A stretch of 64,000 nt of DNA from Nitrospirota bacterium (lineage in GTDB: Bacteria > Nitrospirota > Thermodesulfovibrionia > Thermodesulfovibrionales > Dissulfurispiraceae). A model generated the notes under the pieces. It was not told where the DNA came from. It did not search any database and saw nothing but the letters and a program-made list of their open reading frames with translations. The first letter of the stretch is position 1. Each line of letters begins with the position of its first letter. The position numbers and the translations under genes are program-made. Where the stretch lies: positions 9,016 to 73,015 of the forward strand of contig JBBITU010000001.1 in the NCBI GenBank assembly GCA_037440605.1, in the 5' to 3' direction. Of the stretch, positions 1 through 64,000 are shown one piece after another.

Positions 1-1623
1 CATTATCTTTATCCATATAAACTTATCATTGTAAAAGGTGGGAATTATAATTTTATCGAGTTTTGAATAGAGATCATCAGCATCTCTCTTTGGGTCAGCT
101 ATTATATCCGCTGAAGGGCCTATTGCCCATCCGGTATAACCCTCAATATGCCCCTCTATCCACCAGCCATCAAGGACGCTGAAATTAGGCACCCCGTTAT
201 GTGTAGCCTTCATACCGCTCGTTCCGGATGCCTCAAAAGGCCTCATTGGGGTGTTTAACCAGAGGTCAACACCTGAAACGAGCTTTAAAGCCAAATCCAT
301 GTTATAGTTTTTTAAATATGCTATCTTTATCTTGTTCTTGAGCCTGTCTTTCATCTCGAATATCTGCTTTATGAGTTGTTTTCCGCCGTCATCTTTTGGG
401 TGGGCTTTGCCTGCGTATATAATCTGTATCCTTCCCTCCGCCATCTGGGCAAGCCTATCAGGGTCTGTAAACAACAAATCAGCCCTTTTATAGGCAGTAG
501 CACGCCTCGCAAAACCTATAGTCAGGGTATCATAATTCATCCCTGCCTGAGTCTCGCGGTTGACATAGTCTATAAGACGGCTCTTAGCCTCCATATGAGC
601 TTCCCATAATTCTTCATCGGGTATGCGGCCAACCCTGACAAATATCTCGGGTTCATTTGCCCAGCCGGGAAGGTATTTATCAAAAAGTTTCTTGAAGCTG
701 TCACATGTCCAGGTGAATGAATGCACGCCATTGGTAATGGCATGAATTTCATAGCCCGGAAACATACCCTTTGATACCTCACCGTGTTTTTTTGCTACTC
801 CATTGATATAATTGGACAGATTTATCCCCAAAATGGTCATATTAAGGGCGTCACGGCCCGCAAACTCTTTTATAACTGAGATGGGGATAATCTCACCCAA
901 TATCTTTTCTACGAGCGGATAAGGGAATCTATCATGTCCTGCCGCAACAGGTGTATGGGTGGTAAACACACACAAGCTCCTTACTTTTTCAGCATCCCAT
1001 ACAAGCCTCTCATCCCATACCCGTTCTATATCTTTTTTATATCTCTTGAGCAGCTCTATCGTCAAAAGGCTTGAATGACCTTCGTTCATATGATATTTCT
1101 TGATATCAAAACCCATCGCATCGAGCATCCTCGTTCCACCTATCCCAAGGACTATCTCCTGTTTGAACCTGTATGAAGTGTCCCCGCCGTAAAGATAAAG
1201 GGTTATTTCCCTGTCATCAGGATGGTTCTCAGGCTGGTCAGAGTCGAGGAAGAATACGGGAACCTTGCCCCCAGTAGCGCTTTCTACAACATAAAGCCAG
1301 CAACCAAGCACAACCTCCCTGCCCTCAATAGCAACACTTACCTTCTCTTGTATGGGGGACATGAAAATTGCAGGGTTCCATTCATCCGGCAGCTCTATCT
1401 GTCTCCCAAAGATATCAATATCCTGCTTAAAATAACCTTTTTTGGTAAGAAGAGTTACAGCTACCACAGGCAGCCTTAAATCCGCCGCTGACTTGATTGT
1501 ATCCCCTGCAAGAACTCCAAGTCCGCCGCTGTATGTAAGGATCTCGCTTGAGAGACCGATTTCCATAGAAAAATATGCTATCTTCTGTTCTTTGGTAAAC
1601 GGTTCTATGGATACAGCTTTCAT
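1..1623 (-). CDS. glgP: alpha-glucan (glycogen/maltodextrin) phosphorylase, GT35; C-terminal part lies beyond the window start
   Basis: My own minus-strand translation from the ATG at 1623: MKAVSIEPFTKEQKIAYFSMEIGL... It contains the PLP-lysine signature EASGTSGMKATHNG. The frame is open for 541 codons to position 1. It is missing from the ORF track because there is no stop in the window. Confidence 0.85.
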   Translation of the reverse strand, partial: MKAVSIEPFTKEQKIAYFSMEIGLSSEILTYSGGLGVLAGDTIKSAADLRLPVVAVTLLTKKGYFKQDIDIFGRQIELPDEWNPAIFMSPIQEKVSVAIEGREVVLGCWLYVVESATGGKVPVFFLDSDQPENHPDDREITLYLYGGDTSYRFKQEIVLGIGGTRMLDAMGFDIKKYHMNEGHSSLLTIELLKRYKKDIERVWDERLVWDAEKVRSLCVFTTHTPVAAGHDRFPYPLVEKILGEIIPISVIKEFAGRDALNMTILGINLSNYINGVAKKHGEVSKGMFPGYEIHAITNGVHSFTWTCDSFKKLFDKYLPGWANEPEIFVRVGRIPDEELWEAHMEAKSRLIDYVNRETQAGMNYDTLTIGFARRATAYKRADLLFTDPDRLAQMAEGRIQIIYAGKAHPKDDGGKQLIKQIFEMKDRLKNKIKIAYLKNYNMDLALKLVSGVDLWLNTPMRPFEASGTSGMKATHNGVPNFSVLDGWWIEGHIEGYTGWAIGPSADIIADPKRDADDLYSKLDKIIIPTFYNDKFIWIKIM

Positions 1624-1870
1624 AAATAACACGCTCCTTAAAGTTTATTTTCTTAATCAGCGCCGATAATCCACTGATAGTCTTTCCTGATGCAGGCATA
1701 GGGTCAGACTTGGCGACATATCATGAAATGAGGGCAAAAAAACTCACTTGTCATAAAATCTGTTCATAAATACCACATCAAGACAGCATATACGGCTGTT
1801 ATACCACATAAATGCTTGATTTTACACCAATAGGACAGGCGTCTCGCCTGTCAACAGATGACAAAAAGCC

Positions 1871-1890
1871 AATTTATAAACAGACTCTAA
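1871..1890. repeat. solo terminal repeat of family B (AATTTATAAACAGACTCTAA)
   Basis: Matches the right-hand terminal inverted repeat (TIR) seen at more than 12 other sites in the window. Confidence 0.6.
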
Positions 1891-1900
1891 TTATAATAAA

Positions 1901-2719
1901 TTATAGGCAAACATTCTTTGCCCTCTTAAAAAGTTCATTGAGCGCTTCTATGCCTTCATTTCCTATATCTAAAGAATAGCTGTTAACATAAAGCGAAACA
2001 TGCTGCATGATAACTTCATCGCTTAATTCCTGAGAGTATTTTTTAATAAAACAGAGTACTTCTTCTAAATTGTTTATAGAGTATTTTACACTTTTACTTA
2101 TAAGGTCTTCAATTATTTTGACAGTATCATATGCTATGTCTTTTTTTGCAATGATGCCGCCTAATGGAATAGGAAGTCCTGTCCCGCTCTCCCACCATTC
2201 ACCAAGATCGGCAATCTTGGCAAGACCGTAATCCTGATAGGTGAAACGACCCTCGTGTATTATAAGACCGGCATCTGTTTTCCGTTGCTGCACAGCAGTC
2301 ATAATCTCGTTAAAAGGCATAAATTCATAATTAACATTGATAGACCGGGAAATAAATTCTGAAGACAAGTAGAGCTTCATTAGCAGAAATGCAGTCGTTA
2401 GTCTGCCCGGAACCCCTATTTTAAGTTGTCCCTGCTTATCATCAAAAGAAAAGTCCTTATTAGCAACAATTAAAGGTCCGCAGCCCCGCCCAAAAGCTGC
2501 CCCTGCCCTTAAAAAATGGTAATCATCCTTCAGATAATAATAGGCATGAGATGAGACCTTCGAAATATCAAGTTTTTTACTAATACAAAGCTGGTTCAAT
2601 TCTTCTACATCTTTTATAATAAAATCAAAGTCCAGCCCCTTTAAATCAATTTTCTTGTTTACAAGGGCATAGAATATATAAGTATCATTCGGGCACGGGG
2701 AAAAACCAAAAGTCATCAT
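1901..2719 (-). CDS. mqnD: 1,4-dihydroxy-6-naphthoate synthase (futalosine menaquinone pathway), MqnD-like
   Basis: 272 aa. The N-terminal FGFSPCPNDTYIFYAL motif and overall periplasmic-binding-fold pattern are typical of the MqnD/MqnA family. Confidence 0.7.
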   Translation of the reverse strand: MMTFGFSPCPNDTYIFYALVNKKIDLKGLDFDFIIKDVEELNQLCISKKLDISKVSSHAYYYLKDDYHFLRAGAAFGRGCGPLIVANKDFSFDDKQGQLKIGVPGRLTTAFLLMKLYLSSEFISRSINVNYEFMPFNEIMTAVQQRKTDAGLIIHEGRFTYQDYGLAKIADLGEWWESGTGLPIPLGGIIAKKDIAYDTVKIIEDLISKSVKYSINNLEEVLCFIKKYSQELSDEVIMQHVSLYVNSYSLDIGNEGIEALNELFKRAKNVCL

Positions 2720-2728
2720 AGTTGTAAT

Positions 2729-3211
2729 TTAAAGCTTATAACCTATTTTTCTCAAAAATTCCTTACGGTCTTTCTTGTCTTCAGGAGACTCAACTCCTTT
2801 TGGAGGAAAGCCATCTACAACACCTATGATACCATTTCCCTGTTCTGTAGAGACGGTTAGTATCTCAAGGGGATTCGCCGTTGCACAGTATATCCTGCAA
2901 ACCTCCGGACAATTCTTTACAGAATTCAGGATATTTATTGGAAAGACGTTCTTCAATAAGATACAGAATACATGACCGGAGCCAATGTCCTGAAGAATTT
3001 TTACACAACTGTTTATCAACTCCTCATCATTACCTTCGCTCCTTATCAGGCAAGGACCTGATGCCTCTGAAAATGCAATGCAGAATTTTGCATGAGAGAC
3101 CGTTGTTGAAATTATTTCATAAATATCCTCAACAGTCTTAATAAAATGTGATTGTCCAACAATAATATTGCAGCCATCAGGGATATTAATCCTGACTACT
3201 CTAATCTCCAT
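2729..3211 (-). CDS. adenosine-specific kinase family protein (PF04008-like, formerly DUF355)
   Basis: MEIRVVRINIPDGCNIIVGQSHFIKTVEDI...FCATANPLEI...RKEFLRKIGYKL is a pattern I recognise for this ~160-aa family. A GAGGAGG RBS precedes the ATG at 3211. The track ORF extends to 3493 only by reading into repeat A. Confidence 0.75.
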   Translation of the reverse strand: MEIRVVRINIPDGCNIIVGQSHFIKTVEDIYEIISTTVSHAKFCIAFSEASGPCLIRSEGNDEELINSCVKILQDIGSGHVFCILLKNVFPINILNSVKNCPEVCRIYCATANPLEILTVSTEQGNGIIGVVDGFPPKGVESPEDKKDRKEFLRKIGYKL

Positions 3212-3320
3212 TTTTAGTTCCTCCTCGTTAAATATATAATACCTAAGTTGAGCGATTCTTGTCCCATAAATATGGGAGGTATGGCTACGAAGAAAGCACA
3301 CTAAAGCATATCGCTTAATG

Positions 3321-3540
3321 CTTAACCCAAAAATGCTTTTACTTCCCAAAAAGCAAGTATGGACACCCGAAAACCCTTTGTCCTGCAACACCTTTATTAG
3401 TGCGGCAGTGCCACAGTGCGACAGCTCGGCAGCTATTTTTGTATCCTGAATTGCCCTTTCATGCCGCACTAACGCTCTGTAGAACCATCGCACTACCCAT
3501 GCCTGCTATGCAAAAATCTAATTGCACTGTTTAGGTTAAT
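3321..3540. repeat. family A MITE-like element (subfamily 1)
   Basis: Termini are CTTAACCCAAAAATGC ... GCACTGTTTAGGTTAA. By eye about 85% identical to the reverse complement of 13528..13741. Confidence 0.75.
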
Positions 3541-3706
3541 AAGTATGCAAACCGTCAGGTGAATTAGATTAAATTATGCTGCATTTATGGGTTTCTGAGT
3601 AGTCGTGCCCCGCAATAAATCGAACAATTTAGGCGCTCTCTTTTTCTATGTTATAATGATATTGAATATTTTTCCATACTTTAATTGAGAATATTTTTTC
3701 AATCTA

Positions 3707-4339
3707 ATGCACTCTGGCAATACGGGAGACCGCATGCAGTCCCTCACTTCAAAATATATTGGAAATAAAATAATTATTCTATGTTATATATTTATATTTT
3801 CTTCATTTCTGCTTCTTTTTGCAAAAACAGGCTACTCATATCAGATTAACTCCATATCGGTTGCCATAGTCAATAATAATGAAATATCCGTGACGACATC
3901 CTTAAGTCCTGAAGCAAAGTTCGTAGAAGACCTGAACGAAGGAATGACAAAAGAGCTTGTTTTTTATATAGACATGTTCAGGGTTTGGAAGATATGGCCG
4001 GATGAATTTGTAAAGGGCCGAAAGATTTCAAGAATTCTCAAAAGCGACCCCATCAGAAGGGAATATATAGCCATCAGCATTGACGGCAATGTCTCGATCG
4101 AAAAAAGATTTAAGGATATAGACTCTATGTTATCTTGGTCTCTTAACATTACGGATATAAAACTAACAGGGGTTAAAAATCTTGAAGCGGGCAAATATTT
4201 TGTGAAAGCAACCGTTGAGTCCAACATTAAAAAACTGCCTCCGGTTATAGGATATTTTTTATTTTTTATCTCTGAAAGGGAATTCAGCGTCTCAAGAAAC
4301 TCTCATAAATTTCAATTTCCACAAGAGCCGGATAAATAA
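3707..4339 (+). CDS. membrane-anchored protein, possibly DUF4390-like (positional partner of ntrY)
   Basis: 210-aa ORF with an N-terminal hydrophobic anchor (IIILCYIFIFSSFLLLFA). It lies immediately upstream of an NtrY-type kinase, as DUF4390 genes do in proteobacteria. The start codon is uncertain. Confidence 0.5.
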   Translation: MHSGNTGDRMQSLTSKYIGNKIIILCYIFIFSSFLLLFAKTGYSYQINSISVAIVNNNEISVTTSLSPEAKFVEDLNEGMTKELVFYIDMFRVWKIWPDEFVKGRKISRILKSDPIRREYIAISIDGNVSIEKRFKDIDSMLSWSLNITDIKLTGVKNLEAGKYFVKATVESNIKKLPPVIGYFLFFISEREFSVSRNSHKFQFPQEPDK

Positions 4340-4341
4340 TG

Positions 4342-4597
4342 CTTAACCCAAAAAATGCAATTGGAATTCTCTTTAGCAGGCACAAATACCCTCAACCCCT
4401 GTGTATTAAACAAAATTATCTCAATGCAATTCTCCATTTGCCTAATCTGTGTTGCATAAAAATATTCTATCATGGTTTGCAGCATTGCATGTCTAAGGTG
4501 TTTCAGGACAAACCTGCCTATGCGTGGCACGCAGACAGGGGGTTGCCGGGCATCTATGCCTGCTCTTTTAAGACGAACCGCATTTTTTGGGTTAACC
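4342..4597. repeat. family A MITE-like element (subfamily 2)
   Basis: TIRs are CTTAACCCAAAAAATGCAATT / GCATTTTTTGGGTTAACC. It is colinear with 26051..26279 and sits between the stop of 3707..4339 and the ntrY start. Confidence 0.8.
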
Positions 4598-4622
4598 TGC
4601 CAGCTTTAATTTTATTTTATTA

Positions 4623-6659
4623 ATGAAAAAATCAAATCAAATCAAATTCCTCTTTTTAGCTATCTTTATCATCATCATAATTACTTTTGCGCAAATCTAT
4701 TACTTCAAATTTCCCCATGCTGACATGACCACAAGGTTCATACTTACAAGCATTCTTACATTCAATATCGTTGCACTTCTTACGCTTATCTTTTTTGTTA
4801 CAAGAAACCTGTTCAAGCTTTTTATCCAGAGAAGGGATAAGATTCCTGGTTATAGATTCAGGAGCCGCCTTGTAGCAATTTTTATGATTCTGATTTTGAT
4901 ACCGTCGGTCTCTCTGTTTATTGTCTCAACCGGACTATCAACAAACTATATAAACAGGTTTTTTTCGCTGCCGGTTAAAGAGAGCCTTACCAATTCAGTT
5001 GAGCTTGCAAGGGCATTCTACGATCTTGAAAAGGATAGGGTTTTAAATATTGCAAAACAGATTTCGAGAGGCAGCAAGTCGCCCACAGATGAAGTGTCAG
5101 TAATGAGACTCAACCATTTGCCGGAAGATGCCAATGAATTGATAAAAGAGGCTTTTGAGGGCAAAGAAGGCGCAGAGATAATATCTTCACCAGAAGGAGA
5201 CATTGTCAGGGCTGCGGCTCCTTCTTTCAAAGGCGGCAGCAGAGCAGAGATTATAGTCGTAGAATCAAGACTGCCTGTATCAATTTCCAAAAAATCCGAA
5301 AAATTAAGGACTTCTTATGAAGACTTTTTAGATTTTGAGTCTTTCAGGGCGCCTTTAAGCCTGAACTATATATTAATACTCAGCTTCATAACACTTATTA
5401 TGGTTTTTATGGGATTATGGTTTTCACTTAAGATTTCGCAGGGCATAACCGAACCTATTCAAAGCCTTGCAATTGCAACAAAAGAAGTAGCAGCTGGAAA
5501 TCTGAATGTCTTGGTTGACATAAAAACTGACGATGAGGTCGGCATCTTAATCAATTCTTTCAACCAAATGGTCAGAGAGATCAAGGACAATAAAGACTCC
5601 ATCGAAAAAGCTTATGCAGAGTCTGATAAAAGGAGATTATTTTTAGAAAACATACTCGAAAACATCAACTCAGGGGTGATTTTTTTAGATGATGCTATGA
5701 CCATCTTAACAATAAATAAAGCGGCATGCTCAATACTTAATATTAAACAGGACGATTTTGCCGGCAGGAATTACGAAGACTTCATAACTCATCTTAACTC
5801 TCCTGATTTGAGCAGCCTCATAGAAACCCTTAAAGGCAAAAAGATAACGGATATAAAAAAGGAGGTCACTTTAGAAATTAATGGCAACAAAACAATCCTT
5901 ACAGTTTATATTTCAGGCATATGGGACAAGCAATCCCGCAAATCACTTGGACTGCTTGTTGTTTTTAATGATATTACCAAGATAGTTGCAGCACAAAAGG
6001 CTGAAGCATGGCAGGAGTTTGCCCGCAAGGTAGCACATGAGATTAAAAACCCGCTGACACCGATAAGGCTATCCACTGAAAGACTCATAAATAAATGGCG
6101 GCAGAAAAGCGAAGACCTTGACGCCGTTTTTGAAAAATCTACAAAGGCTATTATTCGCGAAGTGGACAGCCTAAAAAATTTGATAGATGCATTTTCAAAA
6201 TACGGCAGAATGCCGGAAATAAACAAAAAATTAGTTAATGTAAAAGAATTGCTCGAAGATGTTACCATACTGTACAGCGGATTTAAGGATGTTGATATCC
6301 AGATCTTAATAAATGAAGGAATCCCCGATATTAACCTTGACAGGGAACAAATCAAAAGGGCTTTGATTAATATTATTGATAATGGCATAGAGGCTATTGA
6401 CAGGAATGGCATTATCAAAATTGGCGTCAGTATGGACTCTGATAATTTAACCATAGAGATTGCTGATTCAGGACTCGGCATCAAAGATGATGAAAAGGAA
6501 AAGCTGTTCCTTCCATATTTTTCAAAGAGAAAGGGTGGGACAGGGCTGGGGCTTGCCATAGCAAGCAAGGTGATAAAGGATCACGAGGGGCAGATTTCAA
6601 TAAGGGATAATATTCCGCAAGGCAGTATTTTTGTTTTAAAATTACCCATATATAAATAG
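4623..6659 (+). CDS. ntrY: sensor histidine kinase, NtrY-like (multi-TM, HAMP, PAS, HisKA, HATPase_c)
   Basis: 678 aa. N-terminal TM segments, H-box AHEIKNPLTPIRLSTERL, N-box/G-boxes (IDNGIEA, DSGLGI, GGTGLGLAI). Confidence 0.8.
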   Translation: MKKSNQIKFLFLAIFIIIIITFAQIYYFKFPHADMTTRFILTSILTFNIVALLTLIFFVTRNLFKLFIQRRDKIPGYRFRSRLVAIFMILILIPSVSLFIVSTGLSTNYINRFFSLPVKESLTNSVELARAFYDLEKDRVLNIAKQISRGSKSPTDEVSVMRLNHLPEDANELIKEAFEGKEGAEIISSPEGDIVRAAAPSFKGGSRAEIIVVESRLPVSISKKSEKLRTSYEDFLDFESFRAPLSLNYILILSFITLIMVFMGLWFSLKISQGITEPIQSLAIATKEVAAGNLNVLVDIKTDDEVGILINSFNQMVREIKDNKDSIEKAYAESDKRRLFLENILENINSGVIFLDDAMTILTINKAACSILNIKQDDFAGRNYEDFITHLNSPDLSSLIETLKGKKITDIKKEVTLEINGNKTILTVYISGIWDKQSRKSLGLLVVFNDITKIVAAQKAEAWQEFARKVAHEIKNPLTPIRLSTERLINKWRQKSEDLDAVFEKSTKAIIREVDSLKNLIDAFSKYGRMPEINKKLVNVKELLEDVTILYSGFKDVDIQILINEGIPDINLDREQIKRALINIIDNGIEAIDRNGIIKIGVSMDSDNLTIEIADSGLGIKDDEKEKLFLPYFSKRKGGTGLGLAIASKVIKDHEGQISIRDNIPQGSIFVLKLPIYK

Positions 6660-6660
6660 C

Positions 6661-6821
6661 GGCTGTTTATAAATACTCATTGTTATTGAAATCTGTCATT
6701 CCAGAGAATCCAGACACTGTTCCCGAAGGTCTTAATCGGGGAACTATAACCATATGCCACTAGGTTACCCTGCCAAGTCTGGGAATGACAGGACGTGAGA
6801 ATCATAGTTTATAAACAGTTC
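6661..6821. repeat. family B element (core with GTCATTCC...GGGAATGAC hairpin)
   Basis: GGCTGTTTATAAATACTCATTGTTATTGAAATCTGTCATTCC ... ATAGTTTATAAACAG. It occupies the ntrY-ntrX intercistronic gap. Confidence 0.7.
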
Positions 6822-6840
6822 TAAAATAGCTTCAGGAGTT

Positions 6841-8214
6841 GTGATGTCAACAGGCTTGATACTAGTTGTAGATGATGACATGGGCGTTAGTGAAAGTCTA
6901 TCTGATACCTTAAGCGATGTTGGATATGATGTTATAAAGGCTTCTTCAGGCGAGGATGCCATTGAGCTAATCAAGGATAATCCCCCTGATATTATATTTC
7001 TCGATATTTGGCTGCCTAAAATGGATGGAATACAGACGCTCTCACTGATAAAAGAGAGTCTTGATGTTCCTGTTGTCATGATATCAGCTCATGGAGATAT
7101 AGAGACTGCCGTCAAGGCTATTAAGCTCGGCGCTTATGATTTTCTTGAAAAACCCCTCACAGAAGACGATATCTTTCTTGTAATTAAAAGGGCTTTTGAA
7201 TTGAGAAGACTTGCGTCTGAAAACCGTAATCTCAAGGCTGCCCTTAGTAAAAAATGGAAACTGGTAGGTGATTCAGAGAAAATCAAAAGCCTGAATCAGC
7301 AGATCGAAATGGCTGCACAGAGCAATAGCAGGGTTCTTATCATGGGAGAAAGCGGAACAGGCAAGGAAATAATAGCGCGATTGCTGCATGAAAAAAGCCC
7401 CAGACACGACCATCAGTTCATAGAGGTCAACTGTGCTGCAATTCCACAGGAGCTAATAGAGAGCGAATTATTCGGGCATGAAAAAGGTTCCTTCACCGGC
7501 GCATCTGAGAGAAAGACAGGCAAGTTTGAACTTGCTGATAAAGGCACTTTGTTTTTAGATGAAATTGGTGATATGTCATTAAAGACACAGGCAAAGGTAT
7601 TGAGAGTGATAGAAACCCAGACATTCCAGAGAGTGGGCGGCAGTAAAAATATCAAGGTAGATACTCGTATTATTGCGGCTACAAACAAGGATTTGCCAAG
7701 TGAGGCTCGGAAGGGCAACTTCAGGGAAGACTTGTATTTCAGGCTTAATGTCATTCCCATTGTCTCTCCTGCTTTGAGGGAGAGGCTGGAAGACATCCCC
7801 CAGCTTGTCCAATACTTTATATCCATGCTTCGCCATGAAAGCGGATTAAAAGCAAAGGATATAAGCCCTGAGGTTATAAACATGTTCAAGGATTATCATT
7901 GGCCCGGCAATATAAGAGAGCTGAAAAATGCAATTGAAAGGCTTATAATAATGGTGCCCTCAAATATTATCAGCAAAAATGATATAGAGAATTCCGGCGT
8001 ACTGCAATTAAGAAAGTCTTCACAAGAATATAACTACTTCTCCTATAAAACGCTTAAAGATGCCAGAGACGCCTTTGAGCGGGACTATATCATCAAAAAG
8101 CTTGGTGAAAATAACTGGAATATATCTAAAACCTCCGATGCCATAGCTGTCGAAAGAAGCAATCTTCACAAAAAGATAAAGCTGTATGAAATAAATGAGC
8201 AAAAAGATGAATGA
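6841..8214 (+). CDS. ntrX: sigma-54-dependent two-component response regulator (NtrX/NtrC/AtoC family)
   Basis: REC domain (DD..D..K pattern). AAA+ domain with Walker A GESGTGKE, ESELFGHEKGSFTGA (a GAFTGA-loop variant) and the RELKN arginine finger region. C-terminal Fis-type HTH. Confidence 0.85.
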   Translation: MMSTGLILVVDDDMGVSESLSDTLSDVGYDVIKASSGEDAIELIKDNPPDIIFLDIWLPKMDGIQTLSLIKESLDVPVVMISAHGDIETAVKAIKLGAYDFLEKPLTEDDIFLVIKRAFELRRLASENRNLKAALSKKWKLVGDSEKIKSLNQQIEMAAQSNSRVLIMGESGTGKEIIARLLHEKSPRHDHQFIEVNCAAIPQELIESELFGHEKGSFTGASERKTGKFELADKGTLFLDEIGDMSLKTQAKVLRVIETQTFQRVGGSKNIKVDTRIIAATNKDLPSEARKGNFREDLYFRLNVIPIVSPALRERLEDIPQLVQYFISMLRHESGLKAKDISPEVINMFKDYHWPGNIRELKNAIERLIIMVPSNIISKNDIENSGVLQLRKSSQEYNYFSYKTLKDARDAFERDYIIKKLGENNWNISKTSDAIAVERSNLHKKIKLYEINEQKDE

Positions 8215-8493
8215 AACAGAAAATATTGGCAGCCATAAAAAATATAAATTAACTAAAAATTGTCATTATGAATATAAACAATTATTTTATAAATATTTAT
8301 TCCTAATGACCGCCATTAGAAAAACTGATTGATAATAAAGCATATTTTAACTCTAATGACAATTCCGGGATTAACTAAAAAGGAAAGACTTAATTTAGAG
8401 GATTGCTTATTAAATTTTTCGGGCATCAAAAATAGACTGGAAAATTAAAAGAAACTTTGTTAAAATTACACTTTATTTTTAAGGAGAAAATTC

Positions 8494-9228
8494 ATGACCG
8501 GTCATACAGCTATAGTTACGGGAGGCGGGCGCGGCATCGGCAAGTCCATTGCGGAAGCCCTTGCTAAAAAAGCCGTTAATATTGTCATCGTCGGCACAAA
8601 CATGACGGTTGCTGAAAAAACATCTGCTGATCTTCAGGAGTTCGGAGTTAAAAGCATAGCAATCAGGGCAGATGTCTCAAATTCGTCAGATGTCAGGAAT
8701 ATTTTTGATAAAACCTTAAGCGAGTTTGGTAAAATAGATATTCTTGTTAATAATGCCGGCATTACCCGCGACAGCCTGCTTATAAGGATGAAGGATGAAG
8801 ACTGGGATGCAGTCATAAATGTCAATTTAAAGGGCACATTTCTATGCTCCAGAGAAGCTGTGAAGATTATGATGAAACAAAAATACGGCAGGATAATAAA
8901 TATTTCATCTGTTGTCCCTTTTATCGGCAATCCTGGACAGGCAAATTACAGCGCATCCAAGGCTGGCATAGTCGGCTTGACAAAAACGATTGCCAGAGAG
9001 TATGCCAACAGAGGCATAACAGCTAATGCTATAGCACCCGGGTTCATAATCACCGCAATGACTGAATCCATCCCTGAGAATATCAAAAATGAGATGCTCA
9101 AGGCTATCCCTATGAGCCGTTTCGGCACAACAGATGATGTCGCAAATGCAGTTGTTTTTTTTGCATCACCTGATGCAGGATATATAACAGGTCAGTTACT
9201 GCATGTTAACGGTGGAATGTATATGTAG
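8494..9228 (+). CDS. fabG: 3-oxoacyl-[ACP] reductase
   Basis: SDR with TGGGRGIG cofactor motif, NNAG, S...YSASK catalytic motif. It lies upstream of acpP-fabF. Confidence 0.9.
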   Translation: MTGHTAIVTGGGRGIGKSIAEALAKKAVNIVIVGTNMTVAEKTSADLQEFGVKSIAIRADVSNSSDVRNIFDKTLSEFGKIDILVNNAGITRDSLLIRMKDEDWDAVINVNLKGTFLCSREAVKIMMKQKYGRIINISSVVPFIGNPGQANYSASKAGIVGLTKTIAREYANRGITANAIAPGFIITAMTESIPENIKNEMLKAIPMSRFGTTDDVANAVVFFASPDAGYITGQLLHVNGGMYM

Positions 9229-9288
9229 TTATTCTTTTGGAATTTGTTTTTCACGAATTCAATCACGGGTTTTATTAGGAGGAAAATA

Positions 9289-9522
9289 ATGGTTGAGGAT
9301 AAGGTAAAAGAGATTATTTCTAAGCAGCTGGGGGTTGATCAGTCTGCTGTAACGCCCGAAGTTTCTTTCATAGAGGATTTGGGTGCTGATTCTCTTGATA
9401 CTGTTGAACTTGTAATGGCATTTGAGGAGGCTTTCAACATCGAAATTCCTGATGAAGATGCGGAGAAAATCAGCAGAGTAAAGGATGCAATAGATTATAT
9501 CAACAATAAAGTAAATGGATAA
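9289..9522 (+). CDS. acpP: acyl carrier protein
   Basis: [16 protein letters not shown]...[18 protein letters not shown] (phosphopantetheine Ser in DSLD). An AGGAGG RBS lies 9 nt upstream of the ATG at 9289. The track start at 9244 is an upstream extension. Confidence 0.93.
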
Positions 9523-10765
9523 TAACCGAAGAATTGTCATAACAGGTCTGGGCATTGTTTGCCCTATTGGTATCGGGATAGAAGACTCATGGCAGGCTGC
9601 TGTTGAGGCTAAATCAGGAGTATGCCATATTACTCAGTTTGATGCTTCCTTATTGCCCACTAAGATAGCAGGTGAAGTGAAGGGATTTGATCCTGCATCA
9701 TTCATTGAATCTAAAGAAATTAAGAAAATGGACAGGTTCATCCAATTTTCAATAGCCGCTTCAGATATGGCAATGAAAGACTCTGGGCTCAAGATAACCA
9801 GTGAAAATGCTGAAAGGGTCGGGGTTATTATTGGGTCCGGGATGGGAGGGTTGCCTGCCATTGAACATTATCATCAGATATACCTTGAAAAAGGACACAA
9901 GAGGATATCTCCCTTTTTTATTCCAATGCTTATTATCAATCTTGCATCAGGAAATGTCTCAATCAGAATCGGCGCTAAAGGGCCTAATTCTTCAGTCGTT
10001 ACCGCATGCGCCTCGGGCAATCACGCCATTGGGGATGCCTATGAGATTATCAAAAGAGGAGATGCTGACGCTATGATTGCAGGAGGCGCTGAATCCTGCA
10101 TAACTCATCTTGGTATTGTAGGCTTCTGTGCAATGAAAGCTCTGTCTGTTTGCAATGATGAACCAGAGAAGGCAAGCAAACCATTTGATATTAAACGAGA
10201 CGGCTTTGTGATGGGCGAGGGAGCTGGAGTCTTAATGCTTGAGAGCCTTGAAAATGCGCTTTCGAGAAATGCGAGAATATATGCCGAAATTGTAGGCTAC
10301 GGCATGTCCGGCGATGCCTATCACATAACTGCTCCTGCCCCTAAGGGGGAAGGAGCCGCAAGATGCATGAAGATGGCTCTTAGAAAAGCTGGAATTGCAA
10401 CTGAAAAAATTGACTACATAAACGCTCATGGCACTTCAACAAAATATGGCGATGAGCTCGAAACAGATGCCGTAAAAACTGTTTTTGGAGAACATGCGTA
10501 CAAGCTGCGCATGAGTTCAACAAAATCAATGATAGGTCATTTGCTCGGCGCTGCGGGCGGAGTTGAGGCTGTTTTTTCTGTGCTCAGCATCTATAACAGC
10601 ATCGTATTGCCCACGATTAACCTTGAGAACCCAGATCCTGAATGTGATCTAGATTATGTGCCTAATGAATCCCGTCCTATGGAAATAGAATATGCAATGT
10701 CGAATTCCTTCGGCTTTGGTGGAACGAATGCCTGTCTCATTTTCAGAAAATACAGAGAAACTTGA
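9515..10765 (+). CDS. fabF: 3-oxoacyl-[ACP] synthase II
   Basis: 416 aa. Active-site ACASG, HGTST and GHLLGAAG motifs typical of KAS II. Confidence 0.92.
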
Positions 10766-11426
10766 GCAATCTCTGGGGTATGCCTTCAAAGATAAGGGGC
10801 TACTCCTTGATTCTCTTACTCACAGATCATACCATCATGAAAATCCGGACAAAGACCATTACTTTAACGAGAGGCTTGAATTTTTAGGCGACTCCGTTTT
10901 GGGACTTGCTGTCTCCCATATACTTTTTCTTGATGAAGCTCGTCTGACAGAAGCAAGCATGTCAAAGATAAAATCCTCCTTAGTTAATGAATCTATACTC
11001 TTTGAGATAGCATTAAGCATATCTTTAGGCGAATATCTAAGGCTTGGCAAGGGAGAGGAATTAACCGGTGGGCGCTCCAAAAAGTCGGTTCTGTCTAACG
11101 CTATGGAGGCTTTATTCGGAGCAGTCTTTTTAGACAGTGATTACAATACAGCAAAATCATTACTTTTAAGGCTATACTCTCAAAAACTGCCCGATGTCAT
11201 TTCCAAAAAGGAAGGCTACGATTTTAAAAGCGAGCTGCAGGAAAAGATTCAAAGCATTTACGGCGTTCTGCCAGAATATAAGATTGTCAAAGAGGAAGGC
11301 GCCGAACACAAGAAGATATTCACCGTCGAAGTATATATAAAAGGAGTTCAGTATGGAATTGCCCGGGGTAAAAGCAAGAAAGAGGCTCAAATGCTCGTTG
11401 CAAAAGAAGCTTTCAACAAATTATAG
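10728..11426 (+). CDS. rnc: ribonuclease III
   Basis: RNase III signature [13 protein letters not shown] plus a C-terminal dsRBD (HKKIFTVEV...GKSKKEAQ). The start is placed at the second in-frame ATG, and its exact position is uncertain. Confidence 0.88.
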
Positions 11427-11428
11427 CA

Positions 11429-12640
11429 ATGGATAAAAAGGTTGCCTCTTGGTGCCTTTATGATTTTGCAAATTCAAGTTATTCTGCTGTAATAGCAGCC
11501 GTCATATTCCCTGTTTACTACACAAGTGTAATCGTCGGTAACGAGCACGGTCAGGGAGATTTGTGGTGGGGAAGGGCAATAGCCTTAAGCATGGCGGTTG
11601 TTGCAGTCTCATCTCCTTTTTTGGGCGGTATTGCTGATTTTTTCGGGATCAGAAAAAGACTGCTTTTTGTTTATACCCTGCTCTGTGCAGCCTCTGTCGC
11701 CTCCTTTAGTTTTTTGGAAAAAGATATGGTATTGGCGGGATTCCTACTCATCGTCATTGCCAACATAGGACTTGAAGGGGGCATTGTATTTTATAATTCT
11801 TTTCTGACAGATATAGCCGGGACATCCTATCGAGGCAGGATATCTGCATGGGGGTTCGGAACAGGATATGCAGGCTCTATAATCTCGCTCATAATTGCAC
11901 TTTTATTAATTAAACAAAATGCAATTACATTTGTATGGCCTATGGTGGCACTGTTTTTTTTAATCTTCTCGCTGCCTGCATTTATTTATCTGCCTGCAGA
12001 TGTAAAGACAAAAGTTAAAATCCATAATGCAGCATCCTCTGGTTTTAGGCATACCCTTCATAGGCTGAAAATAATGTTAAAAAATAAACAGCAGAGGAGG
12101 TTTTTGGCAGCTTACCTGTTGTATGAAGACGGCGTCAGCACTGTCATCGTATTTTCGAGCATATTCGCTGCCACGACATTAGGCTTCCTGCCTGATGAAC
12201 TCGTCCTTATGTATATATTGGTGCAGTTTACAGCCCTTGCCGGTTCATTCCTGCTTGCCCATCCGATTGATTCTTGGGGGGCTAAAAAAGTGCTGATGCT
12301 GTCTTTAATACTCTGGATAACAGTCTCAATCTCAGCCTTTTTTGTTCAGAGTAAAATACATTTTCTAATAATAGCCTCTTTGGCAGGCTTTGGGCTTGGG
12401 AGTCTTCAAGCCGCATCAAGGGCGCTTTATGCCCGATTCATCGTTCAGGGACAGGAATCGGAATTCTTCGGCGTATATTCACTTGTAGGTAAATCATCAG
12501 CCATTGTTGGACCTCTGATTTTTGGGTTTTTGTCATCAGAGTTTGGGAGCCAGAGACCGGCGATATTAGCAGTCTCTTTATTTTTTATTGCAGGCATGAT
12601 CATGCTCCAGACTGTAAAGCTCCAAAACACACATGTATAA
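11429..12640 (+). CDS. MFS transporter (UMF1/Atg22-like)
   Basis: 403 aa with about 12 hydrophobic segments. N-terminal WCLYDFANSSY is typical of the UMF1 family. Confidence 0.7.
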   Translation: MDKKVASWCLYDFANSSYSAVIAAVIFPVYYTSVIVGNEHGQGDLWWGRAIALSMAVVAVSSPFLGGIADFFGIRKRLLFVYTLLCAASVASFSFLEKDMVLAGFLLIVIANIGLEGGIVFYNSFLTDIAGTSYRGRISAWGFGTGYAGSIISLIIALLLIKQNAITFVWPMVALFFLIFSLPAFIYLPADVKTKVKIHNAASSGFRHTLHRLKIMLKNKQQRRFLAAYLLYEDGVSTVIVFSSIFAATTLGFLPDELVLMYILVQFTALAGSFLLAHPIDSWGAKKVLMLSLILWITVSISAFFVQSKIHFLIIASLAGFGLGSLQAASRALYARFIVQGQESEFFGVYSLVGKSSAIVGPLIFGFLSSEFGSQRPAILAVSLFFIAGMIMLQTVKLQNTHV

Positions 12641-13469
12641 AATCAACAACCGGCTGATAATCAAGCAAAATCTCGACAAGCTATACGATGAGTATAACTT
12701 CAAAGAGCGCATCGCCCATGATCCAATCGAGTTTCCTCATAGGTTTGCTAATCCAGAAGACATAGAGGCTGCCGGATTAATAGCCTCCTCATTCGCCTAT
12801 GGAAGGATTGATTTGTTTAAGTCAGTAACGGGCGCGATTTTAAACATTATGGGAGAAGCCCCATATGATTTTTTGATTAATTTTAACCCCGTCAAACATC
12901 GCAAGCTTTTCTTCGGCATCAGCTACAGATTCAGCAGCAATGATGATATAATCGCCTTCCTTTCAGTTTTACACAATGCCCTTAAAGAATACGGCAGACT
13001 TGAGAGTCTGTTTAAGCAAAATTACAGCGATAGTGATCAAAATGTTGAGAAGGCTTTGACTGGATTTGTCAATGCCCTCTTTAGAATAAATACTCAAACA
13101 GTCCGCACAGAATCAGCAGGTTTTCGGCATTTCTTTCCCTCGCCTGAAAACAGAAGCGCCTGCAAACGGATGAATCTTTTTTTGAGATGGATGATAAGGG
13201 ATAAGGATATTGATTTGGGAATATGGAAAGGTATCCCGAAAAATAAACTCATTATCCCTCTTGACACCCATATTGCAAAAATTTCAAAATGCCTTAGTCT
13301 GACCAAAAGAAAGTCAGCAGACTGGCTGATGGCTGTAGAGATAACCGAGTCATTGAAGGGTTTTGATTCGGAAGATCCACTAAAATACGACTTTGCCCTC
13401 TGCCATCATGGAGTAACTAAGCTTTGCAGTCAGATGCGATGCAAGGAATGCAGTTTAATTACTGGATAA
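12633..13469 (+). CDS. TIGR02757/DUF2400 family protein (unknown function)
   Basis: 278 aa. DPIEFPHRF...SSFAYGR pattern and C-terminal Cys cluster, recalled from this family. It overlaps the MFS gene by 8 nt. Confidence 0.5.
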   Translation: MYKINNRLIIKQNLDKLYDEYNFKERIAHDPIEFPHRFANPEDIEAAGLIASSFAYGRIDLFKSVTGAILNIMGEAPYDFLINFNPVKHRKLFFGISYRFSSNDDIIAFLSVLHNALKEYGRLESLFKQNYSDSDQNVEKALTGFVNALFRINTQTVRTESAGFRHFFPSPENRSACKRMNLFLRWMIRDKDIDLGIWKGIPKNKLIIPLDTHIAKISKCLSLTKRKSADWLMAVEITESLKGFDSEDPLKYDFALCHHGVTKLCSQMRCKECSLITG

Positions 13470-13527
13470 AAATACAACTTAAAATTATTTGGACTTTAGC
13501 TAACAAACACTATTATCATATATAGTG

Positions 13528-13741
13528 CTTAACCCAGAAAGTGCAATTAGCTTTTTGCACAGCCGGCATACAATAGTGCGATAGTTCTACAGAGCGTTAG
13601 TGCGACAGGAAAGGGCAATTCAGGATTCAAAAATAGCTATCGAGCTATCACACTGTAGCACTAATAAAGGTGTTGCAGGACAGAGGGTTTTCGGGTGCTC
13701 ATACCTGCTTTTTCGGAAGTAAAAGCATTTTTGGGGCTAAC
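13528..13741. repeat. family A MITE-like element (subfamily 1, inverted relative to 3321..3540)
   Basis: CTTAACCCAGAAAGTGCAATTAGC ... GCATTTTTGGGGCTAAC. Confidence 0.75.
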
Positions 13742-13755
13742 GGCTATTCACTGAA

Positions 13756-13823
13756 GCAATTGCAGTATTGCATATTCTAAGGTATTTCAGGACAAATGCT
13801 TTTCAGGCTGCTTCTTGGGTTAA
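13756..13823. repeat. 3-prime fragment of family A (subfamily 2)
   Basis: GCAATTGCAGTATTGCATATTCTAAGGTATTTCAGGACAAA...CTTGGGTTAA parallels 4470..4597. Confidence 0.6.
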
Positions 13824-13860
13824 ATTATTTTTTCAACTATACACTGATTAAGGAGGCTTA

Positions 13861-15159
13861 ATGATACCAAGATATACACGTCCAGAGATGGGAAAACTAT
13901 GGGAACAGCAAGGCAAATTTCAAAAATGGCTCGATGTAGAGATTGCAGTATGTGAGGCATGGGTAGAAATGGGCGAAATACCGAGTGACGCCCTGAAAGT
14001 TATTAAAGAAAAAGCCGGCTTCAATATAGCAAGAATTGATGAAATTGAGAAGACCGTCAAGCATGATGTTATAGCCTTTCTTGCTTCTGTTTGTGAATGC
14101 GTAGGTCCGGAGGCAAGATATATACACAAAGGACTTACCTCTTATGATATTGTTGACACAGCCCTATCGCTTCTACTAAAAGAATCTGCTGATATTCTGA
14201 TTGAAGACCTCAGGAGATTGATAGATGTTCTAAGAGAGCAGGCTTTTAAATACAAGAACACTCCTTGCATAGGAAGGAGTCACGGCGTCCATGCAGAGCC
14301 TATGACCTTCGGTTTAAAGTTTGCCCTCTGGCATGAAGACATTAAAAGAGGACTTCAAAGGATGCAAAGAGCTAAAGAGACAATTAGCGTTGGCAAAATA
14401 TCAGGAGTTGTGGGGACTTTCTCAAATATACCCCCTGAGCTTGAGGAAAGGGTCTGTAAAAAACTTAATCTCGTTCCTGAGTTGGTTGCCACACAGGTTA
14501 TACAAAGAGACAGACACGCAGAATATTTAACCACTCTCGCACTGATAGCGGCGAATATTGAGAAGATTTCTATTGAAATAAGACATCTCCAAAGAACTGA
14601 GGTGCTGGAAGCTGAAGAACCATTTACCATTGGTCAAAAAGGCTCATCTGCCATGCCGCATAAGAGAAATCCTGTAGGAACTGAAAATCTTTCAGGGCTT
14701 GCAAGAGTTGTCAGGGCAAATGCAATTGCTGCCATTGAAAACATAGCCCTCTGGCATGAAAGGGACATCTCTCATTCATCTGTAGAGAGGGTTATCATAC
14801 CTGACAGCGTTATAGCAGTGGATTATATGCTTAACAGACTTACAGGCTTATTGAAAGACCTTATGGTCTATCCAGAAAAAATGCTCTCGAATATTGAAAA
14901 AAGTTATGGATTATACAACTCACAAAGAGTTATGCTGGCTCTTATTGACAAAGGATTATCTCGTGAAACTGCATACGAATTGGTTCAGAAAAATGCTATG
15001 GAAAGCTGGGGCAAAGGCACAAGTTTTGTGAAGCTCCTTCTCAAGGATAAAAACATCAGGAAATATTTATCCGAAGAGGATATAAGGGATATCTTTGATT
15101 TAAAATATTACCTGAGAAACATTGAATATATATATGAAAGGACTTTCGGTGAAAGCTAA
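13861..15159 (+). CDS. purB: adenylosuccinate lyase
   Basis: 432 aa. MIPRYTRPEM start, SSAMPHKRNP signature loop of the fumarate-lyase superfamily, PurB type. Confidence 0.93.
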   Translation: MIPRYTRPEMGKLWEQQGKFQKWLDVEIAVCEAWVEMGEIPSDALKVIKEKAGFNIARIDEIEKTVKHDVIAFLASVCECVGPEARYIHKGLTSYDIVDTALSLLLKESADILIEDLRRLIDVLREQAFKYKNTPCIGRSHGVHAEPMTFGLKFALWHEDIKRGLQRMQRAKETISVGKISGVVGTFSNIPPELEERVCKKLNLVPELVATQVIQRDRHAEYLTTLALIAANIEKISIEIRHLQRTEVLEAEEPFTIGQKGSSAMPHKRNPVGTENLSGLARVVRANAIAAIENIALWHERDISHSSVERVIIPDSVIAVDYMLNRLTGLLKDLMVYPEKMLSNIEKSYGLYNSQRVMLALIDKGLSRETAYELVQKNAMESWGKGTSFVKLLLKDKNIRKYLSEEDIRDIFDLKYYLRNIEYIYERTFGES

Positions 15160-15691
15160 AATCATCCGATTATTTAATGGTAATTTAAAGGCAGCCTTTG
15201 CCCATCTCATGATTTTTATTTTCTTGCTGTCCGGCTGCGGCTATTCCATCCAAAAAAAATCTGATATCCCTTTTAGCGATATCCATATAGGCAAGATAAA
15301 TAATAATACCTTTGAGCCTAAATTGCAGGATAAATTATACAGAACGCTTGTCGGGACCTTTAGCGAATATGGTTTCAATATAAACCCGGCATCAAGATAC
15401 AGGCTTGAAGGCGACATAACAAAATTTGAGATAAAAACCCTCTCCGAAAAAGAATTAATCACGACTGAATATCAGATTCTCTTATTCTGCAATTTCAGAC
15501 TTATTGATACACAAACCGGCAGTATATCCAATATTGAAGGCGTTACAGACCCTTTTGTCAAATACTTCATCGCAAAAGGAAAGCTCGAAAATGTTCTGGC
15601 TCAGAAAGAGATTGCAACAGAATCTTCACTGCGGGATCTCTCGAAAGAACTCGTCAGATACATTATTCACAAAGCGGCGGTTAGAAAATGA
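15134..15691 (+). CDS. lptE: LptE-like outer-membrane lipoprotein
   Basis: Lipobox LLSGC. Small lipoprotein immediately upstream of, and overlapping, holA (the conserved lptE-holA arrangement). The start is uncertain (15122, 15134 or later). Confidence 0.55.
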   Translation: MKGLSVKAKIIRLFNGNLKAAFAHLMIFIFLLSGCGYSIQKKSDIPFSDIHIGKINNNTFEPKLQDKLYRTLVGTFSEYGFNINPASRYRLEGDITKFEIKTLSEKELITTEYQILLFCNFRLIDTQTGSISNIEGVTDPFVKYFIAKGKLENVLAQKEIATESSLRDLSKELVRYIIHKAAVRK

Positions 15692-16614
15692 GCCTCCGGA
15701 ATTTTTATCTGGAACTCTCAAAAGGCTTGCCCTCGCCTGTTTATCTCATATCATCGCCGGACGATTTTTTATTGTATGAAAGTCTGACACTTATAAAGGA
15801 AAAGCAGACGGCTTCAGATTCTCTTAATTTAAACGTTTATGATATTGATCCGTCAGAAGGTGGTGTTTCCATTAAGGAGATCGTAGGCGTCTTAAACACT
15901 TTCCCATTTTTCGGGCAGAAAAGAACGGTTGTTCTCAAAAACATCCAAAAAATGCCTAAAAAAGAAACAAAAAAACTTACTGACTATTTTTTAAATCCTT
16001 CCGATTTCACTCTTTTGATAATGCTTTGCGGCGGCGAATATAAAAAAATATTCGATCCCGTTGTGCTTAAAAAAGTTAAGCTAATACATATAAATATACA
16101 GGGCAATGATATACCGTCATGGATACAGGAAAAGGCTAAAAAGAAGGGCATTGAGTTGAAACCTCGGGCTGTTGAATATCTGATTAGCACAGCAGGGGAG
16201 GATCTTGCTATGCTCAATTCAGAGATAGAAAAGTTTTCGCTTCTCGGCAAGAACATTATAGATATCAACGAGATAAAAGAGATTGTTTATGATGGAGCTG
16301 AGTTTGACGCCTTTGATCTTGCAAGGGCGCTTCAAAAAAGAGATAGAAAATCAGTATTCAGAATTTACTATAGTCTTGAAAAAAATATAGATTCAGTCGC
16401 ACTGCTGGGAGCGCTTAATTGGCATTACAAAAATCAGTATGACAAAGCCGAAGAAAGGGAACAAAGGACATATCACAATATCTTCAGGTTTTTACATGAA
16501 GCAGATATTGCCATAAAAAATTCACAAAGCAATGCTATTGAAAATCTTATAATCAGGATACTTCGGCTTGACTGGAAGGTTCAGAAACAGGCTCCTTGTC
16601 CTTCAAGGCATTAA
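15688..16614 (+). CDS. holA: DNA polymerase III subunit delta
   Basis: 308 aa. N-terminal PVYLISSPDDFL pattern, and an ATGA overlap with lptE. The 3-prime end overlaps the convergent rpsT by 62 nt. Confidence 0.75.
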   Translation: MSLRNFYLELSKGLPSPVYLISSPDDFLLYESLTLIKEKQTASDSLNLNVYDIDPSEGGVSIKEIVGVLNTFPFFGQKRTVVLKNIQKMPKKETKKLTDYFLNPSDFTLLIMLCGGEYKKIFDPVVLKKVKLIHINIQGNDIPSWIQEKAKKKGIELKPRAVEYLISTAGEDLAMLNSEIEKFSLLGKNIIDINEIKEIVYDGAEFDAFDLARALQKRDRKSVFRIYYSLEKNIDSVALLGALNWHYKNQYDKAEEREQRTYHNIFRFLHEADIAIKNSQSNAIENLIIRILRLDWKVQKQAPCPSRH

Positions 16615-16879
16615 TCTTCTTTGCAATCCTTGATATCTTCCTTGAAGCTGTGTTTTTATGTATGACATTTTTTGAAGCAGCGCTGCTGATAATTTTTACA
16701 GTCTCTTTAAAGATGGCTGTAACCTCTTCTTTATTCTTATCATGCAGAGACGATGTCAGCTTACCGATTTGGGTTTTGATTTTTGTCTTTACTGACTGAT
16801 TACGCAATGCCATTTTTTCAGACTGCTTGACCCTCTTAAGGGCTGATAGATTTTTTTTGGGTTCTGTCTTTGCCGCCAA
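16553..16879 (-). CDS. rpsT: 30S ribosomal protein S20
   Basis: KRVKQSEKMALRNQSVKTKIKT... basic helical protein typical of bS20. Confidence 0.9.
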   Translation of the reverse strand: MAAKTEPKKNLSALKRVKQSEKMALRNQSVKTKIKTQIGKLTSSLHDKNKEEVTAIFKETVKIISSAASKNVIHKNTASRKISRIAKKINALKDKEPVSEPSSQAEVS

Positions 16880-16998
16880 TTTATCCCCTCCATACTGCCT
16901 GATAATATAAATTTAGTGCTTTAAGACAAGCACATAAGATAGCTAAAATGAACATAAAGTTTAACATAATTAATCAGGCAAAATCAATAAAATGAATA

Positions 16999-17187
16999 CC
17001 CCAAAAACAAAGATAGAGACTGGTCATTGCGAGCGCACCGAAGCAATCTCATAGAGATTGCCACTGGCTTGGGCCTCGCAATGACCTTTCAGGTCGGATT
17101 GCCGCGAACTGTTCCTTCACTTCAATCAGGATGTTCTCGCAATGACAACAAAGACAATATTTTAGCAGGTCTATGTCAGAATTTGGG
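16999..17187. repeat. family C element (degenerate left end)
   Basis: GTCATTGCGAGC...CTCGCAATGAC hairpins and the right terminus TCTATGTCAGAATTTGGG. It is colinear with 24192..24405 and 27323..27488. Confidence 0.65.
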
Positions 17188-17440
17188 ATGCCCCAAAAAA
17201 GAAGGTTCTTTCTCATTCCAAGCGGGTAAACTGTCATACTGAGCCTGCCGCAAGATGACAGTTATAGCATATTTGCCCCTCAATTTGAGAAAAAACCTAA
17301 AAGAATCGCTCAACTTAGATAAAACTTTTCCTGCTCCGTCAGAAATCAAAAGGCTGTTGTAAAACTCTTAAAGCAACGCAAATTGTCATGCTGCCCTGAA
17401 CTTGATTCGGGGTATTTCAGCGTCTTAATAAATCAATATA

Positions 17441-17602
17441 TAGTGTCTGTTTATAAATTACGACTATTCCCCCTCCCCCAACCCCTCCCGTCAAGGGAGG
17501 GGCTTATTTAACAACCCTCTCCCCTTGCGCCTGCCTGTGCTGCGGCAGACAGGGGAGAGGGCAAGGGTGAGGGGGATTTTATAGTTTATGGACAGACTCT
17601 AT
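17441..17602. repeat. family B element (G-rich double-hairpin core)
   Basis: TAGTGTCTGTTTATAAATTACG...CCCTCCCGTCAAGGGAGGGG...GGGGAGAGGGCAAGGGTGAGGGGG...TAGTTTATGGACAGACTCTA. Confidence 0.8.
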
Positions 17603-17685
17603 ATAATGAGACCATAAAACAAGTTCAGCACATGGTTTGGGGTGACAAAAAAAGGTGTTTTTCAACAGCCCGCCGCGCTTTTATC

Positions 17686-18807
17686 TCAGAATCTCAAAAA
17701 GGCGCCGATACCCCCTGCCTTTGATAATTTCTCATTCTCCTCTATAACTTCTATTAAAGCCCCCTGTTGAATTGATTTCTGAGCGGCAATTTCTATCATA
17801 TAATCTATCGTCTCAAATTCCCCTTTGCAGTAAGGACATTCATTTATTAACTGGGCTGCCAAAAAACCGCATGATTTACAATTTAACCCCTTTTGTTTAT
17901 AGGAAGATATAAAGACAAGTTTCATCACCCTTTGCTCCTGTATGGCGTTAAGTACATTTTCGAGTCCTAAAACTGCGGATTCGTTTTTCATCGCCTTTGC
18001 AATAAGCTCTTTGACTGTCTCTTCTTCTTTATTTTTCTCATGTGCCAAAAGAATAGGTTCAACTTTATTCATTACTTCATCACTTTTGGCAAACATTTCT
18101 ATCTTGACATTCCCTATAATCTTATCAGTAACCGTTTTGTGCAGCATAGCCCTGACCATAGAGACAGCCTCATCAGAACCGCCCAGAATCAATCGCCCTA
18201 TATATTCCCTGCTGAGAAAGGTCTCGAGTTTTTCGATTACCTCCTTAAGGTGAATGCCAACAAGTAAATTTGTGTGTCTTTCGTAATGATTCTGTGAAAG
18301 TCCAAACCAGCCCCCCTTTTTATGTTTGCCCGGTATATCGGCTGAATATACCTCACCATATTCAACTATTTCCCCAAGATGAACCACAAAAATCCGTGCT
18401 GAATCCTTCCCAACGAGCAAGACGCCATATCTCTGATAGTTGTCAAGGATATCCATCAGAGGTTTTATATAAACAGACTTATCCACTATCAGCTCATTTT
18501 TGATAGGCACGCCAAGATTATATTCCTTCCACAATGAAGCATCCTTAGAACTAAAAACTGATAACCCCTTTTTAAATGTTCTTTTGTTTGTAAGGACATG
18601 ATGTTCGATTTTATCGAGATCATCCTTTACTTTTTTGTATATAGCCTTGTCAAGAGATTCTGTGGTGCTTTTGATCATGTTTTTGAGGTGGACAATGTAG
18701 TCTCCCTTTTTGTTAAAAACAGGGTCAACATTCAGATAAAGACTTACAAAATAACCACCCTTTCCATTATAAGCAGACATCTCCTTTAATTCTGTCATAC
18801 TAAGCAT
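17686..18807 (-). CDS. eRF1/Pelota-like (bacterial baeRF1-type) protein with an inserted CxxC...CxxC zinc ribbon
   Basis: PGKHKKGGWFGLSQNHYERH aligns by eye to the aRF1 GGQ loop region (KKHGRGGQS..RFERL). AVLGLENVLNAIQEQRVMKLVF resembles eRF1 domain 3. The zinc-ribbon motif is CKSCGFLAAQLINECPYCKG. The start is taken at the ATG at 18807 behind a GGAGG RBS, overlapping the upstream gene by 8 nt. Confidence 0.6.
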   Translation of the reverse strand: MLSMTELKEMSAYNGKGGYFVSLYLNVDPVFNKKGDYIVHLKNMIKSTTESLDKAIYKKVKDDLDKIEHHVLTNKRTFKKGLSVFSSKDASLWKEYNLGVPIKNELIVDKSVYIKPLMDILDNYQRYGVLLVGKDSARIFVVHLGEIVEYGEVYSADIPGKHKKGGWFGLSQNHYERHTNLLVGIHLKEVIEKLETFLSREYIGRLILGGSDEAVSMVRAMLHKTVTDKIIGNVKIEMFAKSDEVMNKVEPILLAHEKNKEEETVKELIAKAMKNESAVLGLENVLNAIQEQRVMKLVFISSYKQKGLNCKSCGFLAAQLINECPYCKGEFETIDYMIEIAAQKSIQQGALIEVIEENEKLSKAGGIGAFLRF

Positions 18808-19849
18808 CGTTGCCTCCTTCCTCATTTCTAAAAATTTCGATAACGGATACAAAAATAGCGACGACAAGCGGTCCCATTACAAGCCCGATCAAACCAAACA
18901 ACTTTAACCCGCCAAGGACACTGAAGAATATTAAAAGGACAGGCATTTTTGTCCTGCCCCCAATTATGATTGGCTTGAGTATATTGTCAATGAGGCTTAT
19001 TATAAATGTCCCGACAAGGGCAAGAATAATTCCCTCCCAAAAATCGCCCTTGATAAAAAGATAGGCTGTCATAGGTCCCCATATCCCGAAAGCGCCTATT
19101 AGCGGAATGAAGGAGGCTATCGAGATTGCCAACCCCCATAAGGCTGGGGATGAAATCCCAAGGAAAAAGAAGGTCAGCCCGCCTATTGTTCCCTGTGCAA
19201 TGGCTACCGCAACCCCGCCGTAGATGGTAGAGACTACTACATCCCTCGTCTGGGATGTGAGCCGTTCATTTTGTTCATATGAAAAAGGCAGATAATCTCT
19301 GAGCTTCTTAAGAAAACCATCGCCGTCCTTGAGCATAAAAAAAAGCGCAATAGTCATAAACAAAAAATTGATACTGATGGACACTATATTACCAACGCCT
19401 TTGGTAAAAGTATCGATCAATTCCTTCCCAAATTTTGAGACATTTTCCACTATTGATTTATCAATTTCTCCTTCTGAAAGGTTGAACGTTGCCAGAATCT
19501 TTTGTATAATGCCCTGAATAAAAGGGGTTTCGATAGTTTTCTTAAACTGAACTATGCCGCTTTCAGCAAGATATCCGGGTAGTTCTTTTAGTTCCATCGC
19601 AATTAAAAAAGAGATATATGAAAACGGGCCGATTATAATGAGAAGAATCACAATAAGCATGAAAACGGATGCCAGAGACTTCCTTTTTATATATCTGCGT
19701 ATGAATTTAAAAACAGGATAAAAAAGAATTGCAAGCACGATTCCCCATGCTATGGGAGATAAAAAGGGCTTGAATATTTGATAGCAAAGATAACCCAATA
19801 ATGTTACTAACGCCAGAACTGAGACAAAGTGAAATCTGTTAGATTGCAT
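18800..19849 (-). CDS. AI-2E family transporter (PerM/YhhT, UPF0118)
   Basis: 349 aa, about 8 TM segments, with the conserved C-terminal pattern GGLKLFGLIGLVMGP typical of AI-2E permeases. Confidence 0.75.
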   Translation of the reverse strand: MQSNRFHFVSVLALVTLLGYLCYQIFKPFLSPIAWGIVLAILFYPVFKFIRRYIKRKSLASVFMLIVILLIIIGPFSYISFLIAMELKELPGYLAESGIVQFKKTIETPFIQGIIQKILATFNLSEGEIDKSIVENVSKFGKELIDTFTKGVGNIVSISINFLFMTIALFFMLKDGDGFLKKLRDYLPFSYEQNERLTSQTRDVVVSTIYGGVAVAIAQGTIGGLTFFFLGISSPALWGLAISIASFIPLIGAFGIWGPMTAYLFIKGDFWEGIILALVGTFIISLIDNILKPIIIGGRTKMPVLLIFFSVLGGLKLFGLIGLVMGPLVVAIFVSVIEIFRNEEGGNDA

Positions 19850-20585
19850 GACTTTTATTATTTTCCTCTTCAGCTTTTTTGATAAATAATTTGAGGATTT
19901 TCAGACAGAGTTCATTGTCAGGCATTCTTTCCGGATGCCACTGAACGCCTACGAGAAAAGGATAACCAGTTTTATAAAAACCTTCTATGAGATTATCATC
20001 CGATAAGGCGAAAATATCCAGCCCTTCGCCGAGAGTCTTTACTGCCTGATGATGCGATGAATTGACAATATATGTAGATTCGGTTATTTCCAAACCATGT
20101 ATTTGGAAGACCCTTACATTATGCCCCATATTATCATGTTTTAATATAACGCCTCTCTGATATGACAAATCCTGATACAGACTGCCCCCAAATGCCACAT
20201 TCAATAACTGCATACCATAGCAGATTCCCAAAACAGGTTTTTGTCTCTTAATCATCTCCTTCACAAGGTTAAGCTCAAATTCAGTTCTTAATTTTGGGAT
20301 AATTTTCAAAAACTTTTTGGGAACTGAAATCTTTTCATTATAATAACACGGTGCAACATCATTCCCGCCTGACAGCAGCAATCCATCCAACAAATCGGCT
20401 ATTGAGTGAATGTAATCCCTGATAGCAGAGCTTGAGATTTTTTGAGAATCTTCAGCCTTCCCGGCAGAAACCGGACTTATGATCACAGGCAGCCCGCCTG
20501 CTGCTAATACTGCCCTTATATAATCCTTTTTTAATTTATATGTCTTTGGCGCGATATCAGATGTTATCCCTATTACAGCTTTCAT
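19839..20585 (-). CDS. class I glutamine amidotransferase / peptidase C26 (gamma-glutamyl-GABA hydrolase-like)
   Basis: Nucleophile elbow GICYGMQLL, plus HHQAV and WHPE motifs. Confidence 0.8.
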   Translation of the reverse strand: MKAVIGITSDIAPKTYKLKKDYIRAVLAAGGLPVIISPVSAGKAEDSQKISSSAIRDYIHSIADLLDGLLLSGGNDVAPCYYNEKISVPKKFLKIIPKLRTEFELNLVKEMIKRQKPVLGICYGMQLLNVAFGGSLYQDLSYQRGVILKHDNMGHNVRVFQIHGLEITESTYIVNSSHHQAVKTLGEGLDIFALSDDNLIEGFYKTGYPFLVGVQWHPERMPDNELCLKILKLFIKKAEEENNKSHAI

Positions 20586-20621
20586 AAGTTTTATTCAGGA
20601 GTGGTCAAAAGTATTATTATT

Positions 20622-20672
20622 TCAAAAAATGCAATTAGTCTATTAAAGCATTGTTGCTGTATGAGATGTTGA
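20622..20672. repeat. 5-prime fragment of family A
   Basis: AAAAAATGCAATTAGTCTATTAAAGCATTGTTGCTG parallels 33383..33420. Confidence 0.5.
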
Positions 20673-20761
20673 GATGCCTGAAACAAGTGCGGCATTCCCC
20701 GACTTGATCGGTAAATATTACCCTTCGTGCCGACTTGTCGGCATGAGGGTTTTGTTTATCT

Positions 20762-22345
20762 TCACATTAAAGCTCTTCCTGCTAAGAGACCGGTCAACTG
20801 TCCTTCACGAAGGGCTAAGGCGCCATTAACAAAGACATATTTTATACCCTCGGATTTCGTAAAAGGCTCTTTATATGATGATTTGCCCTCAATTTGATTA
20901 TAGTCAAAAATTACGATATCTGCAAAGAAGTTTTCGTTTATAACACCCCTTTCCTTAATGCCAAAGGTTTGGGCAGGAAGGGATGTTATTCGGCTTATCG
21001 CCTCAGGCAGACTCATAAGATTCTCATCCCTGACATACGCACCGATAAATCTTGGAAAAGTCCCAAATCCTCTGGGATGCGGCTTTCCTTTAAAAGTTGG
21101 TCCTGAAAAGCTTCTTGCAGAACTATCCGAGCCTATCATTACATAGGGGAGGCTGAGGAAGCGTCTGAGATTATCCTCATTCATTGTAAAGAATATCGCC
21201 CCTGCCCCTGCCTTTTCCTCAATAATTATATTAATAACCGCATCTGCAGGGCTTTTACCGATTCTATCAGCAATATCGCATATGCTTTCTCCTTCCATCC
21301 ATTTGTTTTGAGGATTACGGACTGATGAGATATAGACATTTCGCCAATATTTATCTTCCTTTGATGCTAAATCTAAGCGGATATTTTGCGACTTTTCCGG
21401 GTCTTTCAGCCGCCTTATCTCTTCATGTAAGCCGCCCGCAAATGCCCATACAGGCAAGATACTATCAAGGTCAGTGCTCGAGGCTATATAGGGATAGCTG
21501 TCGCAGGTTATTTTTACTCCTGAGTTTCTTGCATCCTCAATCAGCCTTAAAGCGCTGTCAATCTTATGCCAGTTTTCCTCTCCCGATGTCTTGATATGGG
21601 ATATATGGACATGAGTTCCAGCCTCCTTTCCAATTGTGATAACTTCCTCAATGGCTTCCAAAAGTGCGCCGCCTTCACTTCTCATATGGGTTGTGTAAAT
21701 AAAACCCCTGTCTTGTATTATTTTTTGGGAAGTGAGAACTTGCAAAATGCCTATAATCTCTTTAGAATCGGAATATATTCCGGGCGGGTAGATAAGACCT
21801 GTTGAGAGCCCGCATGCGCCCTGCGTTAGAGATTCCAAAAGGAGCGCCTTCATTTTGTCTAATGCTTCAGCCTCACACAGCACATTTTCGTAGCCAATAA
21901 CTGATGCTCTCAAATTTCCATGTCCGCACAAGGTGATAGTGTTAAGCGCTATGCCGCTGCTTTGAAGTATCTTTAGATACTCTCCAAGATTATGCCAGTT
22001 TTTGCTTATTCCAAGCTGTTCTAATTCCTGCTGTCTGTGTTCAAACGCCTTGCCATAAAGCGGAGCCGCTGATAAACCACAATTGCCATTCACCTCTGTT
22101 GTTATCCCTTGGGAGATTTTCCCTTCCGCCCTTCCATCAAGCAGTAGCATGAACTCTGAATGTGCGTGGACATCTATAAAACCAGGGGTTACATAAAGCC
22201 CGCCCGCATCAATTACTTCGGAAGCCGGCATCTCCCGGTCTCCGATGAATGCTATTCTGTCACCTGATATCCCAATATTTTGCTTGAACGGCTCGGGGTC
22301 AATGCCATTGATAATAAGTCCGTTTTTTATAAGATAATTAAACAT
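20762..22345 (-). CDS. N-acyl-D-amino-acid deacylase (D-aminoacylase), amidohydrolase superfamily
   Basis: 527 aa. N-terminal IKNGLIINGID...GFIDVHAHSE metal-binding HxH motif and a length typical of D-aminoacylases. Confidence 0.75.
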   Translation of the reverse strand: MFNYLIKNGLIINGIDPEPFKQNIGISGDRIAFIGDREMPASEVIDAGGLYVTPGFIDVHAHSEFMLLLDGRAEGKISQGITTEVNGNCGLSAAPLYGKAFEHRQQELEQLGISKNWHNLGEYLKILQSSGIALNTITLCGHGNLRASVIGYENVLCEAEALDKMKALLLESLTQGACGLSTGLIYPPGIYSDSKEIIGILQVLTSQKIIQDRGFIYTTHMRSEGGALLEAIEEVITIGKEAGTHVHISHIKTSGEENWHKIDSALRLIEDARNSGVKITCDSYPYIASSTDLDSILPVWAFAGGLHEEIRRLKDPEKSQNIRLDLASKEDKYWRNVYISSVRNPQNKWMEGESICDIADRIGKSPADAVINIIIEEKAGAGAIFFTMNEDNLRRFLSLPYVMIGSDSSARSFSGPTFKGKPHPRGFGTFPRFIGAYVRDENLMSLPEAISRITSLPAQTFGIKERGVINENFFADIVIFDYNQIEGKSSYKEPFTKSEGIKYVFVNGALALREGQLTGLLAGRALM

Positions 22346-22430
22346 TTAATTCTTGATGCATTCCTGTAGGTAATAGTTCGGTCATTTCGTCCCGTCTTTG
22401 GAAACGATGGGTTATGGTAGATTTTTTCAT

Positions 22431-22563
22431 CTAAATCGAGTCTGTTTATAAACTCGTCTTTTGTCACCCTGAGCCTGTCGAAGGGTCATGTAAATCCTTG
22501 TTTTTGCGTCATGGTTCGGCAGACTCACCGTGACAATTCGGCATTTATAAACAGACGCTAAAT
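22431..22563. repeat. family B element (core GTCACCCTGAGCCTGTCGAAGGGT...)
   Basis: CTAAATCGAGTCTGTTTATAAAC ... CATTTATAAACAGACGCTAAAT. It is colinear with 33641..33774. Confidence 0.8.
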
Positions 22564-22605
22564 AAATGAAAAAATACGAGGGTGAAAAGAAACGGTATCT
22601 CAAGT

Positions 22606-23898
22606 TTATTTCTTATGCCTTGTATATTTAGCAGGAGTGGCTCTGTTTTTTTGACTATATGGGGCGTCATCCTGAGCCATCACCCTTTGAACCGGAGACT
22701 CCGAAAAATATGACCTTATCCCTGAAATTATTGAGTTTGCAATATTTAATCTGTGAGTCTCATTAGACAGCATCTTCTCCTCAAAGGGGTTACTGATAAA
22801 ACCTACCTCCACAAGGACAGCGGGCATCTTTGCCCCAACAAGAACATAAAATAATGCCTGTTTTACTCCCCTGTTGTAATCTGCTGAATGATCAGGCAGC
22901 ACCCCTGTGACCATAGACCTCTGCACAAATCCGGCGACTTTTATAGATTCATCCCTCTTGCTTTCGCTTTCCAAAGAAGCAAGGATAATGCTTAACTCAT
23001 CCCTAAGCTTCTTCATTTCCTTGAGAGTTATTGCATTTTCCCTTGCAGCAACCTTCATAGCCTCTTCATCATCTGTCCAGTTGAGAATGTAAGTCTCAAT
23101 GCCCTGAGCCATTCTGTTATAAGAAGCATTTGCATGGATTGATATGAACATATCTGCATTTGTCCTGTTTGCTATCTCAGCCCTCTTATGAAGTGGAATA
23201 AATATGTCGGTATCTCTTGTGAGTATTACCTCATAAGAAGGATTTTCCTTTCTCATTATATCGCGCACCTTTAATGCTATATCAAGAACGACATCCTTTT
23301 CATATAGTCCGCTGTATCCGACTGCCCCGGGATCATGCCCACCGTGACCTGCATCTATGACAATTCTCCTTTTTACCGGGATGTCCTCTGTATTAGGGAC
23401 GTTAGGGATGGGCTTGTAATTGTTTTTAATTCCTGAATAAAAATCAATAACAAGCCTTGCAGGGGCTTTTTGAGCAGTTATATCGAATTTAAAGTTGCCT
23501 TCCCGCAAGTCCAGAACAATTCTTACTGTATTGGCATTATATTGTCCAAGCCTTATTCCACGAATGAAACCGTCAGAACTGGAAAAATCATTTTTTAAGC
23601 CTTTTGATATTCTGGCATTTTTAATGTCAATAAAGAGCCTTTCCGGGTTGGATAATCTGCCTTGTGTATATTCAAAAGGAGCGGACAGTTCAGCAATTAT
23701 TTTCAATGAATCAACGCCTGTATGCTTCTTGATATCTATTACCTCACTCAGCCCTTGAGAAAATGAAATAGAACATAGACAAAACACAAAGAAAACAAGC
23801 AAAAAGTAAAAGACAGAAAGAGGAGCCCGGCTTTTTGCCAAGCCTGCATCCCTGTTTCTGCCTTTGTGCTTGAGATTATATCCTAAGAAGCTTATCAT
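22606..23898 (-). CDS. amiC: N-acetylmuramoyl-L-alanine amidase with N-terminal AMIN domain
   Basis: AMIN-like region (LKIIAELSAPFEY...RLFIDIKNA...RLGQYNANTVRIVLDL) followed by Amidase_3 (VIDAGHGGHDPGA...SIHANA). Confidence 0.85.
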   Translation of the reverse strand: MISFLGYNLKHKGRNRDAGLAKSRAPLSVFYFLLVFFVFCLCSISFSQGLSEVIDIKKHTGVDSLKIIAELSAPFEYTQGRLSNPERLFIDIKNARISKGLKNDFSSSDGFIRGIRLGQYNANTVRIVLDLREGNFKFDITAQKAPARLVIDFYSGIKNNYKPIPNVPNTEDIPVKRRIVIDAGHGGHDPGAVGYSGLYEKDVVLDIALKVRDIMRKENPSYEVILTRDTDIFIPLHKRAEIANRTNADMFISIHANASYNRMAQGIETYILNWTDDEEAMKVAARENAITLKEMKKLRDELSIILASLESESKRDESIKVAGFVQRSMVTGVLPDHSADYNRGVKQALFYVLVGAKMPAVLVEVGFISNPFEEKMLSNETHRLNIANSIISGIRSYFSESPVQRVMAQDDAPYSQKNRATPAKYTRHKK

Positions 23899-24119
23899 AC
23901 CGCCTGAACAGATTTTATCTCGGGTATCTCTTTTTTGAGTGTAGCCTCAACCCATGTTTTTAGTGTTATTGTTGACATTGGACATGTCCCGCAAGCCCCC
24001 TTTAACTTCACAAATACAACATCTTCCTTTATATCAACAAGGTCAATGTCTCCTCCCTCTCTCTTAAGTCCAAATCTGACTTTGTTCAGCACCTCTAATA
24101 CCCTTTCCTTTGTAACCAT
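23895..24119 (-). CDS. NifU-like (Nfu C-terminal domain) Fe-S cluster protein
   Basis: 74 aa. GGDIDLVDI...VFVKLKGACGTCPMS motif. It has an ATGA overlap with amiC. Confidence 0.8.
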   Translation of the reverse strand: MVTKERVLEVLNKVRFGLKREGGDIDLVDIKEDVVFVKLKGACGTCPMSTITLKTWVEATLKKEIPEIKSVQAV

Positions 24120-24191
24120 GATTTTCCTCCGAATTGGTCTTATTTTTTAATAATAGCTCAAGATGGATTTTTTATCAACTACAAAAATGAA

Positions 24192-24405
24192 CCCGAATCC
24201 CGATATAGAAATTGTCATTGCGAAAGAAGTTGCGAGGCGAAGACAAAGCAAATGCGGAGCGAGATTCCTCACTTTGTTCGGAACAAGCTCCGCAATCTCA
24301 AGTGCTTACAGAGAAATTGCCATGAACTGTTCCTTCACTTCGTCCAGGATCTTCTCTCAATGACAATAAAAACAAGTCTTTAGCAAGTCTATATCGGAAT
24401 TTGGG
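24192..24405. repeat. family C element
   Basis: TIRs are CCCGAATCCCGATATAGA / TCTATATCGGAATTTGGG, bracketing GTCATTGCGA...CAATGAC hairpins. Confidence 0.7.
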
Positions 24406-24496
24406 ATGAACTGGAATTGACCTAACCCCACATTAAGGTTTGGGTCTATTTAGTGTCTGTTTATAAACTAAGATTTTTTTGTCATCTATGAAAAAG

Positions 24497-24735
24497 CTTT
24501 TGCAATAAAAAAATGCACGCTCCTTTTTTCTTGTTTTCACTCATGGAAGCGTAGAGACCCTACTTCTCTCTCGGAGCTTCTATGAGTGAAAACCCTATCC
24601 TTGTTTGTTCCTTATCTTTTTATTCAATCAGTCAGTCTCTCCTCTTTAGGTCTTATACCACTCATCTATCCGCGCCGTTATGCGCACTTTATCATTCGGT
24701 AACAGTCCCCTAATCATTCCAAGAGCCCATTATGG
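24497..24735 (-). ncRNA. candidate bridge (guide) RNA region of the IS110-family element
   Basis: About 240 nt of non-coding sequence lies 3-prime of the transposase, inside the IS. It holds a long imperfect hairpin (arms 24533..24550 and 24576..24593). It also contains short matches to the reconstructed target (ATCATTCGG at 24691, ATCATTCC at 24713) and to the IS end (TCATCTAT at 24662). Confidence 0.3.
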
Positions 24736-25779
24736 CTAGACAACTTCGAGGGCGACCGTTACTTGCTTCTTATAATATGGTCTCCTTTCCACCCATACAC
24801 TATAGATGGCATCAAGGAGCTTTCTTGCTACAGCTACTCTGGCTGTCTTTTTGCTCTTTTTATTAGCTATTCTTTCATAAAAGTCTCTTAACCAAGCATC
24901 ATTTAGCGGCGCTCTTTGAGCTGCTTCTATCATTGCCCACCTGAGCCACTTATTGCCTTGTTTCGTTATCTTTCCTTGATATGTCCTTCCTCCACTTGAA
25001 TATGTCGAAGGAACAAGCCCTGCATATGAGCAGAGTTTATTTGATGATACAAATCTATCAATATCATCTATTTCATAACGAATTGTTACTGCCAATATGT
25101 CTCCTATGCCAGGTATTGTCTTTAGTAATCTGCATATCTCATCTTCACGGCAAAGCCCCCTTATAAGGCTCTCTGCTGATTTGATCTTATTTTGTATCTC
25201 CTCAAGCAGGTCAAGATAGTTATTAAGGATTGCTGTATCATTTCCTGTTAGAACTATGTTGCGCATATACTCTTTGCCTTTCTTGCCAAATTTGTCTGTT
25301 AAGTTCTTAAAATATTTATCCTCAATATGATTCCTCGCTAATACAGAATGAACCATGTTTTTGATTTGCACTGCCATGGCAGTAAATGCTGAACGATGAC
25401 GTAAAAGGTTCTTGTGATCTCTGGTTTCAGCCGATGGAGCATAAGCCTTAGGAATAAGGTCTGCCCTTAACAGATGTGCTAATGTCTCAGAATCTATGGA
25501 GTCTGTCTTTATCCTTGCCTCAGCAATAAGTCGTGTTTTCAATGGGTGCGCCATTATCAGTTCATCTACCAGTTCAGATGCCTCATCATAAAAATACTGC
25601 CAGCCATAGCAAGCCTCCATTACCGCTTTTACTTTTTCTTTTGAAGTCTTCTGTTTAAAGTATCTCTGTATTGATTCCCTATCTGTTGAGACCTTTTCTT
25701 TGCTTAAAACTTTTCCTTTGTTGTTCATAGTTGTCGCTACAAAATATTGCTTATGATAATCAATTCCGATATACTTCAT
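24736..25779 (-). CDS. IS110-family transposase (DEDD RuvC-like N-domain plus Transposase_20 C-domain)
   Basis: MKYIGIDYHKQYFVA (first D of DEDD), IPGIGDILAV and YAGLVPSTYSSGG motifs typical of the family. The ATG at 25779 lies behind a GGAGGTG RBS. Confidence 0.9.
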   Translation of the reverse strand: MKYIGIDYHKQYFVATTMNNKGKVLSKEKVSTDRESIQRYFKQKTSKEKVKAVMEACYGWQYFYDEASELVDELIMAHPLKTRLIAEARIKTDSIDSETLAHLLRADLIPKAYAPSAETRDHKNLLRHRSAFTAMAVQIKNMVHSVLARNHIEDKYFKNLTDKFGKKGKEYMRNIVLTGNDTAILNNYLDLLEEIQNKIKSAESLIRGLCREDEICRLLKTIPGIGDILAVTIRYEIDDIDRFVSSNKLCSYAGLVPSTYSSGGRTYQGKITKQGNKWLRWAMIEAAQRAPLNDAWLRDFYERIANKKSKKTARVAVARKLLDAIYSVWVERRPYYKKQVTVALEVV

Positions 25780-26050
25780 ATGTGCACCTCCTCTTAATTT
25801 TAGGGGATAGGTCATCTATCGCCCTCTTTTTTTAACTTAGGGGTTAGTTTATACTAACGCCCTCTTTGGAGGTGCACTTTTTCATGTTAACATTCCGGCT
25901 TGCCTGCCTGTGCTTAGCATGCAGACAGGCGGGAATCTTTTCTTATTCCCCCTTAACAAAGGGGGTTAGGGGGTTGTTACAGAAGGATTCCCGACGCGCT
26001 TCGCTTGCGAGAATGACACAGAAACCGACTTTATAAACAGACTCTATTTA

Positions 26051-26279
26051 TTCACCCAAAAAGTGCAATTGAATTTTTGTGTAGCAGGCATTAATACCCT
26101 CAAACCCTTTGTATTCAACGGGATTATCTCAATGCTATGCTGCAATTTGCATAATTTGTGCTGCATAAAAATATGCAGGCAGAGATTGCAGCATAGCATG
26201 TTCAGGGGGTTTCAGGACAAAGGGTTTTCGGGCATCAAAGCCTGCTTTTTCAGGACTAAACGCACTTTTTGGGTTCACC
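26051..26279. repeat. family A MITE-like element (subfamily 2)
   Basis: TTCACCCAAAAAGTGCAATT ... GCACTTTTTGGGTTCACC. It is colinear with 4342..4597. Confidence 0.8.
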
Positions 26280-27302
26280 TCTTTTAGTCCTCAATAATCT
26301 TGTCAACTCTATTTTCAAATTTGTAGCAGGGTTAACTATATCATATTTCATTAGCGCCGAAACAATAAACATAAGATGCATAAACCTGTGTTTCAATGAT
26401 GGCATTTTATCCAAAAAAATTTTGAATTCTGCTTTTGCCTCATCAAAAAAACCATTCATAAGCATATACATGGCTTTATTATAAGGGATATACTTTTTCA
26501 TCTCTTCCCAGTTTTTTCTAAGTGTTTCCTCATCATAATAAATCCCAAGCGCATGAAGTTTTTGAGAATTTTGCAAAGCAAATTCAAGTAAAAAGTTTGT
26601 TTCATTATCAAACCATGCGGTCGGCTCGATTCTTTGTGTGAGTGAATGGGAGTGCTTGCGATAATATCCAAGACAAGCTGGAATAGGTGCGAATTTACCT
26701 TCGATAGAGAGCCTTACCCATGAAGTATAATCCTGAGCAAGTCCCTTGCCCTCTATAAACCCCCCAATATTTAGCAATGCCTTCTTTTTATACATAACAG
26801 TTGAATTGATAATAAAACAAGCTCGTTCTTCCAATAATTTTTTCAGAGCAGACCCTGCAGGGGCATTGTGAGCTATGCCGGCATTTTTGGGAATGTTTAT
26901 ATAGCTTATTTTTTTTCCATTTCTATTGATTAGCCATGCCTCGCCGTAAGATAGTATTGATTCAGAATCTTTAAGAGCATTAATTTGGAGATCCAGTTTA
27001 TTTGATGTCCAATAATCATCTCCGTCAAGAGTGGCGATAAAGCCGCCATTACACATTGCAAGGGCTTTGTTAAAGGTATGTGTGAGGGCTGCAATGCCTG
27101 CGTGTTCCTGAAAGGAATATCTTATCCTGCTGTCTTTGAACCCCTTTATAATTTCCTCTGTAGCGTCTGTTGATCCATCATTTAAAATTACCCACTCCCA
27201 GTTTTGATATGTCTGATTGAGGACGCTCTGAATCGTCTGCTCAATATAGGGAGCTTGATTATATACAGGGGTTAAAATGCTTATAAGCGGTTTTTTGTTC
27301 AT
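26256..27302 (-). CDS. family 2 glycosyltransferase
   Basis: N-terminal ISILTPVYNQAPYIEQTIQSVLNQTY and DGDD motifs. The last 7 codons and the stop lie inside repeat A. Confidence 0.85.
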   Translation of the reverse strand: MNKKPLISILTPVYNQAPYIEQTIQSVLNQTYQNWEWVILNDGSTDATEEIIKGFKDSRIRYSFQEHAGIAALTHTFNKALAMCNGGFIATLDGDDYWTSNKLDLQINALKDSESILSYGEAWLINRNGKKISYINIPKNAGIAHNAPAGSALKKLLEERACFIINSTVMYKKKALLNIGGFIEGKGLAQDYTSWVRLSIEGKFAPIPACLGYYRKHSHSLTQRIEPTAWFDNETNFLLEFALQNSQKLHALGIYYDEETLRKNWEEMKKYIPYNKAMYMLMNGFFDEAKAEFKIFLDKMPSLKHRFMHLMFIVSALMKYDIVNPATNLKIELTRLLRTKRGEPKKCV

Positions 27303-27322
27303 TTATCAACTATATTATAAAT

Positions 27323-27488
27323 CCCAAATCCCGATTTAGAAATTGTCATTGCGAACCGGAGCGAAGCGAATGGGAAGCAATGACAATTTCTAACAGTAAA
27401 GATTGCCACAAACTGTTCCTTCATTTCGTTCAGGATGTTCTCGCAATGACAGCAAAGACAAGCTGTTAGCATGTCTAAATCGGGATTT
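27323..27488. repeat. family C element
   Basis: CCCAAATCCCGATTTAGAAATTGTCATTGCGAA ... GCAATGAC ... TCTAAATCGGGATTT. Confidence 0.7.
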
Positions 27489-27515
27489 AGATAAATTATA
27501 ACCCTTGCTTTTTTT

Positions 27516-27602
27516 GTCATTTCCGTGTAAACGGGAATCCAGTAATTCTAATAAAATCTGGATTCCTGCTTCCTTAAAATTCTTATTTATAAACAGGCTC
27601 TA
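27516..27602. repeat. family B fragment (right half)
   Basis: GTCATTTCCGTGTAAACGGGAATCCAG ... TATTTATAAACAGGCTCTA. Confidence 0.55.
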
Positions 27603-27624
27603 TATAGTATAATAAACTTTTCCT

Positions 27625-27767
27625 AATTAGAGTCTGTTTATAAATTACGACTATTCACCCTCCCCCAACTCCTCCCGTCAAGGGAGGGGCTTATTTAACA
27701 ACCCTCTCCCCTTGCGGGAGAGGGCAGGGGTGAGGGGGATTTTATAGTTTATAAACAGACACTAATT
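27625..27767. repeat. family B element (G-rich double-hairpin core)
   Basis: AATTAGAGTCTGTTTATAAATTACG ... TAGTTTATAAACAGACACTAATT. It is near-identical in layout to 17441..17602. Confidence 0.85.
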
Positions 27768-28007
27768 AGTATTTAATATTCTCCCTATAAAACCCTAATG
27801 TTGATTAAAGAGACGAGAAATCAGTGAGAAACTTCTTGCTATAGCTGAAACATAAAATAAGGTTAAAACCTGCTCCATTTAGAAAAAAGTTTTATTCACT
27901 TTTGTATGCCAAATCATAATCGTGTCTTTTTGCCGACTGGGCAAGGGGATATTGACTTTTAACATCGCTGAATCAATTAGAATAAATAATTTCAGAGTTA
28001 TAAACAA

Positions 28008-29249
28008 ATGAAAGAAAAAATAAAAGTCCTATTCTTCATCTCCTCCCTCGAAGGCGGAGGCGCTGAAAGGGTTATGGTCAATATTCTCAGTCATATTGAC
28101 AAAAGCAGGATTGAACCAACTCTCTCTCTATTATACCCTTATGAAAAATCCCCTTATAAAGCATTCTTGCCGGAAGAACTAAAGGTCATTGTTGTAGAAA
28201 GGAAGTCTGACAGTTTTTTTGCGAAGCTCTGGCAGCTTGTGAATTTTATCAAAACCGTTTACAGGGAGAAGCCTAATTTAATATTAAGCATGTTAACCCA
28301 CAATAACATTATGGCGCTTCTGGCAAAGAAGTTTGTCAGGACAAAGGTGATTGTCAGCGAGCATAACACTCTTGGGGAAACGATTAAGATAAAAGGCGGT
28401 AAAGAAATATTAGGTATCCCGGTAAAGCCTATGGTAAAGCTCCTCTACCCACATGCAGATATAATTATAGCTGTTTCTGAAGGAATAAAGAATAATTTAG
28501 TTGAAGAATTTCGTCTTCCAGCAAATAAAGTAAAGGTTATATATAACCCGATAGACTTAAAATATATAACTGAATTGAGCAGTATGCCCTTGAATCATCC
28601 ATTCTGGGTTTCACATCCCAAAAATACAGGTATTGTCAATAAAGATATGGAGCGTTCTTTTTTGTCTTCACAGTCTGCAAGGGTTAACCCACAGCCTGTA
28701 TCTAAACACCATATCCCGATTGTTATAGCCGTAGGCAGACTGGCTAAACAAAAAAGATTTGACATTCTTATAGAGGCATTCAGCAATGTGCTTAGTGAAA
28801 TTGATGCAAGGCTGGTCATATTGGGAGATGGAAATAAGGGAGAATTGCTCAAAAAACTGGTTGAAGACAAAGACATAGCGGGCAAGGTATCCTTTGCCGG
28901 ATTTCAGAAAAATCCCTACAATTTTTTATCTGCTTCTGATATCTTTGTTCTTTCATCGGATTATGAAGGACTGCCTATGGTGCTGCTTGAGGCAATGGCA
29001 TGCGCCACGCCTGTTATTGCAACCGACTGCAAATCAGGTCCACGGGAGATACTGAATAATGGAATGTATGGCATTCTCGTCCCAACAGGTGATGTTACTG
29101 CCATTTCAGAGGCTATAATTAACCTTCTCAAAGATAAACCATTAAGAGATAGACTTGGAAGCTTGGGGATGGAAAGGGCAGCCGATTTTTCGGCAGATAG
29201 AATCATCAGGCAATATGAAGAGATGATTTATGAATCCATTGTTGAATAA
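28008..29249 (+). CDS. family 4 glycosyltransferase (GT-B, Glycos_transf_1)
   Basis: KVLFFISSLEGGGAERV N-terminus and C-terminal SDYEGLPMVLLEAMACATPVIATD (E-x7-E region). It carries an extra ~35-aa segment before the GRL motif. Confidence 0.85.
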   Translation: MKEKIKVLFFISSLEGGGAERVMVNILSHIDKSRIEPTLSLLYPYEKSPYKAFLPEELKVIVVERKSDSFFAKLWQLVNFIKTVYREKPNLILSMLTHNNIMALLAKKFVRTKVIVSEHNTLGETIKIKGGKEILGIPVKPMVKLLYPHADIIIAVSEGIKNNLVEEFRLPANKVKVIYNPIDLKYITELSSMPLNHPFWVSHPKNTGIVNKDMERSFLSSQSARVNPQPVSKHHIPIVIAVGRLAKQKRFDILIEAFSNVLSEIDARLVILGDGNKGELLKKLVEDKDIAGKVSFAGFQKNPYNFLSASDIFVLSSDYEGLPMVLLEAMACATPVIATDCKSGPREILNNGMYGILVPTGDVTAISEAIINLLKDKPLRDRLGSLGMERAADFSADRIIRQYEEMIYESIVE

Positions 29250-29714
29250 ATTGGAGGGTAGTGAACTGCCCCTTGTTTCTATAATAATTCCTGCCTATAA
29301 CAGCGGACCATTCATTTTATAAAAGTTTTAATAAAAGTTCGGGCTATAAGGATGGTGTTGATGGATGGATTACAAACAAGATTATATCAGGTTCGATCTT
29401 TTGTGGGGGGAGTTCATTTGCTTTTAGAAAAGATGTTATAAATAAAGTCTATCCTGTCCCTGAAGATATTAGAAAAGGGATTAGATAGTGTCTGTTTATA
29501 AACTCTCATTGGGATAAAAGGCTGTCATTCCCGCGAAGGCGGGAATCCAGTTTTTTTCAAGCCTTTCTGGACGCCCGACTAATGACTTCGGGCATGGCAA
29601 TAATGAAAACATTTAGTTTATAAACAGACTCTAGATATAGATAAACTTATTGCACTCAGAGATAGCTGCGGTAATAAGGGTATAGATCTCTATAAAGAGG
29701 CTGAAAGACGATTA
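29230..29714 (+). pseudogene. decayed family 2 glycosyltransferase gene (internal deletion, premature stop, repeat insertion)
   Basis: The frame from the ATG at 29230 reads MNPLLNKLEGSELPLVSIIIPAYNSGPFIL-stop. A second fragment reads ...GSIFCGGSSFAFRKDVINKVYPVPEDI and runs into the family B repeat at 29486. A short tail follows at 29635..29714. Confidence 0.7.
29486..29634. repeat. family B element (core with ATTCCC-N8-GGGAAT hairpin)
   Basis: TAGTGTCTGTTTATAAACTCTCATTGGGATAAAAGGCTGTCATTCCCGCGAAGGCGGGAATCCAG ... TTAGTTTATAAACAGACTCTA. Confidence 0.85.
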
Positions 29715-30821
29715 ATGAAAATCCTCCAGCTCATATATGAAAGTTTTGAGAGCCCCTTCGGGTTCGGCGGGGCAGGGGTGCGGGCTTATGAGATTTATAA
29801 AAGATTAAAAGAAAGACATGACATTACCCTGCTTTGCATGAAATATCCGGGAGCAAGAGACGGTGAAATTGAGGGATTGAAACATATATTCGTTGGCGCT
29901 GATAGCAAAAACCTCACAAAAAGCGTTCTGGCTTATACAACTAAGGCAGCGGCTTTTGTCAGAAAGCAGGGCAATGATTTTGATATCATAGTAGAGAACT
30001 TTCTGCCTTCCACTCCTTTTTTTTCAAAATTTCTCTCAAAAACCCCTGTCATTTTGCAGGTTCAGGGGGTAATGGAAAAACATTCATTAAAAAAGTTTAA
30101 CCTGTTTTATTCAATTCCAATGTATCTCACCGAAAGTTTTTATCCTAAACTCTATGACAGATTCATCTTTGTATCACCCATTACAAAAGAAAAGGTAACT
30201 GCCAGTATTAAAAAAAAGAAAATACAGTCTCATGTAATACCAAACGGCATTAACAGGGAACTCCTAAGAGCTGCCCCCTATGATGGGGATTATATTCTTT
30301 TTTTTAGCAGGATAGATATTTATACAAAAGGACTTGATATTCTCATTGAGGCATTTACAAGGATAGCCTCTCAATATCCCGAAATAAGATTAATCCTTGC
30401 CGGATATGAATTCGACCGATTTGATGCACTTATATCAAATTGCCCTTCTTCTGTAAAGGATAGAATTCAATATGCAGGTTTTGTAACTGGAGAAGAAAAG
30501 GTGAGTCTATTATCAGGCGCCAAGTTAGTTGTCCTGCCCTCGCGCCATGAATCTTCACCCATAAGCATTCTTGAAGCTGCCGCCTGCGGTAAGACTGTTT
30601 TAGTAAGCGATATACCAGAAATGAGTTTTGTTCAAGAAAACGGTTTTGGATTGAGCTTTCCATCCGGTTCAGCAGATGGGCTGAGAGAAAAAATATTATT
30701 TCTGCTAAGTGATGACGAAAAAAGGAAGGTTATGGGTGAACAGGGAAAGCAGTTCTCCGCCAAGTTTTTATGGGATAATATTGCCATAAAATTTGAGAAT
30801 GTGTTAAAAAATATAATATAG
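29715..30821 (+). CDS. family 4 glycosyltransferase (GT-B)
   Basis: 368 aa. C-terminal PSRHESSPISILEAAACGKTVLVSD motif. Confidence 0.8.
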   Translation: MKILQLIYESFESPFGFGGAGVRAYEIYKRLKERHDITLLCMKYPGARDGEIEGLKHIFVGADSKNLTKSVLAYTTKAAAFVRKQGNDFDIIVENFLPSTPFFSKFLSKTPVILQVQGVMEKHSLKKFNLFYSIPMYLTESFYPKLYDRFIFVSPITKEKVTASIKKKKIQSHVIPNGINRELLRAAPYDGDYILFFSRIDIYTKGLDILIEAFTRIASQYPEIRLILAGYEFDRFDALISNCPSSVKDRIQYAGFVTGEEKVSLLSGAKLVVLPSRHESSPISILEAAACGKTVLVSDIPEMSFVQENGFGLSFPSGSADGLREKILFLLSDDEKRKVMGEQGKQFSAKFLWDNIAIKFENVLKNII

Positions 30822-31035
30822 TTTTGCAAAAATATAGTGAAGATCCCTGCAGTAAGGCTGCATGGTATCATGGCATCTAAAGATTAAAACAACTTAAGTT
30901 TCTGCTGTCATGCCGGCTTGTCCGGCCCCCTTCTTAGAAGATAGATTCCCGACAAGCTGAGATGGCAGGGCATACACAAAACTTTTGACGATGTGTTGTG
31001 TATGATAATAATTCTGCCAAAGGAACAACGCTACA

Positions 31036-33333
31036 GTGGGAAAGAAACAGCCTGTTAAACATGACAAAGAGAAGATTTCTTTTGTTGGTCGCATAGGCGG
31101 CAAGCCCCTTATAATCTTTTTTCTAGCCTCCGCAGCAATCCTGACCTTTATTGCCTATCTCAGGTCACTTAATGGTCCGCTCGTATTAGATGATGCTCTC
31201 TATATAAAACCTTCTGAACTGGACGACATCTGGCGAAACCTCAAATTGAAGATCCGATCTGTCTCAGTTTTTTCATTTTCATTGAACTATAATATTTCTG
31301 GAATGAATCTTGCCGGGTTTAGGATTACAAACATCATCCTGCACATTCTTTCTGCCGGACTGGCTTTTTATCTAACCTATATAACATTAACCCTGCCTTC
31401 CATTAAAGAAAGATACAAAACCCTTAATGACAGGGAAATACCACTTTATGCAGCGCTTTTTGTTGCAGTTCTCTTTGCTTTGCATCCCATACAGACCTCA
31501 GCGGTGAATTATATCACTCAAAGGATGGCAATAATGGCATCCATGTTCTCCTTTGCCGGATTAATCTTATACATTAGGGGATCACTAAACACAGGAAAAA
31601 AATCTATACTTTTTTATCTTTTCTCATCGGTCTCTTTTATACTTGCCATCTTTTCCAAGGAGAACGCAGTAATGGCAATTATCATGCTTCCTGTGTATGA
31701 TTTTATCTTTCTCTCCTCTTTGCAATGGAAAGAATTCAAAAAAAGGTTTATCCCACTCTGCGTTATTTTTGGAGCATCGGCTTTATTAGCAGCATCTGCC
31801 ATGAACGTAATGCCATTTCTAAGTCAAATAATTAAACTCGTCTTAAACCCTAATATGCCTATGGAGTGGTATGGCTGGTCAGGCAGGGACATTGACTGGA
31901 CCCCTATCGAATACTTCCTCACAGAGTTAAGGATAGTCTCAAGGTATATATTTATAATCCTTGTGCCTTTGCCTTCCTTGATGGTCTTTGATTATTCAAG
32001 TGCATTTCCTGTATCCAAGGGCCTTTTTGATCCTTTAACTACATTGTTTTCTCTATTATTTCTTTTATCAGCAATGTTTTTTTCGCTGAGGTATATTAAA
32101 AAGGCTCCACTTATCTCTTTTGGCATATTATGGTATCTTGTAACAATTTCACTTGAAAGCTTTGTCGCCCTCGGGTTAGACCCATATTTTGAGCATAGAA
32201 ACTATCTGCCGGCTTTCGGGCTTTTTTTTGCATCTGCTTCCCTGCTCATTAATGTTGATAAAATCCGTGTAGGATTAAGGAAAGAAGCGATTATTGCCTT
32301 CGCCGCCATCTTATTATTTGCTCTTACATTTGTGCGTAATGGAGTATGGGCGGATGATGAAATTCTCTGGAAGGACACCCTTGAGAAATCACCCAATAAT
32401 ACTAGAGCAATGATTGCATTAAGCAGCATCAATATCATGGAAAAGAGATTTCATGAAGCAGGGGAATATCTAAAAAGAGCGCAGGCAGCCTCGCCATCCC
32501 CTATAATCATGCCTAATATTCTATTTAATCAGGCTTCTATCTATAGGCAGACTAACAGGCGTCAGGAGTCGCTTGATATACTTAAGCAATTGGACGAAGA
32601 GAAAGCCTTTCCAAAAGGAGAAACCCGCAGTTTGGTAAGTTACCTTATAGGCGAAATTTTATGTGAACAAGGCGATTTTATTCAGGCAAGGAAATATTTT
32701 AAAAAGGCTTACCGGTGGATGCCCCAAATAGCAGATAATATTATCAACCTTGGACTCGCAAGCAGATCTCGCGGCGAGCTTGATGCGGCTGAAGGCTATT
32801 TCAAGAATGCTGTTGCAATAGCTCCTGAAAAGATTATCCCCTATGTGCAATTAGGAGAAATATATCTCGCGAAAAATGCTATATACAAGGCAGAGGAAAA
32901 ATATCAGGAGGCTATCGCAAAAAAACCGGCAGATGCAGATATCCAAAGAAGAGCATTATTCGGCATGGCTCAGATAAAATTGATAAAGGGAGATGCTGGT
33001 GAAGCAAAAAAACTTTTTCAGGAAGTCATCAAAATTACCCCTGCCTTTTATCCGCCGTATATTTTTTTAGGAAGGATACTTTTAGAAGAAAATGAACCGA
33101 AACAAGCGCTTTATCATCTTGAAAAGGCGCTTTCATTTAAAGCTTCTTTTAAAAAAAATGAACCTAACACGAAACTTTTATATTTTTATCTGGCTAATGC
33201 ATATCTCGCAATAGGAGATAACAAGTTAGCGAGGGAAAATTTGAGTATTTTTATCTCTCTGTATGAGGGAGATAAAAGGCTCGAAAAACAATATGAAAGG
33301 GCAAAGAAGGCATTGGCAAAAATCAAAGAATGA
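31036..33333 (+). CDS. GT-C-fold membrane glycosyltransferase (PMT/ArnT/TMTC-like) fused to C-terminal TPR repeats
   Basis: About 440 aa with 10 or more TM segments. First-loop acidic motif GPLVLDDALYIKPSE. About 320 aa of TPR repeats follow (repeated A..Y..A...P pattern). Confidence 0.7.
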   Translation: MGKKQPVKHDKEKISFVGRIGGKPLIIFFLASAAILTFIAYLRSLNGPLVLDDALYIKPSELDDIWRNLKLKIRSVSVFSFSLNYNISGMNLAGFRITNIILHILSAGLAFYLTYITLTLPSIKERYKTLNDREIPLYAALFVAVLFALHPIQTSAVNYITQRMAIMASMFSFAGLILYIRGSLNTGKKSILFYLFSSVSFILAIFSKENAVMAIIMLPVYDFIFLSSLQWKEFKKRFIPLCVIFGASALLAASAMNVMPFLSQIIKLVLNPNMPMEWYGWSGRDIDWTPIEYFLTELRIVSRYIFIILVPLPSLMVFDYSSAFPVSKGLFDPLTTLFSLLFLLSAMFFSLRYIKKAPLISFGILWYLVTISLESFVALGLDPYFEHRNYLPAFGLFFASASLLINVDKIRVGLRKEAIIAFAAILLFALTFVRNGVWADDEILWKDTLEKSPNNTRAMIALSSINIMEKRFHEAGEYLKRAQAASPSPIIMPNILFNQASIYRQTNRRQESLDILKQLDEEKAFPKGETRSLVSYLIGEILCEQGDFIQARKYFKKAYRWMPQIADNIINLGLASRSRGELDAAEGYFKNAVAIAPEKIIPYVQLGEIYLAKNAIYKAEEKYQEAIAKKPADADIQRRALFGMAQIKLIKGDAGEAKKLFQEVIKITPAFYPPYIFLGRILLEENEPKQALYHLEKALSFKASFKKNEPNTKLLYFYLANAYLAIGDNKLARENLSIFISLYEGDKRLEKQYERAKKALAKIKE

Positions 33334-33375
33334 TTGTCCAATAAGGGTGAAGCTAACTTTAGCTTAGCATTATTT

Positions 33376-33470
33376 ATTAACCCAGAAAATGCAATTAGCC
33401 TATTAAAACATAGCTGCCGTGAGAGATGCTAAACCCAAACAGTGCAATTGAAATTCTCTTTAGCAGGTAC
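33376..33470. repeat. two tandem 5-prime fragments of family A
   Basis: ATTAACCCAGAAAATGCAATTAGCC... and GCTAAACCCAAACAGTGCAATTGAAATTCTCTTTAGCAGG. Confidence 0.6.
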
Positions 33471-33500
33471 CGGTAGTGAATAGAAAAATCTCATTGTAAA

Positions 33501-33645
33501 CTAAATAGAGTCTGTTTATAAACTCTAAAATACCCCTCACCCTTACCCTCTCCCGCAAGGGGAGAGGGTTGTTAAATATGCCCCTCCCTTGACGGGAGGG
33601 GTTGGGGGAGGGTGAATAATCGTAATTTATAAACAGACACTATTT
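33501..33645. repeat. family B element (G-rich double-hairpin core)
   Basis: CTAAATAGAGTCTGTTTATAAAC ... AATTTATAAACAGACACTATTT. Confidence 0.85.
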
Positions 33646-33774
33646 AGAGTCCGTTTATAAACTCGTTTTTTGTCACCCTGAGCCTGTCGAAGGGTGATGT
33701 AAATCCTTGTTTTTGCGTCATGGTTCGACAAGCTCACCATGACAATTAGGCATTTATAAACAGACACTAAATAG
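33641..33774. repeat. family B element (GTCACCCTGAGCCTGTCGAAGGGT core), abutting the previous copy
   Basis: TATTTAGAGTCCGTTTATAAACTCG ... CATTTATAAACAGACACTAAATAG. Confidence 0.85.
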
Positions 33775-33850
33775 ATGCGCAAATGAGGATAGGCATGGAA
33801 AAAAATACACATGCTGAAGAATATAATACACACAGCAGCCTATGCGCTGC

Positions 33851-33995
33851 TATTTAGTGTCTGTTTATAAACTATAAAATCCCCCTCACCCTTGCCCTCT
33901 CCCGCAAGGGGAGAGGGTTGTTAAATATGCCCCTCCCTTGACGGGAGGGGTTGGGGGAGGGTGAATAATCGTAATTTATAAACAGACACTATTTA
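33851..33995. repeat. family B element (G-rich core), near-duplicate of 33501..33645
   Basis: TATTTAGTGTCTGTTTATAAACTATAAAATCCCCCTCACCC ... AATTTATAAACAGACACTATTT. Confidence 0.85.
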
Positions 33996-34135
33996 GAGTC
34001 CGTTTATAAACTCTCATTGTTATTGAAGGCTGTCATTCCCGCGAAAGCGGGAATCCAATTCCTTATGTCTGGATGCCCGACTAAGGACCCCCGACTACAA
34101 ACTTCGAGGGCAGGCTTCGGGCATCACAAAAAACA
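33991..34135. repeat. family B element lacking a right terminus (ATTCCC-N8-GGGAAT core)
   Basis: TATTTAGAGTCCGTTTATAAACTCTCATTGTTATTGAAGGCTGTCATTCCCGCGAAAGCGGGAATCC...CTTCGGGCAT. Confidence 0.7.
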
Positions 34136-34292
34136 AAATGAGACTTAATAGAAAGCATAAAATGCCGGGGAATCAGAAATTGGCTTGTTTTTTGCTAAGA
34201 GATTAAATCTTATGAAAGATTATGTGATGTTTAAGTTATCTTCTTATAAGTCGGGGTTTATCCCGAACTGTAAGGCAAGGATTCCTCTATTT

Positions 34293-34330
34293 GTTCGTAA
34301 TGGCAATAGTGAGAGGTTCGTAATGGCAAT
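34293..34330 (+). promoter_or_regulatory. 15-bp direct repeat GTTCGTAATGGCAAT x2 (23-bp period), candidate regulator binding site
   Basis: Exact copies at 34293..34307 and 34316..34330, about 60-95 bp upstream of the first -35 box. Confidence 0.3.
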
Positions 34331-34387
34331 TTCAGAGCACATTTGTATAGAAAAATAGATCAACTCAGGGTTAGGTTAAAAAAAACC

Positions 34388-34416
34388 TTGACAATGAATG
34401 CATTAGTGCTTATAAT
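34388..34416 (+). promoter_or_regulatory. consensus sigma-70 promoter (TTGACA-17-TATAAT)
   Basis: TTGACA at 34388..34393, 17-nt spacer, TATAAT at 34411..34416. Confidence 0.65.
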
Positions 34417-34488
34417 TTTTAATATAATCATACGAGGATTAATCCAGTAATTTCTTGCAAAGATAATAGAATGAACTTAAAAAAAGTC

Positions 34489-34517
34489 TTGACAAAGGCA
34501 GGTCGTTTATTTACAAT
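34489..34517 (+). promoter_or_regulatory. near-consensus sigma-70 promoter (TTGACA-17-TACAAT)
   Basis: TTGACA at 34489..34494, 17-nt spacer, TACAAT at 34512..34517. This leaves a leader of about 190 nt. Confidence 0.65.
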
Positions 34518-34713
34518 TATTGCAATAGACGAATGATAAGCGGTTTACCAGCAGCTATCATTAACGGCTGCCGTATGGCACACAATGATTTTTTGATAAA
34601 AAGGAGGTGATTAGGCAAAGAAGGGAGGGATTATTCAGGTTTTTCCGTTTTTGTCCGTTCTTAGCCATTGGCTAAGTTAAGACCAAGCAGTTAATTTAAA
34701 AGGAGGTTCGAAA

Positions 34714-35688
34714 GTGAAGTTTAAGAATTTATTAGTGATTGTAGCAATGATTAGCGTATTATTTTTGAGCATCGGCACATCCCATGCTGTTCCGGGTGTT
34801 GCTGATTATGTGCCCGGCACAGATTCGGTCGTAATCTTCATGTGCGAAGATACCGCTGCCGATCTGGATCCAGTTGTGCCGACCGGGACAATGAATACCC
34901 TGTGGGCAATTGCAGAGACAACAGGTATTAGTGCTGCCGCATCCACATTCATCTTTAACACCAAGAGTGAATTTGTACTCGATGATAGAGCAGGTTGGAC
35001 GCCTCTTGATGTAGTCGTTGACGATTGCCAGAGTATGATTGCCGGTTTGTCACAGGCTAACAGGACGGCGCTCCGCCATACAGTAACAATGAATGGTGTG
35101 GCAAAGACCGTATTTGCCGGCTATGTAGTTTACTTCAACGATGTGTTATCTGACCAGTTTATTTCATGGCAGTATATGGTAGATATGCCTAATGGCTTCT
35201 CCGCAGGCTTCAATGGCTTCTCTGCTGAAGGCGGCGTAGACTTCACCAGTGCTTTCCCGTTTACAGCGAGCAACCTTGCTGAGAACCTTGGATTAGATCC
35301 TGTTAACGCTTTAGAGCTTTATCCAAGATGGTTCTTATTAAACACCAACGCCAACACCTTCAACTGGTGGATAATCCTGAAGGGCGGACCTTCCGTTACC
35401 TCAGGCCACGTCCTCAGCGGCATTGTTTGTGATGAAGCAGAGAATTGCAGGTCAATAGCAATTCCTATACCTCTTAACCTAAACATCATTGATGTAAAAC
35501 CGAATATCCCTGCGGCGCTAAAAGCTAGCTACCCTGCCGGCGGATTCGGCTTATTCGATGTGATCGTCCCCTCCAATCGCAGCATACTCGGCTGGTCATA
35601 CCAGAGAGCAGCAACAAATGCTATAGCAACAAACTGGGATGTAATTCATCCGATGCATAGATGGGGTCCAATTCCAGTACCACAATAA
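34714..35688 (+). CDS. secreted protein of unknown family (paralog 1; candidate major surface-structure protein)
   Basis: GTG start 7 nt after an AGGAGG RBS. Sec signal peptide MKFKNLLVIVAMISVLFLSIGTSHA|VPG. No motif I recognise. It aligns in blocks with 40624..41631. Confidence 0.8.
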   Translation: MKFKNLLVIVAMISVLFLSIGTSHAVPGVADYVPGTDSVVIFMCEDTAADLDPVVPTGTMNTLWAIAETTGISAAASTFIFNTKSEFVLDDRAGWTPLDVVVDDCQSMIAGLSQANRTALRHTVTMNGVAKTVFAGYVVYFNDVLSDQFISWQYMVDMPNGFSAGFNGFSAEGGVDFTSAFPFTASNLAENLGLDPVNALELYPRWFLLNTNANTFNWWIILKGGPSVTSGHVLSGIVCDEAENCRSIAIPIPLNLNIIDVKPNIPAALKASYPAGGFGLFDVIVPSNRSILGWSYQRAATNAIATNWDVIHPMHRWGPIPVPQ

Positions 35689-35713
35689 ATTGATCTCATT
35701 ATGAGAGTTTTAA

Positions 35714-35744
35714 AAAGGGATGGGCTTGCCCATCCCTTTTTTTA
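35714..35744 (+). terminator. rho-independent terminator
   Basis: GGGATGGG-CTTG-CCCATCCC followed by TTTTTTT. Confidence 0.8.
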
Positions 35745-35765
35745 GTTACTTAAGGAGGCTTGTTA

Positions 35766-36071
35766 ATGAAGATTTTTATTATTGCAATCTGTTATATCTT
35801 TTTCACATTTGGCTCCATTTACGCAGATGCCCCGCAGGAGGTTGTCCTTGGGGTGATAAAGCATGTAAATTGTAAAGACGGGGAAGTTACCCTGACCACA
35901 AGATCAGGCGATGTCCTTTTTTATATTGGTAAAGATGCAGCTTATAATACAGCGCAAGGCTGCGAGGATATAAAAGAAGGTTATATAGCAGTGCTTAAAT
36001 ACAAAAATGAGGACGGCAAAAAAACCGCTTCATTAATAAAGATTAAAATTCCGGGAGAGGTAAAAAAATGA
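35766..36071 (+). CDS. small exported protein, unknown function
   Basis: An AAGGAGG RBS lies 7 nt upstream of the ATG at 35766. Signal peptide MKIFIIAICYIFFTFGSIYA|DAP. About 80-aa mature protein. Confidence 0.65.
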   Translation: MKIFIIAICYIFFTFGSIYADAPQEVVLGVIKHVNCKDGEVTLTTRSGDVLFYIGKDAAYNTAQGCEDIKEGYIAVLKYKNEDGKKTASLIKIKIPGEVKK

Positions 36072-37303
36072 GAATATCCTCAGCTTTACTTATTCTTATT
36101 CTGTTCCTTTATGGTTGTGCTGGGGTAACAAAAAGCCTGCAATCAGACAGCGAGAGTCTTTACACAATAACCCCTGCATCAACAGGGCTTCCTGCAGATG
36201 GTCTCTGGCGGGAAAACATTATTCTTTATGACTTTAACGGCGATGGCTCTATCGAAATTCTCGCTCCTCCTCCGAGAAAGGCAAAACCCGAAGAGAAAAA
36301 ACCTTTCGTCTTTGTTTTTGATACAAAAGATAAAAAATGGTCTGAACAAAAATATGCCTTTCCAACACTCGACTATGATTACGGCGGGATAGCCGCCGGT
36401 GATATAAACAGGGACGGCTTTACAGATATAGCACTGGCAACCCACAGAGGCAGGCTTCATCTGCTGATAAATAATGGAGACGGAACCTTTAGTAATGCGC
36501 CTTTTCCTGTAAAAGAAGATTTCTACTCGAGAAAAGTGACAATAGCTGATATAAATGGAGACGGCTGGCTTGATATTGTTGCCATCTCTGAAGCCCCATT
36601 CACCAAAGGATATGTCCCGAAAGGCTTGCTGATTGCAATAAACAAAGAAGGCAGGGATTGGGAGATAACCCTTATAGGCGACAGCATGGGTTTATTCTCA
36701 GATTTTCTCTCTGTTGGAGATATTAATGGAGACGGAGCGCTTGACATTGTGATATCTCCATTTACTGCTGTTAGGGATGATATGAAAGCCGTCTGGCTGG
36801 GAGACCGCAAGGGCGGCTTCATTCATTACAAGTCAGATTTTACGGGTGATATGCTGACCGAGCAGGTCAGGACAGGCGATATTGACGGTGACGGAAAAGA
36901 TGAGATTGTTTATATTCTTTCTGGAATGGGCGAAAGCGCCGCATTCCCATTAAAGGCATTCAAATGGAGTCCTGAGGGAATCAAGGACATCTCAGAGGGG
37001 CTACAGAAGATTAAAAAAACACTCGTTTTTGATCTTGCGGACATTGACGGAGACGCTAAAAAAGACATCGTTCTCCTATCTGATGAGGGACTCCATATCT
37101 TTAAATACAGCGGCTCTGGATGGGTTGAACTTTTCCGCCATCCCATTCCTTCTAAGGAAATTTTGGGCGCTGAGGATCTAATGACAGCCCAACAGTCTGA
37201 CGGCTCATTTATCATAGCATACAGCCTTGGCATGGAAAACCCTGAGTTTCAAAGAGGTATCAGGGCTTTTATTTTAAACCCCAAAAGGGGGGCGGACAAA
37301 TGA
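36068..37303 (+). CDS. lipoprotein with FG-GAP/VCBS repeats (predicted beta-propeller)
   Basis: Lipobox LFLYGC. Six repeats of the Ca-binding-like motif: DFNGDGSIEIL, GDINRDGFTDIAL, ADINGDGWLDIVA, GDINGDGALDIVI, GDIDGDGKDEIVY, ADIDGDAKKDIVL. It has an ATGA overlap with the upstream ORF. Confidence 0.8.
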   Translation: MRISSALLILILFLYGCAGVTKSLQSDSESLYTITPASTGLPADGLWRENIILYDFNGDGSIEILAPPPRKAKPEEKKPFVFVFDTKDKKWSEQKYAFPTLDYDYGGIAAGDINRDGFTDIALATHRGRLHLLINNGDGTFSNAPFPVKEDFYSRKVTIADINGDGWLDIVAISEAPFTKGYVPKGLLIAINKEGRDWEITLIGDSMGLFSDFLSVGDINGDGALDIVISPFTAVRDDMKAVWLGDRKGGFIHYKSDFTGDMLTEQVRTGDIDGDGKDEIVYILSGMGESAAFPLKAFKWSPEGIKDISEGLQKIKKTLVFDLADIDGDAKKDIVLLSDEGLHIFKYSGSGWVELFRHPIPSKEILGAEDLMTAQQSDGSFIIAYSLGMENPEFQRGIRAFILNPKRGADK

Positions 37304-37695
37304 AGCTCCGATTCTTCTTAATTTTCTTATGTATCCTTCTATTTGCAGGCTGCGCTACGACACCAACAAAGGCTGATATTGAGCAGTCTTTGAGGGAAAG
37401 GGCAGAGGCTTACTGGAAGCTAAGGATGGCAGACAAATATGAGGAGACCTATGAAATGGAATACAAGGAAGGTCTTCCGCCCTTTGCAGAATATCTTGAT
37501 AAGGTGAGGGCTATGAAGAAGATACATATCGTCGGTCATTCCATTAAAAGCATTAAAACAGACGGGCAGAATGGCACAGTAGAAGTAGAAATAAGATTTA
37601 TCCTGCCCATAACCACAAAACCTTTTAAGCAGACATTGCCGGATTTATGGGTCTATGAGAGAGGTAAATGGCGGCATCAGCTTCCAAAGAATTGA
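37300..37695 (+). CDS. small lipoprotein, unknown function (possibly NTF2-like fold)
   Basis: Lipobox LLFAGC. 131 aa. It has an ATGA overlap with the FG-GAP gene. Confidence 0.6.
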   Translation: MKLRFFLIFLCILLFAGCATTPTKADIEQSLRERAEAYWKLRMADKYEETYEMEYKEGLPPFAEYLDKVRAMKKIHIVGHSIKSIKTDGQNGTVEVEIRFILPITTKPFKQTLPDLWVYERGKWRHQLPKN

Positions 37696-37730
37696 CACTT
37701 TTTGTCAAAGAAATGACAAGAATGGGCTTT

Positions 37731-37946
37731 AACTTATAATTCCCTGCAGCTTGCTGCTGGGTTTCCTTGTTTGTTGTCATTCTGGCTTGTCCAGAATTTT
37801 TCTTGAACAAACCCCTGAACCCAACTTGGCAAAGGGGGAGCAAAAAAGGATTCCCGCCCTGCCTGTGCCGTTGGCATGGCAGACAGGCGCGCTTCGCTTG
37901 CGGGAATGACATGAATTAGGGAATTTTGTGCAATTTATAAACAAAC
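37731..37946. repeat. composite repeat remnant (hairpin modules plus a degenerate family B right terminus)
   Basis: GTCATTCTGGCTTGTCCAGAAT, GGATTCCCGCCCTGCCTGTGCC...GCAGACAGGCG, CGCTTCGCTTGCGGGAATGAC, then CAATTTATAAACAAAC. These modules are shared with 25894..26046. Confidence 0.6.
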
Positions 37947-38099
37947 TTTTTTCTGAGCAATTGAAACAGATAAGGTTTCCATCTGGTATGAACTTTGCAC
38001 ATTAATCATTATATGAATTATGCGAAATTGGAAATATTCCGCATAATATAGTGGTTAGAAACCCATAATATCAGATGATATAAAATTAGGAGGTGCAGT

Positions 38100-39128
38100 A
38101 TGAATATGAAAAGGATTATTTTCTTTATCATCACTTTCATGACCTTAATATTTGGTCAGAATTTGTGGGCTGCGGAGACAAGCTTTTTTGACCCGGCAAC
38201 AGGCATGATTATAAGGGCTTATACAATTGAACATAGTGGAAAATACACAGTTGAAATTGAGGTGGTTACAACAAGCAACGAAACATCAGAGGACGCAAAA
38301 TTCGAATGTGGAACTTCTACAAAAGCTAATCCTGCCATGATTATACAGGATGCAGACAGTCCGGATATAAGTATGGCGTTTAATGCCTCCCAGAGAAAAG
38401 CGTATGTTTTTTATACACTCGATAATCAGATCAAGCTGGCGTCTTGCGAGCTTATAGTAGATGACAAAATACTCCCGACTGTAAGCATAACCTCTCCAAC
38501 CCATAACGCTGCTGTCTCAGGCAATGTGACCCTTTCAGCAAACGCATCTGACAATATTGGTGTGGCAGGCGTGCAGTTCAAGGTTAATGGCAATAATATG
38601 AATTCAGAAGATACCTCTGCGCCCTATTCAGTAGTATGGGATTCAACTAAGGTTCCTAATGGCACCTATACGATTACTGCGGTTGCAAGAGATGCCGCTA
38701 ACAACTCCGCAACATCTGCGGCAGTTCAAGTAACTGTTTCAAACAATCCAGTCGTCGCAATGCCCGATCTCATTGTAACTACTGTTACACCACCCAGAGG
38801 CTGGGACAATAACACTCCAGGCAATGTTTTTGTAGCGATACAAAACATTGGAAGCGCAGCGGCTGGCGCCTTTAAGGTAAGGGGATACTTCTCTGTCGAT
38901 CAGATACCAAATAACGGAGGGACGCCTAAAGATTCTCTCCTCTTCACATGGGATGTGTCAGGGCTTGCAGCGGGTCAGACAGCGAGTCGGACATTTACTT
39001 GTTCTTTTAGTGGTTTCCCAATCCATGCATCCTATTATGTTGTCGTCAAGGTTGATTCTGACAATAAGGTGTCAGAGAGCAATGAATCTAACAATGTAAA
39101 GACTTATCTTGTTAATGTATCAAGATAA
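38100..39128 (+). CDS. secreted protein with Ig-like domain and C-terminal CARDB domain
   Basis: Signal peptide ...GQNLWA|AET. Ig-like segment ITSPTHNAAVSGNVTLSANASDNIGVAGVQFKVNG...TAPYSVVWDST..NGTYTITAVARDAANN. CARDB-like PDLIVTTV...ESNESNN tail. Confidence 0.8.
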   Translation: MNMKRIIFFIITFMTLIFGQNLWAAETSFFDPATGMIIRAYTIEHSGKYTVEIEVVTTSNETSEDAKFECGTSTKANPAMIIQDADSPDISMAFNASQRKAYVFYTLDNQIKLASCELIVDDKILPTVSITSPTHNAAVSGNVTLSANASDNIGVAGVQFKVNGNNMNSEDTSAPYSVVWDSTKVPNGTYTITAVARDAANNSATSAAVQVTVSNNPVVAMPDLIVTTVTPPRGWDNNTPGNVFVAIQNIGSAAAGAFKVRGYFSVDQIPNNGGTPKDSLLFTWDVSGLAAGQTASRTFTCSFSGFPIHASYYVVVKVDSDNKVSESNESNNVKTYLVNVSR

Positions 39129-39164
39129 TCCGTAAGCTGATATTTGAAATATAATTTTGATGAA

Positions 39165-39190
39165 GGCGGGGCAGATGTCCCGCCTTTTTT
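39165..39190 (+). terminator. rho-independent terminator
   Basis: GGCGGG-GCAGATGT-CCCGCC followed by TTTTTT. Confidence 0.75.
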
Positions 39191-39356
39191 GTGGTAGGAC
39201 GATAGAGCTATAATGGGGGTGGTTACATAAATATCGAATAGTTCTGGAATCATATATGCCAAATGCGCTTCTTGGATAAAGAACAGAAAAATTTAGGGAG
39301 TGTTCTCTTTTTATTCAGTTATAATATACCTCATAGGGAAAAAGTGAGGATATGAA

Positions 39357-40544
39357 ATGTGCAAAACAGCCGTAGTAATCATTAATGAAAATTGCTTTAA
39401 GGCGATAGAAGAAGAGACGGCAAGAAGCACGTCGAGACATCTTTTACTGGAGGCACAGGGTAAGCAGATGGATCTATTCCAGATTGACAAAAACAAGCCT
39501 TTAACAATATCAGACCTAAAACCCAAAGACTATGATGTGTTTGTGTTCATATCAGGCATCGTTTTTATAACTCATAAGGGCATTGCTGCCCTGTCTAATC
39601 TATCTTTAATCCGAAAGGAATTCTCCATTATCGCCCCAGTTAGCAATTTATCCAATGTATTATTGCAGAGGCAGTCTCCCCCTTTTTTTTACCAGACTTT
39701 GACAGTATTTAGATGGGCAACAGAGAAAATTCTCATGGAGTTTCAGGATACGGTTGTTGAGGCTGATGAGATTGACGACTTCTGTTTTGCCCTGAAAAAA
39801 GAAATGCTCCAAGAGCTGCCGGCAAGTCTTAGTCTGTATGATCTCCACCACGCCTTGAAAGAGAAAAAAATAAAACAAGGTATCGCAAAAGGCGTTTATG
39901 TCCACCGCTATGGAAATGTTTATGAAAGCGGCAGGGATGACCTTTTGCAGTATGTGCCTTTGGATGCTCAGAACATACTCGATGTAGGCTGTGCCAGAGG
40001 ACTCACCGGTGAGCTGATTAAAAAAAGGCAGAGGGGCGTCGTTACAGGCGTGGAAATGGACACTGAAATGGCTGTTATAGCTGCTTCAAGATTAGACAAT
40101 GTCATAAATGGTGATATCGAAGAGTTGATAGGCAGGGGAAATTTAGGACTATATGACTGCATCATGTGCGGAGATGTCCTTGAGCATCTTAACAATCCAT
40201 GGAAGGTTGTAAAAGGGCTGAAATCACATCTGAAAAAAAAGGGGATTTTTATCGCAAGCACTCCTAATATTATGAACTGGGCAATTATTTATGAACAACT
40301 CAATGGCAGATGGGACTATGTGCCATTTACTATCCTCTCGGGCGAGCATGTGCGGTTTTTCACAAAAGACACTTGCAGGGAGATGTTTGAATGTGCCGGG
40401 TATAAAATAAGGGCGATACATCTCCAGAGCTTCAGCATTCCTCCTAAGGGAACTGTATTCATAGAAAATCTAAAGAAAGCAGTGACTGGAATAAATGAGG
40501 AAGAATTGCATGCATCCGAGATAGTAGTAGTGGCTGAGGGGTGA
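39357..40544 (+). CDS. class I SAM-dependent methyltransferase with an N-terminal domain of unknown function
   Basis: C-terminal half has ILDVGCARGLTGELI (motif I) and CIMCGDVLEHL (motif II/III region). The N-terminal ~190 aa are unassigned. Confidence 0.7.
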   Translation: MCKTAVVIINENCFKAIEEETARSTSRHLLLEAQGKQMDLFQIDKNKPLTISDLKPKDYDVFVFISGIVFITHKGIAALSNLSLIRKEFSIIAPVSNLSNVLLQRQSPPFFYQTLTVFRWATEKILMEFQDTVVEADEIDDFCFALKKEMLQELPASLSLYDLHHALKEKKIKQGIAKGVYVHRYGNVYESGRDDLLQYVPLDAQNILDVGCARGLTGELIKKRQRGVVTGVEMDTEMAVIAASRLDNVINGDIEELIGRGNLGLYDCIMCGDVLEHLNNPWKVVKGLKSHLKKKGIFIASTPNIMNWAIIYEQLNGRWDYVPFTILSGEHVRFFTKDTCREMFECAGYKIRAIHLQSFSIPPKGTVFIENLKKAVTGINEEELHASEIVVVAEG

Positions 40545-40570
40545 TGAGAATTATTAAAAGTGGTTATACC

Positions 40571-40614
40571 TTTTGTGGTCAGGGAGGGAATATACCCCTG
40601 ACCACAAAATTTTT
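40571..40614. terminator. long hairpin between convergent genes (terminator, T-run on the plus strand)
   Basis: TTTTGTGGTCAGGG-N11-CCCTGACCACAAAA followed by TTTTT. Confidence 0.65.
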
Positions 40615-40623
40615 CAATCAACC

Positions 40624-41631
40624 TTAAGGCAGCCAATGAGGCAGAATCGTTGACTCAAACATTGCCTCCCATGTCAAGGCAGGATTTAAAGGATAATTGG
40701 CGGAGTTAAATGAAAACGCATAAACATTAAAGTTTTCAGGTATGTCGTTAATCCATATCTGTCCATTTATGTCTCCTAAGACATCAATGACATTCACAAT
40801 TCTGTTAAGACTGAGCGTGCCAGATGCAATTTGAACGCCAGCCTCATTGAAATACCAATAAGGGAACGGCCCTCCCACATCTCCAGGAGCAGTCGTTGTG
40901 CCATATGCAGCAGGACCCCATGCCCAGAAAACGATCCTGGTCTCGCCGTTGCCCGCTACATATACCCGGCTTATAGTATGATTAAGCTTATTATCAGGGT
41001 CATCTATGATGGATAAGCCGCGTGTTGTACGATATGCATAATACCTTGCGTGATTGTCAATCTCTTCCCTGTCATCGCCTGATTGATATAACCCTCTCGC
41101 ATTTGGGTGAAGAGCTACGCTCAATCCGCCTTCTATATGCACCATGGGGATCCCGTTTGCAGCGCCTTCAAGAAGCCTCACATAATAAATCCAGCCTGTC
41201 AGGCAGTTGGCGCTACGAAATGGATACAGCGGGTTAACAGGTAAATGAGTCGTGCCTGCAGTCACTAAATCAATTGTCATAAAGCCTCTGTAAAAGTCTC
41301 CGTCTGTAAGCTGAGTGCGCACAGCAGGACTGGCTGAGGCAAGGATAGAGCCGAAATCGCTGACGAATGAACCGGTAAATGTTACATTTCCATATGCATT
41401 GGTTGCGTTGCCGTTTACATCCCATATTTCCCAGTGAATGGTTTGGGATCCTGAACATAAACTATCTACAACAATTAGTGTGTTATGGACACTCGTAATC
41501 CCTTTCTCCATCAGTGGAACAATTAGTGTGGCTGACTGGACTTGGTCAGGAATTCCAATGACCGCCTGTGCGCTGCTGCTGTAGCTGATTAATAACAAGA
41601 CTGCAATAATGCAGAAAAAAATCTTCTTCAT
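40624..41631 (-). CDS. secreted protein of unknown family (paralog 2 of 34714..35688)
   Basis: An AAGGAGGG RBS precedes the ATG. Signal peptide MKKIFFCIIAVLLLISYSSSAQA|VIG. Colinear similarity blocks with paralog 1. Confidence 0.8.
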   Translation of the reverse strand: MKKIFFCIIAVLLLISYSSSAQAVIGIPDQVQSATLIVPLMEKGITSVHNTLIVVDSLCSGSQTIHWEIWDVNGNATNAYGNVTFTGSFVSDFGSILASASPAVRTQLTDGDFYRGFMTIDLVTAGTTHLPVNPLYPFRSANCLTGWIYYVRLLEGAANGIPMVHIEGGLSVALHPNARGLYQSGDDREEIDNHARYYAYRTTRGLSIIDDPDNKLNHTISRVYVAGNGETRIVFWAWGPAAYGTTTAPGDVGGPFPYWYFNEAGVQIASGTLSLNRIVNVIDVLGDINGQIWINDIPENFNVYAFSFNSANYPLNPALTWEAMFESTILPHWLP

Positions 41632-41779
41632 AAACCCTCCTTAAAAAATGCTAAAGAAATTACTAAATGCTCTCTGTTACTGGGAAAGTCATCCCGAATC
41701 GCTGCAAAAAATCTTGTGCCAATTCGCATTCAAACCGCACCTTATATGAAGTATAGCGATTATACCCTCTTTGGCAAAG

Positions 41780-41838
41780 AGGGGTTTCGGGCATCCATCA
41801 CTGCTTTTTGAGATCTAAACACATTTTTTAGGTTAAGC
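41780..41838. repeat. 3-prime fragment of family A
   Basis: GGGGTTTCGGGCATCCATCACTGCTTTTTGAGATCTAAACACATTTTTTAGGTTAAGCC. Confidence 0.5.
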
Positions 41839-42080
41839 CGCAAGTTAGAGAGCCATCCCATGCTGACAGCTAATTATCTCTCACCTCCTTTCCATGTCCA
41901 TTCAAATTTGTTCACCCGCTCTTGTTAGAATCTGTTTACCAATACTACTTCATCACACTCCCGTCGAGGGATAGGATAATCTAAAATCTCATATTGCGGG
42001 AGAGCCTGACTGTGCGTTGCACTCTGACAGGGGCGATGGTGAGTGGGATTTTAGGCAAATTATCAACAGCCTATACTTAA

Positions 42081-42109
42081 TTTATATCACAAAAGAATGG
42101 GGAGGTCAA
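42081..42109 (-). promoter_or_regulatory. near-consensus sigma-70 promoter with extended -10 (TTGACC-17-TGaTATAAA)
   Basis: The minus strand reads TTGACC TCCCCATTCTTTTGTGA TATAAA. It lies 9 nt downstream of the stop of 42118..44100 and about 440 nt upstream of the ATG at 41631. Confidence 0.5.
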
Positions 42110-42117
42110 GATAAAAT

Positions 42118-44100
42118 TTACTTTTTTTCTGCAATGATGACGGCATAATCATTATCCAGTATCTTTTCCCTGATAAGGGTATCTTCAAGAAAAAGTATCA
42201 TTTTTATTAAAGCCGCATCTTTTTCACTATCATGGTCAAAATTACCGATTATATTATTAAACAGAAGATTATAAAGGGAGCCTCCGAAATACCTTATCAT
42301 TCTTATTTCAAAGTATTTTTTAAGTGTCGGGATTATGTCATGCGAGCGAATCGCCTCTGAGGGATCGGTGCGGTTCATGTGTTCAAGGGAAGGTCTTTCA
42401 ATATGTGTTATTAGATGTCCTGTAACTGGGTCTGTCCTTAACCTTTCAGGCAGGATGGTCAGAACACTGTTTGCTATATTTATCTGTCTGTCCGTCCACT
42501 GGAATTGATTGGGGCCTATATACTCCTGCGCCACTACAAGCCCTGCTTCCTTCAGGGCGTCTTTCACATTTTTGCAAACACCATCGAGGTTTTCTATATG
42601 GTGAAGCGCCGACCATGAAAAGAATATATCATAATGGTCATGTTTAAACACGGCATTATTTACATCTTCAATGTGGAAATTTATTTTATACCCTCTCTCT
42701 TTAGCTATCCTGACACCTTCTTTAACCCTCTCCTCAGCTATCTCGTATGCATCAATTGATTTGCAGATATTATTGTCAATCACACCCCTTTCAAAATCCC
42801 CTGAGCCGCTGCAGATACTCAAGCCCTTTTGCAGGTGGCTATTGACAAACTCATTTCTGAGGAATTGGTAAAAATTCATCTTTGGGTCTCCTGTAACAAG
42901 CCTCTGGCAATGTTCAAGAATCACCGGAGAGTCCCACCAGTACATTTTCTGTTCAAGTTTTTGGGTTGTGTGATAATTGTCCCAGCTTCTTTTTGTCTTT
43001 TCAAGTTTATCTCTTCTCGTGATTTCTTCAAAGGCATATTCAAGTCTCTCAACTACTCTTTGTTTTGTAAATTTACCGGCAACCTCCAGCCCACGCTTTA
43101 TAAGCCTCTCTCTCAAAGCCTTGTTATGCACAATTTCCACAATTGCTTTTGCAATTGACTCAATGTCCATATTATCTGCATTTTCTACGAAAAGGGCATA
43201 ATCCTGCTTTTCATCAAAGCTTGTATGTGATGATATACTGCTCAGGATTGTGGGCACGCCGCATGCCATAGCTTCGAGGGCAGGGAGTCCAAATCCCTCA
43301 GCCTCCTTTGAAAGTGAAACTAAAAGGTCAGCATCCCTATAAATCTCACCCATTGAAGGATAGGGGATATGAAAGTGATAGATATCGGGTTTAAATATTG
43401 CTTCCTCCTCTTTTGAAAGCGGCAGTTGTGATGCCCTTATAAGCTGAACTGGGATATTCAGTCTTTTGCTGGCAAGTGAGGCGCCTCTTAGTGCGGTTGC
43501 TATGTTTTTTACATCTGCTTCAAATGGACCTACCACAAGGATATTGAAGGGTTCAAGGGTTCTATTATTTGATGTTTTTAGAAAAGATGCGATCTTTCCC
43601 CACCTTTTTAGCGAAGCTAATCCATGGTCCCGATTAGTTTGTTCTTTTGGGAAAAAAATATCTTTATTCAACATTTGTCCAATATAATGTGTTTCTGCAT
43701 TGAACTTCTCTTTAAGGAAAACGGAGAGATGAAGAGATGTGGTCAGTTTCTGAGGAATAAGGGAGTAGGCTCTATCTATATCGTTTTTTAATCCGGCATA
43801 CTCTTTTATCCCCCCTTCATAGCCCTGACAGAGATGGAAGATTGCTCCATTTTTTGAATCAGCTACAGGTTTAATGGTCTTCCATGATGTTGCAATCACA
43901 ATATCTGCAGCGGGGATAAGTGAAGGATCAAGCCTTTCGATATGGTGCAGCGGCACTTTAAGCGGATACCAGTTGGGATTTTCTCCGGTAGTGGTAAGAA
44001 ATGCTTCATGCCCAATCATGGCAAGCTGTTCAAGGTGCTGGAAGACAACATGTATTCCGCCCCAAAGTCCTGTATCCTCGGTCACGTAGGTGATTTTCAT
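42118..44100 (-). CDS. bifunctional glycosyltransferase (GT4-like, N-terminal) / SAM-dependent methyltransferase (C-terminal)
   Basis: The N-terminal ~370 aa carry SKEAEGFGLPALEAMACGVPTI (E-x7-E). The C-terminal ~250 aa carry GLSICSGSGDFERG (motif I-like) and FSWSALHHI. Confidence 0.75.
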   Translation of the reverse strand: MKITYVTEDTGLWGGIHVVFQHLEQLAMIGHEAFLTTTGENPNWYPLKVPLHHIERLDPSLIPAADIVIATSWKTIKPVADSKNGAIFHLCQGYEGGIKEYAGLKNDIDRAYSLIPQKLTTSLHLSVFLKEKFNAETHYIGQMLNKDIFFPKEQTNRDHGLASLKRWGKIASFLKTSNNRTLEPFNILVVGPFEADVKNIATALRGASLASKRLNIPVQLIRASQLPLSKEEEAIFKPDIYHFHIPYPSMGEIYRDADLLVSLSKEAEGFGLPALEAMACGVPTILSSISSHTSFDEKQDYALFVENADNMDIESIAKAIVEIVHNKALRERLIKRGLEVAGKFTKQRVVERLEYAFEEITRRDKLEKTKRSWDNYHTTQKLEQKMYWWDSPVILEHCQRLVTGDPKMNFYQFLRNEFVNSHLQKGLSICSGSGDFERGVIDNNICKSIDAYEIAEERVKEGVRIAKERGYKINFHIEDVNNAVFKHDHYDIFFSWSALHHIENLDGVCKNVKDALKEAGLVVAQEYIGPNQFQWTDRQINIANSVLTILPERLRTDPVTGHLITHIERPSLEHMNRTDPSEAIRSHDIIPTLKKYFEIRMIRYFGGSLYNLLFNNIIGNFDHDSEKDAALIKMILFLEDTLIREKILDNDYAVIIAEKK

Positions 44101-45072
44101 CTAAAGGGGGCTCGTGCATCTGGAACATAGAGGGATTTTACTGAATTCATGCTTTAGGTGAATGTCCCTGAGTCTTCTCAGTCGGGGGCTGTTCCAGATA
44201 TCCTTAAGACTTTCCCTCGAAACATCACCGATGACTAACGCCCCTTCAGAATCATAACAGCATGGAGAGACTCTGCCGTCAAAATATACCGTGAGATTTT
44301 TCCAAAGCATCCTACACGGGCGATGAACCTTTTGGCGGGAGTTTTTGTTTATAGCCATGTCCTGGACGTTCCCTGCCCAGTCATTATAATCAGCTACCTG
44401 TATTATATCGCCTGCACCTATTTTTGCTGACCATTGTGAACGGAAATCCTCTATCTCAGCCTCTGTAGCCTTCATCCTGATGATGCGAAGCACAAGACGC
44501 GGAGTTTTTTTACTTCCCCTAATCTTTAAAAACCGATGGATATTCTCCATTACTATTTTAAAACTACTATTTACCCTCACAGATTCATACGTCTCTGCAG
44601 TAGTTCCATCTATTGTAATTACGATCGCATCAACAAGGTCCATAAGTTCATACGATGCTTCTTCTTCAAAACGCAACCCATTTGATAAAACTAATATAGG
44701 GCATATGCCAGCATCATGCGCAAAGCCAATGAGTTGATAGTATTCTTTATGCAGTAATGGCTCTCCGAATCCCTGAGGCAGAAAGAGAAACCCAGACTCT
44801 TTAGAGAGTTCAATTACCGTTTTTTTGAAAATCTCCTTTTCCATATATCCCCGTTTCCGCTTCATCTGCGGCACAGGGCACATTACGCATCTGAGATTGC
44901 AATGATTCGTGAGTTCAAGTGCCATCTCAAGGGGGAAATCAATCCCTTCCCATTGCATTGGGTCGCATGACGATAGCTTTCGGGCATTAAATAAATACTT
45001 CTGTTCTTTTTTGGGAAGGAAAAGCTCTTTCAGGAAAGCGAGTTCATCAGACAATTCATCTTTTTCAACCAT
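44101..45072 (-). CDS. radical SAM enzyme with C-terminal SPASM-like Cys cluster
   Basis: CNLRCVMC (CX3CX2C) at the N-terminus. C-terminal cysteines at CRMLW...SPCCYD...PLCSRC. Its stop abuts the start of 42118..44100. Confidence 0.8.
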   Translation of the reverse strand: MVEKDELSDELAFLKELFLPKKEQKYLFNARKLSSCDPMQWEGIDFPLEMALELTNHCNLRCVMCPVPQMKRKRGYMEKEIFKKTVIELSKESGFLFLPQGFGEPLLHKEYYQLIGFAHDAGICPILVLSNGLRFEEEASYELMDLVDAIVITIDGTTAETYESVRVNSSFKIVMENIHRFLKIRGSKKTPRLVLRIIRMKATEAEIEDFRSQWSAKIGAGDIIQVADYNDWAGNVQDMAINKNSRQKVHRPCRMLWKNLTVYFDGRVSPCCYDSEGALVIGDVSRESLKDIWNSPRLRRLRDIHLKHEFSKIPLCSRCTSPL

Positions 45073-45178
45073 ATATATGCTATTATAACATAGTATAGTA
45101 GCTGTTCAATGACCTTGAATCTGGTCATAGGCATTAAATTTGCGCAATGTTTTTAAATTGCCCTAATGGAGGTTTTGC

Positions 45179-47476
45179 ATGAGTAAGAGAATCTTTGGGG
45201 TAAGGACAGCCATGAGCTTTCTTGCAGGCATAATACTGCTTATAGCATTTACAGTCTTGACTGTATCTGGGGCTTATGGAGTGATTACAGAACAACAAAA
45301 GACACCGTTTAAGATCCTCAATGCCGTTGCCTCCGGTCAGCCTTACGATATTATTGTTCTTTTTGATGACACTATCATTAAAAGCAAGGCTGATGCAATG
45401 CGCCGGGATATCGGAGTTTACCACGACACACCTGAAATACTCAAAATGAAAGAGTCAGAATACGCTTCTCTGAAACGAAAAGTTACAGGATTTCTTCCTG
45501 CAGGAGAACAACAATCCATAAAGGAATACAGTCATCTTCCTATGACTTTTATGAGGGTGATGAGCATAGAAAGTCTTACGAAGCTTTTGAATATGCCTGA
45601 GGTAGTTAGAGTATATGAGAACAGGATCAGATACCCGGTTTTTTCTTCCAGTATTCCTTTCATTAACAAGCCTCAGGTGGCAGCGCTTAATATGAAAGGG
45701 GCTGAAACTGCAATTGTGGTGCTTGATACAGGGCTTAAATATAGCAACTCAGCCTTTGGCATCTGCTCTGGCGCTAATAAACCTGCTGATTGCTGTCCTG
45801 GAGGCGATTGCAATACTGCCCCACCTTTTGCTCCACGAGACTGTAATGTTGCATGTGTTCATAATTTTGCGCCAAATGATGGACAGCCTGACGCTGACGG
45901 ATATGGGACTAATGCTGCAAGCATTGTTGTTGGTGTTGCCCCTGATACAAAGGTTATAGGTCTCGATGTCTTTACAGATGCAGGCGCCTATGACTCTGAC
46001 ATAATCGCTGCAATCAACTGGTCTATAGCTAAAAAGGCAGCTTATAATATCGTCGCCATTAATATGAATTTTGGTGACGGCATTAAATACACTTCACAAT
46101 GTCCTGATGACTCTTTGGCATCTTCTATAAGTAGCGCCAGAGCTGCCGGGATATTATCTGTTATTGCAGCAGGGAATGAAAACTATACGAATGGTCTTTC
46201 CTCGCCTGCCTGTGTTCCTGATGCAATCTCTGTAGGTGCCGTGTATGAATCGAATATAGGAGGAGTAAGCTATTCCAACTGCACCGATTCGACCACAGCA
46301 GCGGACAAGGCAGCCTGCTTTTCTAACAGCGCTGACTATCTGAGCATATTAGCTCCGGGTTCTTATATGACTGCGTCAGGGTTTGCCATGCTTGGAACTT
46401 CACATGCCGCTGCTTACATAGCAGGCTCGATTGCGGTTTTGCGCGGGCAAAATGCCTTCCCTTCAGAGACTATAAATCAAACCGCTGCCAGATTGACCAA
46501 TACAGAAGTCTTTGTGCTCGACCAAAAAAGCGGCATCACCAAGCCAAGGGTTAATCTCCTCTCAGCAGTTAGTGCAGCCGAGGCTGAATTCTCCATTTCG
46601 GGCATAGTGCTATCTGGAACCACTCCACTTTACGGAGTTACTATGACCTTGAGCGGAGCAGCATCTGCAACTGCTATAACAAACCGTATGGGCAGTTACA
46701 GCTTCACAGGTCTTGGAAATGGCAGCTATACCGTGACTCCATCAAAGGCAGGGTTTGTCTTTGGTCCACAATACAAAAGCATTACGATAGAAAATTCAAA
46801 TATGCCTGATATAAACTTCGAAGCAACAGGCAGCGGCGGGTGCACATACACAATCTCACCCAAGAGCCAATCATTCACAACAGGAGGCGGCAGCGGCAGT
46901 GTGGCAGTTGCAGCAGGCGCTGGCTGTGCATGGACAGCAGTGAGTAATGCTGCATGGATTACTATTACAGGAGGCAGCAGCGGGAGCGGAAATGGAACAG
47001 TTAACTATTATGTTTCATCAAACACAGGTTCAGCAAGAACAGGGACGATGACAATTGCAAAACAGACATTCTCTGTTAGTCAGTCTGGGACAGGAGGCTC
47101 TTTATTGCCAGACCTCATAGTAACCTCCGTTCTTGCGCCGAGGGGCTGGGACAACAATGTGCAAGGGACAGTTACGGTAGCGATAAAAAATATTGGAAGC
47201 AATGCCGCAGGCGCCTTTAAGGTAAAGGGATACTTCTCTGTCGATCAGATACCAAATAACGGAGGGACGCCCAAAGATTCTCTCCTCTTCACATGGTATG
47301 TGACAGGCGGACTTGCCGCGGGTCAGACAAGGAGTCGGACATTTACTTGTTCTTTTAGTGGTTTCCCAATCCATGCATCCTATTATGTTGTCGTCAAGGT
47401 TGATTCTGACAATCAGGTGTCAGAGAGCAATGAATCTAACAATGTAAAAACTTATCTTGTTAATGTATCAAGATAA
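45179..47476 (+). CDS. subtilisin-like (S8) protein with atypical catalytic site, followed by CarboxypepD_reg-like, BACON-like and CARDB domains
   Basis: N-terminal anchor/signal. S8 motifs VVLDTG (D183), GYGTNAASIVVG where HGTHVAG is expected (Y242), AAGNEN, and GTSHAAAYIAG (S408). Then SISGIVLSG...GSYTVTPSKAGF, then GCTYTISP...CAWTAVSNAAWITI, then the CARDB tail. Confidence 0.8.
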   Translation: MSKRIFGVRTAMSFLAGIILLIAFTVLTVSGAYGVITEQQKTPFKILNAVASGQPYDIIVLFDDTIIKSKADAMRRDIGVYHDTPEILKMKESEYASLKRKVTGFLPAGEQQSIKEYSHLPMTFMRVMSIESLTKLLNMPEVVRVYENRIRYPVFSSSIPFINKPQVAALNMKGAETAIVVLDTGLKYSNSAFGICSGANKPADCCPGGDCNTAPPFAPRDCNVACVHNFAPNDGQPDADGYGTNAASIVVGVAPDTKVIGLDVFTDAGAYDSDIIAAINWSIAKKAAYNIVAINMNFGDGIKYTSQCPDDSLASSISSARAAGILSVIAAGNENYTNGLSSPACVPDAISVGAVYESNIGGVSYSNCTDSTTAADKAACFSNSADYLSILAPGSYMTASGFAMLGTSHAAAYIAGSIAVLRGQNAFPSETINQTAARLTNTEVFVLDQKSGITKPRVNLLSAVSAAEAEFSISGIVLSGTTPLYGVTMTLSGAASATAITNRMGSYSFTGLGNGSYTVTPSKAGFVFGPQYKSITIENSNMPDINFEATGSGGCTYTISPKSQSFTTGGGSGSVAVAAGAGCAWTAVSNAAWITITGGSSGSGNGTVNYYVSSNTGSARTGTMTIAKQTFSVSQSGTGGSLLPDLIVTSVLAPRGWDNNVQGTVTVAIKNIGSNAAGAFKVKGYFSVDQIPNNGGTPKDSLLFTWYVTGGLAAGQTRSRTFTCSFSGFPIHASYYVVVKVDSDNQVSESNESNNVKTYLVNVSR

Positions 47477-47671
47477 ACTTAAAAGCCACAGAAACATAGC
47501 GGGACATCCTTTTTGGTTGTTGACTAAAAAATTTGACTGCCAAGACGCCTGTCCTGCTTATATTTTTATACCCAAAACCCTCATGCCGACAAGTCCGGAT
47601 ATTCAAAGCGATTATTTTTGTTGGTTTTTCTGCCCTATATTCTCAATCCCTTAAGGAATATTATTTTTTAC

Positions 47672-48466
47672 ATGAAGGCTCTGCTCTTAAATCTGTTCAG
47701 TGGAAGATACATTCTTAAAACTATGGTCATCAAAGACCTGAAGGCAAGATATGCTGGATCTGTCTTTGGTCCTCTTTGGCTGATTACAACCCCTCTTTAT
47801 CAAATATTCCTCTACACATTTCTTTTTTCTACAATAATGAAGGTGCGCTTTGAGGAAGATGCGGGGACATCATCTTTTGTAGTTTATCTGCTTGCCGGAT
47901 TAATCCCATGGCTTTTTTTTTCTGAGGCGACTATAAGGGGAATCTCAGCCTTTAATGATAACGCCCATATCATAAAGAAAGTGAAATTTCCAATGGAGGT
48001 ATGCATAGCCTCTGTGATTATCTCATCTGCCATTACCTTTTTTGTATATCTCGTATTTTATTTAGCAATGCTTGTAGTAACCGGGTTTCTAAAAATTAAT
48101 ACCGCTCCATTATTCATATTGCCATTTCTGATACAAGTGCTTCTGATATCGGGACTTTCGTTAGGACTGGGAAGCATTGCTGTCTTTTTTAGGGATATCA
48201 CTCAGATAACCACCATGGCTCTTAACCTTTTTTTCTTTCTCACCCCCATTGTTTATCCCCCTTCGGCGATTCCCCAGAATGTCAGGTGGGTTTTTGATAT
48301 CAATCCCTTTTACTTTATCGTAGAGATGTATCGCAATGTCCTTATCAAAGGTATATTACCAACTCCGGTTTCAGTTTTATATCCTTCTATTGCGGCTGTG
48401 GTAATATTTTTTGCTGGCTATTATATTTTCACTAAGACAAAAGAAGCATTCAAAGATATACTGTAA
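47672..48466 (+). CDS. wzm: ABC-2 type polysaccharide export permease (Wzm/TagG-like)
   Basis: IKDLKARYAGSVFGPLWLI... signature start of ABC-2 permeases, with 6 TM segments. The ATG at 47672 is chosen over the track start at 47618. Confidence 0.8.
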   Translation: MKALLLNLFSGRYILKTMVIKDLKARYAGSVFGPLWLITTPLYQIFLYTFLFSTIMKVRFEEDAGTSSFVVYLLAGLIPWLFFSEATIRGISAFNDNAHIIKKVKFPMEVCIASVIISSAITFFVYLVFYLAMLVVTGFLKINTAPLFILPFLIQVLLISGLSLGLGSIAVFFRDITQITTMALNLFFFLTPIVYPPSAIPQNVRWVFDINPFYFIVEMYRNVLIKGILPTPVSVLYPSIAAVVIFFAGYYIFTKTKEAFKDIL

Positions 48467-49644
48467 TGAAAGACATCGTAGTTAAGGCTGAGAACCTTAT
48501 AAAAGAATATCATATTTATGACAAGCCTCTTGAAAGGCTTAAAGAGCTATTTTTTAGTAAAAAGTATCATAGGGTTTTCAGGGCATTAGGACCTCTAAAT
48601 ATTGAGGTGTATAAAGGTGAAGCCTTGGGTATCATTGGGGAAAACGGCGCTGGTAAGAGCACTTTCCTGAAACTCGCCGCAGGAGTTATAGAACCTTCCG
48701 CTGGGACAATTTCTGTAAAAGGGAAAGTCTCCTCCATACTGGAACTCGGCACAGGTTTCAATCCTGAATTCACAGGAAGGGAGAATGTAGTTCTCAATGG
48801 TGCGCTTCTTGGGCTTTCTACATCTGAGATAAACAAGAGGATTGAAAAAATAGAAAGGTTTACCGATATCGGAGAGTTTTTTGATATGCCTGTAAAGACA
48901 TATTCATCTGGGATGTATATGAGGCTTGCCTTTTCCCTCGCCGTCCATGTTGATGCAGAAATAGTAGTAATAGACGAGGTGCTCGCTGTAGGGGATGGCA
49001 TCTATGAAAAGAAGTGCATTGACAGGATATGGGACCTGAGGAGGGCAGGTGTTACTATACTTTTCTGCTCACATTCTCTTTACACTGTTGCAAACTTTTG
49101 TGACAAGGTTATCTGGCTTTGTGAAGGAATTACCCGGGCTGTCGGAGAGACAAAAAATGTGATCTCAAAATATGAAGATTACCTTAGAGAAAAGGAAAAA
49201 AAAGAGATTGATGAAAAATCTGTTCTGATTATAAACGGCAAGAGGGTGGCAGAAATAAAGGGAGTAAGTCTTATTTTAAACGGTAAAACTGTAGAGTCTT
49301 CTATCCCGCATGCATCAGACCTCATAGCAACCCTCGAGTTCGAGATTAATGATGATTCTGATGTTCATGTAGGCTTTGCGGTTGACAGGAATGACGGATT
49401 GTGCTGCTTTGCAGACAGTATGGAAAAACAAAAACTATCACCTTTCCGGGGTCCCGGAAGGGTGAGCATTGCCCTTAAATTCAAGAATCTCCCTCTTTTG
49501 GGAGGCATATACAAGATAGTGTTCTTTTTGCTTGATGAAACAGGTATTTGTATTTTTGATAGAAAAGAATCATCTTTTTTCAAGATTGATACGAAGGAAA
49601 AGAAGTGGGGGGTATGCCATCTCGACTATGAGTGGGAAAAATGA
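48466..49644 (+). CDS. wzt: polysaccharide export ABC ATPase with C-terminal Wzt_C-like carbohydrate-binding extension
   Basis: Walker A GENGAGKST, signature YSSGMYMRLAF, Walker B IVVIDE. An extra ~150-aa beta-rich C-terminal domain follows. Confidence 0.8.
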   Translation: MKDIVVKAENLIKEYHIYDKPLERLKELFFSKKYHRVFRALGPLNIEVYKGEALGIIGENGAGKSTFLKLAAGVIEPSAGTISVKGKVSSILELGTGFNPEFTGRENVVLNGALLGLSTSEINKRIEKIERFTDIGEFFDMPVKTYSSGMYMRLAFSLAVHVDAEIVVIDEVLAVGDGIYEKKCIDRIWDLRRAGVTILFCSHSLYTVANFCDKVIWLCEGITRAVGETKNVISKYEDYLREKEKKEIDEKSVLIINGKRVAEIKGVSLILNGKTVESSIPHASDLIATLEFEINDDSDVHVGFAVDRNDGLCCFADSMEKQKLSPFRGPGRVSIALKFKNLPLLGGIYKIVFFLLDETGICIFDRKESSFFKIDTKEKKWGVCHLDYEWEK

Positions 49645-50738
49645 TGTTATCTGTTGTGATTGTTAATCATAATAGTTCTGATCTTTTGAAGGATTGCCTC
49701 ACTTCTATTATTTCAACAAATGTGAGTGTGCCATTTGAGTTTGTAATAGTGGACAGTGGCTCAAATGAAAATGATGTTAGAGATATTCTCTCACTTGAGG
49801 CTGACAATGTTAAGGTGAGCATAAACAAGGAAAATATAGGCTATGCGATGAGTGTTAATCAGGGAGTAAAAGCAGCAAAGGGCGATATTATTCTCATCAG
49901 CAATCCTGACATAATCTATAGAGCAAACAGCTTAAATATTATGATTTCTGCGCTTTCAGAATTGCCCCGTTGCGGGGCTGTTGGACCTAAGACTTGGTGG
50001 AATAAGGGCATGACCTTTCTCCTTCCTGTAAGCGAAATTATTACTCCATACTGGCTTATAAGGGCTGAGCTAATGAGAATTTCCTCTTTTGCAAGAGATA
50101 AAATACTGAAAGGCTGGATCAGAAAAAATTTGAAATACTTGCTCTCGCAGAAACCCATTCAGCAGGAAATGCTCTCAGGTGCCTGTATTATGATAAAGAG
50201 AGAGATTTTTGAGAGTCTGGGTGGTTTTGACGGTTCTTTTCGGCTATATTTTGAGGACACAGACTTGTGTCTGAGGGTGCAGAAGGCAGGATATCGTCTT
50301 TATATGCTGCCTGAAGCTAAAATTATTCATTACTATAATCAAAGTGCAAAACAGGACAAAGAAACTTCCAATAAAAAATATGAAGCCTCAATGATCAGAT
50401 ATATGGAAAAACATTTTAAAGAAAAGCTCCTTATACCTCAAATTATACAGAGATTTCTAAAAAAACGAAGTGAGGCATCTTTCAACTGGGAATATAGAGG
50501 AAATTTTAGAGATACAACACCTGATTTTACATTTCACGATAACTCTGAGAAGCTTTTTCTGCTCTCTCCTGTGGAATCCCTTATTCCATCGGCATGTTCC
50601 TTCTTTAATGATGCTGCCTTTGCCATTCCTGCTGACCTTTGGGAAATCTTAGGGGAAGGAAGATACTTTGCTAAGGCATTTAACCTCCACACCCTGAAGA
50701 GTTATGGTTCATGGTGTTGGGATAAGCGTAATCATTGA
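49641..50738 (+). CDS. family 2 glycosyltransferase
   Basis: LSVVIVNHNSSDLLKDCLTSI, SNPD and FEDTDLCLR motifs (rhamnosyltransferase-like GT2). It has an ATGA overlap with wzt. Confidence 0.85.
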   Translation: MMLSVVIVNHNSSDLLKDCLTSIISTNVSVPFEFVIVDSGSNENDVRDILSLEADNVKVSINKENIGYAMSVNQGVKAAKGDIILISNPDIIYRANSLNIMISALSELPRCGAVGPKTWWNKGMTFLLPVSEIITPYWLIRAELMRISSFARDKILKGWIRKNLKYLLSQKPIQQEMLSGACIMIKREIFESLGGFDGSFRLYFEDTDLCLRVQKAGYRLYMLPEAKIIHYYNQSAKQDKETSNKKYEASMIRYMEKHFKEKLLIPQIIQRFLKKRSEASFNWEYRGNFRDTTPDFTFHDNSEKLFLLSPVESLIPSACSFFNDAAFAIPADLWEILGEGRYFAKAFNLHTLKSYGSWCWDKRNH

Positions 50739-50750
50739 TACATATCTAAC

Positions 50751-51701
50751 ATGCTCAATATAAGAGAATTTAAAGATAGCGATGAATTGGGTATAAGATC
50801 TCTATTTGTTACCTGCTTTGGAAAAGAACTCTCACACGGTGAATGGCACTGGAAATACAAAGAATCTCCGTGGGGAGCAACTGCATCTATAGCCATGGAT
50901 AACGAAGAAATAATCGCCCATTATGGCGGGCTCAGAGCAAAGTTTTTTTATCAGGATAAAATATTTGATGCTTTGCAGCCTTGCGATGTCATGACACATC
51001 CCAAATTCAGGGCGCGGATATTTTCCAAAAGAGGCGCTATGGTAAAGGCTGGTGAGCATTTTTATAGCAATAATCATATGGATTTTGCTTTTGGCTTCCC
51101 ATCCGAAAGGCATGCCATACTTGGAACAAAACAACTCGGCTATACTGAGCATAGATATATTACGGTCTTGAGAAAAAGCGCAGCGGGATTAAAAAAGACC
51201 CTCATATTGCCCGAAAAAGTTCAGAAAGGATGGGATTCTATCAGCGCAAAAGAGATTGATTCGATATGTAAGGAAGTAAAGGGGACCGCAGGGCTTACCA
51301 TCATTAAAGACAGCCATTATCTATTTTGGCGGTATAGAGATAACCCTATAAGGCGCTACTTGCCGCTTATGGTGAGAACCTGGCTCAGAAATAAACTCAA
51401 GGCTTTTGTCATAATTTCTTTCAGGGATTCTGAGTTGCTTATTCAGGATTTTTTTCATACAGATGCAATAGATATAAAAAATCTTTTCAAGCTTTTAGAA
51501 AAGATAGCTCTTGAGCATAGGCTGCAAAGCATAGTTGCATGGGTCAATCCTAATGAACCCGTCTTTAAGGCATTTATTGATTATGGTTTTGTAGCTGACA
51601 AAGGAATACCATACCTTTTCAGGGTTATCAATGCTGAGGTGCGAGAGGAATTTCTCTTCAATAATTACTGCTACAGAATGGGTGACTACGACTCAAGCTG
51701 A
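50751..51701 (+). CDS. GNAT-fold acyl/acetyltransferase-like protein
   Basis: 316 aa. N-terminal IREFKDSDELGIRSLF pattern typical of GNAT proteins. The assignment is weak. Confidence 0.45.
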   Translation: MLNIREFKDSDELGIRSLFVTCFGKELSHGEWHWKYKESPWGATASIAMDNEEIIAHYGGLRAKFFYQDKIFDALQPCDVMTHPKFRARIFSKRGAMVKAGEHFYSNNHMDFAFGFPSERHAILGTKQLGYTEHRYITVLRKSAAGLKKTLILPEKVQKGWDSISAKEIDSICKEVKGTAGLTIIKDSHYLFWRYRDNPIRRYLPLMVRTWLRNKLKAFVIISFRDSELLIQDFFHTDAIDIKNLFKLLEKIALEHRLQSIVAWVNPNEPVFKAFIDYGFVADKGIPYLFRVINAEVREEFLFNNYCYRMGDYDSS

Positions 51702-51791
51702 CATGTTATCGAGTTTTAGAGAAAATCCCCAATTAGTCCCAAATAAACCAAGTTCTATAAATTATTGATTTGTTGAAGGGTTCTTGTTAGA

Positions 51792-51947
51792 CTAAATAGT
51801 GTCTGTCCATAAACTCTCATTGTATAAAAAGCTGTCATTCCTGCGGAGGCGGGAATCCAGTTATTACAAGCCTTTCTGGATGCCCGACTAAAACACTTCG
51901 GGCATGACGGTAATAAAAAACGGCAATTTATAAACAGACGCTAAATA
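51792..51947. repeat. family B element (ATTCC-hairpin core)
   Basis: CTAAATAGTGTCTGTCCATAAACTCTCATTGTATAAAAAGCTGTCATTCCTGCGGAGGCGGGAATCCAG ... AATTTATAAACAGACGCTAAATA. Confidence 0.8.
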
Positions 51948-52223
51948 GTGTCTGTTTATAAACTCTCATTGTTATAAAAGGCTGTCATTCCCGCGAAGGC
52001 GGGAATCCAGGGTTTCCCACGAAAGTGGGAATCCAATTCCTTATGTCTGGATGCCCGACTAAGGACCCCCGGCTACAAACTTCGAGGGCAGGCTTCGAGC
52101 ATGACGATATATATGACACAAAGGGGTTAAGGCTATTTATGCCTGCTATAGAGAATCTTTAATTGCACTTTTTAAGTGCATCAAACTACAGGGAATTGAT
52201 AGTTAAAGTTTATAAACAGACTC
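51941..52223. repeat. family B element with an enlarged core containing a family A fragment (52137..52185)
   Basis: CTAAATAGTGTCTGTTTATAAACTCTCATTGTTATAAAAGGCTGTCATTCCCGCGAAGGCGGGAATCC ... AGTTTATAAACAGACTCA. Confidence 0.75.
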
Positions 52224-52241
52224 AAGCTACAGGTGATAAAA

Positions 52242-52658
52242 ATGGCTTATGCATTGTGGTGTGATATGTTTAGCATCAAAGTACCATTTATTGATAATCA
52301 GCATAAAAAACTTCTTAACATCGCAAATGATTTTCACAAAGCACGGAATGAAAATAGGGGCAAGGAATCTCTGTTCGAGATACTCAATTCGCTTATTAGA
52401 TATGCTGAACAGCACTTTCGGGATGAAGAGAGGTTAATGGAAGCTGCAGGTTACCCGCCTGACGATATAAAAGAACACAAGAGAATACACGAACAGCTTA
52501 TTAATGACATTTTCAGGCTGCATCAGGATTTCAGTCAATCAGCCGAAAAGACGGTATATGAAATGGAGATGTTTCTCAATAGCTGGCTGATTCAGCATAT
52601 TCTGATAACTGATAAGAAGCTTGAGCTATATTGCAGAGATATTCAGTATTTTGAATGA
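52242..52658 (+). CDS. hemerythrin-like metal-binding protein (bacteriohemerythrin)
   Basis: W.DMFSIKVPFIDNQHKKLL, HFRDEERLM and H..IH..L...H motifs of the hemerythrin four-helix bundle. Confidence 0.85.
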   Translation: MAYALWCDMFSIKVPFIDNQHKKLLNIANDFHKARNENRGKESLFEILNSLIRYAEQHFRDEERLMEAAGYPPDDIKEHKRIHEQLINDIFRLHQDFSQSAEKTVYEMEMFLNSWLIQHILITDKKLELYCRDIQYFE

Positions 52659-52697
52659 TAGTGCAAGTCCCCGTAACCACGGGAGTGATAATCCCTG

Positions 52698-53198
52698 CTA
52701 TTTTTCTGACGCATCTGCGGAGCCGAAAAATTTTTCTTTGAGGGCAATTTCGACTGCTTCAGAAACAAGCCCTTTTATTGAGCCTCCAAATGATGCTACT
52801 TCTTTAACAATCGTGGATGTCAGATAAGAGAATTCCTCCGAAGGCATCATAAAAACAGTCTCTATTTTCATATTAAGACGTCTGTTCATAAGAGCCATCT
52901 GCAGTTCATATTCAAAATCAGAGACAGCCCTGAGTCCTCTGATTACTACACAGCCGCCTTTATTTTTGACATAATCGATCAAAAGCCCGTTAAATGCCTC
53001 CACCTCAACATTTTTAAGCCCCTTGACAGACTCCTTTATTAGTCTTAGACGCTCTTCCAAAGACAATAGGGGGAGCTTTTTAGGATGGGGGGCAACCGCA
53101 ATAATTATTTTATCAAATATCCTCAATCCTCTTAAAACAAGATCCATGTGACCATTAGTTATGGGATCAAATGTCCCCGGATATATAGCAAATCTCAT
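52698..53198 (-). CDS. coaD: phosphopantetheine adenylyltransferase
   Basis: AIYPGTFDPITNGHMD (T/HxGH) motif, 166 aa. Confidence 0.92.
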   Translation of the reverse strand: MRFAIYPGTFDPITNGHMDLVLRGLRIFDKIIIAVAPHPKKLPLLSLEERLRLIKESVKGLKNVEVEAFNGLLIDYVKNKGGCVVIRGLRAVSDFEYELQMALMNRRLNMKIETVFMMPSEEFSYLTSTIVKEVASFGGSIKGLVSEAVEIALKEKFFGSADASEK

Positions 53199-53283
53199 CT
53201 GTAAATACTCCTCTATTCCTTATTCCGACTTGCCAGCCTGTGCGACATACAGGCTGGCGGGAGTGACAAGCCCCCTACAAATT

Positions 53284-53985
53284 TTAGTCCCATCTATAGA
53301 GGCTTAAAGATGTATCGCCATATTTATAGGTTTTAATAATCTTTAAACTCCCCAACCCACTTGTTCCACCCTTGATAAGAGGGAAAGTAAATGGGGGTAT
53401 CTTTTTAGAAGAGTGTTCAACAATAATAATTCCATTATCCATTAAAATTCCTTTTTCGCCAATCAATGGCAAAACCATCTCAATCTCGCCCGATGTATAT
53501 GGCGGGTCAATAAAAATAATATCAAAATAGCTTTGAGTTTTGCCTGCCCCGCTTCGCGGAGCAAGGCCGGGGAATTTTGACCTCCAAGAGAACCCCTCGA
53601 TAGATGCATTCGGGGACGGGCATTCGGGGACACGGGGTTGAATAATTTTTCTCAAAAAATGTTTAGCATCGTCTTTAATAACCACGGCTTTATCTTGAAA
53701 ACCGAATTTTTCTAACATTTCCCTTATTATACCAATCCTCAAGACATTGTCATCAACAAAAACTACCTTGCCTGCTCCTCTGCTTAGTGCCTCAATTCCA
53801 ACAGCACCTGTCCCCGTATAAAGATCTAAAAAAGCAGCGCCATTTATTCTATCTCCGATAATATTGAAGACGGCTTGCCTTACTTTGGCAGAGGTAGGCC
53901 TTAATTCACTGCCCTCGCCTTTTTTTGAAAAAGCCTTTTTAAATCCAACTTTTCTGCCCTTTGCATCTCCACTAATTATTCTCAT
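53284..53985 (-). CDS. rsmD: 16S rRNA (guanine966-N2)-methyltransferase RsmD with extra internal segments
   Basis: LRPTSAKVRQAVFN, DLYTGTGAVGIEALSRGA and IIFIDPPY motifs. At 233 aa it is longer than the usual ~185 aa. Confidence 0.8.
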   Translation of the reverse strand: MRIISGDAKGRKVGFKKAFSKKGEGSELRPTSAKVRQAVFNIIGDRINGAAFLDLYTGTGAVGIEALSRGAGKVVFVDDNVLRIGIIREMLEKFGFQDKAVVIKDDAKHFLRKIIQPRVPECPSPNASIEGFSWRSKFPGLAPRSGAGKTQSYFDIIFIDPPYTSGEIEMVLPLIGEKGILMDNGIIIVEHSSKKIPPFTFPLIKGGTSGLGSLKIIKTYKYGDTSLSLYRWD

Positions 53986-53993
53986 TTTAAGCG

Positions 53994-54641
53994 TCAGCTA
54001 ATCGGGGGGTTTATCAAACTGTTTGCGGGTAATGTATAGCCTGAAATCTTTACTATCCTGCCCTCGACTTTCAATCTTCCTTCAGCATACAACCTTACCG
54101 CCTCGGGGTATATTTTATGCTCTAATGCCAAAATCCTTGCTGAAAGCATATCTTCGGTATCATCAGGAGAGACAGGAACTGCTGCCTGAATTATTACAGG
54201 TCCTGTGTCAACTCCCTCATCTACAAAATGAACCGTGCATCCGCTTATCCTTACGCCGTAATTAACCGCATCTTTTTGCCCGTGAAGTCCAGGAAAAGAG
54301 GGTAGGAGGGCAGGATGGATATTCATTACACGATTCGGATATGCGTCAAGAAGAGGTTTTCCTACAATCCGCATAAAACCGGCAAGCACAACGAGTTCAA
54401 CACTCTTATTCTGAAGCTGCCTTGCCGCCTCATTATAAAACTCATTTTTACCGGCATATTTGGAAGGGTCAATGTAAAGGTAATCAATAGAATGTCTCTT
54501 GGCTCGCTCAATTGCGTATGCATCAGGATTATCTACTATCAGGAGTTTAATTTTAACATTCAGCCTGCCTGACTCTGCCGCATCAATAAAAGCCTGAAAA
54601 TTAGATCCTCTTCCGGAAGCAAGGACGCCAATATTAAGCAT
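53994..54641 (-). CDS. purN: phosphoribosylglycinamide formyltransferase
   Basis: IGVLASGRGSNFQA, NIHPALLP and GCTVHFVDEGVDTGPVI motifs. The ATG at 54641 follows GGAGGA; the alternative start is at 54653. Confidence 0.9.
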   Translation of the reverse strand: MLNIGVLASGRGSNFQAFIDAAESGRLNVKIKLLIVDNPDAYAIERAKRHSIDYLYIDPSKYAGKNEFYNEAARQLQNKSVELVVLAGFMRIVGKPLLDAYPNRVMNIHPALLPSFPGLHGQKDAVNYGVRISGCTVHFVDEGVDTGPVIIQAAVPVSPDDTEDMLSARILALEHKIYPEAVRLYAEGRLKVEGRIVKISGYTLPANSLINPPIS

Positions 54642-54665
54642 TTCATCCTCCATGACTTATGATAG

Positions 54666-54700
54666 AAAAAAGGGATCTGGTGAGCCAAATCCCCTTTTTT
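54666..54700 (-). terminator. rho-independent terminator of the ribosomal/rpoA operon
   Basis: The minus strand reads GGGGATTTGG-CTCA-CCAGATCCC followed by TTTTTTC. Confidence 0.55.
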
Positions 54701-54763
54701 AGTCAATTAGAATATTTCTTATTTGCATTTCTTGGAGTCGCCCGACTCCTTTTTTGAAGGAAT

Positions 54764-54853
54764 TCAACTCGAAATCCCCAATCTCGGAAAGATAACGAAC
54801 TGTAAGACTACCACGACTACAATAATTGCAAGAATAAGCAAAAAGATTTTCAT
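54764..54853 (-). CDS. possible 29-aa hydrophobic peptide, translationally coupled to rplQ
   Basis: ATGA overlap with the rplQ stop. Translation is MKIFLLILAIIVVVVVLQFVIFPRLGISS. There is no other support. Confidence 0.25.
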   Translation of the reverse strand: MKIFLLILAIIVVVVVLQFVIFPRLGISS

Positions 54854-55263
54854 TCTTTCTCAGGTTTTTTCTTTTCTGGCTTCGCCGGTAATTTATCTTT
54901 TATTTCATTATAATCTATAAACTCGAGTAACGCCATCTGAGCCCTGTCATTAACTCTTTGCCTGGTCTTGACTATGCGCAGATATCCGCCATTTCTGTTT
55001 ACAAATCTTGGCGCAATCTCAGAAAATAGTTTGGCAACTGCTGATCTGTTGGGAATATAGCTCATCACAATTCTCTTGGAATGCAGATCACCCCTTTTAC
55101 CTAAGGTCACAAGTTTTTCTGCAATGCCTTTGGCTGCTTTAGCTTTTGCCACAGTAGTCTCAATCCGCTGATACTGGAAGAGTGATAAGACCACGCCCCG
55201 AAGCAAAGCCTTTCTCTGATTAGCAGTTCTATTAAAACTGCTTCCAGCCACTTTATGTCGCAT
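54850..55263 (-). CDS. rplQ: 50S ribosomal protein L17
   Basis: MRHKVAGSSFNRTANQRKALLRG... typical bL17. Confidence 0.93.
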   Translation of the reverse strand: MRHKVAGSSFNRTANQRKALLRGVVLSLFQYQRIETTVAKAKAAKGIAEKLVTLGKRGDLHSKRIVMSYIPNRSAVAKLFSEIAPRFVNRNGGYLRIVKTRQRVNDRAQMALLEFIDYNEIKDKLPAKPEKKKPEKE

Positions 55264-55279
55264 TTTTATATCCTCCTCT

Positions 55280-56281
55280 TTAAGTCTGTTCAGAATCCCG
55301 CAACTCGTTCAAGTTAATTCTCATTCCGAAATGCAGTCCCATGGAAGTCAACAAGTCCGTTATCTCATTGAGGGATTTTTTACCGAAATTCTTTGTCTTC
55401 AGCATCTCATATTCAGTTCTCTGAACAAGATCCGAGATGGTCCTGATATTAGCATTTTTTAAGCAATTATAGGCTCTGACCGATAATTCAAGTTCATCTA
55501 TATTTTTTTTAAGATATTGATTCATATCATCATTGAGTACGATAGGTTCTTTATCAGGTACATCATCATAGCTGCCCTGTTCATCGTAAAATATGAACAA
55601 ATCAAGGTGATCAATAATAATATATGCTGCATCGCTAACAGCTTTCTCGGGTGAAATACTCCCATCAGTCCATACTTCCATGATAAGCCTGTCATAATCA
55701 GTAAACTTGCCTACCCTTGTTTTTTCAACCCAAAAATTAACCTTCTTCACAGGGCTGAATACGGAGTCAATAGGAAGGATATCAATAGGATCACCTTCTT
55801 CCTTATTAAATTCAGCCGATACATACCCTTTTCCTTTTTTTACGCGCATCTCTATCTCAACAGAAGAGCCGTACTCAATAGTGGCTATATAAACATCCTT
55901 GTTAATAACCTCAACCCCGGCAGGCGCCTGAACATCAGCTCCTGTTATTACCTTATGCCCAGATACGTTGATAGTTAGAGTCTTTTCTGTTTCAGTAAAT
56001 AATTTAAATCTCAATTTTTTTAAATTGAGCAGAATATCAACCACATCTTCCTTTATGCCTTTAACGCTTGAAAACTCGTGCAGCACCCCTGGGATCCTTA
56101 CAGATGTTACTGCTGCCCCCTCCATTGAAGATAACAACACCCTTCTCAGGGTGTTGCCAATGGTAGTGCCAAAGCCCCGTTCAAGGGGTTCTGCAACGAG
56201 CTTACCATAAAAGAGAGTAAGGGTATCTTCATCAAAATTGATCTTTTGAGGCAACTGAAAACCCCTTTTAACAAGATCCAT
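55280..56281 (-). CDS. rpoA: DNA-directed RNA polymerase subunit alpha
   Basis: YGKLVAEPLERGFGTTIGNTLRRVLLSS and C-terminal LELSVRAYNCLKNANI motifs. The start at 56281 is preferred over 56311. Confidence 0.93.
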   Translation of the reverse strand: MDLVKRGFQLPQKINFDEDTLTLFYGKLVAEPLERGFGTTIGNTLRRVLLSSMEGAAVTSVRIPGVLHEFSSVKGIKEDVVDILLNLKKLRFKLFTETEKTLTINVSGHKVITGADVQAPAGVEVINKDVYIATIEYGSSVEIEMRVKKGKGYVSAEFNKEEGDPIDILPIDSVFSPVKKVNFWVEKTRVGKFTDYDRLIMEVWTDGSISPEKAVSDAAYIIIDHLDLFIFYDEQGSYDDVPDKEPIVLNDDMNQYLKKNIDELELSVRAYNCLKNANIRTISDLVQRTEYEMLKTKNFGKKSLNEITDLLTSMGLHFGMRINLNELRDSEQT

Positions 56282-56376
56282 TTCTATGGCCTCCTGAGCC
56301 TGAAAAAACATATTTTTTAGAAAAAAATGCTTTTGGCTTTGTATGATGAATACTTTAATTTATAAAAAGCTGCGCC

Positions 56377-57003
56377 TTATTTCGAATAAAATTCTACTAT
56401 CAATTGCTCCTGAACCGGGAGTTGTATTTCCTCCCTCGATGGGACGCGTAAAAACTTGCCTTTAAAATTCTGCATGTCAACTTCCAGCCAGTGTGGTATG
56501 CCCCGGTGCTCAGCAATAGAAAGGCTGTCTGTTATTGATGGAATTTGTCTGCTTGCTTCAGTAACCTCAACAATATCTCCAGCCCGAAGCAGATATGATG
56601 GGATATCAACTCTTTTGCCATTTACAAGAAAATGGCAGTGTTTTACTATAAGCCTTGCTTCGCGTCTGTTTGACGCAAATCCCATTCTGAATACAACAGT
56701 ATCAAGTCTTCTTTCAAGAAGCTGGAGAAGCTCCTCACCAGTAACACCTTTCATTCTGGATGCCTTAGCAAAATATATCCTGAATTGATTTTCCATAACA
56801 CCATAAATTCTTCTGACCTTTTGCTTTTCCCTTAACTGAATACCATAATCTGATAGCTTACCCCTGCCTTGACCATGCTGTCCAGGGGCGTATTTCCGCC
56901 TTTCTATAGAGCACTTTTCAGTATAGCATCTGTTGCCTTTAAGGAAAAGCTTTTCGCCTTCTCTTCTGCAGAGCTTGCAAAGAGGACCACTATACCTCGC
57001 CAT
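56377..57003 (-). CDS. rpsD: 30S ribosomal protein S4
   Basis: [23 protein letters not shown]... uS4 with a zinc-finger-like N-terminus. Confidence 0.95.
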
Positions 57004-57390
57004 CTATACTCTCCTCCTTTTTGGGGGTCGGCAGCCATTATGGGGGACAGGTGTCACATCCTTAATCATGGTTATCTCGAGCCCGGCAGCCTGCAGCGCC
57101 CTTATCGCTGTTTCCCTGCCTGAACCGGGTCCTTTGACAAAAACATCTACCTGCTTCAGCCCCATTTCCTTAGCTTTCTTTGCTGCAGCTTCTGAAGCCA
57201 TCTGCGCAGCAAAAGGAGTGCTTTTCCTTGAGCCTTTAAAGCCGAGACTCCCTGCGCTTGACCATGCAATCACACCGCCATTAGGATCTGTAATGGTAAT
57301 TATTGTATTGTTAAAAGTGGTCTGAATATGTGCAGCGCCTGAAACGATATTTCTTTTTATTTTTTTCCCGATTCTTTTTTTCTGAGCCAT
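57004..57390 (-). CDS. rpsK: 30S ribosomal protein S11
   Basis: [18 protein letters not shown]...[16 protein letters not shown]. Confidence 0.95.
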
Positions 57391-57403
57391 TGTAAGAACC
57401 TCC

Positions 57404-57769
57404 TTACTTTTTCTTAACTACCAGCTTCCTTGGTCCTTTACGTGTCCGTGCATTCGTCTTTGTTCTCTGACCCCTTGCGGGTAGATGTGCAAGATGCCTC
57501 TGCCCCCTGTAGGAACCAATGTCAGTAAGCCTCTTGATATCCATAGCCACTTCTCTTCTAAGATCACCCTCAACTTTATAATCCCTATCCAGAAGATTCC
57601 TTATCTTAACGATATCATCATCGGTTAAATTTTTCACCCGTGTATCAGGATTAATGTTTGTCTCAGCGAGTATCTTTTTAGATAATGCCCTTCCTAAACC
57701 AAAAATACGGGTTAATCCGATCTCAACACGTTCGTTTTTAGGCAGGTCAGCACCGCTTATTCTTGCCAT
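57404..57769 (-). CDS. rpsM: 30S ribosomal protein S13
   Basis: [26 protein letters not shown]... Confidence 0.95.
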
Positions 57770-57812
57770 ATAAAAGCTCCTTTAAATTCTTGTATAAAAA
57801 GCATTTGGTTTT

Positions 57813-57926
57813 CTACCCTTGTTTCTGTTTATGCCTTGGGTTTTCACAAAGCACCCTTAAAATACCCTTTCTTTTGATAATTTTGCATTTAGAACAAATT
57901 GCTTTAATAGAAGGTCTAACCTTCAT
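57813..57926 (-). CDS. rpmJ: 50S ribosomal protein L36 (zinc-binding form)
   Basis: My own translation, not in the ORF track: [37 protein letters not shown]. Confidence 0.9.
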
Positions 57927-58027
57927 TTTCCCCCCCTTTATAAGAAAAGATTTAGCTCCTGAACGGGGTTTCAACCAACCCGCAGAAATAATCTTCGAGT
58001 CCAGGATTATGGCAGCACAACGATCTA

Positions 58028-58246
58028 TTATTTAAACCTATACGTTATCCTGCCCTTAGTCAGATCATATGGCGAAAGTTCAACAAGAACTTTGTCACCT
58101 GGCAATATTTTGATAAAATGCATCCTCATCTTGCCAGATATGTATGCTAGGATCACCTGTCCATTTTCCAGTTCAACCCTGAACATGGCATTTGGAAGGG
58201 TTTCGATAATCTTGCCGCTGACTTCTATGCTTTCTTCTTTTTCCAT
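58028..58246 (-). CDS. infA: translation initiation factor IF-1
   Basis: [41 protein letters not shown]..., 72 aa. Confidence 0.93.
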
Positions 58247-58274
58247 ACCTAAATTTTTTAGTATCACCTATTTT

Positions 58275-59024
58275 TTATATTTTAGTCAATATTACCGGCC
58301 CGTTCTTCGTGACTGCGATAGTATGTTCAAAATGCGCTGAGAGACTCCCGTCAGAAGTTACAGCAGTCCAACCATCATCCAAAATCATAACATCATGACC
58401 TCCGGCATTAACCATAGGCTCAATGGCTATCGTCATCCCCTCCCTGAGCCTTACGCCGACTCCTGGTCTGCCAAAATTTGGGACCTGCGGATCCTCATGC
58501 AAAAAACGCCCAATGCCATGACCAACAAACGCCCTTACAACAGAAAAACTGCATCCTTCGACATGCTGCTGTATAGCAGAGGAGATGTCCGAGACCCTAT
58601 TGCCAGGAAGAGCTTTTGAAATCCCAATATAGAGGGCATCCTCTGTAACCCGCAAAAGTTTTCTGGCGTCCTGACTAACTTCGCCGATTCCGAGGGTTAT
58701 GGCTGCATCACCATAAAAACCTTTTAGCAAAACCCCTAAGTCTATACTGACAATATCACCGCTTTTCAACCTTAGGTGCGTGGAAGGGATTCCATGAACC
58801 ACCTGATCATTCACTGACAGGCACACACTTGACGGATATCCCCTGTAACCTTTGAACGCTGGCAGTGCATTCCTTTTTAATATCTGGCTCTCAACAAATC
58901 CTTCAATTTCAGCAGTTGAGATTCCTTCCGTTACAAAGGATTTCAGACCTTCCAGAACCTCTGCAACAATCCTGCATGATTCTGATATCCTTTTAATCTC
59001 ATTTTGGGACTTAATTATTATCAC
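58275..59024 (-). CDS. map: type I methionine aminopeptidase
   Basis: 249 aa with metal ligand motifs (DIVSIDLG, VGHGIG, IEP, EHT). Confidence 0.92.
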   Translation of the reverse strand: MIIIKSQNEIKRISESCRIVAEVLEGLKSFVTEGISTAEIEGFVESQILKRNALPAFKGYRGYPSSVCLSVNDQVVHGIPSTHLRLKSGDIVSIDLGVLLKGFYGDAAITLGIGEVSQDARKLLRVTEDALYIGISKALPGNRVSDISSAIQQHVEGCSFSVVRAFVGHGIGRFLHEDPQVPNFGRPGVGVRLREGMTIAIEPMVNAGGHDVMILDDGWTAVTSDGSLSAHFEHTIAVTKNGPVILTKI

Positions 59025-59031
59025 AGGAGAA

Positions 59032-60336
59032 TTATCTTCTGCCCTTTATACGCCCTTTTTTAAGGAAGCCATCATAAGATCTGGTAATTAAATGCGACTC
59101 AATTTGTGAAACTGTGTCGAGCGCTACGCCCACGGCTATAAGCAGAGAAGTTCCACCAAAATAGAAAGGCACATTTAGCCTTGAGATAAATATCTCTGGT
59201 ATTATGCATACAAAACCGAGATATAATGCCCCTACAAAGGTAAGTCTCGTGATAACCCTGTAAATATAATCCGATGTCTTTTGCCCGGGTCTAATGCCGG
59301 GAATATAACCGCCTTGTTTCTGAAGATTCTCGGCAATATCAACCGGATTAAATATGACTGCTGTATAAAAGAAACAGAAAAAGAATATAAGTCCCATATA
59401 AAGGGATGTATATAAAATATTTCCGGGAGATAATTGAGATGATAAAGACTGAACCCATGGAATTGCTATAAAACCAGCTATTGTAGCTGGAAACATTATT
59501 ATCGAAGATGCAAAAATTGGCGGTATGACGCCTGCAGTATTGATCTTTAACGGCAAATGGGCTGTCTGCCCTCCAAAAACCTTCTTGCCTATAATACGTC
59601 TCGCGTACTGTACAGGTATCTTTCTTTGTCCTCGCTCAATAAATACAATGCCGCCGACTATGGCAATCATGACAGCAAGGAGGAAAATCATAAAAATTAA
59701 AGATACTTCACCTGCCCTGATAAGCGCTACGGTCTGCACAATAGCCGATGGTAAGCCAGCCACTATACCGGCAAATATTATGAGGGATATGCCGTTGCCA
59801 ATGCCTCTTTCCGTTATTTGTTCGCCCAGCCACATTAGAAAGACTGTCCCAGATGTAAGGGTAATCATCGTTATCAATCTGAATGACCAGCCAGGGTCTC
59901 TCACAAACTCACCACCGGACATGCCTTCTAATCCGATTGCTATTCCCAGTGATTGTACAGCCGCTATACCTACAGTCCCATATCTTGTGTACTTGATGAT
60001 CTTTTTCCTGCCTGCATCGCCTTCTTTTGCAATTTTTCCAAGGGCAGGAATAACTACAGTTAGCAGCTGAATTATAATAGAGGCGCTTATGTAAGGCATG
60101 ATCCCAAGAGCGAAAATCGCCATTTGAGAAAGAGCTCCGCCCGAAAAAATATCAAAGAACCCAACCACCGCCCCGCCTTTTTCGAGCAGAAACTTCTTGA
60201 GAGCCTCGCTATTAATCCCCGGAGTAGGTACGTGGGCACCGACCCTGTAAACAACAAGAAGGGCTAAGGTAAAAAATATCCTGCTTCTGAGCTCTGGAAT
60301 TTTAAAAATGTTTTGAATGGTTGTAAGAAGTCTCAA
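59032..60336 (-). CDS. secY: preprotein translocase subunit SecY
   Basis: 434 aa, 10 TM segments, [18 protein letters not shown] and [11 protein letters not shown] motifs. Confidence 0.95.
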
Positions 60337-60782
60337 CTCTTAAGCACCTCGATCTTCCCCCCTGAGGCTTGAATCTTGGATGCTGCAGATGAGCTGAATG
60401 CGTGGGCTTTAACGGTCAAGGGTTTATTAATATTGCCCTCGCCTAAAACTTTTAAGCCGTCCTTAATATCCCTTATTATCTTTTTTTGAATCAGGAATTC
60501 AGGTGTTATTTCAGCAACATCCTGAAATCTTTCGATATCCTCGAGATTTATGATTGCAAACTCTTTTTTAAAGGGCATATTCTTGAACCCTCTTTTAGGC
60601 AGCCTTCTCTGCAGGGTGGTCTGTCCACCCTCAAACATCGGCCCCTTTGTTCCGCCCGAGCGGGCCTTCTGCCCCTTATGCCCTTTTGTAGATGTCTTGC
60701 CATGTCTTGAACCGGGTCCCCTGCCGACTCTTTTTGCTTTTTTAATGCTGCCTTTTGCTGGAGACAAATCCTGTATTTTCAT
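60333..60782 (-). CDS. rplO: 50S ribosomal protein L15
   Basis: [28 protein letters not shown]. Confidence 0.93.
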
Positions 60783-60793
60783 AATAGCAATGC

Positions 60794-61324
60794 TTATCCT
60801 CCTGATTCAGATTCTTCTTCAGAAGGATTCTCTCCCTCTGTCTTGCCCCTTAGCTTAAATACAGTATCAGGGTCTTTCAAATTTGCAAGGCCATTCAATG
60901 TTGCCTTAACGCTATTAAAGGGGTTATGTCCTCCGAGGGATTTAGCCACAACATCATGTATGCCGGCAACCTCAAAGACAGCGCGTGCTGCACCGCCTGC
61001 TATTAGCCCGGTGCCTTTTTTTGCAGGATTAATGACAACGGAATTAGAGCCATAGCGGCCGATAATACGATGTGTAACAGTTCCATCTTTGAGAGAAAAC
61101 TTAAAAAGCCTTTTTTTAGCCTGCTCTATTGCCTTTCTGATCGCCTCAGGAACTTCGGAAGCCTTGCCTTTACCAATGCCGACAACCCCCTCACCATTTC
61201 CAACTACTACCAGGGCGCTAAAAGAAAATCTTCTGCCACCCTTGACAACCTTTGCCACCCTGTTTATATACACAACCTTGTCTTTTAAATTCAGCCCTTC
61301 AGGATTAATAATCTCAGTCTTCAC
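60794..61324 (-). CDS. rpsE: 30S ribosomal protein S5
   Basis: [35 protein letters not shown] start at 61324 behind AGGAGGG is proposed. The track start at 61375 would overlap rplR. The protein has an acidic C-terminal tail. Confidence 0.88.
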
Positions 61325-61337
61325 TATCCCTCCTAGT

Positions 61338-61697
61338 TTAAAACTCCAAACCGCCTTCACGAGCTCCATCGGCAAGAGCTTTTATGCTTCCATGATATTT
61401 ATAACCGCTACGATCAAAAACAATTTTTTTGATCCCTCTTACAATTGCTCTGGAAGCAATCAACTTGCCAATGTTGCCAGCCATTTTCATATTGCCTTTA
61501 TGTCCAGATACATCTCTGAATTCTTTATCCAAAGAAGACGCAAAAACAACAGTATGCCCTTTTGTATCATCAGTCAACTGAGCATATATATTATTAAGCC
61601 CTTTATAGACACAAAGCCTGGGCTTTTCAAGTGTCCCGATAACCTTTTTTCTTGTTCTTCTGTGTCTTCTATCCTTTGCCTGCAGCTTTAAACTCAC
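61338..61697 (-). CDS. rplR: 50S ribosomal protein L18
   Basis: [35 protein letters not shown] start behind AGGAGG. Confidence 0.92.
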
Positions 61698-61894
61698 TTA
61701 TTTCCTCCTGAATTTAGTAAAAACCTCTGTGTTGCAACTGCCAAAATAACTGAATCAAAAATTAACTTGCATAAAAAAACAGCAAGAATGATCTTTTACC
61801 AGCAAGCATATAATTTATAATTCCCGGCAGCTTGTAACAGCAGAACCTACCATACCTTGCATTTTGTATCCAGCAAGCAGTAAATCAACGAATC

Positions 61895-62437
61895 CTATTT
61901 TTTCCCGGTCTTGCCAGCTTTCAGTTTAAGCCTCTCGTTGGAATATCTTATGCCCTTTCCCTTATAGGCATCCGGGGGTCGTATGCTCTTAATATCAGCT
62001 GCCGACTGCCCAAGAGCCTGTTTATTCATAGAACTCAAGGTTATGGTTACCTGCTTATCATCAACCTTCGCAGACACACCTTCCGGCAGTTGATATTCAA
62101 CTGGATGGGCATAACCTAGTGCAAATACTAATTTATCTCCCTTTAACTGAACCCTATACCCGATTCCAGTAATTTCAAGCACCTTCTGATAGCCCTGTGA
62201 GACACCCTGAACCATATTAGCTACCAGGCTGCGGGCAAGCCCATGAAGCGCTCTTGCTGTCTTGAGATCAGAATCCCTCTGTAGAACAATCTTGGCATTG
62301 TCAATAACCATGTTTATACCCTGCGGAAGGGTATAATTCATTTCACCTTTAGAACTTTTTACGGTAACTAAATCCTGATTCAGGCTAACTGACACCCCAT
62401 CGGGTATCTCTATAAATTTCATGCCGACTCTTGACAT
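61895..62437 (-). CDS. rplF: 50S ribosomal protein L6
   Basis: MSRVGMKFIEIPDGVSVSLNQDLVTVKSSKGE... Confidence 0.93.
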   Translation of the reverse strand: MSRVGMKFIEIPDGVSVSLNQDLVTVKSSKGEMNYTLPQGINMVIDNAKIVLQRDSDLKTARALHGLARSLVANMVQGVSQGYQKVLEITGIGYRVQLKGDKLVFALGYAHPVEYQLPEGVSAKVDDKQVTITLSSMNKQALGQSAADIKSIRPPDAYKGKGIRYSNERLKLKAGKTGKK

Positions 62438-62448
62438 TTATAACTCTC

Positions 62449-62844
62449 CTACCAAATATAGCATAGAACTTCGCCGCCGACACCCTCTCTGCGGCACTCC
62501 TGATCAGTAAGGATGCCCTTTGAGGTTGTTATAATTGCGATTCCAACCCCGCCCATTACAGTCGGTATTTCTGACTTGCCTATATACACCCTTCTGCCAG
62601 GGGTGCTTACTCGCTTAAGCCCTGAAATAAGAGGTTTACTATCTTGACCATATTTAGGCGTTAATCTTAAAATTCCCTGCTTTTTGTCTTTAATAATTTT
62701 ATAGGATTTAATAAATCCTTCTTCCTTCAGTACCTTTGCTATTTCAACCTTCATTCTCGAAGCAGGCATATCTACCTTCTCATTCTTAATTACAATAGAA
62801 TTCCTTACTCGAGTAAGCATATCTGCTATAGGATCAGTCATCAT
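62449..62844 (-). CDS. rpsH: 30S ribosomal protein S8
   Basis: [15 protein letters not shown]... Confidence 0.95.
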
Positions 62845-62856
62845 TGTTAATCACCT

Positions 62857-63042
62857 CTACCAACTCGCTTTTGTTACGCCTGGGATTTGACCTCTAAGTG
62901 CAAAGTTCCTGAAACAAATCCTGCATAGCCCAAATTTCCTGATATAACCATTAGGTCTGCCGCAGATTTTGCATCTGTTATGACGTCTTACCTGATATTT
63001 AGGCGTCCTTAAAAATTTCACCATCATGCACAGCTTAGCCAT
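62857..63042 (-). CDS. rpsZ: 30S ribosomal protein S14 type Z (zinc-binding, 61 aa)
   Basis: [45 protein letters not shown]... The track ORF has an upstream extension. Confidence 0.92.
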
Positions 63043-63053
63043 CAACGCCTCCT

Positions 63054-63596
63054 TTATTTTCTGAACGGAAAACCAAAATATCTCAGCAATGCCCTTGATT
63101 CCTGATCTGTCTTGGCGGTTGTGCAAATCGTAATATCCAATCCATGCACCATTTCTACTTTTTCGTAATCTATCTCAGGGAATATGTACTGCTCCTTTAG
63201 CCCAAAAGAATAGTTGCCTCTGCCATCAAAAGATTTTGTTGGGAGGCCTCTGAAGTCCCTTATCCTCGGAAGCGCCAGACTCAAAAGCCTGTCCATAAAC
63301 TCATACATTCTGTCGCCCCTGAGAGTAACCTTGCATCCCAGTGGAACGCCTTGTTTTAATTTAAAACCAGCTATTGCCTTTCTGGATTTCGTAACTAAAG
63401 GTTTCTGCCCTGTTATGGCTGCAAGCTGTTTTTCGGCAGCGTCCAGAAGCTTTATATTCTGGGTCGCTTCACCCAAAGTGACGTGCACAACTATTTTTTG
63501 CAGCTTTGGCACCTGCATGACATTCTTATATTCAAACTCATTGCTTACAGACTGAACAATCTCATTATAATATTTTTCCTTGAGCCTTGGAGCCAT
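63054..63596 (-). CDS. rplE: 50S ribosomal protein L5
   Basis: [14 protein letters not shown]...[19 protein letters not shown]. Confidence 0.93.
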
Positions 63597-63598
63597 GA

Positions 63599-63916
63599 TT
63601 AGTCTATGACCTCCTTGCACTTTTTGCACATTCTTAGCTTTTTCCCTGATTCAATCATTACACTCGATATACGGGTGGTTTTAGTGCATTTAGGGCAGAT
63701 CAGCATAATCTTGGAAATGTGCAAAGGCGCTTCTTTGCTTATGATTCCCCCCTGAGTATTCTGCTTATTAGGCTTCATGTGTTTCTTAATAATATTTATA
63801 TTTTCGATTATGGCCTTTTCTTTAGAAGGCATAACCGTAATTACCCTGCCTTTTTTGCCTTTTTCTTTGCCGGATAGCACAATTGCTGTGTCGTTCTTTT
63901 TTATGCCGAGCCCCAC
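63599..63916 (-). CDS. rplX: 50S ribosomal protein L24 (with CxxC...CxxC in the C-terminal part)
   Basis: [24 protein letters not shown] motif. GTG start behind GGAGG. Confidence 0.9.
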
Positions 63917-63966
63917 TTTATCCTCCGTTAAACCTGAATACTTAAATACTAAACAGATGTTATGCT

Positions 63967-64000
63967 TTACAGAACCTCTGGTGCGAGGGAAATTATCTTA
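63967..64000 (-). CDS. rplN: 50S ribosomal protein L14, C-terminal end only (runs off the window)
   Basis: The minus-strand frame reads ...KIISLAPEVL-stop, the typical uL14 C-terminus, in the expected position upstream of rplX. Confidence 0.7.
   Translation of the reverse strand, partial: KIISLAPEVL

Follow-up and report, generated by a model that had tools for sequence, protein, structure and literature searches.

The Geobacillus stearothermophilus NRS 2004/3a slg cluster codes for the S-layer protein SgsE, the fusion enzyme WsaE, a Wzm/Wzt exporter, and the oligosaccharyltransferase WsaB. The A-layers of Aeromonas salmonicida and Aeromonas hydrophila consist of VapA or AhsA, have an S-layer-specific secretin (SpsD, coded next to vapA in A. 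salmonicida), and are tethered to LPS O-antigen; Caulobacter RsaA is also tethered on O-antigen. Tannerella forsythia has a two-protein glycosylated S-layer of large proteins (TfsA and TfsB) with T9SS C-terminal domains and a general O-glycosylation system. S-layer genes have long leaders, and the leader of the highly expressed cry3A gene of Bacillus thuringiensis carries an mRNA stabilizer, STAB-SD. Export of E. coli O8/O9a-type O-polysaccharides uses Wzm, a Wzt with a carbohydrate-binding C-terminal domain, and a methyl cap added by WbdD. Where characterized, GT-C/TPR and YfhO enzymes move single sugars from lipid-phosphate donors. TMTC1-4 and PMT are protein O-mannosyltransferases of the GT-C/PMT clan, and uncharacterized prokaryotic homologues of the TMTC-like GT-C plus TPR proteins have already been noted (PMC7801869). 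YfhO-family GT-C enzymes glycosylate LTA in B. subtilis and Listeria (PMC5836110), and the streptococcal members PgtC2/PgfM are proven protein O-glycosyltransferases (PMC12041528). Finally, mela_00855 of Methylomirabilis lanthanidiphila, another uncultured diderm, is a 31.6-kDa exported and highly transcribed S-layer protein with no known homologues, which is coded beside glycosyltransferase genes and on which no glycans were detected (PMC8671808).

The locus described here lies in the window, a 64,000-nucleotide stretch of Nitrospirota DNA (Table 1). The best explanation includes that the core of the block (∼29.7 to 50.7 kb) is a cell-envelope module kept in Thermodesulfovibrionales-type Nitrospirota. 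This conserved surface-protein and glycan module is plausibly S-layer-like, and we give roughly even chances to its specifying an S-layer-like protein layer coupled to an exported glycan.

Table 1. Features of the surface-protein and glycan block, in window coordinates
Feature	Coordinates	Strand	Basis or remarks
IS110 transposase gene	24736-25815		Pfam
Variable edge of block	26256..29249	both	GT2 and GT4 separated by MITE-like repeats
GT2 at variable edge	26256-27302	-	Not conserved in related clusters
GT4 at variable edge	28008-29249	+	Pfam; not conserved in related clusters
GT4 glycosyltransferase	29715..30821	+	Pfam Glycos_transf_1 and Glyco_transf_4
TMTC-like membrane glycosyltransferase	31036..33333	+	N-terminal GT-C fold, C-terminal TPR repeats
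Promoter P1 of gene A	34388-34416	+	TTGACA-17-TATAAT, 12/12 sigma70
Promoter P2 of gene A	34489-34517	+	TTGACA-17-TACAAT, 11/12 sigma70
Conserved 5' leader of gene A	34524..34713	+	Comparison of family-A loci
Anti-SD-complementary 11-mer AAGGAGGTGAT in gene A leader	34601-34611	+	
Protein A gene	34714..35688	+	Sec signal peptide, cleavage after SHA; GTG start
Intrinsic terminator of gene A	35712..35746	+	13-bp stem, U7; directly after gene A
Small exported protein (103 aa)	35760..36071	+	Synteny conserved
FG-GAP beta-propeller lipoprotein	36068..37303	+	Lipobox LYGC; Pfam; synteny conserved
Small lipoprotein (131 aa)	37300..37695	+	Lipobox FAGC; synteny conserved
Exported Big_7 + CARDB protein	38100..39128	+	Pfam
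Methyltransferase (395 aa)	39357..40544	+	Uncharacterized N-terminal half, Methyltransf_23; kept beside B
Strong hairpin, likely bidirectional terminator	40571..40609	.	Between convergent methyltransferase and B genes
Protein B gene	40624..41631	-	Sec signal peptide, cleavage after AQA
Promoter/leader region of gene B	41632..42109	-	Promoter-like sites
GT4 glycosyltransferase-SAM methyltransferase fusion	42118..44100	-	Pfam; synteny conserved
Radical SAM/SPASM enzyme	44101..45072	-	Found in most related clusters
Exported S8 subtilase-like + CarboxypepD_reg + BACON + CARDB protein	45179..47476	+	Pfam
Wzm (ABC-2 permease)	47618..48466	+	Pfam; synteny conserved
Wzt ATPase with C-terminal Wzt_C carbohydrate-binding domain	48466..49644	+	Pfam; synteny conserved
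GT2 glycosyltransferase	49632..50738	+	Pfam; conserved after Wzt
GNAT-like acetyltransferase	50751..51701	+	Pfam; not conserved in related clusters

An earlier, sequence-only reading of this DNA had proposed two secreted proteins of no recognizable family and a novel structural family. Both proteins, A and B, do have signal peptides, and they match nothing in Pfam, NCBIfam, PHROGs, PADLOC, or PDB sequences. Mature protein A (32.2 kDa, pI 4.4) has four invariant cysteines, including a C-x-E-x-E-x-C motif, and mature protein B (34.2 kDa, pI 4.8) is modeled by AlphaFold as two beta-sandwich domains (pLDDT 92.6). Both families are acidic (pI 4.1 to 5.0) and very low in lysine, and they align by hhalign over 287 columns (probability 98.4%, E 1e-14), which makes A and B divergent paralogues within a single undescribed family. 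Neither has a known S-layer anchoring module (SLH, CWB2, RTX, CTD, or PEP/IPTL-CTERM), which counts against the S-layer-like reading; in P0075, a fusion joins a B-like domain to a Cys-repeat and CARDB module, which counts for it.

Foldseek finds no global match for the two-beta-sandwich model (TM <0.25 in the PDB and ≤0.25 in BFVD), and the best of the weak resemblances are to proteins that bind or process carbohydrates and to lectins of the tandem beta-jelly-roll type (Pleurotus lectin 6t1d, PNGase F, tandem CBM22, and ColG binding domains). These resemblances would suit a reading in which A and B are secreted to bind glycan like lectins, or to process it, with the exported polymer as their target, and form no lattice; they might, for example, organize or remodel an exopolysaccharide or biofilm matrix, and the cluster would be an ordinary polysaccharide locus with accessory proteins. 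We consider this unlikely. It would agree with the many invariant charged and aromatic residues, including a DDREEID loop, with B orthologues being 55 to 70% identical, which is above what is usual for S-layer proteins and counts against the S-layer-like reading, and with distant multicopy relatives of 400 to 1,200 aa that resemble repeat adhesins. However, TM scores below 0.25 are not a real fold match, most homologues in other phyla stand alone without polysaccharide genes, and a dedicated, very strong promoter, a putatively stabilizing leader, and a monocistronic layout point to stoichiometric, structural amounts.

Gene A had been described, together with gene B, as strongly promoted and monocistronic; with 12/12 and 11/12 promoters, an AAGGAGG Shine-Dalgarno sequence ahead of its start, and its own terminator, gene A conforms to that description. 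In all seven family-A loci, a promoter scoring 11-12/12 with a spacer of 17 nt lies 247 to 326 nt upstream of the start, a combination present in 0.7% of random 400-nt windows; P2 is kept in position and sequence in all seven, and P1 has counterparts in L010, L048, and L049. The leader, ∼200 to 300 nt long across loci, is 71% identical between loci versus 32 to 47% for the proteins, and it has a second GGGAGGG besides AAGGAGGTGAT, a hairpin (CTTAGCC-ATTG-GGCTAAG), and no Rfam family matches; one leader hairpin of the family-A genes shows compensatory changes. All eight occurrences of AAGGAGGTGAT in the 846 kb of DNA examined are in family-A upstream regions, 102 to 122 nt ahead of the start. 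Gene B fits the description too, with promoter-like sites and, in common with the methyltransferase gene that converges on it, a strong hairpin. Its candidate promoter, assigned by eye, is TTGACC-17-(TGa)TATAAA at 42109-42081, matched in its orthologues by TTGACA-17-TGnTA in the corresponding place; a scanning tool additionally marks 41900-41873 and 41777-41750, and an SD-like AAGGAGGTGAGAGAT lies in the leader at 41890-41876. We read A and B, from these sequence signals, as each being a probable high-output transcription unit, and the signals are consistent with a product made in very large amounts. High expression finds no support in codon usage, which counts against abundance: relative to the ribosomal-protein genes of the window, A (0.654) and B (0.662) have the lowest codon adaptation indices, and codon bias genome-wide is slight.

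Elsewhere in the Nitrospirota/Thermodesulfovibrionales, at least eight further loci also link these proteins to glycosylation genes (L001, L007, L008/L012, L009, L010, L011, L048, and L049). The first six share the order A, small, FG-GAP, small, CARDB, (YfhO), methyltransferase, B, followed by GT4-methyltransferase, (radical SAM), S8/CARDB, Wzm, Wzt, and GT2. In L048 and L049 the order is GT4, GT-C/TPR, (PIG-L), A, FG-GAP, small, CARDB, YfhO, methyltransferase, and radical SAM, so that a GT4 gene precedes the GT-C/TPR gene there too and the latter is directly upstream of the family-A gene. Related loci often add YfhO or PMT_2 GT-C enzymes, PIG-L, or a lone secretin; in L007, L008, L009, L010, L048, and L049, a YfhO gene (930 to 990 aa) separates the CARDB gene from the methyltransferase gene, and the secretin adjoins the cluster in L001, L010, and L049. 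The window has no secretin, YfhO, PIG-L, WaaL, or Wzy_C-type transferase, which counts against an S-layer-like reading. Linkage is partial in strain NaphS2 (L042) and a few further MAGs (L038, L039, and L041), and the expected co-occurrence does not extend to ∼25 homologues at greater distance, from Acidobacteriota, Desulfobacterota, and other groups, which stand alone with no glycan genes within 10 kb.

Across the related genomes the conserved core corresponds to 29.7/31.0 to 50.7 kb of the window, and its gene order is kept at 32 to 78% protein identity in at least eight other genomes, which indicates vertical inheritance and selection for linkage. The same synteny largely refutes a chance neighborhood or a horizontally acquired, repeat-bounded island in which the secreted proteins are unrelated to the glycan genes, a reading that we regard as very improbable. 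An island would be in keeping with the direct repeats (24171-24402 and 27302-27488) that bracket the IS110 transposase and GT2 genes and with the numerous intergenic MITE-like repeats at 26 to 34 kb, but repeats of the same kind occur throughout the window, including outside the block, and the G+C content of the block is that of its flanks. The repeat arrays proposed to bound the block are not borne out: TRF detects no arrays, and the repeats are copies of a dispersed MITE-like element of a genome-wide type plus an IS110. The core of this element, GTCTGTTTATAAAC, has 20 copies across the window (among them at 1.9, 17.4, 22.4, 27.6, 29.5, and 33.5 to 34.0 kb, partly outside the block), and the repeats do not delimit the block.

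The exported accessory set listed by the sequence-only reading (the FG-GAP lipoprotein, two small exported proteins, the Big_7 and CARDB protein, and the S8 multidomain protein) is present in full. The Big_7 protein, whose gene is followed by a terminator at 39162-39187, shares its C-terminal 123-aa CARDB module with the S8-like protein at 87% identity. The catalytic His of the S8-like protein is replaced by Tyr in the present copy (TAT, 45902-45904), a point against the S8-like protein having its usual part in the S-layer-like model. The glycan set had been called complete. Its GT2, two GT4, GT4-methyltransferase, methyltransferase, radical SAM/SPASM, GNAT, Wzm, and Wzt genes are all there, the last with a Wzt_C domain (36.8 bits against a Pfam cutoff of 30.4); completeness itself does not stand, since a Pfam scan of window ORFs of at least 100 aa, short of the last few ribosomal-protein-operon ORFs at 61.9 to 64 kb, shows no initiating phosphoglycosyltransferase, nucleotide-sugar genes, or WaaL or Wzy_C-type ligase. 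The proposed en-bloc route of the Geobacillus type is not supported at the same point: the WsaB/PglL (Wzy_C) oligosaccharyltransferase that it needs is missing from the window and from the Pfam lists of the six related loci with Pfam annotation (L001, L007, L008, L009, L048, and L049).

For the membrane glycosyltransferase, Pfam detects only the TPR repeats, with the PMT, PMT_2, and DUF1736 models below threshold. AlphaFold models residues 1 to 455 with a pLDDT of 84, and the top Foldseek/PDB matches are solely GT-C enzymes (ArnT, Pmt1/2, STT3, Pmt4, ALG3, and Emb; probability 1.00), with ArnT the nearest solved structure; model and search confirm the GT-C/TPR fusion first suggested from the sequence. 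Hydropathy and the positive-inside rule give ∼13 transmembrane helices, and the TPR repeats are probably periplasmic. More than 771 homologues were found, and D52-D53 in loop 1 is invariant in 31 homologues; S207-K208-E209 and E386-R388-N389-Y390 are also invariant.

What the GT-C enzymes modify bears on a further alternative, possible but tentative, in which the A/B layer is held noncovalently by a lipid-linked, O-antigen-like Wzm/Wzt glycan and the proteins are unglycosylated. The polymer would be joined to lipid A-core, or to a different lipid, by a ligase coded elsewhere, and the targets of the GT-C enzymes would be glycan or lipid A, which ArnT modifies, and not proteins. Such a tether would be like that of Caulobacter RsaA to O-antigen or of Aeromonas VapA to LPS. 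LPS machinery is present (LptE at 15122-15691), Wzt_C is characteristic of O-polysaccharide exporters that recognize the capped end of a chain, and both the missing oligosaccharyltransferase and the lone secretins of relatives, which bring to mind SpsD beside vapA, are in line with such an anchor. However, waaL is not seen within 64 kb, the TPR fusion and the kept place of the GT-C/TPR gene directly upstream of gene A suggest a protein substrate, and a protein O-glycosyltransferase role is possible for YfhO-type enzymes (PMC12041528).

In the S-layer-like model, A and B would be the major subunits of a protein layer on the outer surface, with leaders that carry a ribosome-binding decoy sequence and probably stabilize the mRNA. 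The co-conserved FG-GAP propeller and small lipoprotein and the two CARDB-tail proteins may serve layer assembly or anchoring. The layer would be functionally coupled to a probably methyl-capped glycan, made in the cytoplasm by the GT4-methyltransferase, methyltransferase, and GT2 enzymes and then passed out through Wzm/Wzt. Sugars from lipid-phosphate donors may be added to proteins or glycan by GT-C enzymes that face the periplasm, here the TMTC-like GT-C/TPR protein and in relatives YfhO and PMT_2; because GT-C/TPR and YfhO enzymes, where characterized, transfer single sugars, the Wzm/Wzt polymer may have a lipid as its final carrier and serve to anchor the proteins, not to decorate them.

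Like slg, this locus places a structural surface-protein gene beside an ABC-transporter-dependent glycan pathway with a glycosyltransferase-methyltransferase fusion and Wzm/Wzt. It differs in its diderm host, in the absence from the window of a WsaB-type (Wzy_C) O-oligosaccharyltransferase, the WsaP initiator, and rml genes, in having GT-C/TPR, YfhO, and PMT_2 enzymes as candidate transferases, and, compared with SgsE by gene content, in having two small paralogous proteins and not one large SLH-type protein. Two co-encoded surface proteins, a diderm host, and implicated glycosylation genes recall Tannerella, whose large subunits, T9SS C-terminal domains, and general O-glycosylation system are all absent here. 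Compared by description, A and B are like mela_00855 in being exported proteins of similar size with no known homologues, coded near glycosyltransferase genes in a diderm, but they lack its IPTL-CTERM sorting signal. By gene type, O8/O9a export is a parallel for the Wzm, the Wzt_C-bearing Wzt, and the methyltransferases, which could provide a chain cap, although the window has no WecA or WaaL and the cluster is embedded among surface-protein genes. The GT-C/TPR enzyme shares with TMTC1-4 and PMT the GT-C fold, a DD motif in the first extracytoplasmic loop, a KE motif, and a C-terminal TPR array, but it is bacterial and, on its model, a putative transferase. The YfhO enzymes of the related loci would act at the outer face of the inner membrane with a lipid-P-sugar donor, as in the described systems, although their hosts are diderm Nitrospirota and the gene is absent from the window. 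As in the cry3A STAB-SD, the gene A leader has a perfect anti-SD complement that lies well ahead of the start and has no start codon of its own behind it; by this analogy it is a putative stabilizer, in a Nitrospirota host and with conserved hairpins added. Neither A nor B resembles VapA or RsaA in sequence (PDB and Pfam give no match), and compared with the Aeromonas and Caulobacter systems the window has no secretin, the subunits are smaller (32 to 34 kDa) and paired, and there are extra GT-C enzymes. Features shared with these systems are the diderm host, a strong promoter ahead of a long 5' leader, a homopolymer-type glycan pathway adjoining the structural gene, and, in the related loci L001, L010, and L049, a neighboring lone secretin; the Sec signal peptide on the subunit is shared with Aeromonas.

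The block at 26256-51701 had been proposed as a candidate surface-glycoprotein island, and an ORF listing with Pfam and NCBIfam scans of the window bears out almost all of the gene calls made in that sequence-only reading, although the "repeat arrays" and the "complete" glycan set were overstated. Gene content and synteny show the core of the block to be a predicted lineage-conserved envelope module. It couples the paralogous, exported, and probably very highly expressed proteins A and B to lipoproteins and CARDB proteins, and also to a predicted Wzm/Wzt glycan pathway that includes methyltransferases, and to between one and three putatively periplasm-facing GT-C enzymes. Housekeeping genes lie on both sides, with AmiC, an amidohydrolase, LptE, holA, purB, fab genes, and a sigma54 two-component pair on one flank, and hemerythrin, coaD, and a ribosomal-protein/SecY/RpoA operon on the other. 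Close homologues with named sources indicate that the DNA is from a Nitrospirota bacterium of the Thermodesulfovibrionales type. We note that a baeRF family 10 gene, coding for a bacterial eRF1-like protein, is present amid housekeeping genes at 17686-18867 and is unrelated to the surface-protein finding.

Genes of the block and sites of the dispersed repeat (window coordinates)
Feature	Position	Strand	Basis
GT2	26256-27302	-	Pfam/NCBIfam
GT4	28008-29249	+	Pfam/NCBIfam
GT4	29715-30821	+	Pfam/NCBIfam
Membrane protein with C-terminal TPRs (GT-C/TPR)	31036-33333	+	Pfam (TPRs)
Protein A, no family	34714-35688	+	ORF; no Pfam/NCBIfam match
Small exported protein	35760-36071	+	
FG-GAP lipoprotein	36068-37303	+	
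Small lipoprotein	37300-37695	+	
Big_7 + CARDB	38100-39128	+	
Methyltransferase	39357-40544	+	
Protein B, no family	40624-41631	-	ORF; no Pfam/NCBIfam match
GT4 + methyltransferase fusion	42118-44100	-	
Radical SAM/SPASM	44101-45072	-	
S8 + CarboxypepD_reg + BACON + CARDB	45179-47476	+	
Wzm	47618-48466	+	
Wzt with Wzt_C	48466-49644	+	
GT2	49632-50738	+	
GNAT	50751-51701	+	
MITE-like repeat sites (examples of 20)	1872, 17445, 22440, 24455, 27632, 29490, 33510-34011, 51926-52221		

BLASTP finds no similarity between proteins A and B, but their apparent unrelatedness is overturned by profile-profile comparison of the two families (probability 98.4%, E 1e-14, 287 columns), in which alone the relationship is visible, and their sequence profiles indicate that they are paralogues of one family. 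The two alignments have in common a mature N-terminus (A-V-x-G-[IV]-x-D-x-V-P...V-P) and a C-terminal motif, (N/T)-W-D-x-I. Both proteins have signal peptides and very little Lys, with mature forms of 32.2 kDa and pI 4.4 (A) and 34.2 kDa and pI 4.8 (B), and the acidic character extends throughout both families. Family A has four invariant cysteines (C44, C105, C239, and C245 in the window protein), including a C-x-E-x-E-x-C motif, and the family B alignment has none. The cluster also conserves a radical SAM/SPASM gene, whose product may modify either protein A or a sugar.

Database homologues number 19 for A and 71 for B, all metagenomic, and the same contigs can carry both. The structural protein family had been described as apparently novel, and this holds: A and B have no match in Pfam, NCBIfam, PHROGs, or PADLOC, and the family profiles match nothing among PDB sequences. 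The Pfam/NCBIfam scans also find no S-layer anchoring or sorting modules (SLH, CWB2, RTX/T1SS, T9SS CTD, or PEP/IPTL-CTERM) in A or B, and neither has a C-terminal hydrophobic tail. In an exhaustive HMM search of 1.84 billion representative proteins, 630 match at E<=1e-3, of which 58 reach E<=1e-30. Some of the matches are longer proteins in which the first domain is repeated several times and no Pfam domain is present, and the distant multi-domain relatives have no informative Pfam domain. The A/B family is real, moderately large, and undescribed. An AlphaFold model of B (pLDDT 92.6, pTM 0.89) has two beta-sandwich domains with no global Foldseek match in PDB or BFVD (all TM <= 0.25). The matches amount to low-TM beta-sandwich noise; a phage-tail or capsid origin is rejected. 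The model weakly resembles tandem jelly-roll lectins and carbohydrate-binding modules and has one local match to TM1070. The main non-structural alternative to a surface layer is that A and B are lectin or matrix proteins. Small orphan S-layer proteins do exist in uncultured diderms, as exemplified by mela_00855 (PMC8671808).

Look-ups of gene context, together with a tblastn matrix comparing every cluster protein with 49 loci, reveal a core order of A, small protein, FG-GAP protein, small lipoprotein, CARDB protein, (YfhO), methyltransferase, B, GT4-methyltransferase, (radical SAM/SPASM), S8/CARDB protein, Wzm, Wzt, and GT2, which is kept in related loci from other genomes (L001/L002, L007, L008, which is the same as L012, L009, L010, and L011) at protein identities of 32 to 78%. 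In two further loci, L048 and L049, GT-C/TPR orthologues (57 to 61% identical) are encoded directly upstream of a family-A gene (BLASTP E values against A of 1e-53 and 8e-55), with a GT4 gene ahead of them, an arrangement also seen in the window. Relatives also carry a YfhO-family GT-C (six loci), a PMT_2 GT-C (L008 and L049), PIG-L, and a lone secretin, none of which is present in the window. The secretin is of the GspD type and is encoded at the cluster edge with a PIG-L deacetylase gene (L001, 16884-18698; L010, 19929-21008; L049, 4168-6648), with no other T2SS genes nearby in these three loci, and it may serve A and B proteins as a dedicated route out through the outer membrane.

Outside Nitrospirota, linkage is partial in the cultured strain NaphS2 (PIG-L-GT2, Wzt, radical SAM, GT4, and methyltransferase genes at L042), as it is in L038, L039, and L041. 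Some 25 homologues at 36 to 42% identity, from Thermoanaerobaculia, Holophagales, other Acidobacteriota, and Desulfobacterota MAGs, are stand-alone, as is a 54%-identical homologue (L005); the stand-alone homologues have no conserved neighbors, and clustering yielded only spurious high-GC ORFs. Family-B genes are present in two to three copies per genome in several phyla, as in NaphS2, whose two B-like genes (L042 and L044) lie on contigs ADZZ01000764 and ADZZ01000765, and in two MAGs (L014, L039, and L040 in one; L018 and L046 in the other). Given the core synteny in relatives, the secreted proteins are linked to glycosylation genes within the lineage, and a lack of conserved linkage holds for the distant relatives only.

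The block is not, however, a bounded island. The repeats at 24.2-26.3 and 51.8-52.2 kb, initially taken for bounding arrays, are copies of a dispersed MITE-like element, and Tandem Repeats Finder identifies no arrays; searches of the window for tandem repeats, tRNAs, and Rfam families found nothing. The element core, GTCTGTTTATAAAC, occurs in 20 copies across the window where 0.03 are expected, both far outside the block and between its genes, often as head-to-head units around G-rich palindromes such as CCCTCTCCCGCAAGGGGAGAGGG or TTCCCGCGAAGGCGGGAATCC. Many intergenic spacers are filled by these repeats, and the 1.4-kb gap before gene A consists mostly of three to four copies. An IS110-family transposase gene is located at 24736-25815, and direct repeats at 24171-24402 and 27302-27488 (∼140 nt in total in two blocks, 83% identical) bracket it together with the first GT2 gene, which suggests that the variable edge of the cluster has undergone a local rearrangement or insertion. 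Because the repeats are dispersed window-wide, the IS110 gene lies at that edge, and the G+C content of the block is that of its flanks, the block has no island boundaries, and a mobile-island reading is rejected from the synteny in relatives and the repeat distribution.

Gene A had been called strongly promoted and monocistronic, and both descriptions hold. Its two promoters lie in tandem, score 12/12 and 11/12, and each have a 17-nt spacer; the Shine-Dalgarno sequence is strong, and a perfect intrinsic terminator comes directly after the stop codon. An 11-12/12 promoter is located 247 to 326 nt upstream in all seven distinct family-A loci, a score reached by 0.7% of random 400-nt windows, and the family-A leaders are 71% identical in DNA, compared with 32 to 47% identity among the proteins. 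The gene A leader (34524-34713), with counterparts upstream of the family-A genes in L001, L006, L007, L010, L048, and L049, contains at 34601-34611 the 11-mer AAGGAGGTGAT, which is perfectly complementary to the 3' end of 16S rRNA, is common to the family-A leaders, and has no conserved start codon after it. All eight copies of AAGGAGGTGAT in 846 kb (both strands) sit 102 to 122 nt upstream of a family-A start. The leader also has two conserved hairpins, one of which, downstream of the 11-mer, keeps its pairing through three compensatory changes in L007, and it has no Rfam match. Leaders with a decoy Shine-Dalgarno sequence, such as STAB-SD of cry3A, are typical of extremely abundant proteins, S-layer proteins included, as are long leaders carrying tandem promoters. 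By analogy, the family-A leader is possibly an mRNA-stabilizing, STAB-SD-like element.

Family-B leaders of the cluster loci have an SD-like element similar to the family-A 11-mer, RGGRGGTGAGA, 90 to 257 nt upstream of the start (41876-41890 in the window; equivalent positions in L001, L007, L008, L009, and L011), and a conserved TTGACA-17-TGnTA promoter, assigned by eye, just after the GT4-methyltransferase stop; stand-alone homologues in other phyla lack this arrangement. The near-consensus promoters, conserved leader, and terminator argue for a high predicted output of A. Codon usage lends no support, as the codon adaptation index against the window's ribosomal-protein genes is lowest in the window for A and B, and the codon bias of the genome is very small.

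Among the accessory proteins, the C-terminal 123-residue CARDB modules of the Big_7 and S8-like proteins (38760-39125 and 47105-47473) are 87% identical, far more than the remaining parts of the two proteins, which suggests either gene conversion or a common docking function. In addition, a metagenomic protein, P0075, has a B-like domain fused to a Cys-repeat and CARDB module, and the CARDB tail common to several proteins could be a docking module. The S8-like protein has an incomplete Asp-His-Ser subtilase (peptidase S8) triad in this genome, with the catalytic His replaced by Tyr (TAT, 45902-45904) and D183 and the GTS serine intact; its L001 and L007 orthologues retain the His, and it is possible that the protein is a pseudo-protease or that the change is a recent mutation or a sequencing error.

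The GT-C fold and TPR fusion proposed for the 31036-33333 product is well founded, with Pfam detecting the TPRs alone. When a profile of its homologues was run against PDB sequences, TPR matches drowned out all others and told nothing about the membrane domain, which was assigned instead by structure prediction. The AlphaFold model of the N-terminal 455 residues (pLDDT 84.3, pTM 0.88) has 11 top Foldseek/PDB matches that are all GT-C (probability 1.00, TM 0.33 to 0.47), including ArnT, Pmt1/Pmt2, STT3, Pmt4, ALG3, AftA, and Emb. This region has >771 homologues, mostly from Nitrospirota and Acidobacteriota MAGs, some with the JGI name protein O-mannosyltransferase, with invariant D52-D53 (31 homologues), S207-K208-E209, and E386/R388/N389/Y390. 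Hydropathy and the positive-inside rule, as an indication only, would place the N-terminus inside and the C-terminus outside with 13 TM helices, suggesting that the TPRs are periplasmic, on the extracytoplasmic side. Members of the bacterial family number in the hundreds to thousands, and we know of no function assigned to it. D52 and D53 form an acidic DD motif in the first extracytoplasmic loop, and both motif and GT-C plus TPR architecture are the same as those described for TMTC1-4, for which full-length, uncharacterized prokaryotic homologues have already been noted (PMC7801869).

The glycan export genes are well supported (ABC2_membrane of Wzm, 72.9 bits; ABC_tran of Wzt, 67.1 bits; Wzt_C, 36.8 bits against a cut-off of 30.4), and the two methyltransferase domains of the cluster may be chain-terminating modifiers of the glycan. 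The set is not complete, as the window has no initiating phosphoglycosyltransferase or nucleotide-sugar genes and no WaaL/Wzy_C ligase among the ORFs scanned within its 64 kb; WaaL may be encoded elsewhere in the genome.

The chances that A and B form an S-layer-like surface layer appear to us evenly balanced. O-antigen tethers a surface layer in Caulobacter and Aeromonas, and by analogy the Wzm/Wzt polymer could be an O-antigen-like tether for the proteins, with the lone secretin of relatives fitting the Aeromonas model. Alternatively, A and B proteins could receive single sugars from the GT-C/TPR and YfhO enzymes, as proteins in streptococci do from YfhO relatives (PMC12041528), although adjacency to glycosyltransferase genes is no proof of glycosylation, as the mela_00855 case illustrates (PMC8671808). 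We regard as rather improbable the joint reading that A/B proteins are a new class of small two-beta-sandwich surface-lattice proteins across Nitrospirota, Acidobacteriota/Thermoanaerobaculia, Desulfobacterota, and Methylomirabilota, are in Thermodesulfovibrionales the natural substrates of TMTC-like GT-C/TPR and diderm YfhO enzymes, and have genes driven by a new anti-Shine-Dalgarno-decoy leader RNA.

If true, the joint reading would provide the first substrate and function for bacterial TMTC homologues, as well as a new S-layer architecture. A surface layer would by itself yield a concrete candidate substrate for these glycosyltransferases, a protein family and domain arrangement without a solved or annotated relative, and a conserved leader RNA that is maybe useful as a high-expression element. 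It would also identify the main surface proteins of Thermodesulfovibrionales, which are widespread and barely cultured anaerobes, with A/B relatives in Acidobacteriota and sulfate reducers; NaphS2, a cultured sulfate reducer with family-B genes, is a possible experimental model. Should there be no such layer, it would still be worthwhile to annotate the locus as what it is, a conserved and well-defined envelope module.

The sequence-only reading had likened the block to the Geobacillus slg cluster, and its interpretation is partly supported, in that family novelty and lineage linkage stand but en-bloc glycan transfer lacks support. Wzm/Wzt and a glycosyltransferase-methyltransferase fusion are common to both, at the domain level only. 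In contrast, slg has a WsaB-type transferase, an initiator, and nucleotide-sugar genes, none of which is in this window, and the defining WsaB/PglL-type (Wzy_C) O-oligosaccharyltransferase is absent both from the scanned window ORFs and from the Pfam lists of the related loci. The locus is of a known kind, in which surface-protein genes are coupled to an ABC-transporter glycan pathway, and what is new here is an undescribed subunit family, GT-C-type instead of Wzy_C-type transferases, and a distinctive leader RNA.

Follow-up and report, generated by a model that had tools for sequence, protein, structure and literature searches.

The STAB-SD of cry3A in Bacillus thuringiensis (Agaisse & Lereclus 1996) reportedly forms a block to RNase J1 (Mathy et al. 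2007). As a 5' mRNA stabiliser it provides the precedent for an orphan Shine-Dalgarno (SD) sequence (reviewed in PMC4113751), and the Lactobacillus S-layer gene slpA combines two promoters with a long stabilising 5' UTR and an mRNA half-life of ~15 min (PMC3666127), in agreement with the expectation, set down in an earlier sequence-only reading of the DNA studied here, that S-layer genes use multiple promoters and long, stable 5' UTRs. The locus described here shares features with both systems. It lies in a stretch of 64,000 nucleotides from a Nitrospirota bacterium (the window, meaning the whole stretch of DNA that was analysed), and comprises the following elements.

34181..34195, + strand: sigma-54-like -24/-12 element TGGCTTGTTTTTTGC (TGGC-N7-TTGC), with the spacing exactly as in sigma-54 promoters
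34293..34330, + strand: two 15-nt direct repeats GTTCGTAATGGCAAT with 23-nt spacing, inside an insert of ~190 nt between the sigma-54-like element and P1
34376..34416, + strand: promoter P1, a UP-like A-tract and TTGACA-17-TATAAT (hexamers 34388..34416, 12/12 match)
34477..34517, + strand: promoter P2, the A-tract AAAAAAAGT and TTGACA-17-TACAAT (hexamers 34489..34517, 11/12 match)
34532..34562, + strand: HP1 region, inverted repeat AATGATAAGC ... GCTATCATT, of which the window retains one arm with a new partner
34599..34611, + strand: orphan SD sequence AAAAGGAGGTGAT, with no start codon at functional distance
34621..34629, + strand: second SD-like tract AAGGGAGGG; 6/11 leaders have a GGAGG-type tract near this position (-90 to -100)
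34659..34677, + strand: HP2 hairpin (U)CUUAGCC-AUU-GGCUAAG(U), unique in the genome
34700..34716, + strand: true SD AAGGAGG (34700..34706), 7-nt spacer and GTG at 34714
34714..35688, + strand: lead gene ('paralog 1'), encoding a secreted all-beta protein of 324 aa with a signal peptide
35712..35743, + strand: intrinsic terminator A5-GGGAUGGGC-UU-GCCCAUCCC-U7 with a G+C-rich stem
35752..35768, + strand: AAGGAGG as SD and ATG start of the gene that follows, which opens a trio of exported accessory genes

Much of this architecture had already been recognised in the sequence-only reading, and its main elements were recovered on re-analysis: both sigma-70 promoters, described as ~100 bp apart, are present where it placed them with a spacing of 101 bp; the leader is indeed ~190 nt long, 196 nt separating the P2 -10 box and the GTG; the palindrome placed at ~34660..34676 is CTTAGCC-ATT-GGCTAAG at 34660..34676; the AGGAGG ribosome-binding site at the leader end is AAGGAGG, 7 nt ahead of the GTG; and the GC-rich hairpin with a T7 run folds at 35712..35743 with -20 kcal/mol. 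That reading missed the sigma-54-like element and how widely the cassette is distributed, and did not single out the orphan SD as the leader's key conserved feature. With moderate confidence, positions 34181-35743 are read here as the cassette from which the lead gene of a surface- or envelope-protein block is expressed; it would have a high output and probably dual sigma-70/sigma-54 control, and its leader would dock the 30S subunit in a STAB-SD-like manner.

Like the STAB-SD, which sits in the 5' UTR of the gene for a very highly expressed protein (cry3A), the orphan SD is an SD-like complement of the 16S 3' end that lies in a long 5' UTR and starts no translation, and RNase J is encoded (TIGR00649 match of 624 bits, cut-off 400 bits). 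However, the host here is a diderm Nitrospirota, and the element, at 11-13 nt, exceeds the STAB-SD in length, with ~85 nt between it and the closest predicted start site. It comes together with a conserved hairpin downstream, in many cases also with one or two more SD-like tracts, and stabilisation is here a proposed role. The resemblance to slpA lies in tandem promoters ahead of a long leader, in a strong terminator, and in a secreted product whose mature part diverges fast, whereas the Lactobacillus genes are codon-biased and the lead gene here is not, the slpA UTR works via 5' secondary structure and the conserved core here consists of the orphan SD and a small internal hairpin, and the protein is without a recognisable S-layer domain. 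JUMPstart/ops sequences with RfaH and the LoaP leaders front variable surface-polysaccharide clusters, and the likeness to these lies in a fixed conserved leader behind which the cargo block is exchanged between close relatives; the present locus differs in having no NusG paralogue, a protein-centred cargo and a junction at the SD of the first gene. In pap/fim-type fimbrial and pilin operons the layout sets subunit excess, and their strongly expressed first gene, stable hairpin and promoterless accessory genes have counterparts here, although genes for chaperone-usher or type IV pilus assembly are missing from the block and differential expression is a prediction here.

The leader and its orphan Shine-Dalgarno sequence

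Several families of the order share a common layout of a sigma-54-like TGGC-N7-TTGC, P1, P2, a palindrome, an orphan SD, a hairpin, an SD and a GTG, and conservation between genera of uncultured Thermodesulfovibrionales extends to the two promoters as well as to the leader and terminator, leader length varying from 173 to 227 nt across orthologous loci. Within the orphan SD, the 11 nt of AAGGAGGTGAT (34601-34611) are perfectly complementary to the 16S 3' end ...GGATCACCTCCTT, the 16S having been read from the organism's own genome (contig C19), and AAGGAGGTGA occurs at only 23 sites in that genome. The core AAGGRGGTGA is essentially invariant and is found at -102 to -125 in 11/11 leaders, one locus having GGGGG instead of GGAGG, and none of the 11 has an ATG, GTG or TTG 3-12 nt past it. 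The region of the true SD, AAGGAGGTTTGAAAGTG, is likewise conserved, and the start codon is GTG in 11 of 14 loci. The second SD-like tract sometimes opens non-conserved frames of 1-11 codons that differ between loci. A leader-peptide attenuator or uORF was rejected as a candidate, there being no conserved small ORF beyond these sporadic frames.

The leader is read as a conserved, uncatalogued RNA module made up of the orphan SD, a covarying hairpin ~50 nt downstream and a very strong SD/GTG. Rfam gave no gathering-score match in the window and none inside 34158-35659 even at E<=5, and the fold of the whole leader is no more stable than that of shuffles (z = -1.05). Most likely, the orphan SD docks a 30S subunit as the STAB-SD does, and the docked subunit might shield the transcript from 5'-end-dependent decay (RNase J), feed the true ribosome-binding site, or both. 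With ~85 nt between the P2 start and the orphan SD, the element is not at a 5' end, so that to act like a STAB-SD it would have to rely on processing or on being protected against internal entry; HP2 may act as a second barrier or give a processing-defined 5' end.

The same purine-rich tracts could be read in another way, with CsrA binding the GGA of the orphan SD, the second tract and the true SD and repressing translation of the lead protein until a partner or export signal relieves it, as has its precedent in the FliW-CsrA-flagellin circuit. The genome encodes csrA (86 bits), the cargo is a secreted and possibly polymerising protein, and each leader holds 2-4 tracts with GGA, the SD being among them; these tracts, however, lie outside the conserved hairpin loops, and the conserved 11-13 nt exceed GGA and match the anti-SD complement (GGAGGTGAT) exactly, which CsrA binding does not need. 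The usual bridging distance of CsrA is moreover shorter than the ~100 nt between orphan SD and true SD, and CsrA control of this kind is considered unlikely.

Across 34 leaders, 90% of cells pair in HP2 and both-side changes are found in all 8 pairs, with 25 compensatory cells against 5.6+-1.9 in shuffles (0/500) when the alignment is fitted to the covariance model; the significance rests on this model-fitted 34-leader alignment, covariation in the original 13-sequence set being not above shuffles. HP2 carries G-U wobbles on the sense strand, and in other cassettes its stem is replaced (CCGCC/GGCGG, CTTAGTC/GACTAAG, GCTTCCC/GGGAAGC) with pairing and the 3-nt loop kept. At the HP1 position, most orthologues have the 15-nt palindrome GCTATCATTGATAGC, and HP1 may be either an RNA hairpin or an operator.

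Were both palindromes, GCTATCATTGATAGC and CTTAGCC-N3-GGCTAAG, DNA operators for dimeric repressors 3' of P2, the leader would owe its conservation to transcriptional control and not to a role as RNA. Such a role would suit their near-perfect inverted repeats (7-1-7 and 7-3-7), with arms conserved in sequence and loops variable, but not the complete change of the HP2 stem between cassettes while pairing and loop stay, nor its G-U pairs, which are valid on the sense RNA only, nor its single occurrence in the genome. TATCATTGATA is present in 6 copies, mostly intergenic, against roughly 1.6 expected by our own estimate, yet the remaining copies stand in no comparable context and the idea of an HP1 regulon is unsupported. 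The orphan SD is also left unexplained, and operators are an improbable account of the leader as a whole.

Promoters and their upstream region

Perfect TTGACA-17-TATAAT occurs at 3 sites in the whole 2.17-Mb genome (0.93 expected), and of the 12 genome-wide sites for TTGACA-17-TANAAT, two are P1 and P2, 101 bp apart. Weaker promoter-like sites are not enriched between 33000 and 37000 (12 vs 8.7+-2.7 in shuffles), and P1 and P2, as top-scoring sites, stand out from this background as exceptional. One A-tract type, TTAAAAAAA(A/G)(C/T)CTTGACAA, lies upstream of both. The proximal UP subsite is reported to be AAAAAARNR, A-rich and at about -38 to -46 (Estrem et al. 1999); AAAAAAAGT ahead of P2 fits it, and AAAAAAAAC stands ahead of P1. 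The UP-like A-tract is kept in orthologous loci, and the rRNA promoter of the genome, which consists of an A-tract and TTGACA-17-TAGAAT, has one too. Another of the perfect-consensus sites belongs to a tRNA operon, and P1 and P2 match or exceed the stable-RNA promoters of the same organism in consensus quality. Between genera, the -35 box of P1 is invariant in 11/11 orthologous loci, that of P2 is likewise invariant, the -10 boxes are conserved, and the P2 sequences AAAAAAAGCTTGACAA(A/G)GG and TTACAAT are almost unvarying.

Further upstream, the sigma-54-like element reads TGGCTTGTTTTTTGCT, of which the spacing and the GG/GC dinucleotides fit the sigma-54 consensus (TGGCAC-N5-TTGCW) whereas positions -22/-21 are off consensus, being TT here and CT in orthologues (TGGCTT/TGGCCT, not TGGCAC). 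It is conserved as TGGCCTGTTTTTTGC in 10/11 orthologous loci and also in cassettes with other cargo. In orthologous loci it mostly lies 47-48 nt 5' of the P1 -35 box; in the window it lies 207 nt 5' of P1 because of a lineage-specific insert, and the direct repeats GTTCGTAATGGCAAT within that insert are limited to this species (L001 too) and absent from orthologous cassettes. Sigma-54-type sites are over-represented in intergenic DNA (18 vs 5.2 expected), and the genome encodes rpoN and 16 enhancer-binding proteins. No gene for an enhancer-binding protein adjoins the cassette, the nearest being 26 kb off (window 6841-8214), and no UAS was identified near the element. The element probably provides a third, upstream sigma-54-type promoter as an additional start point. 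Transcription would then start from two strong sigma-70 promoters with UP-like A-tracts, giving a high basal output, and probably also from the sigma-54-type promoter, which would give an inducible input.

Consensus matches do not prove function, and the promoter-like sites and SD-like tracts might be non-functional or weakly used and the gene expressed at an ordinary level. The codon adaptation index of the lead gene against ribosomal-protein genes (0.671, 10th percentile) gives no support for high expression, in a genome where codon bias is weak (reference 0.746 vs 0.713 overall). Ordinary expression is nonetheless very unlikely given the invariance of both -35 boxes, the conservation of the -10 boxes between genera, the use of the perfect consensus elsewhere for a tRNA operon, and a nucleotide identity of the cassette (91%) that at least equals that of flanking coding DNA (87%). 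For the favoured high-output cassette, a high abundance of the lead protein, which the promoters and leader suggest, is plausible.

Terminator, lead protein and exchange of the cargo

The terminator stem has 9 G/C-rich pairs, or 13 with its A/U extension, followed by U7; none of 200 shuffles is as stable (z = -4.3), and orthologous loci retain the stem sequence GGGATGGG/CCCATCCC. The next gene has its SD at 35752, beginning 8 nt past the T-run, and there is no promoter-like site on the + strand in 34561-35920, which makes it doubtful that the gene is a stand-alone unit, as had been proposed. The downstream exported trio, being without its own promoter, must therefore rely on read-through, likewise in orthologous loci, and the accessory genes co-occur with the lead-protein family in other loci. 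The terminator most likely halts most transcripts, so that output of the lead protein would exceed that of the three promoterless accessory exported proteins. Recruitment of a processive RfaH/LoaP-type antiterminator by the leader, so that RNA polymerase reads through the strong terminator into the accessory genes, would suit a conserved leader that fronts variable surface-structure gene blocks and a strong terminator directly followed by promoterless genes, but is highly improbable with one NusG-family gene and no paralogue in a 97%-complete genome and no recognised ops-like motif. A NusG-paralogue antiterminator was rejected on the ground of that single gene.

The lead protein has no match in Pfam, NCBIfam or PHROGs, no PDB relative by profile search and no Foldseek fold match at E<1e-3, its best fold match being TM1070 (1nc7, single domain, E 7e-3) for an AF2 model with pLDDT 93.8. 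Searches of Pfam, NCBIfam and PDB revealed no recognisable S-layer or anchoring domain and no homology or fold likeness to an S-layer protein, and nothing relevant was found in the literature on Thermodesulfovibrionia surface layers or abundant proteins. The designation 'paralog 1', which paired the protein with the product of 40624..41631(-), holds at profile level (hhalign 99.1%, E 5e-19, 293 columns) but not by BLASTP, where the match is not significant, and tblastn with the lead protein found no paralogue in the window or genome. Members of the family occur only in MAGs of Thermodesulfovibrionales/Nitrospirota, in 14/301 genomes of the class, and a scan for related loci with closer alignment gave only 5 loci per collection.

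The leader covariance model matches 47/301 genomes of the class, and the leader precedes outer-membrane beta-barrel porin-like proteins, a type IV pilin and three uncharacterised secreted beta-rich families. Porin-like proteins and type IV pilins are classically abundant. In the genome analysed here, a porin-like gene has a leader of the same type together with a canonical sigma-54 site and a sigma-70 site. Cargo family 3 (LFPWIVKS type) has no significant profile similarity to either paralogue family. The congeneric genomes G143 and G150 share the cassette at 91% nucleotide identity and the housekeeping flank at 85-95% amino acid identity and are syntenic to ~8 nt from the start codon, whereas the ~9-kb cargo of six genes behind the cassette is unrelated. 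The cargo block combines a major secreted protein with a beta-propeller lipoprotein and two small proteins.

A broader proposal, possible rather than probable, is that Thermodesulfovibrionales have one fixed expression site (an orphan-SD/hairpin leader RNA preceded by one sigma-54-like and two sigma-70 promoters) at which whole surface-protein blocks are swapped by recombination at the SD, and that the leader is a new RNA family which docks 30S subunits without translation and is generally used for the most abundant envelope proteins, including porin-like proteins and pilin. If this is true, the cassette would mark, at sequence level, the envelope or surface proteins that dominate in a sulfate-reducing lineage which is uncultured and widespread in the environment, and three unannotated protein families would be flagged as main surface components. 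The range of orphan-SD stabilisers that dock ribosomes, as known in Bacillus, would extend to a deep-branching diderm phylum, where they form part of a fixed RNA module absent from Rfam. The cassette is also a candidate strong expression part for anaerobes, and the position of the cargo swap, precisely at the SD, suggests recombination as a simple means of varying the surface.

Signals around the paralog 1 gene

The sequence-only reading had described paralog 1 as a stand-alone, highly expressed gene with tandem consensus promoters, a leader of about 190 nt holding a palindrome and an AGGAGG ribosome-binding site, and a strong terminator. All of these sites are present as described; between the P2 -10 box and the GTG start the leader spans 196 nt.

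34388-34416: promoter P1, TTGACA-17-TATAAT
34489-34517: promoter P2, TTGACA-17-TACAAT
34660-34676: leader hairpin CTTAGCC-ATT-GGCTAAG
34700-34706: Shine-Dalgarno (SD) sequence AAGGAGG
34714-35688, plus strand: paralog 1 gene
35712-35743: terminator, folding at -20 kcal/mol (z = -4.3)
35752: SD of the next gene, 8 nt past the T-run
35766: ATG of the next gene

P1 and P2 are the top two promoter-like sites within 33000-37000 and have in common a duplicated A-tract-plus-35 module, TTAAAAAAA(A/G)(C/T)CTTGACAA. In the genome scanned, a 97%-complete, 2.17-Mb MAG of 136 contigs that includes the window, the perfect TTGACA-17-TATAAT occurs only three times (0.93 expected), one of the other two sites driving a tRNA-Thr/Tyr operon and one lying inside an ORF. 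TTGACA-17-TANAAT is found twelve times, the P1/P2 pair making up two of these, and the rRNA promoter of the genome is built alike (A-tract, TTGACA, 17 bp, TAGAAT). The codon adaptation index of the gene, 0.671, is at the 10th percentile (reference: sixteen ribosomal-protein genes) and counts against high expression, although codon bias is weak overall in the genome, which tempers this low value. High abundance of the protein is a plausible but unproven claim.

That the gene stands alone is doubtful. The terminator is present, and is kept at orthologous loci even in stem sequence (GGGATGGG/CCCATCCC), but the next SD follows so closely on the T-run and no promoter-like site is found on the plus strand from 34561 to 35920. 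At orthologous loci the next gene begins 77-183 nt after the stop, and accessory genes co-occur with the paralog-1 family. The likeliest arrangement is one operon, in which a leaky internal terminator would set the excess of the first product.

The 324-aa product carries a signal peptide, and Pfam, NCBIfam and PHROG show no domain in it. Modelled by AlphaFold2 from 100 sequences, it has two domains and is all-beta, with high confidence (pLDDT 93.8); no fold in the PDB matches the model at E<1e-3, and a sequence-profile search of the PDB found no match. The family has about 129 cluster representatives, the named records being Nitrospirota or Thermodesulfovibrionales MAGs, and 14 of the 301 class genomes sampled contain it. 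BLASTP does not link paralog 2 (40624-41631, minus strand) to paralog 1, but when profiles are compared (99.1% probability, E 5e-19) the two prove to be genuine, remote paralogues. In one orthologue, L010 (contig C13 of genome G268), codon 45 is an in-frame TGA. It comes one residue past the family-invariant Cys44 column, where the sequence is locally aberrant (VDPDRL*RD vs VVIPFICE), and could mark a pseudogene, a fault of assembly or a codon that is recoded.

The conserved cassette

The upstream regions of eleven loci, from at least four families of the order and with proteins 33-57% identical, align as one series of blocks in the same order.

Blocks in the alignment of eleven loci
Sigma-54-like element, TGGC-N7-TTGC: exact sigma-54 spacing, mostly 47-48 nt before P1
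P1: ACTTGACA-17/18-TATACT
P2: AAAAAAAGCTTGACAA(A/G)GG...TTACAAT, 72-113 nt beyond P1
Palindrome GCTATCATTGATAGC: after P2, in most loci
Orphan SD AAGGAGGTGAT(A): essentially invariant
Second GGAGG tract: after the orphan SD, often present
Hairpin: between the GGAGG tract(s) and the true SD
True SD block AAGGAGGTTTGAAAGTG: last block, at the start codon

Leader length ranges from 173 to 227 nt across loci, and the start codon is GTG in 11 of 14. A lineage-specific insert containing two 15-nt direct repeats has shifted the window's copy of the sigma-54-like element (34181-34195) about 160 nt further from P1; that the element outlasted this shift is more in keeping with a promoter than with a site from which P1 is activated. 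Both rpoN and sixteen enhancer-binding proteins are encoded in the genome, and no gene for the latter adjoins the cassette. One of the sixteen lies in the window, 26 kb upstream, where a PAS/HAMP histidine kinase is encoded with a sigma-54-dependent, NtrC-type response regulator (4623-8214).

Other elements of the window
33501-34013: two 164-nt MITE-like elements, 96% identical, flanked by a terminal inverted repeat of about 22 nt (CTAAATAGAGTCTGTTTATAAA ... TTTATAAACAGACACTATTTAG), each with G-rich double-hairpin cores, the source of spurious miRNA-like matches in Rfam
34020-34130: repeat of about 105 nt with GTCATTCCCGCGAAAGCGGGAATCC; about 185 blastn matches over the 2.17-Mb genome, full or partial copies
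34131-34390: cassette proper, unique in the genome
17686-18867, minus strand: 393-aa protein matching baeRF_family10 (bacterial archaeo-eukaryotic release-factor family 10), E 4e-28

The leader RNA and its possible action

AAGGAGGTGAT is the exact complement of the genome's own 16S 3' end, GGATCACCTCCTT. In none of the eleven leaders does a start codon lie 3-12 nt past it, and the short frames of 1 to 11 codons that follow the second SD-like tract are not kept from locus to locus, which makes AAGGAGGTGAT an orphan SD. AAGGAGGTGA has only 23 copies genome-wide, mostly real ribosome-binding sites. Similar tracts occur elsewhere: orphan AAAGGAGGTGA about 250 nt before the start in the paralog 2 leader (41632-42109, minus strand), where R1, a covariance model spanning orphan SD to start codon, has no match at E<0.01, and AAGGAGGTGA 70-85 nt upstream of ORFs at C103:514 (146-aa protein) and C7:30599 (cytochrome-c-like, 308 aa). 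It may be common in this genome for SD-like tracts to lie upstream of genes.

Rfam has no match in the leader region, the fold of the leader as a whole is no more stable than that of shuffled sequence, and RNAalifold retains just two small hairpins. Covariation of the hairpin between orphan and true SD was not above shuffles in the first 13 sequences, because the stem sequence is conserved. Across 34 leaders, in an alignment fitted to the model, the hairpin does covary, with 90% of cells paired, all eight pairs changed on both sides, and 25 compensatory cells vs 5.6+-1.9 in shuffles (0/500).

In the mechanism proposed, P1 and P2 would give high output, to which sigma-54 input probably adds, and the orphan SD would dock 30S subunits in the fashion of STAB-SD, the cry3A-type 5' mRNA stabiliser (PMC4113751); RNase J is encoded in the genome. 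Control of the leader by CsrA is a rival, csrA being present, but a CsrA site accounts for the conserved bases less well than the anti-SD complement does. Antitermination of the RfaH/LoaP type is another rival; no NusG paralogue is found in the 97%-complete genome. That the palindromes are DNA operators is disfavoured by the hairpin covariation, by G-U pairs on the sense strand among the 34 leaders and by the contexts of other palindrome copies. A complete absence of function is disfavoured because the cassette is conserved. The expression signals, strong and conserved, are real.

Exchangeable cargo behind the cassette

R1 matches 47 of the 301 class genomes, with E<=1e-9 in about 21, so that genomes with a match number three times those with the paralog-1 family. 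The genes behind the matches differ, the paralog-1 family being one type; the second and third families are also preceded by the full promoter set.

Other genes behind R1 matches
Second family: 244-484 aa, begins MRKL...SSIDNVPGGGG; relation to the paralog-1 family limited to the first ~85 residues
Third family: 356-472 aa, begins ...DAxLFPWIVKS; no detectable relation to the paralog-1 family
Outer-membrane beta-barrel porin-like proteins: Alginate_exp, E 1e-15
Type IV pilin: N_methyl
PstS-like protein: weaker-scoring match, judged by eye from N-terminal sequence only
Small cytochrome c: weaker-scoring match

The same grammar as in paralog 1 precedes a porin-like outer-membrane gene elsewhere in this genome (C109:789-1230, minus strand, outside the window), with a canonical sigma-54 site TGGCATGTTTGTTGCA, TTGACA-17-TATAAA, orphan AAGGAGGTGA, hairpin CCGCC-CTT-GGCGG, AAAGGAGGTTAGGAAGTG and a GTG start.

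Two congeneric genomes, G143 (locus L057, contig C71) and G150 (L058, C19), share a housekeeping flank (AspRS, pseudouridine synthase, epimerase, deaminase and TPR protein) at 85-95% protein identity and a promoter-leader cassette at 91% nucleotide identity. Both stay collinear until about 8 nt short of the start codon; the six genes beyond, about 9 kb, have nothing in common. The G150 cargo is led by a member of the paralog-1 family, followed, to judge from the similarity of relatives' loci to the window, by an FG-GAP propeller and partners; that of G143 consists of a third-family protein, a small protein, a BNR propeller, a small protein and a TPR membrane protein. Both blocks follow one gene grammar (major secreted protein, small protein, beta-propeller, small protein) with different families. 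Given a shared flank and cassette with unrelated cargo, the cassette acts like an expression site that stays fixed while its cargo is exchanged.

The closest precedents are the STAB-SD of cry3A, the expression signals of Lactobacillus slpA (PMC3666127) and the conserved leaders of variable surface-polysaccharide loci. What goes beyond the ordinary is a lineage-wide cassette, an uncatalogued leader module and the swap of cargo behind them.

Follow-up and report, generated by a model that had tools for sequence, protein, structure and literature searches.

Two distantly related secreted proteins in a cell-surface glycan gene cluster of a Nitrospirota bacterium: candidate components of an S-layer-like coat

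S-layer proteins are encoded by monocistronic genes, which can adjoin slg clusters carrying wzm/wzt and a glycosyltransferase-methyltransferase capping enzyme (PMC2943079). Geobacillus stearothermophilus and Paenibacillus alvei have slg loci of this kind, in which the surface protein carries a signal peptide and its monocistronic gene lies beside such a glycan cluster (PMC2943079). Among diderms, Aeromonas hydrophila AH-1 exports the surface-layer protein VapA by the Sec route, and the genes for VapA and its dedicated secretin, SpsD, are located inside the ABC-2-transporter-dependent O11-antigen cluster, adjoining wzm/wzt (PMC4413209). The diderm Methylomirabilis lanthanidiphila has a 31.6 kDa S-layer protein with a signal peptide, mela_00855, whose gene adjoins glycosylation genes and whose BLAST homologues are limited to one M. 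oxyfera protein (PMC8671808).

The locus described here lies in a window of 64,000 nucleotides from an assembly labelled Nitrospirota and contains two genes for secreted proteins, A and B, that recall these systems. As in the slg clusters, they are accompanied by wzm/wzt, several glycosyltransferases, a glycosyltransferase-methyltransferase fusion of the chain-capping type and a nearby TPR-bearing membrane protein. In contrast to the slg loci, the host is a diderm, A and B are unrelated to SgsE and SpaA in sequence and in fold, their glycosylation is putative, no Wzy_C-type oligosaccharyltransferase was detected, and the locus includes a radical SAM/SPASM enzyme as well as an FG-GAP/CARDB gene set. 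VapA differs in being a single protein of 52 kDa without sequence relation to the two paralogues found here, and Aeromonas has an entire dedicated type II secretion gene set, whereas the Nitrospirota relatives have a secretin only and the window none. The protein mela_00855, compared with A and B by description, carries a C-terminal IPTL-CTERM sorting domain; such a tail is lacking in A, in B and in a B-family member (55% identity to B) from an assembly labelled Methylomirabilota.

The two genes and their expression signals

34714-35688, + strand: gene A, 324-aa precursor, GTG start
40624-41631, - strand: gene B, 335-aa precursor

Both reading frames and their Sec signal peptides, proposed earlier in a sequence-only reading, were confirmed. 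The N-termini comprise a basic n-region, a hydrophobic core and an AxA site (TSHA/VPG in A, SAQA/VIG in B), with signal peptides of residues 1-25 and 1-23 and mature proteins of 32.2 kDa (pI 4.4) and 34.2 kDa (pI 4.8) for A and B, respectively. The GTG start of A is also used by its orthologues. As that reading had held, lipobox, anchor and sorting tail are lacking: direct reading of the sequences revealed no +1 Cys, hydrophobic C-terminal tail or membrane anchor, and no anchoring module (SLH or similar) or sorting tail was found by sequence reading and Pfam. The mature proteins are acidic and 55-59% hydrophobic, low in Lys, Cys and Met, with 7.0-7.4% Asn and about 3% Trp; A carries four family-invariant cysteines (C44, C105, C239, C245). 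Neither protein matched Pfam, NCBIfam, PHROGs or PDB sequence profiles, in accordance with the earlier statement that no domain is recognisable, and no confident match to a known family emerged from these sources. The coding DNA had also been described as GC-rich, and A (0.470) is indeed the highest in the window (mean 0.408, sd 0.027) with B at 0.451, but much of the excess lies at codon position 2 and thus reflects amino-acid composition, and some lies at position 3. With the ribosomal genes of the window as reference, A (0.647) and B (0.657) have some of the lowest codon adaptation values (mean 0.699, sd 0.024).

34388-34416, + strand: distal promoter-like site of A, TTGACA-17-TATAAT, 12/12
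34489-34517, + strand: proximal promoter of A, A-tract and TTGACA-17-TACAAT, conserved at the DNA level
34601-34611, + strand: AAGGAGGTGAT in the A 5' leader, full anti-Shine-Dalgarno complement, STAB-SD-like
34660-34676, + strand: A leader hairpin CTTAGCC-ATT-GGCTAAG, 7 pairs (RNAalifold)
34700-34706, + strand: Shine-Dalgarno site of A, AAGGAGG
35717-35743, + strand: intrinsic terminator 3' of A, GGGATGGGC-TT-GCCCATCCC then T7, read from sequence
40575-40605, - strand: hairpin GTGGTCAGGG...CCCTGACCAC between the convergent methyltransferase gene and B, read from sequence
41636-41642, - strand: Shine-Dalgarno site of B, AAGGAGG
41750-41777, - strand: promoter-like site of B, TTGCCA-16-TATACT, 10/12, a consensus match only and not clearly conserved

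Both genes look monocistronic, each with a perfect predicted Shine-Dalgarno site. The proximal promoter of A is kept across five loci, although their A proteins share just 31-50% identity, and a TTGACA-17 site comparable to the distal one occurs at the aligned position in L002/L003 and L006. The proximal promoter region in relatives had previously been called as an 'ORF' of 52-56 aa. The leader of A, about 200 nt long, is conserved at the DNA level; the element AAGGAGGTGAT, about 110 nt before the start codon, is invariant in all five aligned leaders and may stabilise the mRNA in the manner of STAB-SD (Agaisse and Lereclus 1996, listed in PMC7509114), while three of the seven hairpin pairs are preserved by two-sided changes in one of four sequences. 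The hairpin downstream of B is not followed by a T-run on the B strand. Across 48 family genes, the GGAGG core is present in 63% and the downstream regions are more stably folded than background (p 0.0016).

Gene neighbourhood in the window and in relatives

31036-33333, + strand: polytopic membrane protein, 765 aa, C-terminal TPR repeats, upstream of A
35760-36071, + strand: s103, small secreted protein, 103 aa, also a neighbour of A in L002-L005
36068-37303, + strand: FG-GAP repeat lipoprotein, 411 aa (Pfam FG-GAP_3, E 4.7e-31), conserved in L002-L008
37300-37695, + strand: lipo131, 131-aa lipoprotein, no known domain
38100-39128, + strand: secreted Big_7 and CARDB protein, 342 aa
39162-39187: terminator after the Big_7/CARDB gene
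39357-40544, + strand: SAM-dependent methyltransferase, 395 aa, conserved partner of B
42118-45072, - strand: GT4-methyltransferase fusion (660 aa) and radical SAM/SPASM protein (323 aa)
47618-49644, + strand: Wzm (ABC-2 permease) and Wzt (ATPase with Wzt_C domain), lipid-linked glycan export

The two genes are convergent and 4.9 kb apart, and of the five genes lying between them four have exported products, much as noted earlier (5 kb, opposite orientation, exported products in between); the remaining one encodes the cytoplasmic methyltransferase. The gene for s103 opens an operon of three genes whose stop and start codons overlap. The membrane half of the TPR protein matched no family, including oligosaccharyltransferase families, and the window contains no secretin, PIG-L or YfhO.

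A recurring order was observed in Nitrospirota: A, s103, FG-GAP lipoprotein, lipo131, Big_7/CARDB, in some cases YfhO, methyltransferase and B, followed by GT4-methyltransferase, radical SAM/SPASM and Wzm/Wzt. The GT4-methyltransferase fusion and the radical SAM/SPASM protein accompany B across phyla. In strain NaphS2 (Desulfobacterota), B (protein EFK05544.1) lies in a glycan cluster, flanked on one side by a PIG-L-GT2 fusion and other glycosyltransferase genes and on the opposite side by an ABC ATPase, radical SAM/SPASM and glycosyltransferase-methyltransferase; the locus L046 reads Wzt-Wzm-GT4-B, and further on radical SAM-methyltransferase-YfhO. In L002/L003 and L004/L005 the second gene upstream of A encodes a secretin, separated from A by a PIG-L gene; L006 also has a secretin gene close to A. 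The sequences of A and B show export across the inner membrane only, and this secretin suggests a passage across the outer membrane.

Homology, family and predicted folds

BLASTP saw no relationship between A and B (E 0.55), and the local Smith-Waterman score was reached by 119 of 300 shuffles, so that the proposed resemblance held against shuffling for the global score (z = 3.2, reached by none of 300) and not for the local one. Comparison of the family alignments with hhalign gave 98.4% probability and E 7.3e-15 over 296 columns (3.5e-11 without signal peptides, 3.1e-8 without the N-terminal motif), against 0.15 for a reversed template, and all five blocks aligned earlier by eye coincide with this alignment. 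The N-domains alone gave E 4e-12, against 0.02-0.56 for N-against-C controls. The mature proteins share 19% identity across 252 aligned positions (roughly 20% by eye), and two independent AlphaFold models assign the same secondary structure to 76.6% of aligned positions, compared with 33-54% when the alignment is shifted as a control. Of 234 family proteins, 97 exceed 25 bits with the HMMs of both families, and some intermediates score nearly equally on the two, linking the families. A chance or compositional resemblance between two unrelated secreted proteins, which the BLASTP and local scores would favour, is extremely improbable and has been ruled out by the profile and structural evidence. 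These comparisons and models support A and B as distantly related paralogues, as the sequence-only reading had supposed, and the duplication is likely to be old because both branches are large and the pair recurs in the same order in at least four independent Nitrospirota loci.

A and B together define an unannotated, widespread bacterial superfamily of 892 representatives at 50% identity; 138 new representatives at this level include 78 A-like and 60 B-like proteins. The B branch covers Nitrospirota, Acidobacteriota, Desulfobacterota and Methylomirabilota, as taken from the labels of public assemblies. Members are often multi-copy, with tandem paralogues, and in Thermoanaerobaculia (Acidobacteriota) and other lineages they stand alone among housekeeping genes, so that not every member is tied to a glycan cluster.

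The AlphaFold models (pLDDT 92.7 for B) show two beta-sandwich domains in the same layout, in line with the beta-rich character suggested earlier. One domain in each resembles TM1070 (PDB 1NC7, Pfam DUF1362; Foldseek probability 1.0, target-normalised TM 0.58-0.67), a member of the ASRAH superfamily predicted to bind sugars, whose extracellular two-domain 'dyads' are linked to glycosyltransferases and proposed to bind cell-surface polysaccharides (PMC2739507). However, no sequence-profile match connects ASRAH to A or B, the RMSD is 5-6 Å, the SHEshChhN signature is missing from the sequences as read directly, and ASRAH dyads are actinobacterial lipoproteins, which A and B are not. The best whole-chain match of B is a Pleurotus ostreatus tandem beta-sandwich lectin (PDB 6T1D, E 7.7e-5). 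This lectin, arrestins and the exported protein XepA share two consecutive domains of about 150 residues, a common class that indicates no specific relationship at TM 0.13-0.19 and RMSD above 17 Å. Whole-chain matches are poor throughout (TM below 0.25); therefore, the lectin analogy applies at the fold level only.

A proposed role at the cell surface

Because they lie inside a gene cluster for a cell-surface sugar polymer, A and B are most likely glycan-associated, S-layer-like cell-surface proteins, a tentative reading drawn from gene context to which we assign a probability of roughly 0.4. It draws on the signal peptides without membrane anchor, the two beta-sandwich domains and the acidic composition low in Lys, Cys and Met; the conserved glycan-cluster context in Nitrospirota, NaphS2 and L046 and the secretin near A in relatives; the conserved promoter and leader of A, its own terminator and the AAGGAGG of both genes; the documented S-layer loci beside slg clusters; the TM1070-like domain and the tandem lectin matched by B; and the frequent multi-copy, tandem paralogues. 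Caution is suggested by the low codon adaptation, the small size and the stand-alone Acidobacteriota copies. S-layer proteins are usually quoted at 40-200 kDa (PMC8671808), above the 32-34 kDa of A and B, and the reading is further weakened by the missing anchoring module and sorting tail, the absence of secretin, PIG-L and YfhO from the window, the poor whole-chain structural matches and a TPR protein whose membrane half matches no oligosaccharyltransferase family.

Alternatively, A and B might not be coat subunits but soluble periplasmic or secreted glycan-binding accessory factors of the Wzm/Wzt-dependent pathway, with a possible part in the escort, sizing or handover of the glycan in its lipid-linked or finished form. 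The tight linkage of B to GT4-methyltransferase, radical SAM/SPASM, methyltransferase and Wzm/Wzt in three lineages, the fold-level likeness to ASRAH and the tandem lectin, a Sec signal alone and the low codon adaptation speak for this; but many family members are distant from glycan genes, A and B lie outside the biosynthetic operons with predicted promoters, Shine-Dalgarno sites and terminators of their own, and the conserved neighbours of A include a secretin and several exported proteins of structural type, making it rather unlikely. No soluble component for glycan escort, sizing or handover is known in ABC-transporter-dependent pathways, which also counts against it. A role as adhesins or lectins for foreign targets (cells, mineral or polymer surfaces), or as toxin-like proteins, with no function in the own envelope, is improbable: secreted two-domain beta-sandwich proteins of a multi-copy, divergent family, with a fungal lectin, phage receptor-binding proteins and XepA as weak structural neighbours, would suit it, yet these matches are non-specific, Pfam, NCBIfam and PHROGs reveal no toxin, pore-forming or known adhesin domain, and the placement in a self-glycan cluster is kept in the same gene order in several genomes. 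Slightly less probable still are enzymes on a new beta-sandwich scaffold (hydrolase, lyase or transferase) acting on the cluster glycan or cell wall, as the near-invariant residues D29, E167, E189, R222, Y149 and N280 (B numbering) across the superfamily and the glycan-cluster placement might suggest; no enzyme family was matched in Pfam, NCBIfam or PDB profiles, no convincing structural match was found to beta-jelly-roll hydrolases or lyases, which are well represented in PDB, and conservation is strongest at the mature N-terminus and not at a cleft-like motif.

For the preferred S-layer-like coat, we infer that the proteins cross the outer membrane, lie at the surface, bind a glycan or are glycosylated, and self-assemble. 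A and B would be transcribed separately, each from a strong promoter, with the long leader possibly stabilising the A mRNA. The precursors would cross the inner membrane by Sec and fold in the periplasm, where the four invariant cysteines of A could form two disulfide bonds, and would then cross the outer membrane, in relatives probably via the secretin encoded upstream. At the surface they may associate with, or be decorated by, the methyl-capped glycan made by the surrounding genes and exported via Wzm/Wzt, at least one lectin-like beta-sandwich domain binding this glycan, while the exported products of the genes between A and B, namely the FG-GAP lipoprotein, both small proteins and the Big_7/CARDB protein, would act as accessory or anchoring parts. 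Thus, A and B would be structural parts of an S-layer-like or outer-envelope protein coat in a diderm labelled Nitrospirota.

The exported proteins A and B and their relationship

Two open reading frames coding for exported proteins were confirmed in the window:

34714-35688, forward strand: gene A, 324 codons, product of 324 aa
40624-41631, reverse strand: gene B, 335 codons, product of 335 aa

Translation of A starts at a GTG codon 7 nt past AAGGAGG, the GTG being kept in the A orthologues, and that of B at an ATG codon 4 nt past the same motif. As proposed in the sequence-only reading, both products carry a signal peptide in which the n-region is basic, the core hydrophobic and the cleavage site of the AxA type, and a lipobox Cys and a hydrophobic C-terminal tail are absent from both. 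The mature proteins (32.2 and 34.2 kDa for A and B, respectively) are acidic, with pI values of 4.4 and 4.8, rich in Asn and Trp and poor in Lys, Cys and Met, the hydrophobic fraction being 0.59 and 0.55 and the Cys content 1.3% and 0.6%. The secretion signal and the weakly acidic, hydrophobic and Cys-poor make-up match those of the S-layer proteins but are non-specific. The two genes had also been described as more GC-rich than their surroundings, and A, at 0.470 (mean 0.408, sd 0.027), indeed exceeds every other gene of the window, with B at 0.451; however, the excess lies mostly at codon position 2, with a smaller part at position 3, and thus reflects the Ala, Gly, Pro, Thr and Ser content of the proteins. 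Four Cys residues are invariant in the A family alignment (A residues 44, 105, 239 and 245), including those of a C-x-E-x-E-x-C loop (VCDEAENC), and conservation of these positions does not extend to the B branch; the pattern suggests disulfide bonds specific to the A branch and perhaps also a cation-binding loop.

The two proteins had been regarded as an old duplication of a beta-rich extracellular protein. Pairwise comparison of A with B gives an E-value of 0.55 with BLASTP and a local Smith-Waterman score that is not significant (reached by 119 of 300 shuffles), while the global score (z = 3.2) is reached by none of 300 shuffles; the relationship is demonstrated only by profiles and not by pairwise methods. 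Comparison of the A and B family alignments with hhalign gave 98.4% probability and an E-value of 7.3e-15 over 296 columns, against 0.15 for a reversed template. The signal peptides are not the cause of this match, because the E-value is still 3.5e-11 without them, and it is 3.1e-8 when the shared N-terminal motif is also removed. The homology is colinear, with E-values of 4e-12 between the N-domains, 1.3e-4 between the C-domains and 0.02-0.56 for N-against-C comparisons. All five blocks aligned by eye were recovered in the profile alignment, and the estimated identity of about 20% agrees well with the 19% found over 252 mature positions. Of 234 family proteins collected, 97 exceed 25 bits with the A as well as the B family HMM, and a few (P0223, P0184 and P0178) score nearly equally on the two.

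The AlphaFold2 models, made independently for B (pLDDT 92.7, pTM 0.89) and A (pLDDT 73.9, pTM 0.73), have the same order of secondary-structure elements, and DSSP states along the hhalign alignment agree at 76.6% of the positions (90% in the N-domain) as compared to 33-54% in shifted controls. Thus, profile matches with controls, cross-hits with intermediates and agreeing models together bear out the paralogy: A and B are homologous over the full mature length, and chance resemblance is excluded. When all window ORFs of at least 60 aa were searched with A and B by phmmer, no third copy appeared.

In keeping with the beta-rich character noticed earlier, each model consists of two beta-sandwich domains with a linker of lower conservation between them; at the sequence level no internal duplication of these domains is detectable (E 0.13-0.56). 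Foldseek found no whole-chain analogue in the PDB (both models) or in BFVD (model B), TM scores being 0.24 or less, and the best matches were other two-sandwich proteins, namely the Pleurotus ostreatus lectin, arrestins, XepA, antibody fragments and phage tail proteins. TM1070 (PDB 1NC7) matched both models with Foldseek probability 1.0, target-normalised TM of 0.58-0.67 and RMSD of 5-6 Å. TM1070 belongs to the ASRAH/ASRT (DUF1362) superfamily of predicted sugar binders having a beta-sandwich fold of eight strands and the signature SHEshChhN, the extracellular forms of which are two-domain proteins linked to glycosyltransferases (PMC2739507). As A and B have no Pfam match to this superfamily and their translations lack SHEshChhN, the likeness of the predicted structures to TM1070 is at most one of fold.

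Distribution and conserved residues of the A/B superfamily

The homologues number 19 for A and 71 for B, all annotated as 'hypothetical'. A merged A/B profile searched against 1.84 billion representative proteins identified 892 representatives at E <=1e-3, 373 at <=1e-10 and 130 at <=1e-30; both branches are large, 138 new representatives comprising 78 A-like and 60 B-like proteins. Two or three copies, or tandem pairs, occur in several genomes. The B branch is present at 37 loci in the species-representative genomes, and the one cultured carrier is strain NaphS2, whose protein EFK05544.1 is annotated as 'conserved hypothetical protein'.

B-branch loci in species-representative genomes, by record label
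Nitrospirota/Thermodesulfovibrionales: 4
Methylomirabilota: 1
Acidobacteriota, mostly Thermoanaerobaculia: 23
Desulfobacterota: 9

The absence of a recognisable domain was upheld, since A and B have no match in Pfam (E up to 0.1), NCBIfam or PHROGs. About 170 homologues have neither an informative name nor a precomputed Pfam domain except for one CARDB fusion, which is also the sole fused domain among the longer family members and may be an assembly or gene-call artefact. The family profiles found nothing better than E 0.55 among the PDB sequences. Being absent from Pfam, NCBIfam and PHROGs and without a solved relative, the A/B superfamily is a new protein family, although its likeliest kind, a surface protein that is secreted, built of beta-sandwiches and linked to a glycan cluster, is familiar.

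Among 132 representatives, the best-conserved region is formed by the first ~17 mature residues, with the pattern A-x-A | x-x-G-x-x-D-x-V-P-...-P around the cleavage site, and near-invariant residues elsewhere are T51, G116, Y149, G156, G160, E167, E189, R222, N280, G290 and W321 (B numbering). A formylglycine-type S-x-A-x-R motif, a candidate target of the neighbouring radical SAM/SPASM protein, is fitted by SQANR in A and SPAVR in B; it is not conserved in the family alignment and was therefore rejected as chance.

Gene neighbourhood and expression signals

A and B lie within a glycan-synthesis cluster at ~26.2-51.7 kb. Its left part consists of GT2, GT4 and GT4 glycosyltransferase genes, a gene for a 765-aa membrane-plus-TPR protein, A, the intervening genes and B, while its right part consists of genes for a GT4-methyltransferase fusion, a radical SAM/SPASM protein, an S8 protease (BACON, CARDB), Wzm, Wzt (Wzt_C), a GT2 and a GNAT acetyltransferase. 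The principal landmarks are:

42118-44100: GT4-methyltransferase
47618-48466: Wzm
48466-49644: Wzt with Wzt_C domain

The interval from A to B codes for a small secreted protein, an FG-GAP lipoprotein, a small lipoprotein, a Big_7/CARDB secreted protein with its own terminator and a methyltransferase; the first three genes have overlapping stop and start codons and thus form one operon.

Independent contigs from Nitrospirota share this gene order, with A and B proteins that have only 32-69% identity to their counterparts in the window. In these relatives a secretin gene stands two genes upstream of A (contigs L002/L003 and L004/L005; near A in L006) with a PIG-L gene between, and a gene for a YfhO-type membrane glycosyltransferase stands between the CARDB gene and the methyltransferase gene. 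None of the secretin, PIG-L and YfhO genes is found within the 64-kb window, and the remaining type II secretion gene set was seen neither in the window nor in L002/L003, L004/L005 or L006. A module comprising B, GT4(-methyltransferase), radical SAM/SPASM, methyltransferase and Wzm/Wzt is conserved across lineages, being found also in NaphS2, where a PIG-L-GT2 fusion stands directly upstream of B, and in contig L046. Isolated family genes among housekeeping or unrelated genes were observed on a Thermoanaerobaculia contig and three further contigs.

The radical SAM/SPASM gene (44101-45072, reverse strand) is attached to GT4-methyltransferase, Wzm/Wzt and B in Nitrospirota (L002), NaphS2 (L038) and L046, and its product falls under all NCBIfam cut-offs (best 93.7 bits against a cut-off of 380). 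The 765-aa protein (31036-33333, forward strand) has a polytopic N-terminal half (~435 aa), which matches no Pfam family at E up to 1, including Wzy_C and PMT, followed by C-terminal TPR repeats, an architecture that recalls the TPR-bearing protein O-glycosyltransferases or oligosaccharyltransferases. The secreted S8 subtilase (45179-47476, forward strand), encoded between the radical SAM gene and wzm, carries CarboxypepD_reg, BACON and CARDB domains, the CARDB module being shared with the Big_7/CARDB protein of the A-to-B interval.

A is preceded by promoter-like sites at 34388-34416 (12/12) and 34489-34517 (11/12) and followed by a clean terminator (35717-43). The proximal promoter, an A-tract and a ~200-nt leader are conserved at the DNA level in five loci, in one of which the protein is 31% identical. 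The leader contains an invariant AAGGAGGTGAT, a full anti-SD complement that may be likened to STAB-SD, an mRNA stabiliser according to a reference listed in PMC7509114, and a hairpin in which three pairs show compensatory changes in one of the four sequences. An apparent gene of 52-56 aa upstream of A in the relatives was rejected as a precursor peptide, being the conserved promoter read in frame, and is absent from the window. The false genes (L002:9704-9874 and L004:5681-5839) align with window positions 34480-34560, and the 'peptide' KKSLTKE.PFI.MEAN corresponds to the A-tract and the TTGACA-17-TACAAT promoter, KKSLTKE being AAAAAAAGCTTGACAAAGGAA. A conserved leader was also sought for B and discarded, the alignments being inconsistent. 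Among 48 non-redundant family genes, a GGAGG core SD is present in 63%, with the caveat that good SD sites were favoured in choosing the start codons, and folding of the 70 nt downstream is more stable than that of the background (median -27.0 against -22.2 kcal/mol, p 0.0016).

Codon adaptation was computed with the ribosomal operon in the window as the reference. A and B rank among the lowest genes of the window, in a genome of weak overall codon bias (0.71-0.78 for the reference genes against 0.70 for the others), and codon adaptation was dropped as support for high expression of A and B, since the result runs the opposite way. Consensus promoters, the conserved leader, perfect SD sites and terminators speak for high expression. 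The ribosomal protein operon (55280-64000, reverse strand) holds rpoA, S4, map and secY together with other ribosomal genes.

A MITE- or REP-like intergenic repeat occupies 33501-34013, with dispersed copies at ~6805, 22444, 24459, 26027, 27745, 29494, 29614, 51954 and 52206. It comprises two 164-nt direct copies, 96% identical, each with 22-nt inverted termini (CTAAATAGAGTCTGTTTATAAA / TTTATAAACAGACACTATTTAG) and enclosing G-rich palindromes, and its core GTTTATAAACTC, expected 0.46 times in the window, was counted 15 times. The repeats take up a 1.4-kb gap at the position of the secretin and PIG-L genes of the relatives. An IS110-family transposase gene (24736-25815, reverse strand) lies at the left edge of the glycan cluster and is flanked by the copies at 24459 and 26027. 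The transposase, the flanking repeats and the missing secretin, PIG-L and YfhO genes together suggest that the locus has been rearranged in this genome. Elsewhere in the window, a baeRF_family10 protein (bacterial archaeo-eukaryotic release factor; 17686-18867, reverse strand; E 4e-28), unrelated to A and B, is encoded by a gene that shares 68 nt with the beginning of a same-strand AI-2E transporter gene. Rfam and tRNA scans of the window gave no matches.

Comparison with surface-layer systems and possible roles

S-layer and coat proteins share little or no sequence similarity between organisms (PMC8671808) and are therefore not findable by homology. In the S-layer glycosylation (slg) loci of Gram-positives, a monocistronic S-layer gene can adjoin a cluster with wzm/wzt and the glycosyltransferase-methyltransferase WsaE (PMC2943079). 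By the criteria of that study, the window is similar in having Wzm/Wzt, GT2 and GT4 glycosyltransferases and a GT4-methyltransferase near A and B, but differs in that a Wzy_C-type O-oligosaccharyltransferase was not detected in the membrane half of the 765-aa TPR protein, relatives having YfhO instead. The Aeromonas S-layer secretin system (Sps) has a dedicated secretin near the structural gene; a secretin gene lies close to A in the relatives, and none is present in the 64-kb window. An S-layer anchoring module such as SLH is not present in A or B, which have neither a Pfam domain nor a C-terminal sorting tail. The Methylomirabilis S-layer protein mela_00855 has a C-terminal IPTL-CTERM sorting domain (PMC8671808), unlike A (...WGPIPVPQ), B (...ILPHWLP) and the Methylomirabilota-labelled homologue (...STIIAE). 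Literature searches for S-layers in Thermodesulfovibrio, a mention in the NaphS2 proteome and S-layer promoter or leader properties returned nothing usable.

The strongest reading of this context is that A and B may be structural, glycan-associated proteins of the outer envelope, forming an S-layer-like coat or a component of one, with a probability of roughly 0.4. It is favoured by the export of beta-sandwich proteins without enzymatic character, the strong and conserved expression signals that each gene has to itself, the exported or lipid-anchored repeat-protein neighbours, the nearby secretin in relatives and the ABC-transporter-type glycan cluster with methyl-capping enzymes. The hint of a sugar-binding fold, given by the likeness to TM1070, would fit an anchoring of A and B to the cell's own glycan. 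The probability is kept at this level because abundance, surface exposure and assembly are inferred from context, A and B are small for S-layer subunits, codon usage points away from very high expression and parts of the family lack the glycan link. The main rival, doubtful though it is, holds that A and B are soluble glycan-binding accessory factors of the polysaccharide pathway; the TM1070-like fold and the surrounding glycosyltransferase genes are compatible with such a role, and the isolated family genes among housekeeping genes fit it less readily. Lectins or adhesins for foreign targets appear improbable, with a lectin among the Foldseek matches on the one side and the conserved glycan-synthesis neighbourhood on the other. 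A new enzyme scaffold, to which the near-invariant residues might be ascribed, is the least probable of these for proteins that otherwise appear non-enzymatic.

The coat reading can be extended, at a level that makes the whole unlikely as a single package. A and B would be two subunits of an unrecognised heteromeric S-layer or coat of a new two-beta-sandwich fold family, in carriers labelled Nitrospirota, Thermoanaerobaculia, Desulfobacterota and Methylomirabilota; the free mature N-terminus (G+3, D+6, V+8, P+9 and P+16) would serve as an assembly arm or an outer-membrane export signal, export would take place via a stand-alone secretin, and the coat would be coupled to a methyl-capped, radical-SAM-modified glycan made by the surrounding genes. 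The observation of two divergent secreted paralogues is real, and its earlier interpretation correct as far as it goes.

To our knowledge, the envelopes of the mostly uncultured lineages labelled Nitrospirota/Thermodesulfovibrionales, Thermoanaerobaculia, Desulfatiglans-like Desulfobacterota and Methylomirabilota are almost uncharacterised. The analysis defines a superfamily of ~900 representatives with no Pfam, NCBIfam or PDB entry, and provides one confident model (for B, pLDDT 92.7), a motif at the mature N-terminus that serves as a signature, and a conserved neighbourhood through which the family is linked to glycan synthesis of the ABC-transporter type and to a secretin. In strain NaphS2 (EFK05544.1), a cultured carrier, location and function are directly approachable. 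If A and B do form an outer coat, they would be useful in the study of the cell surface and of phage receptors and, by means of antibodies, in detecting or enriching the carrier lineages; if they do not, the family remains well enough delimited to receive a domain-family entry of its own, and in either case it is a widespread, experimentally approachable unknown.
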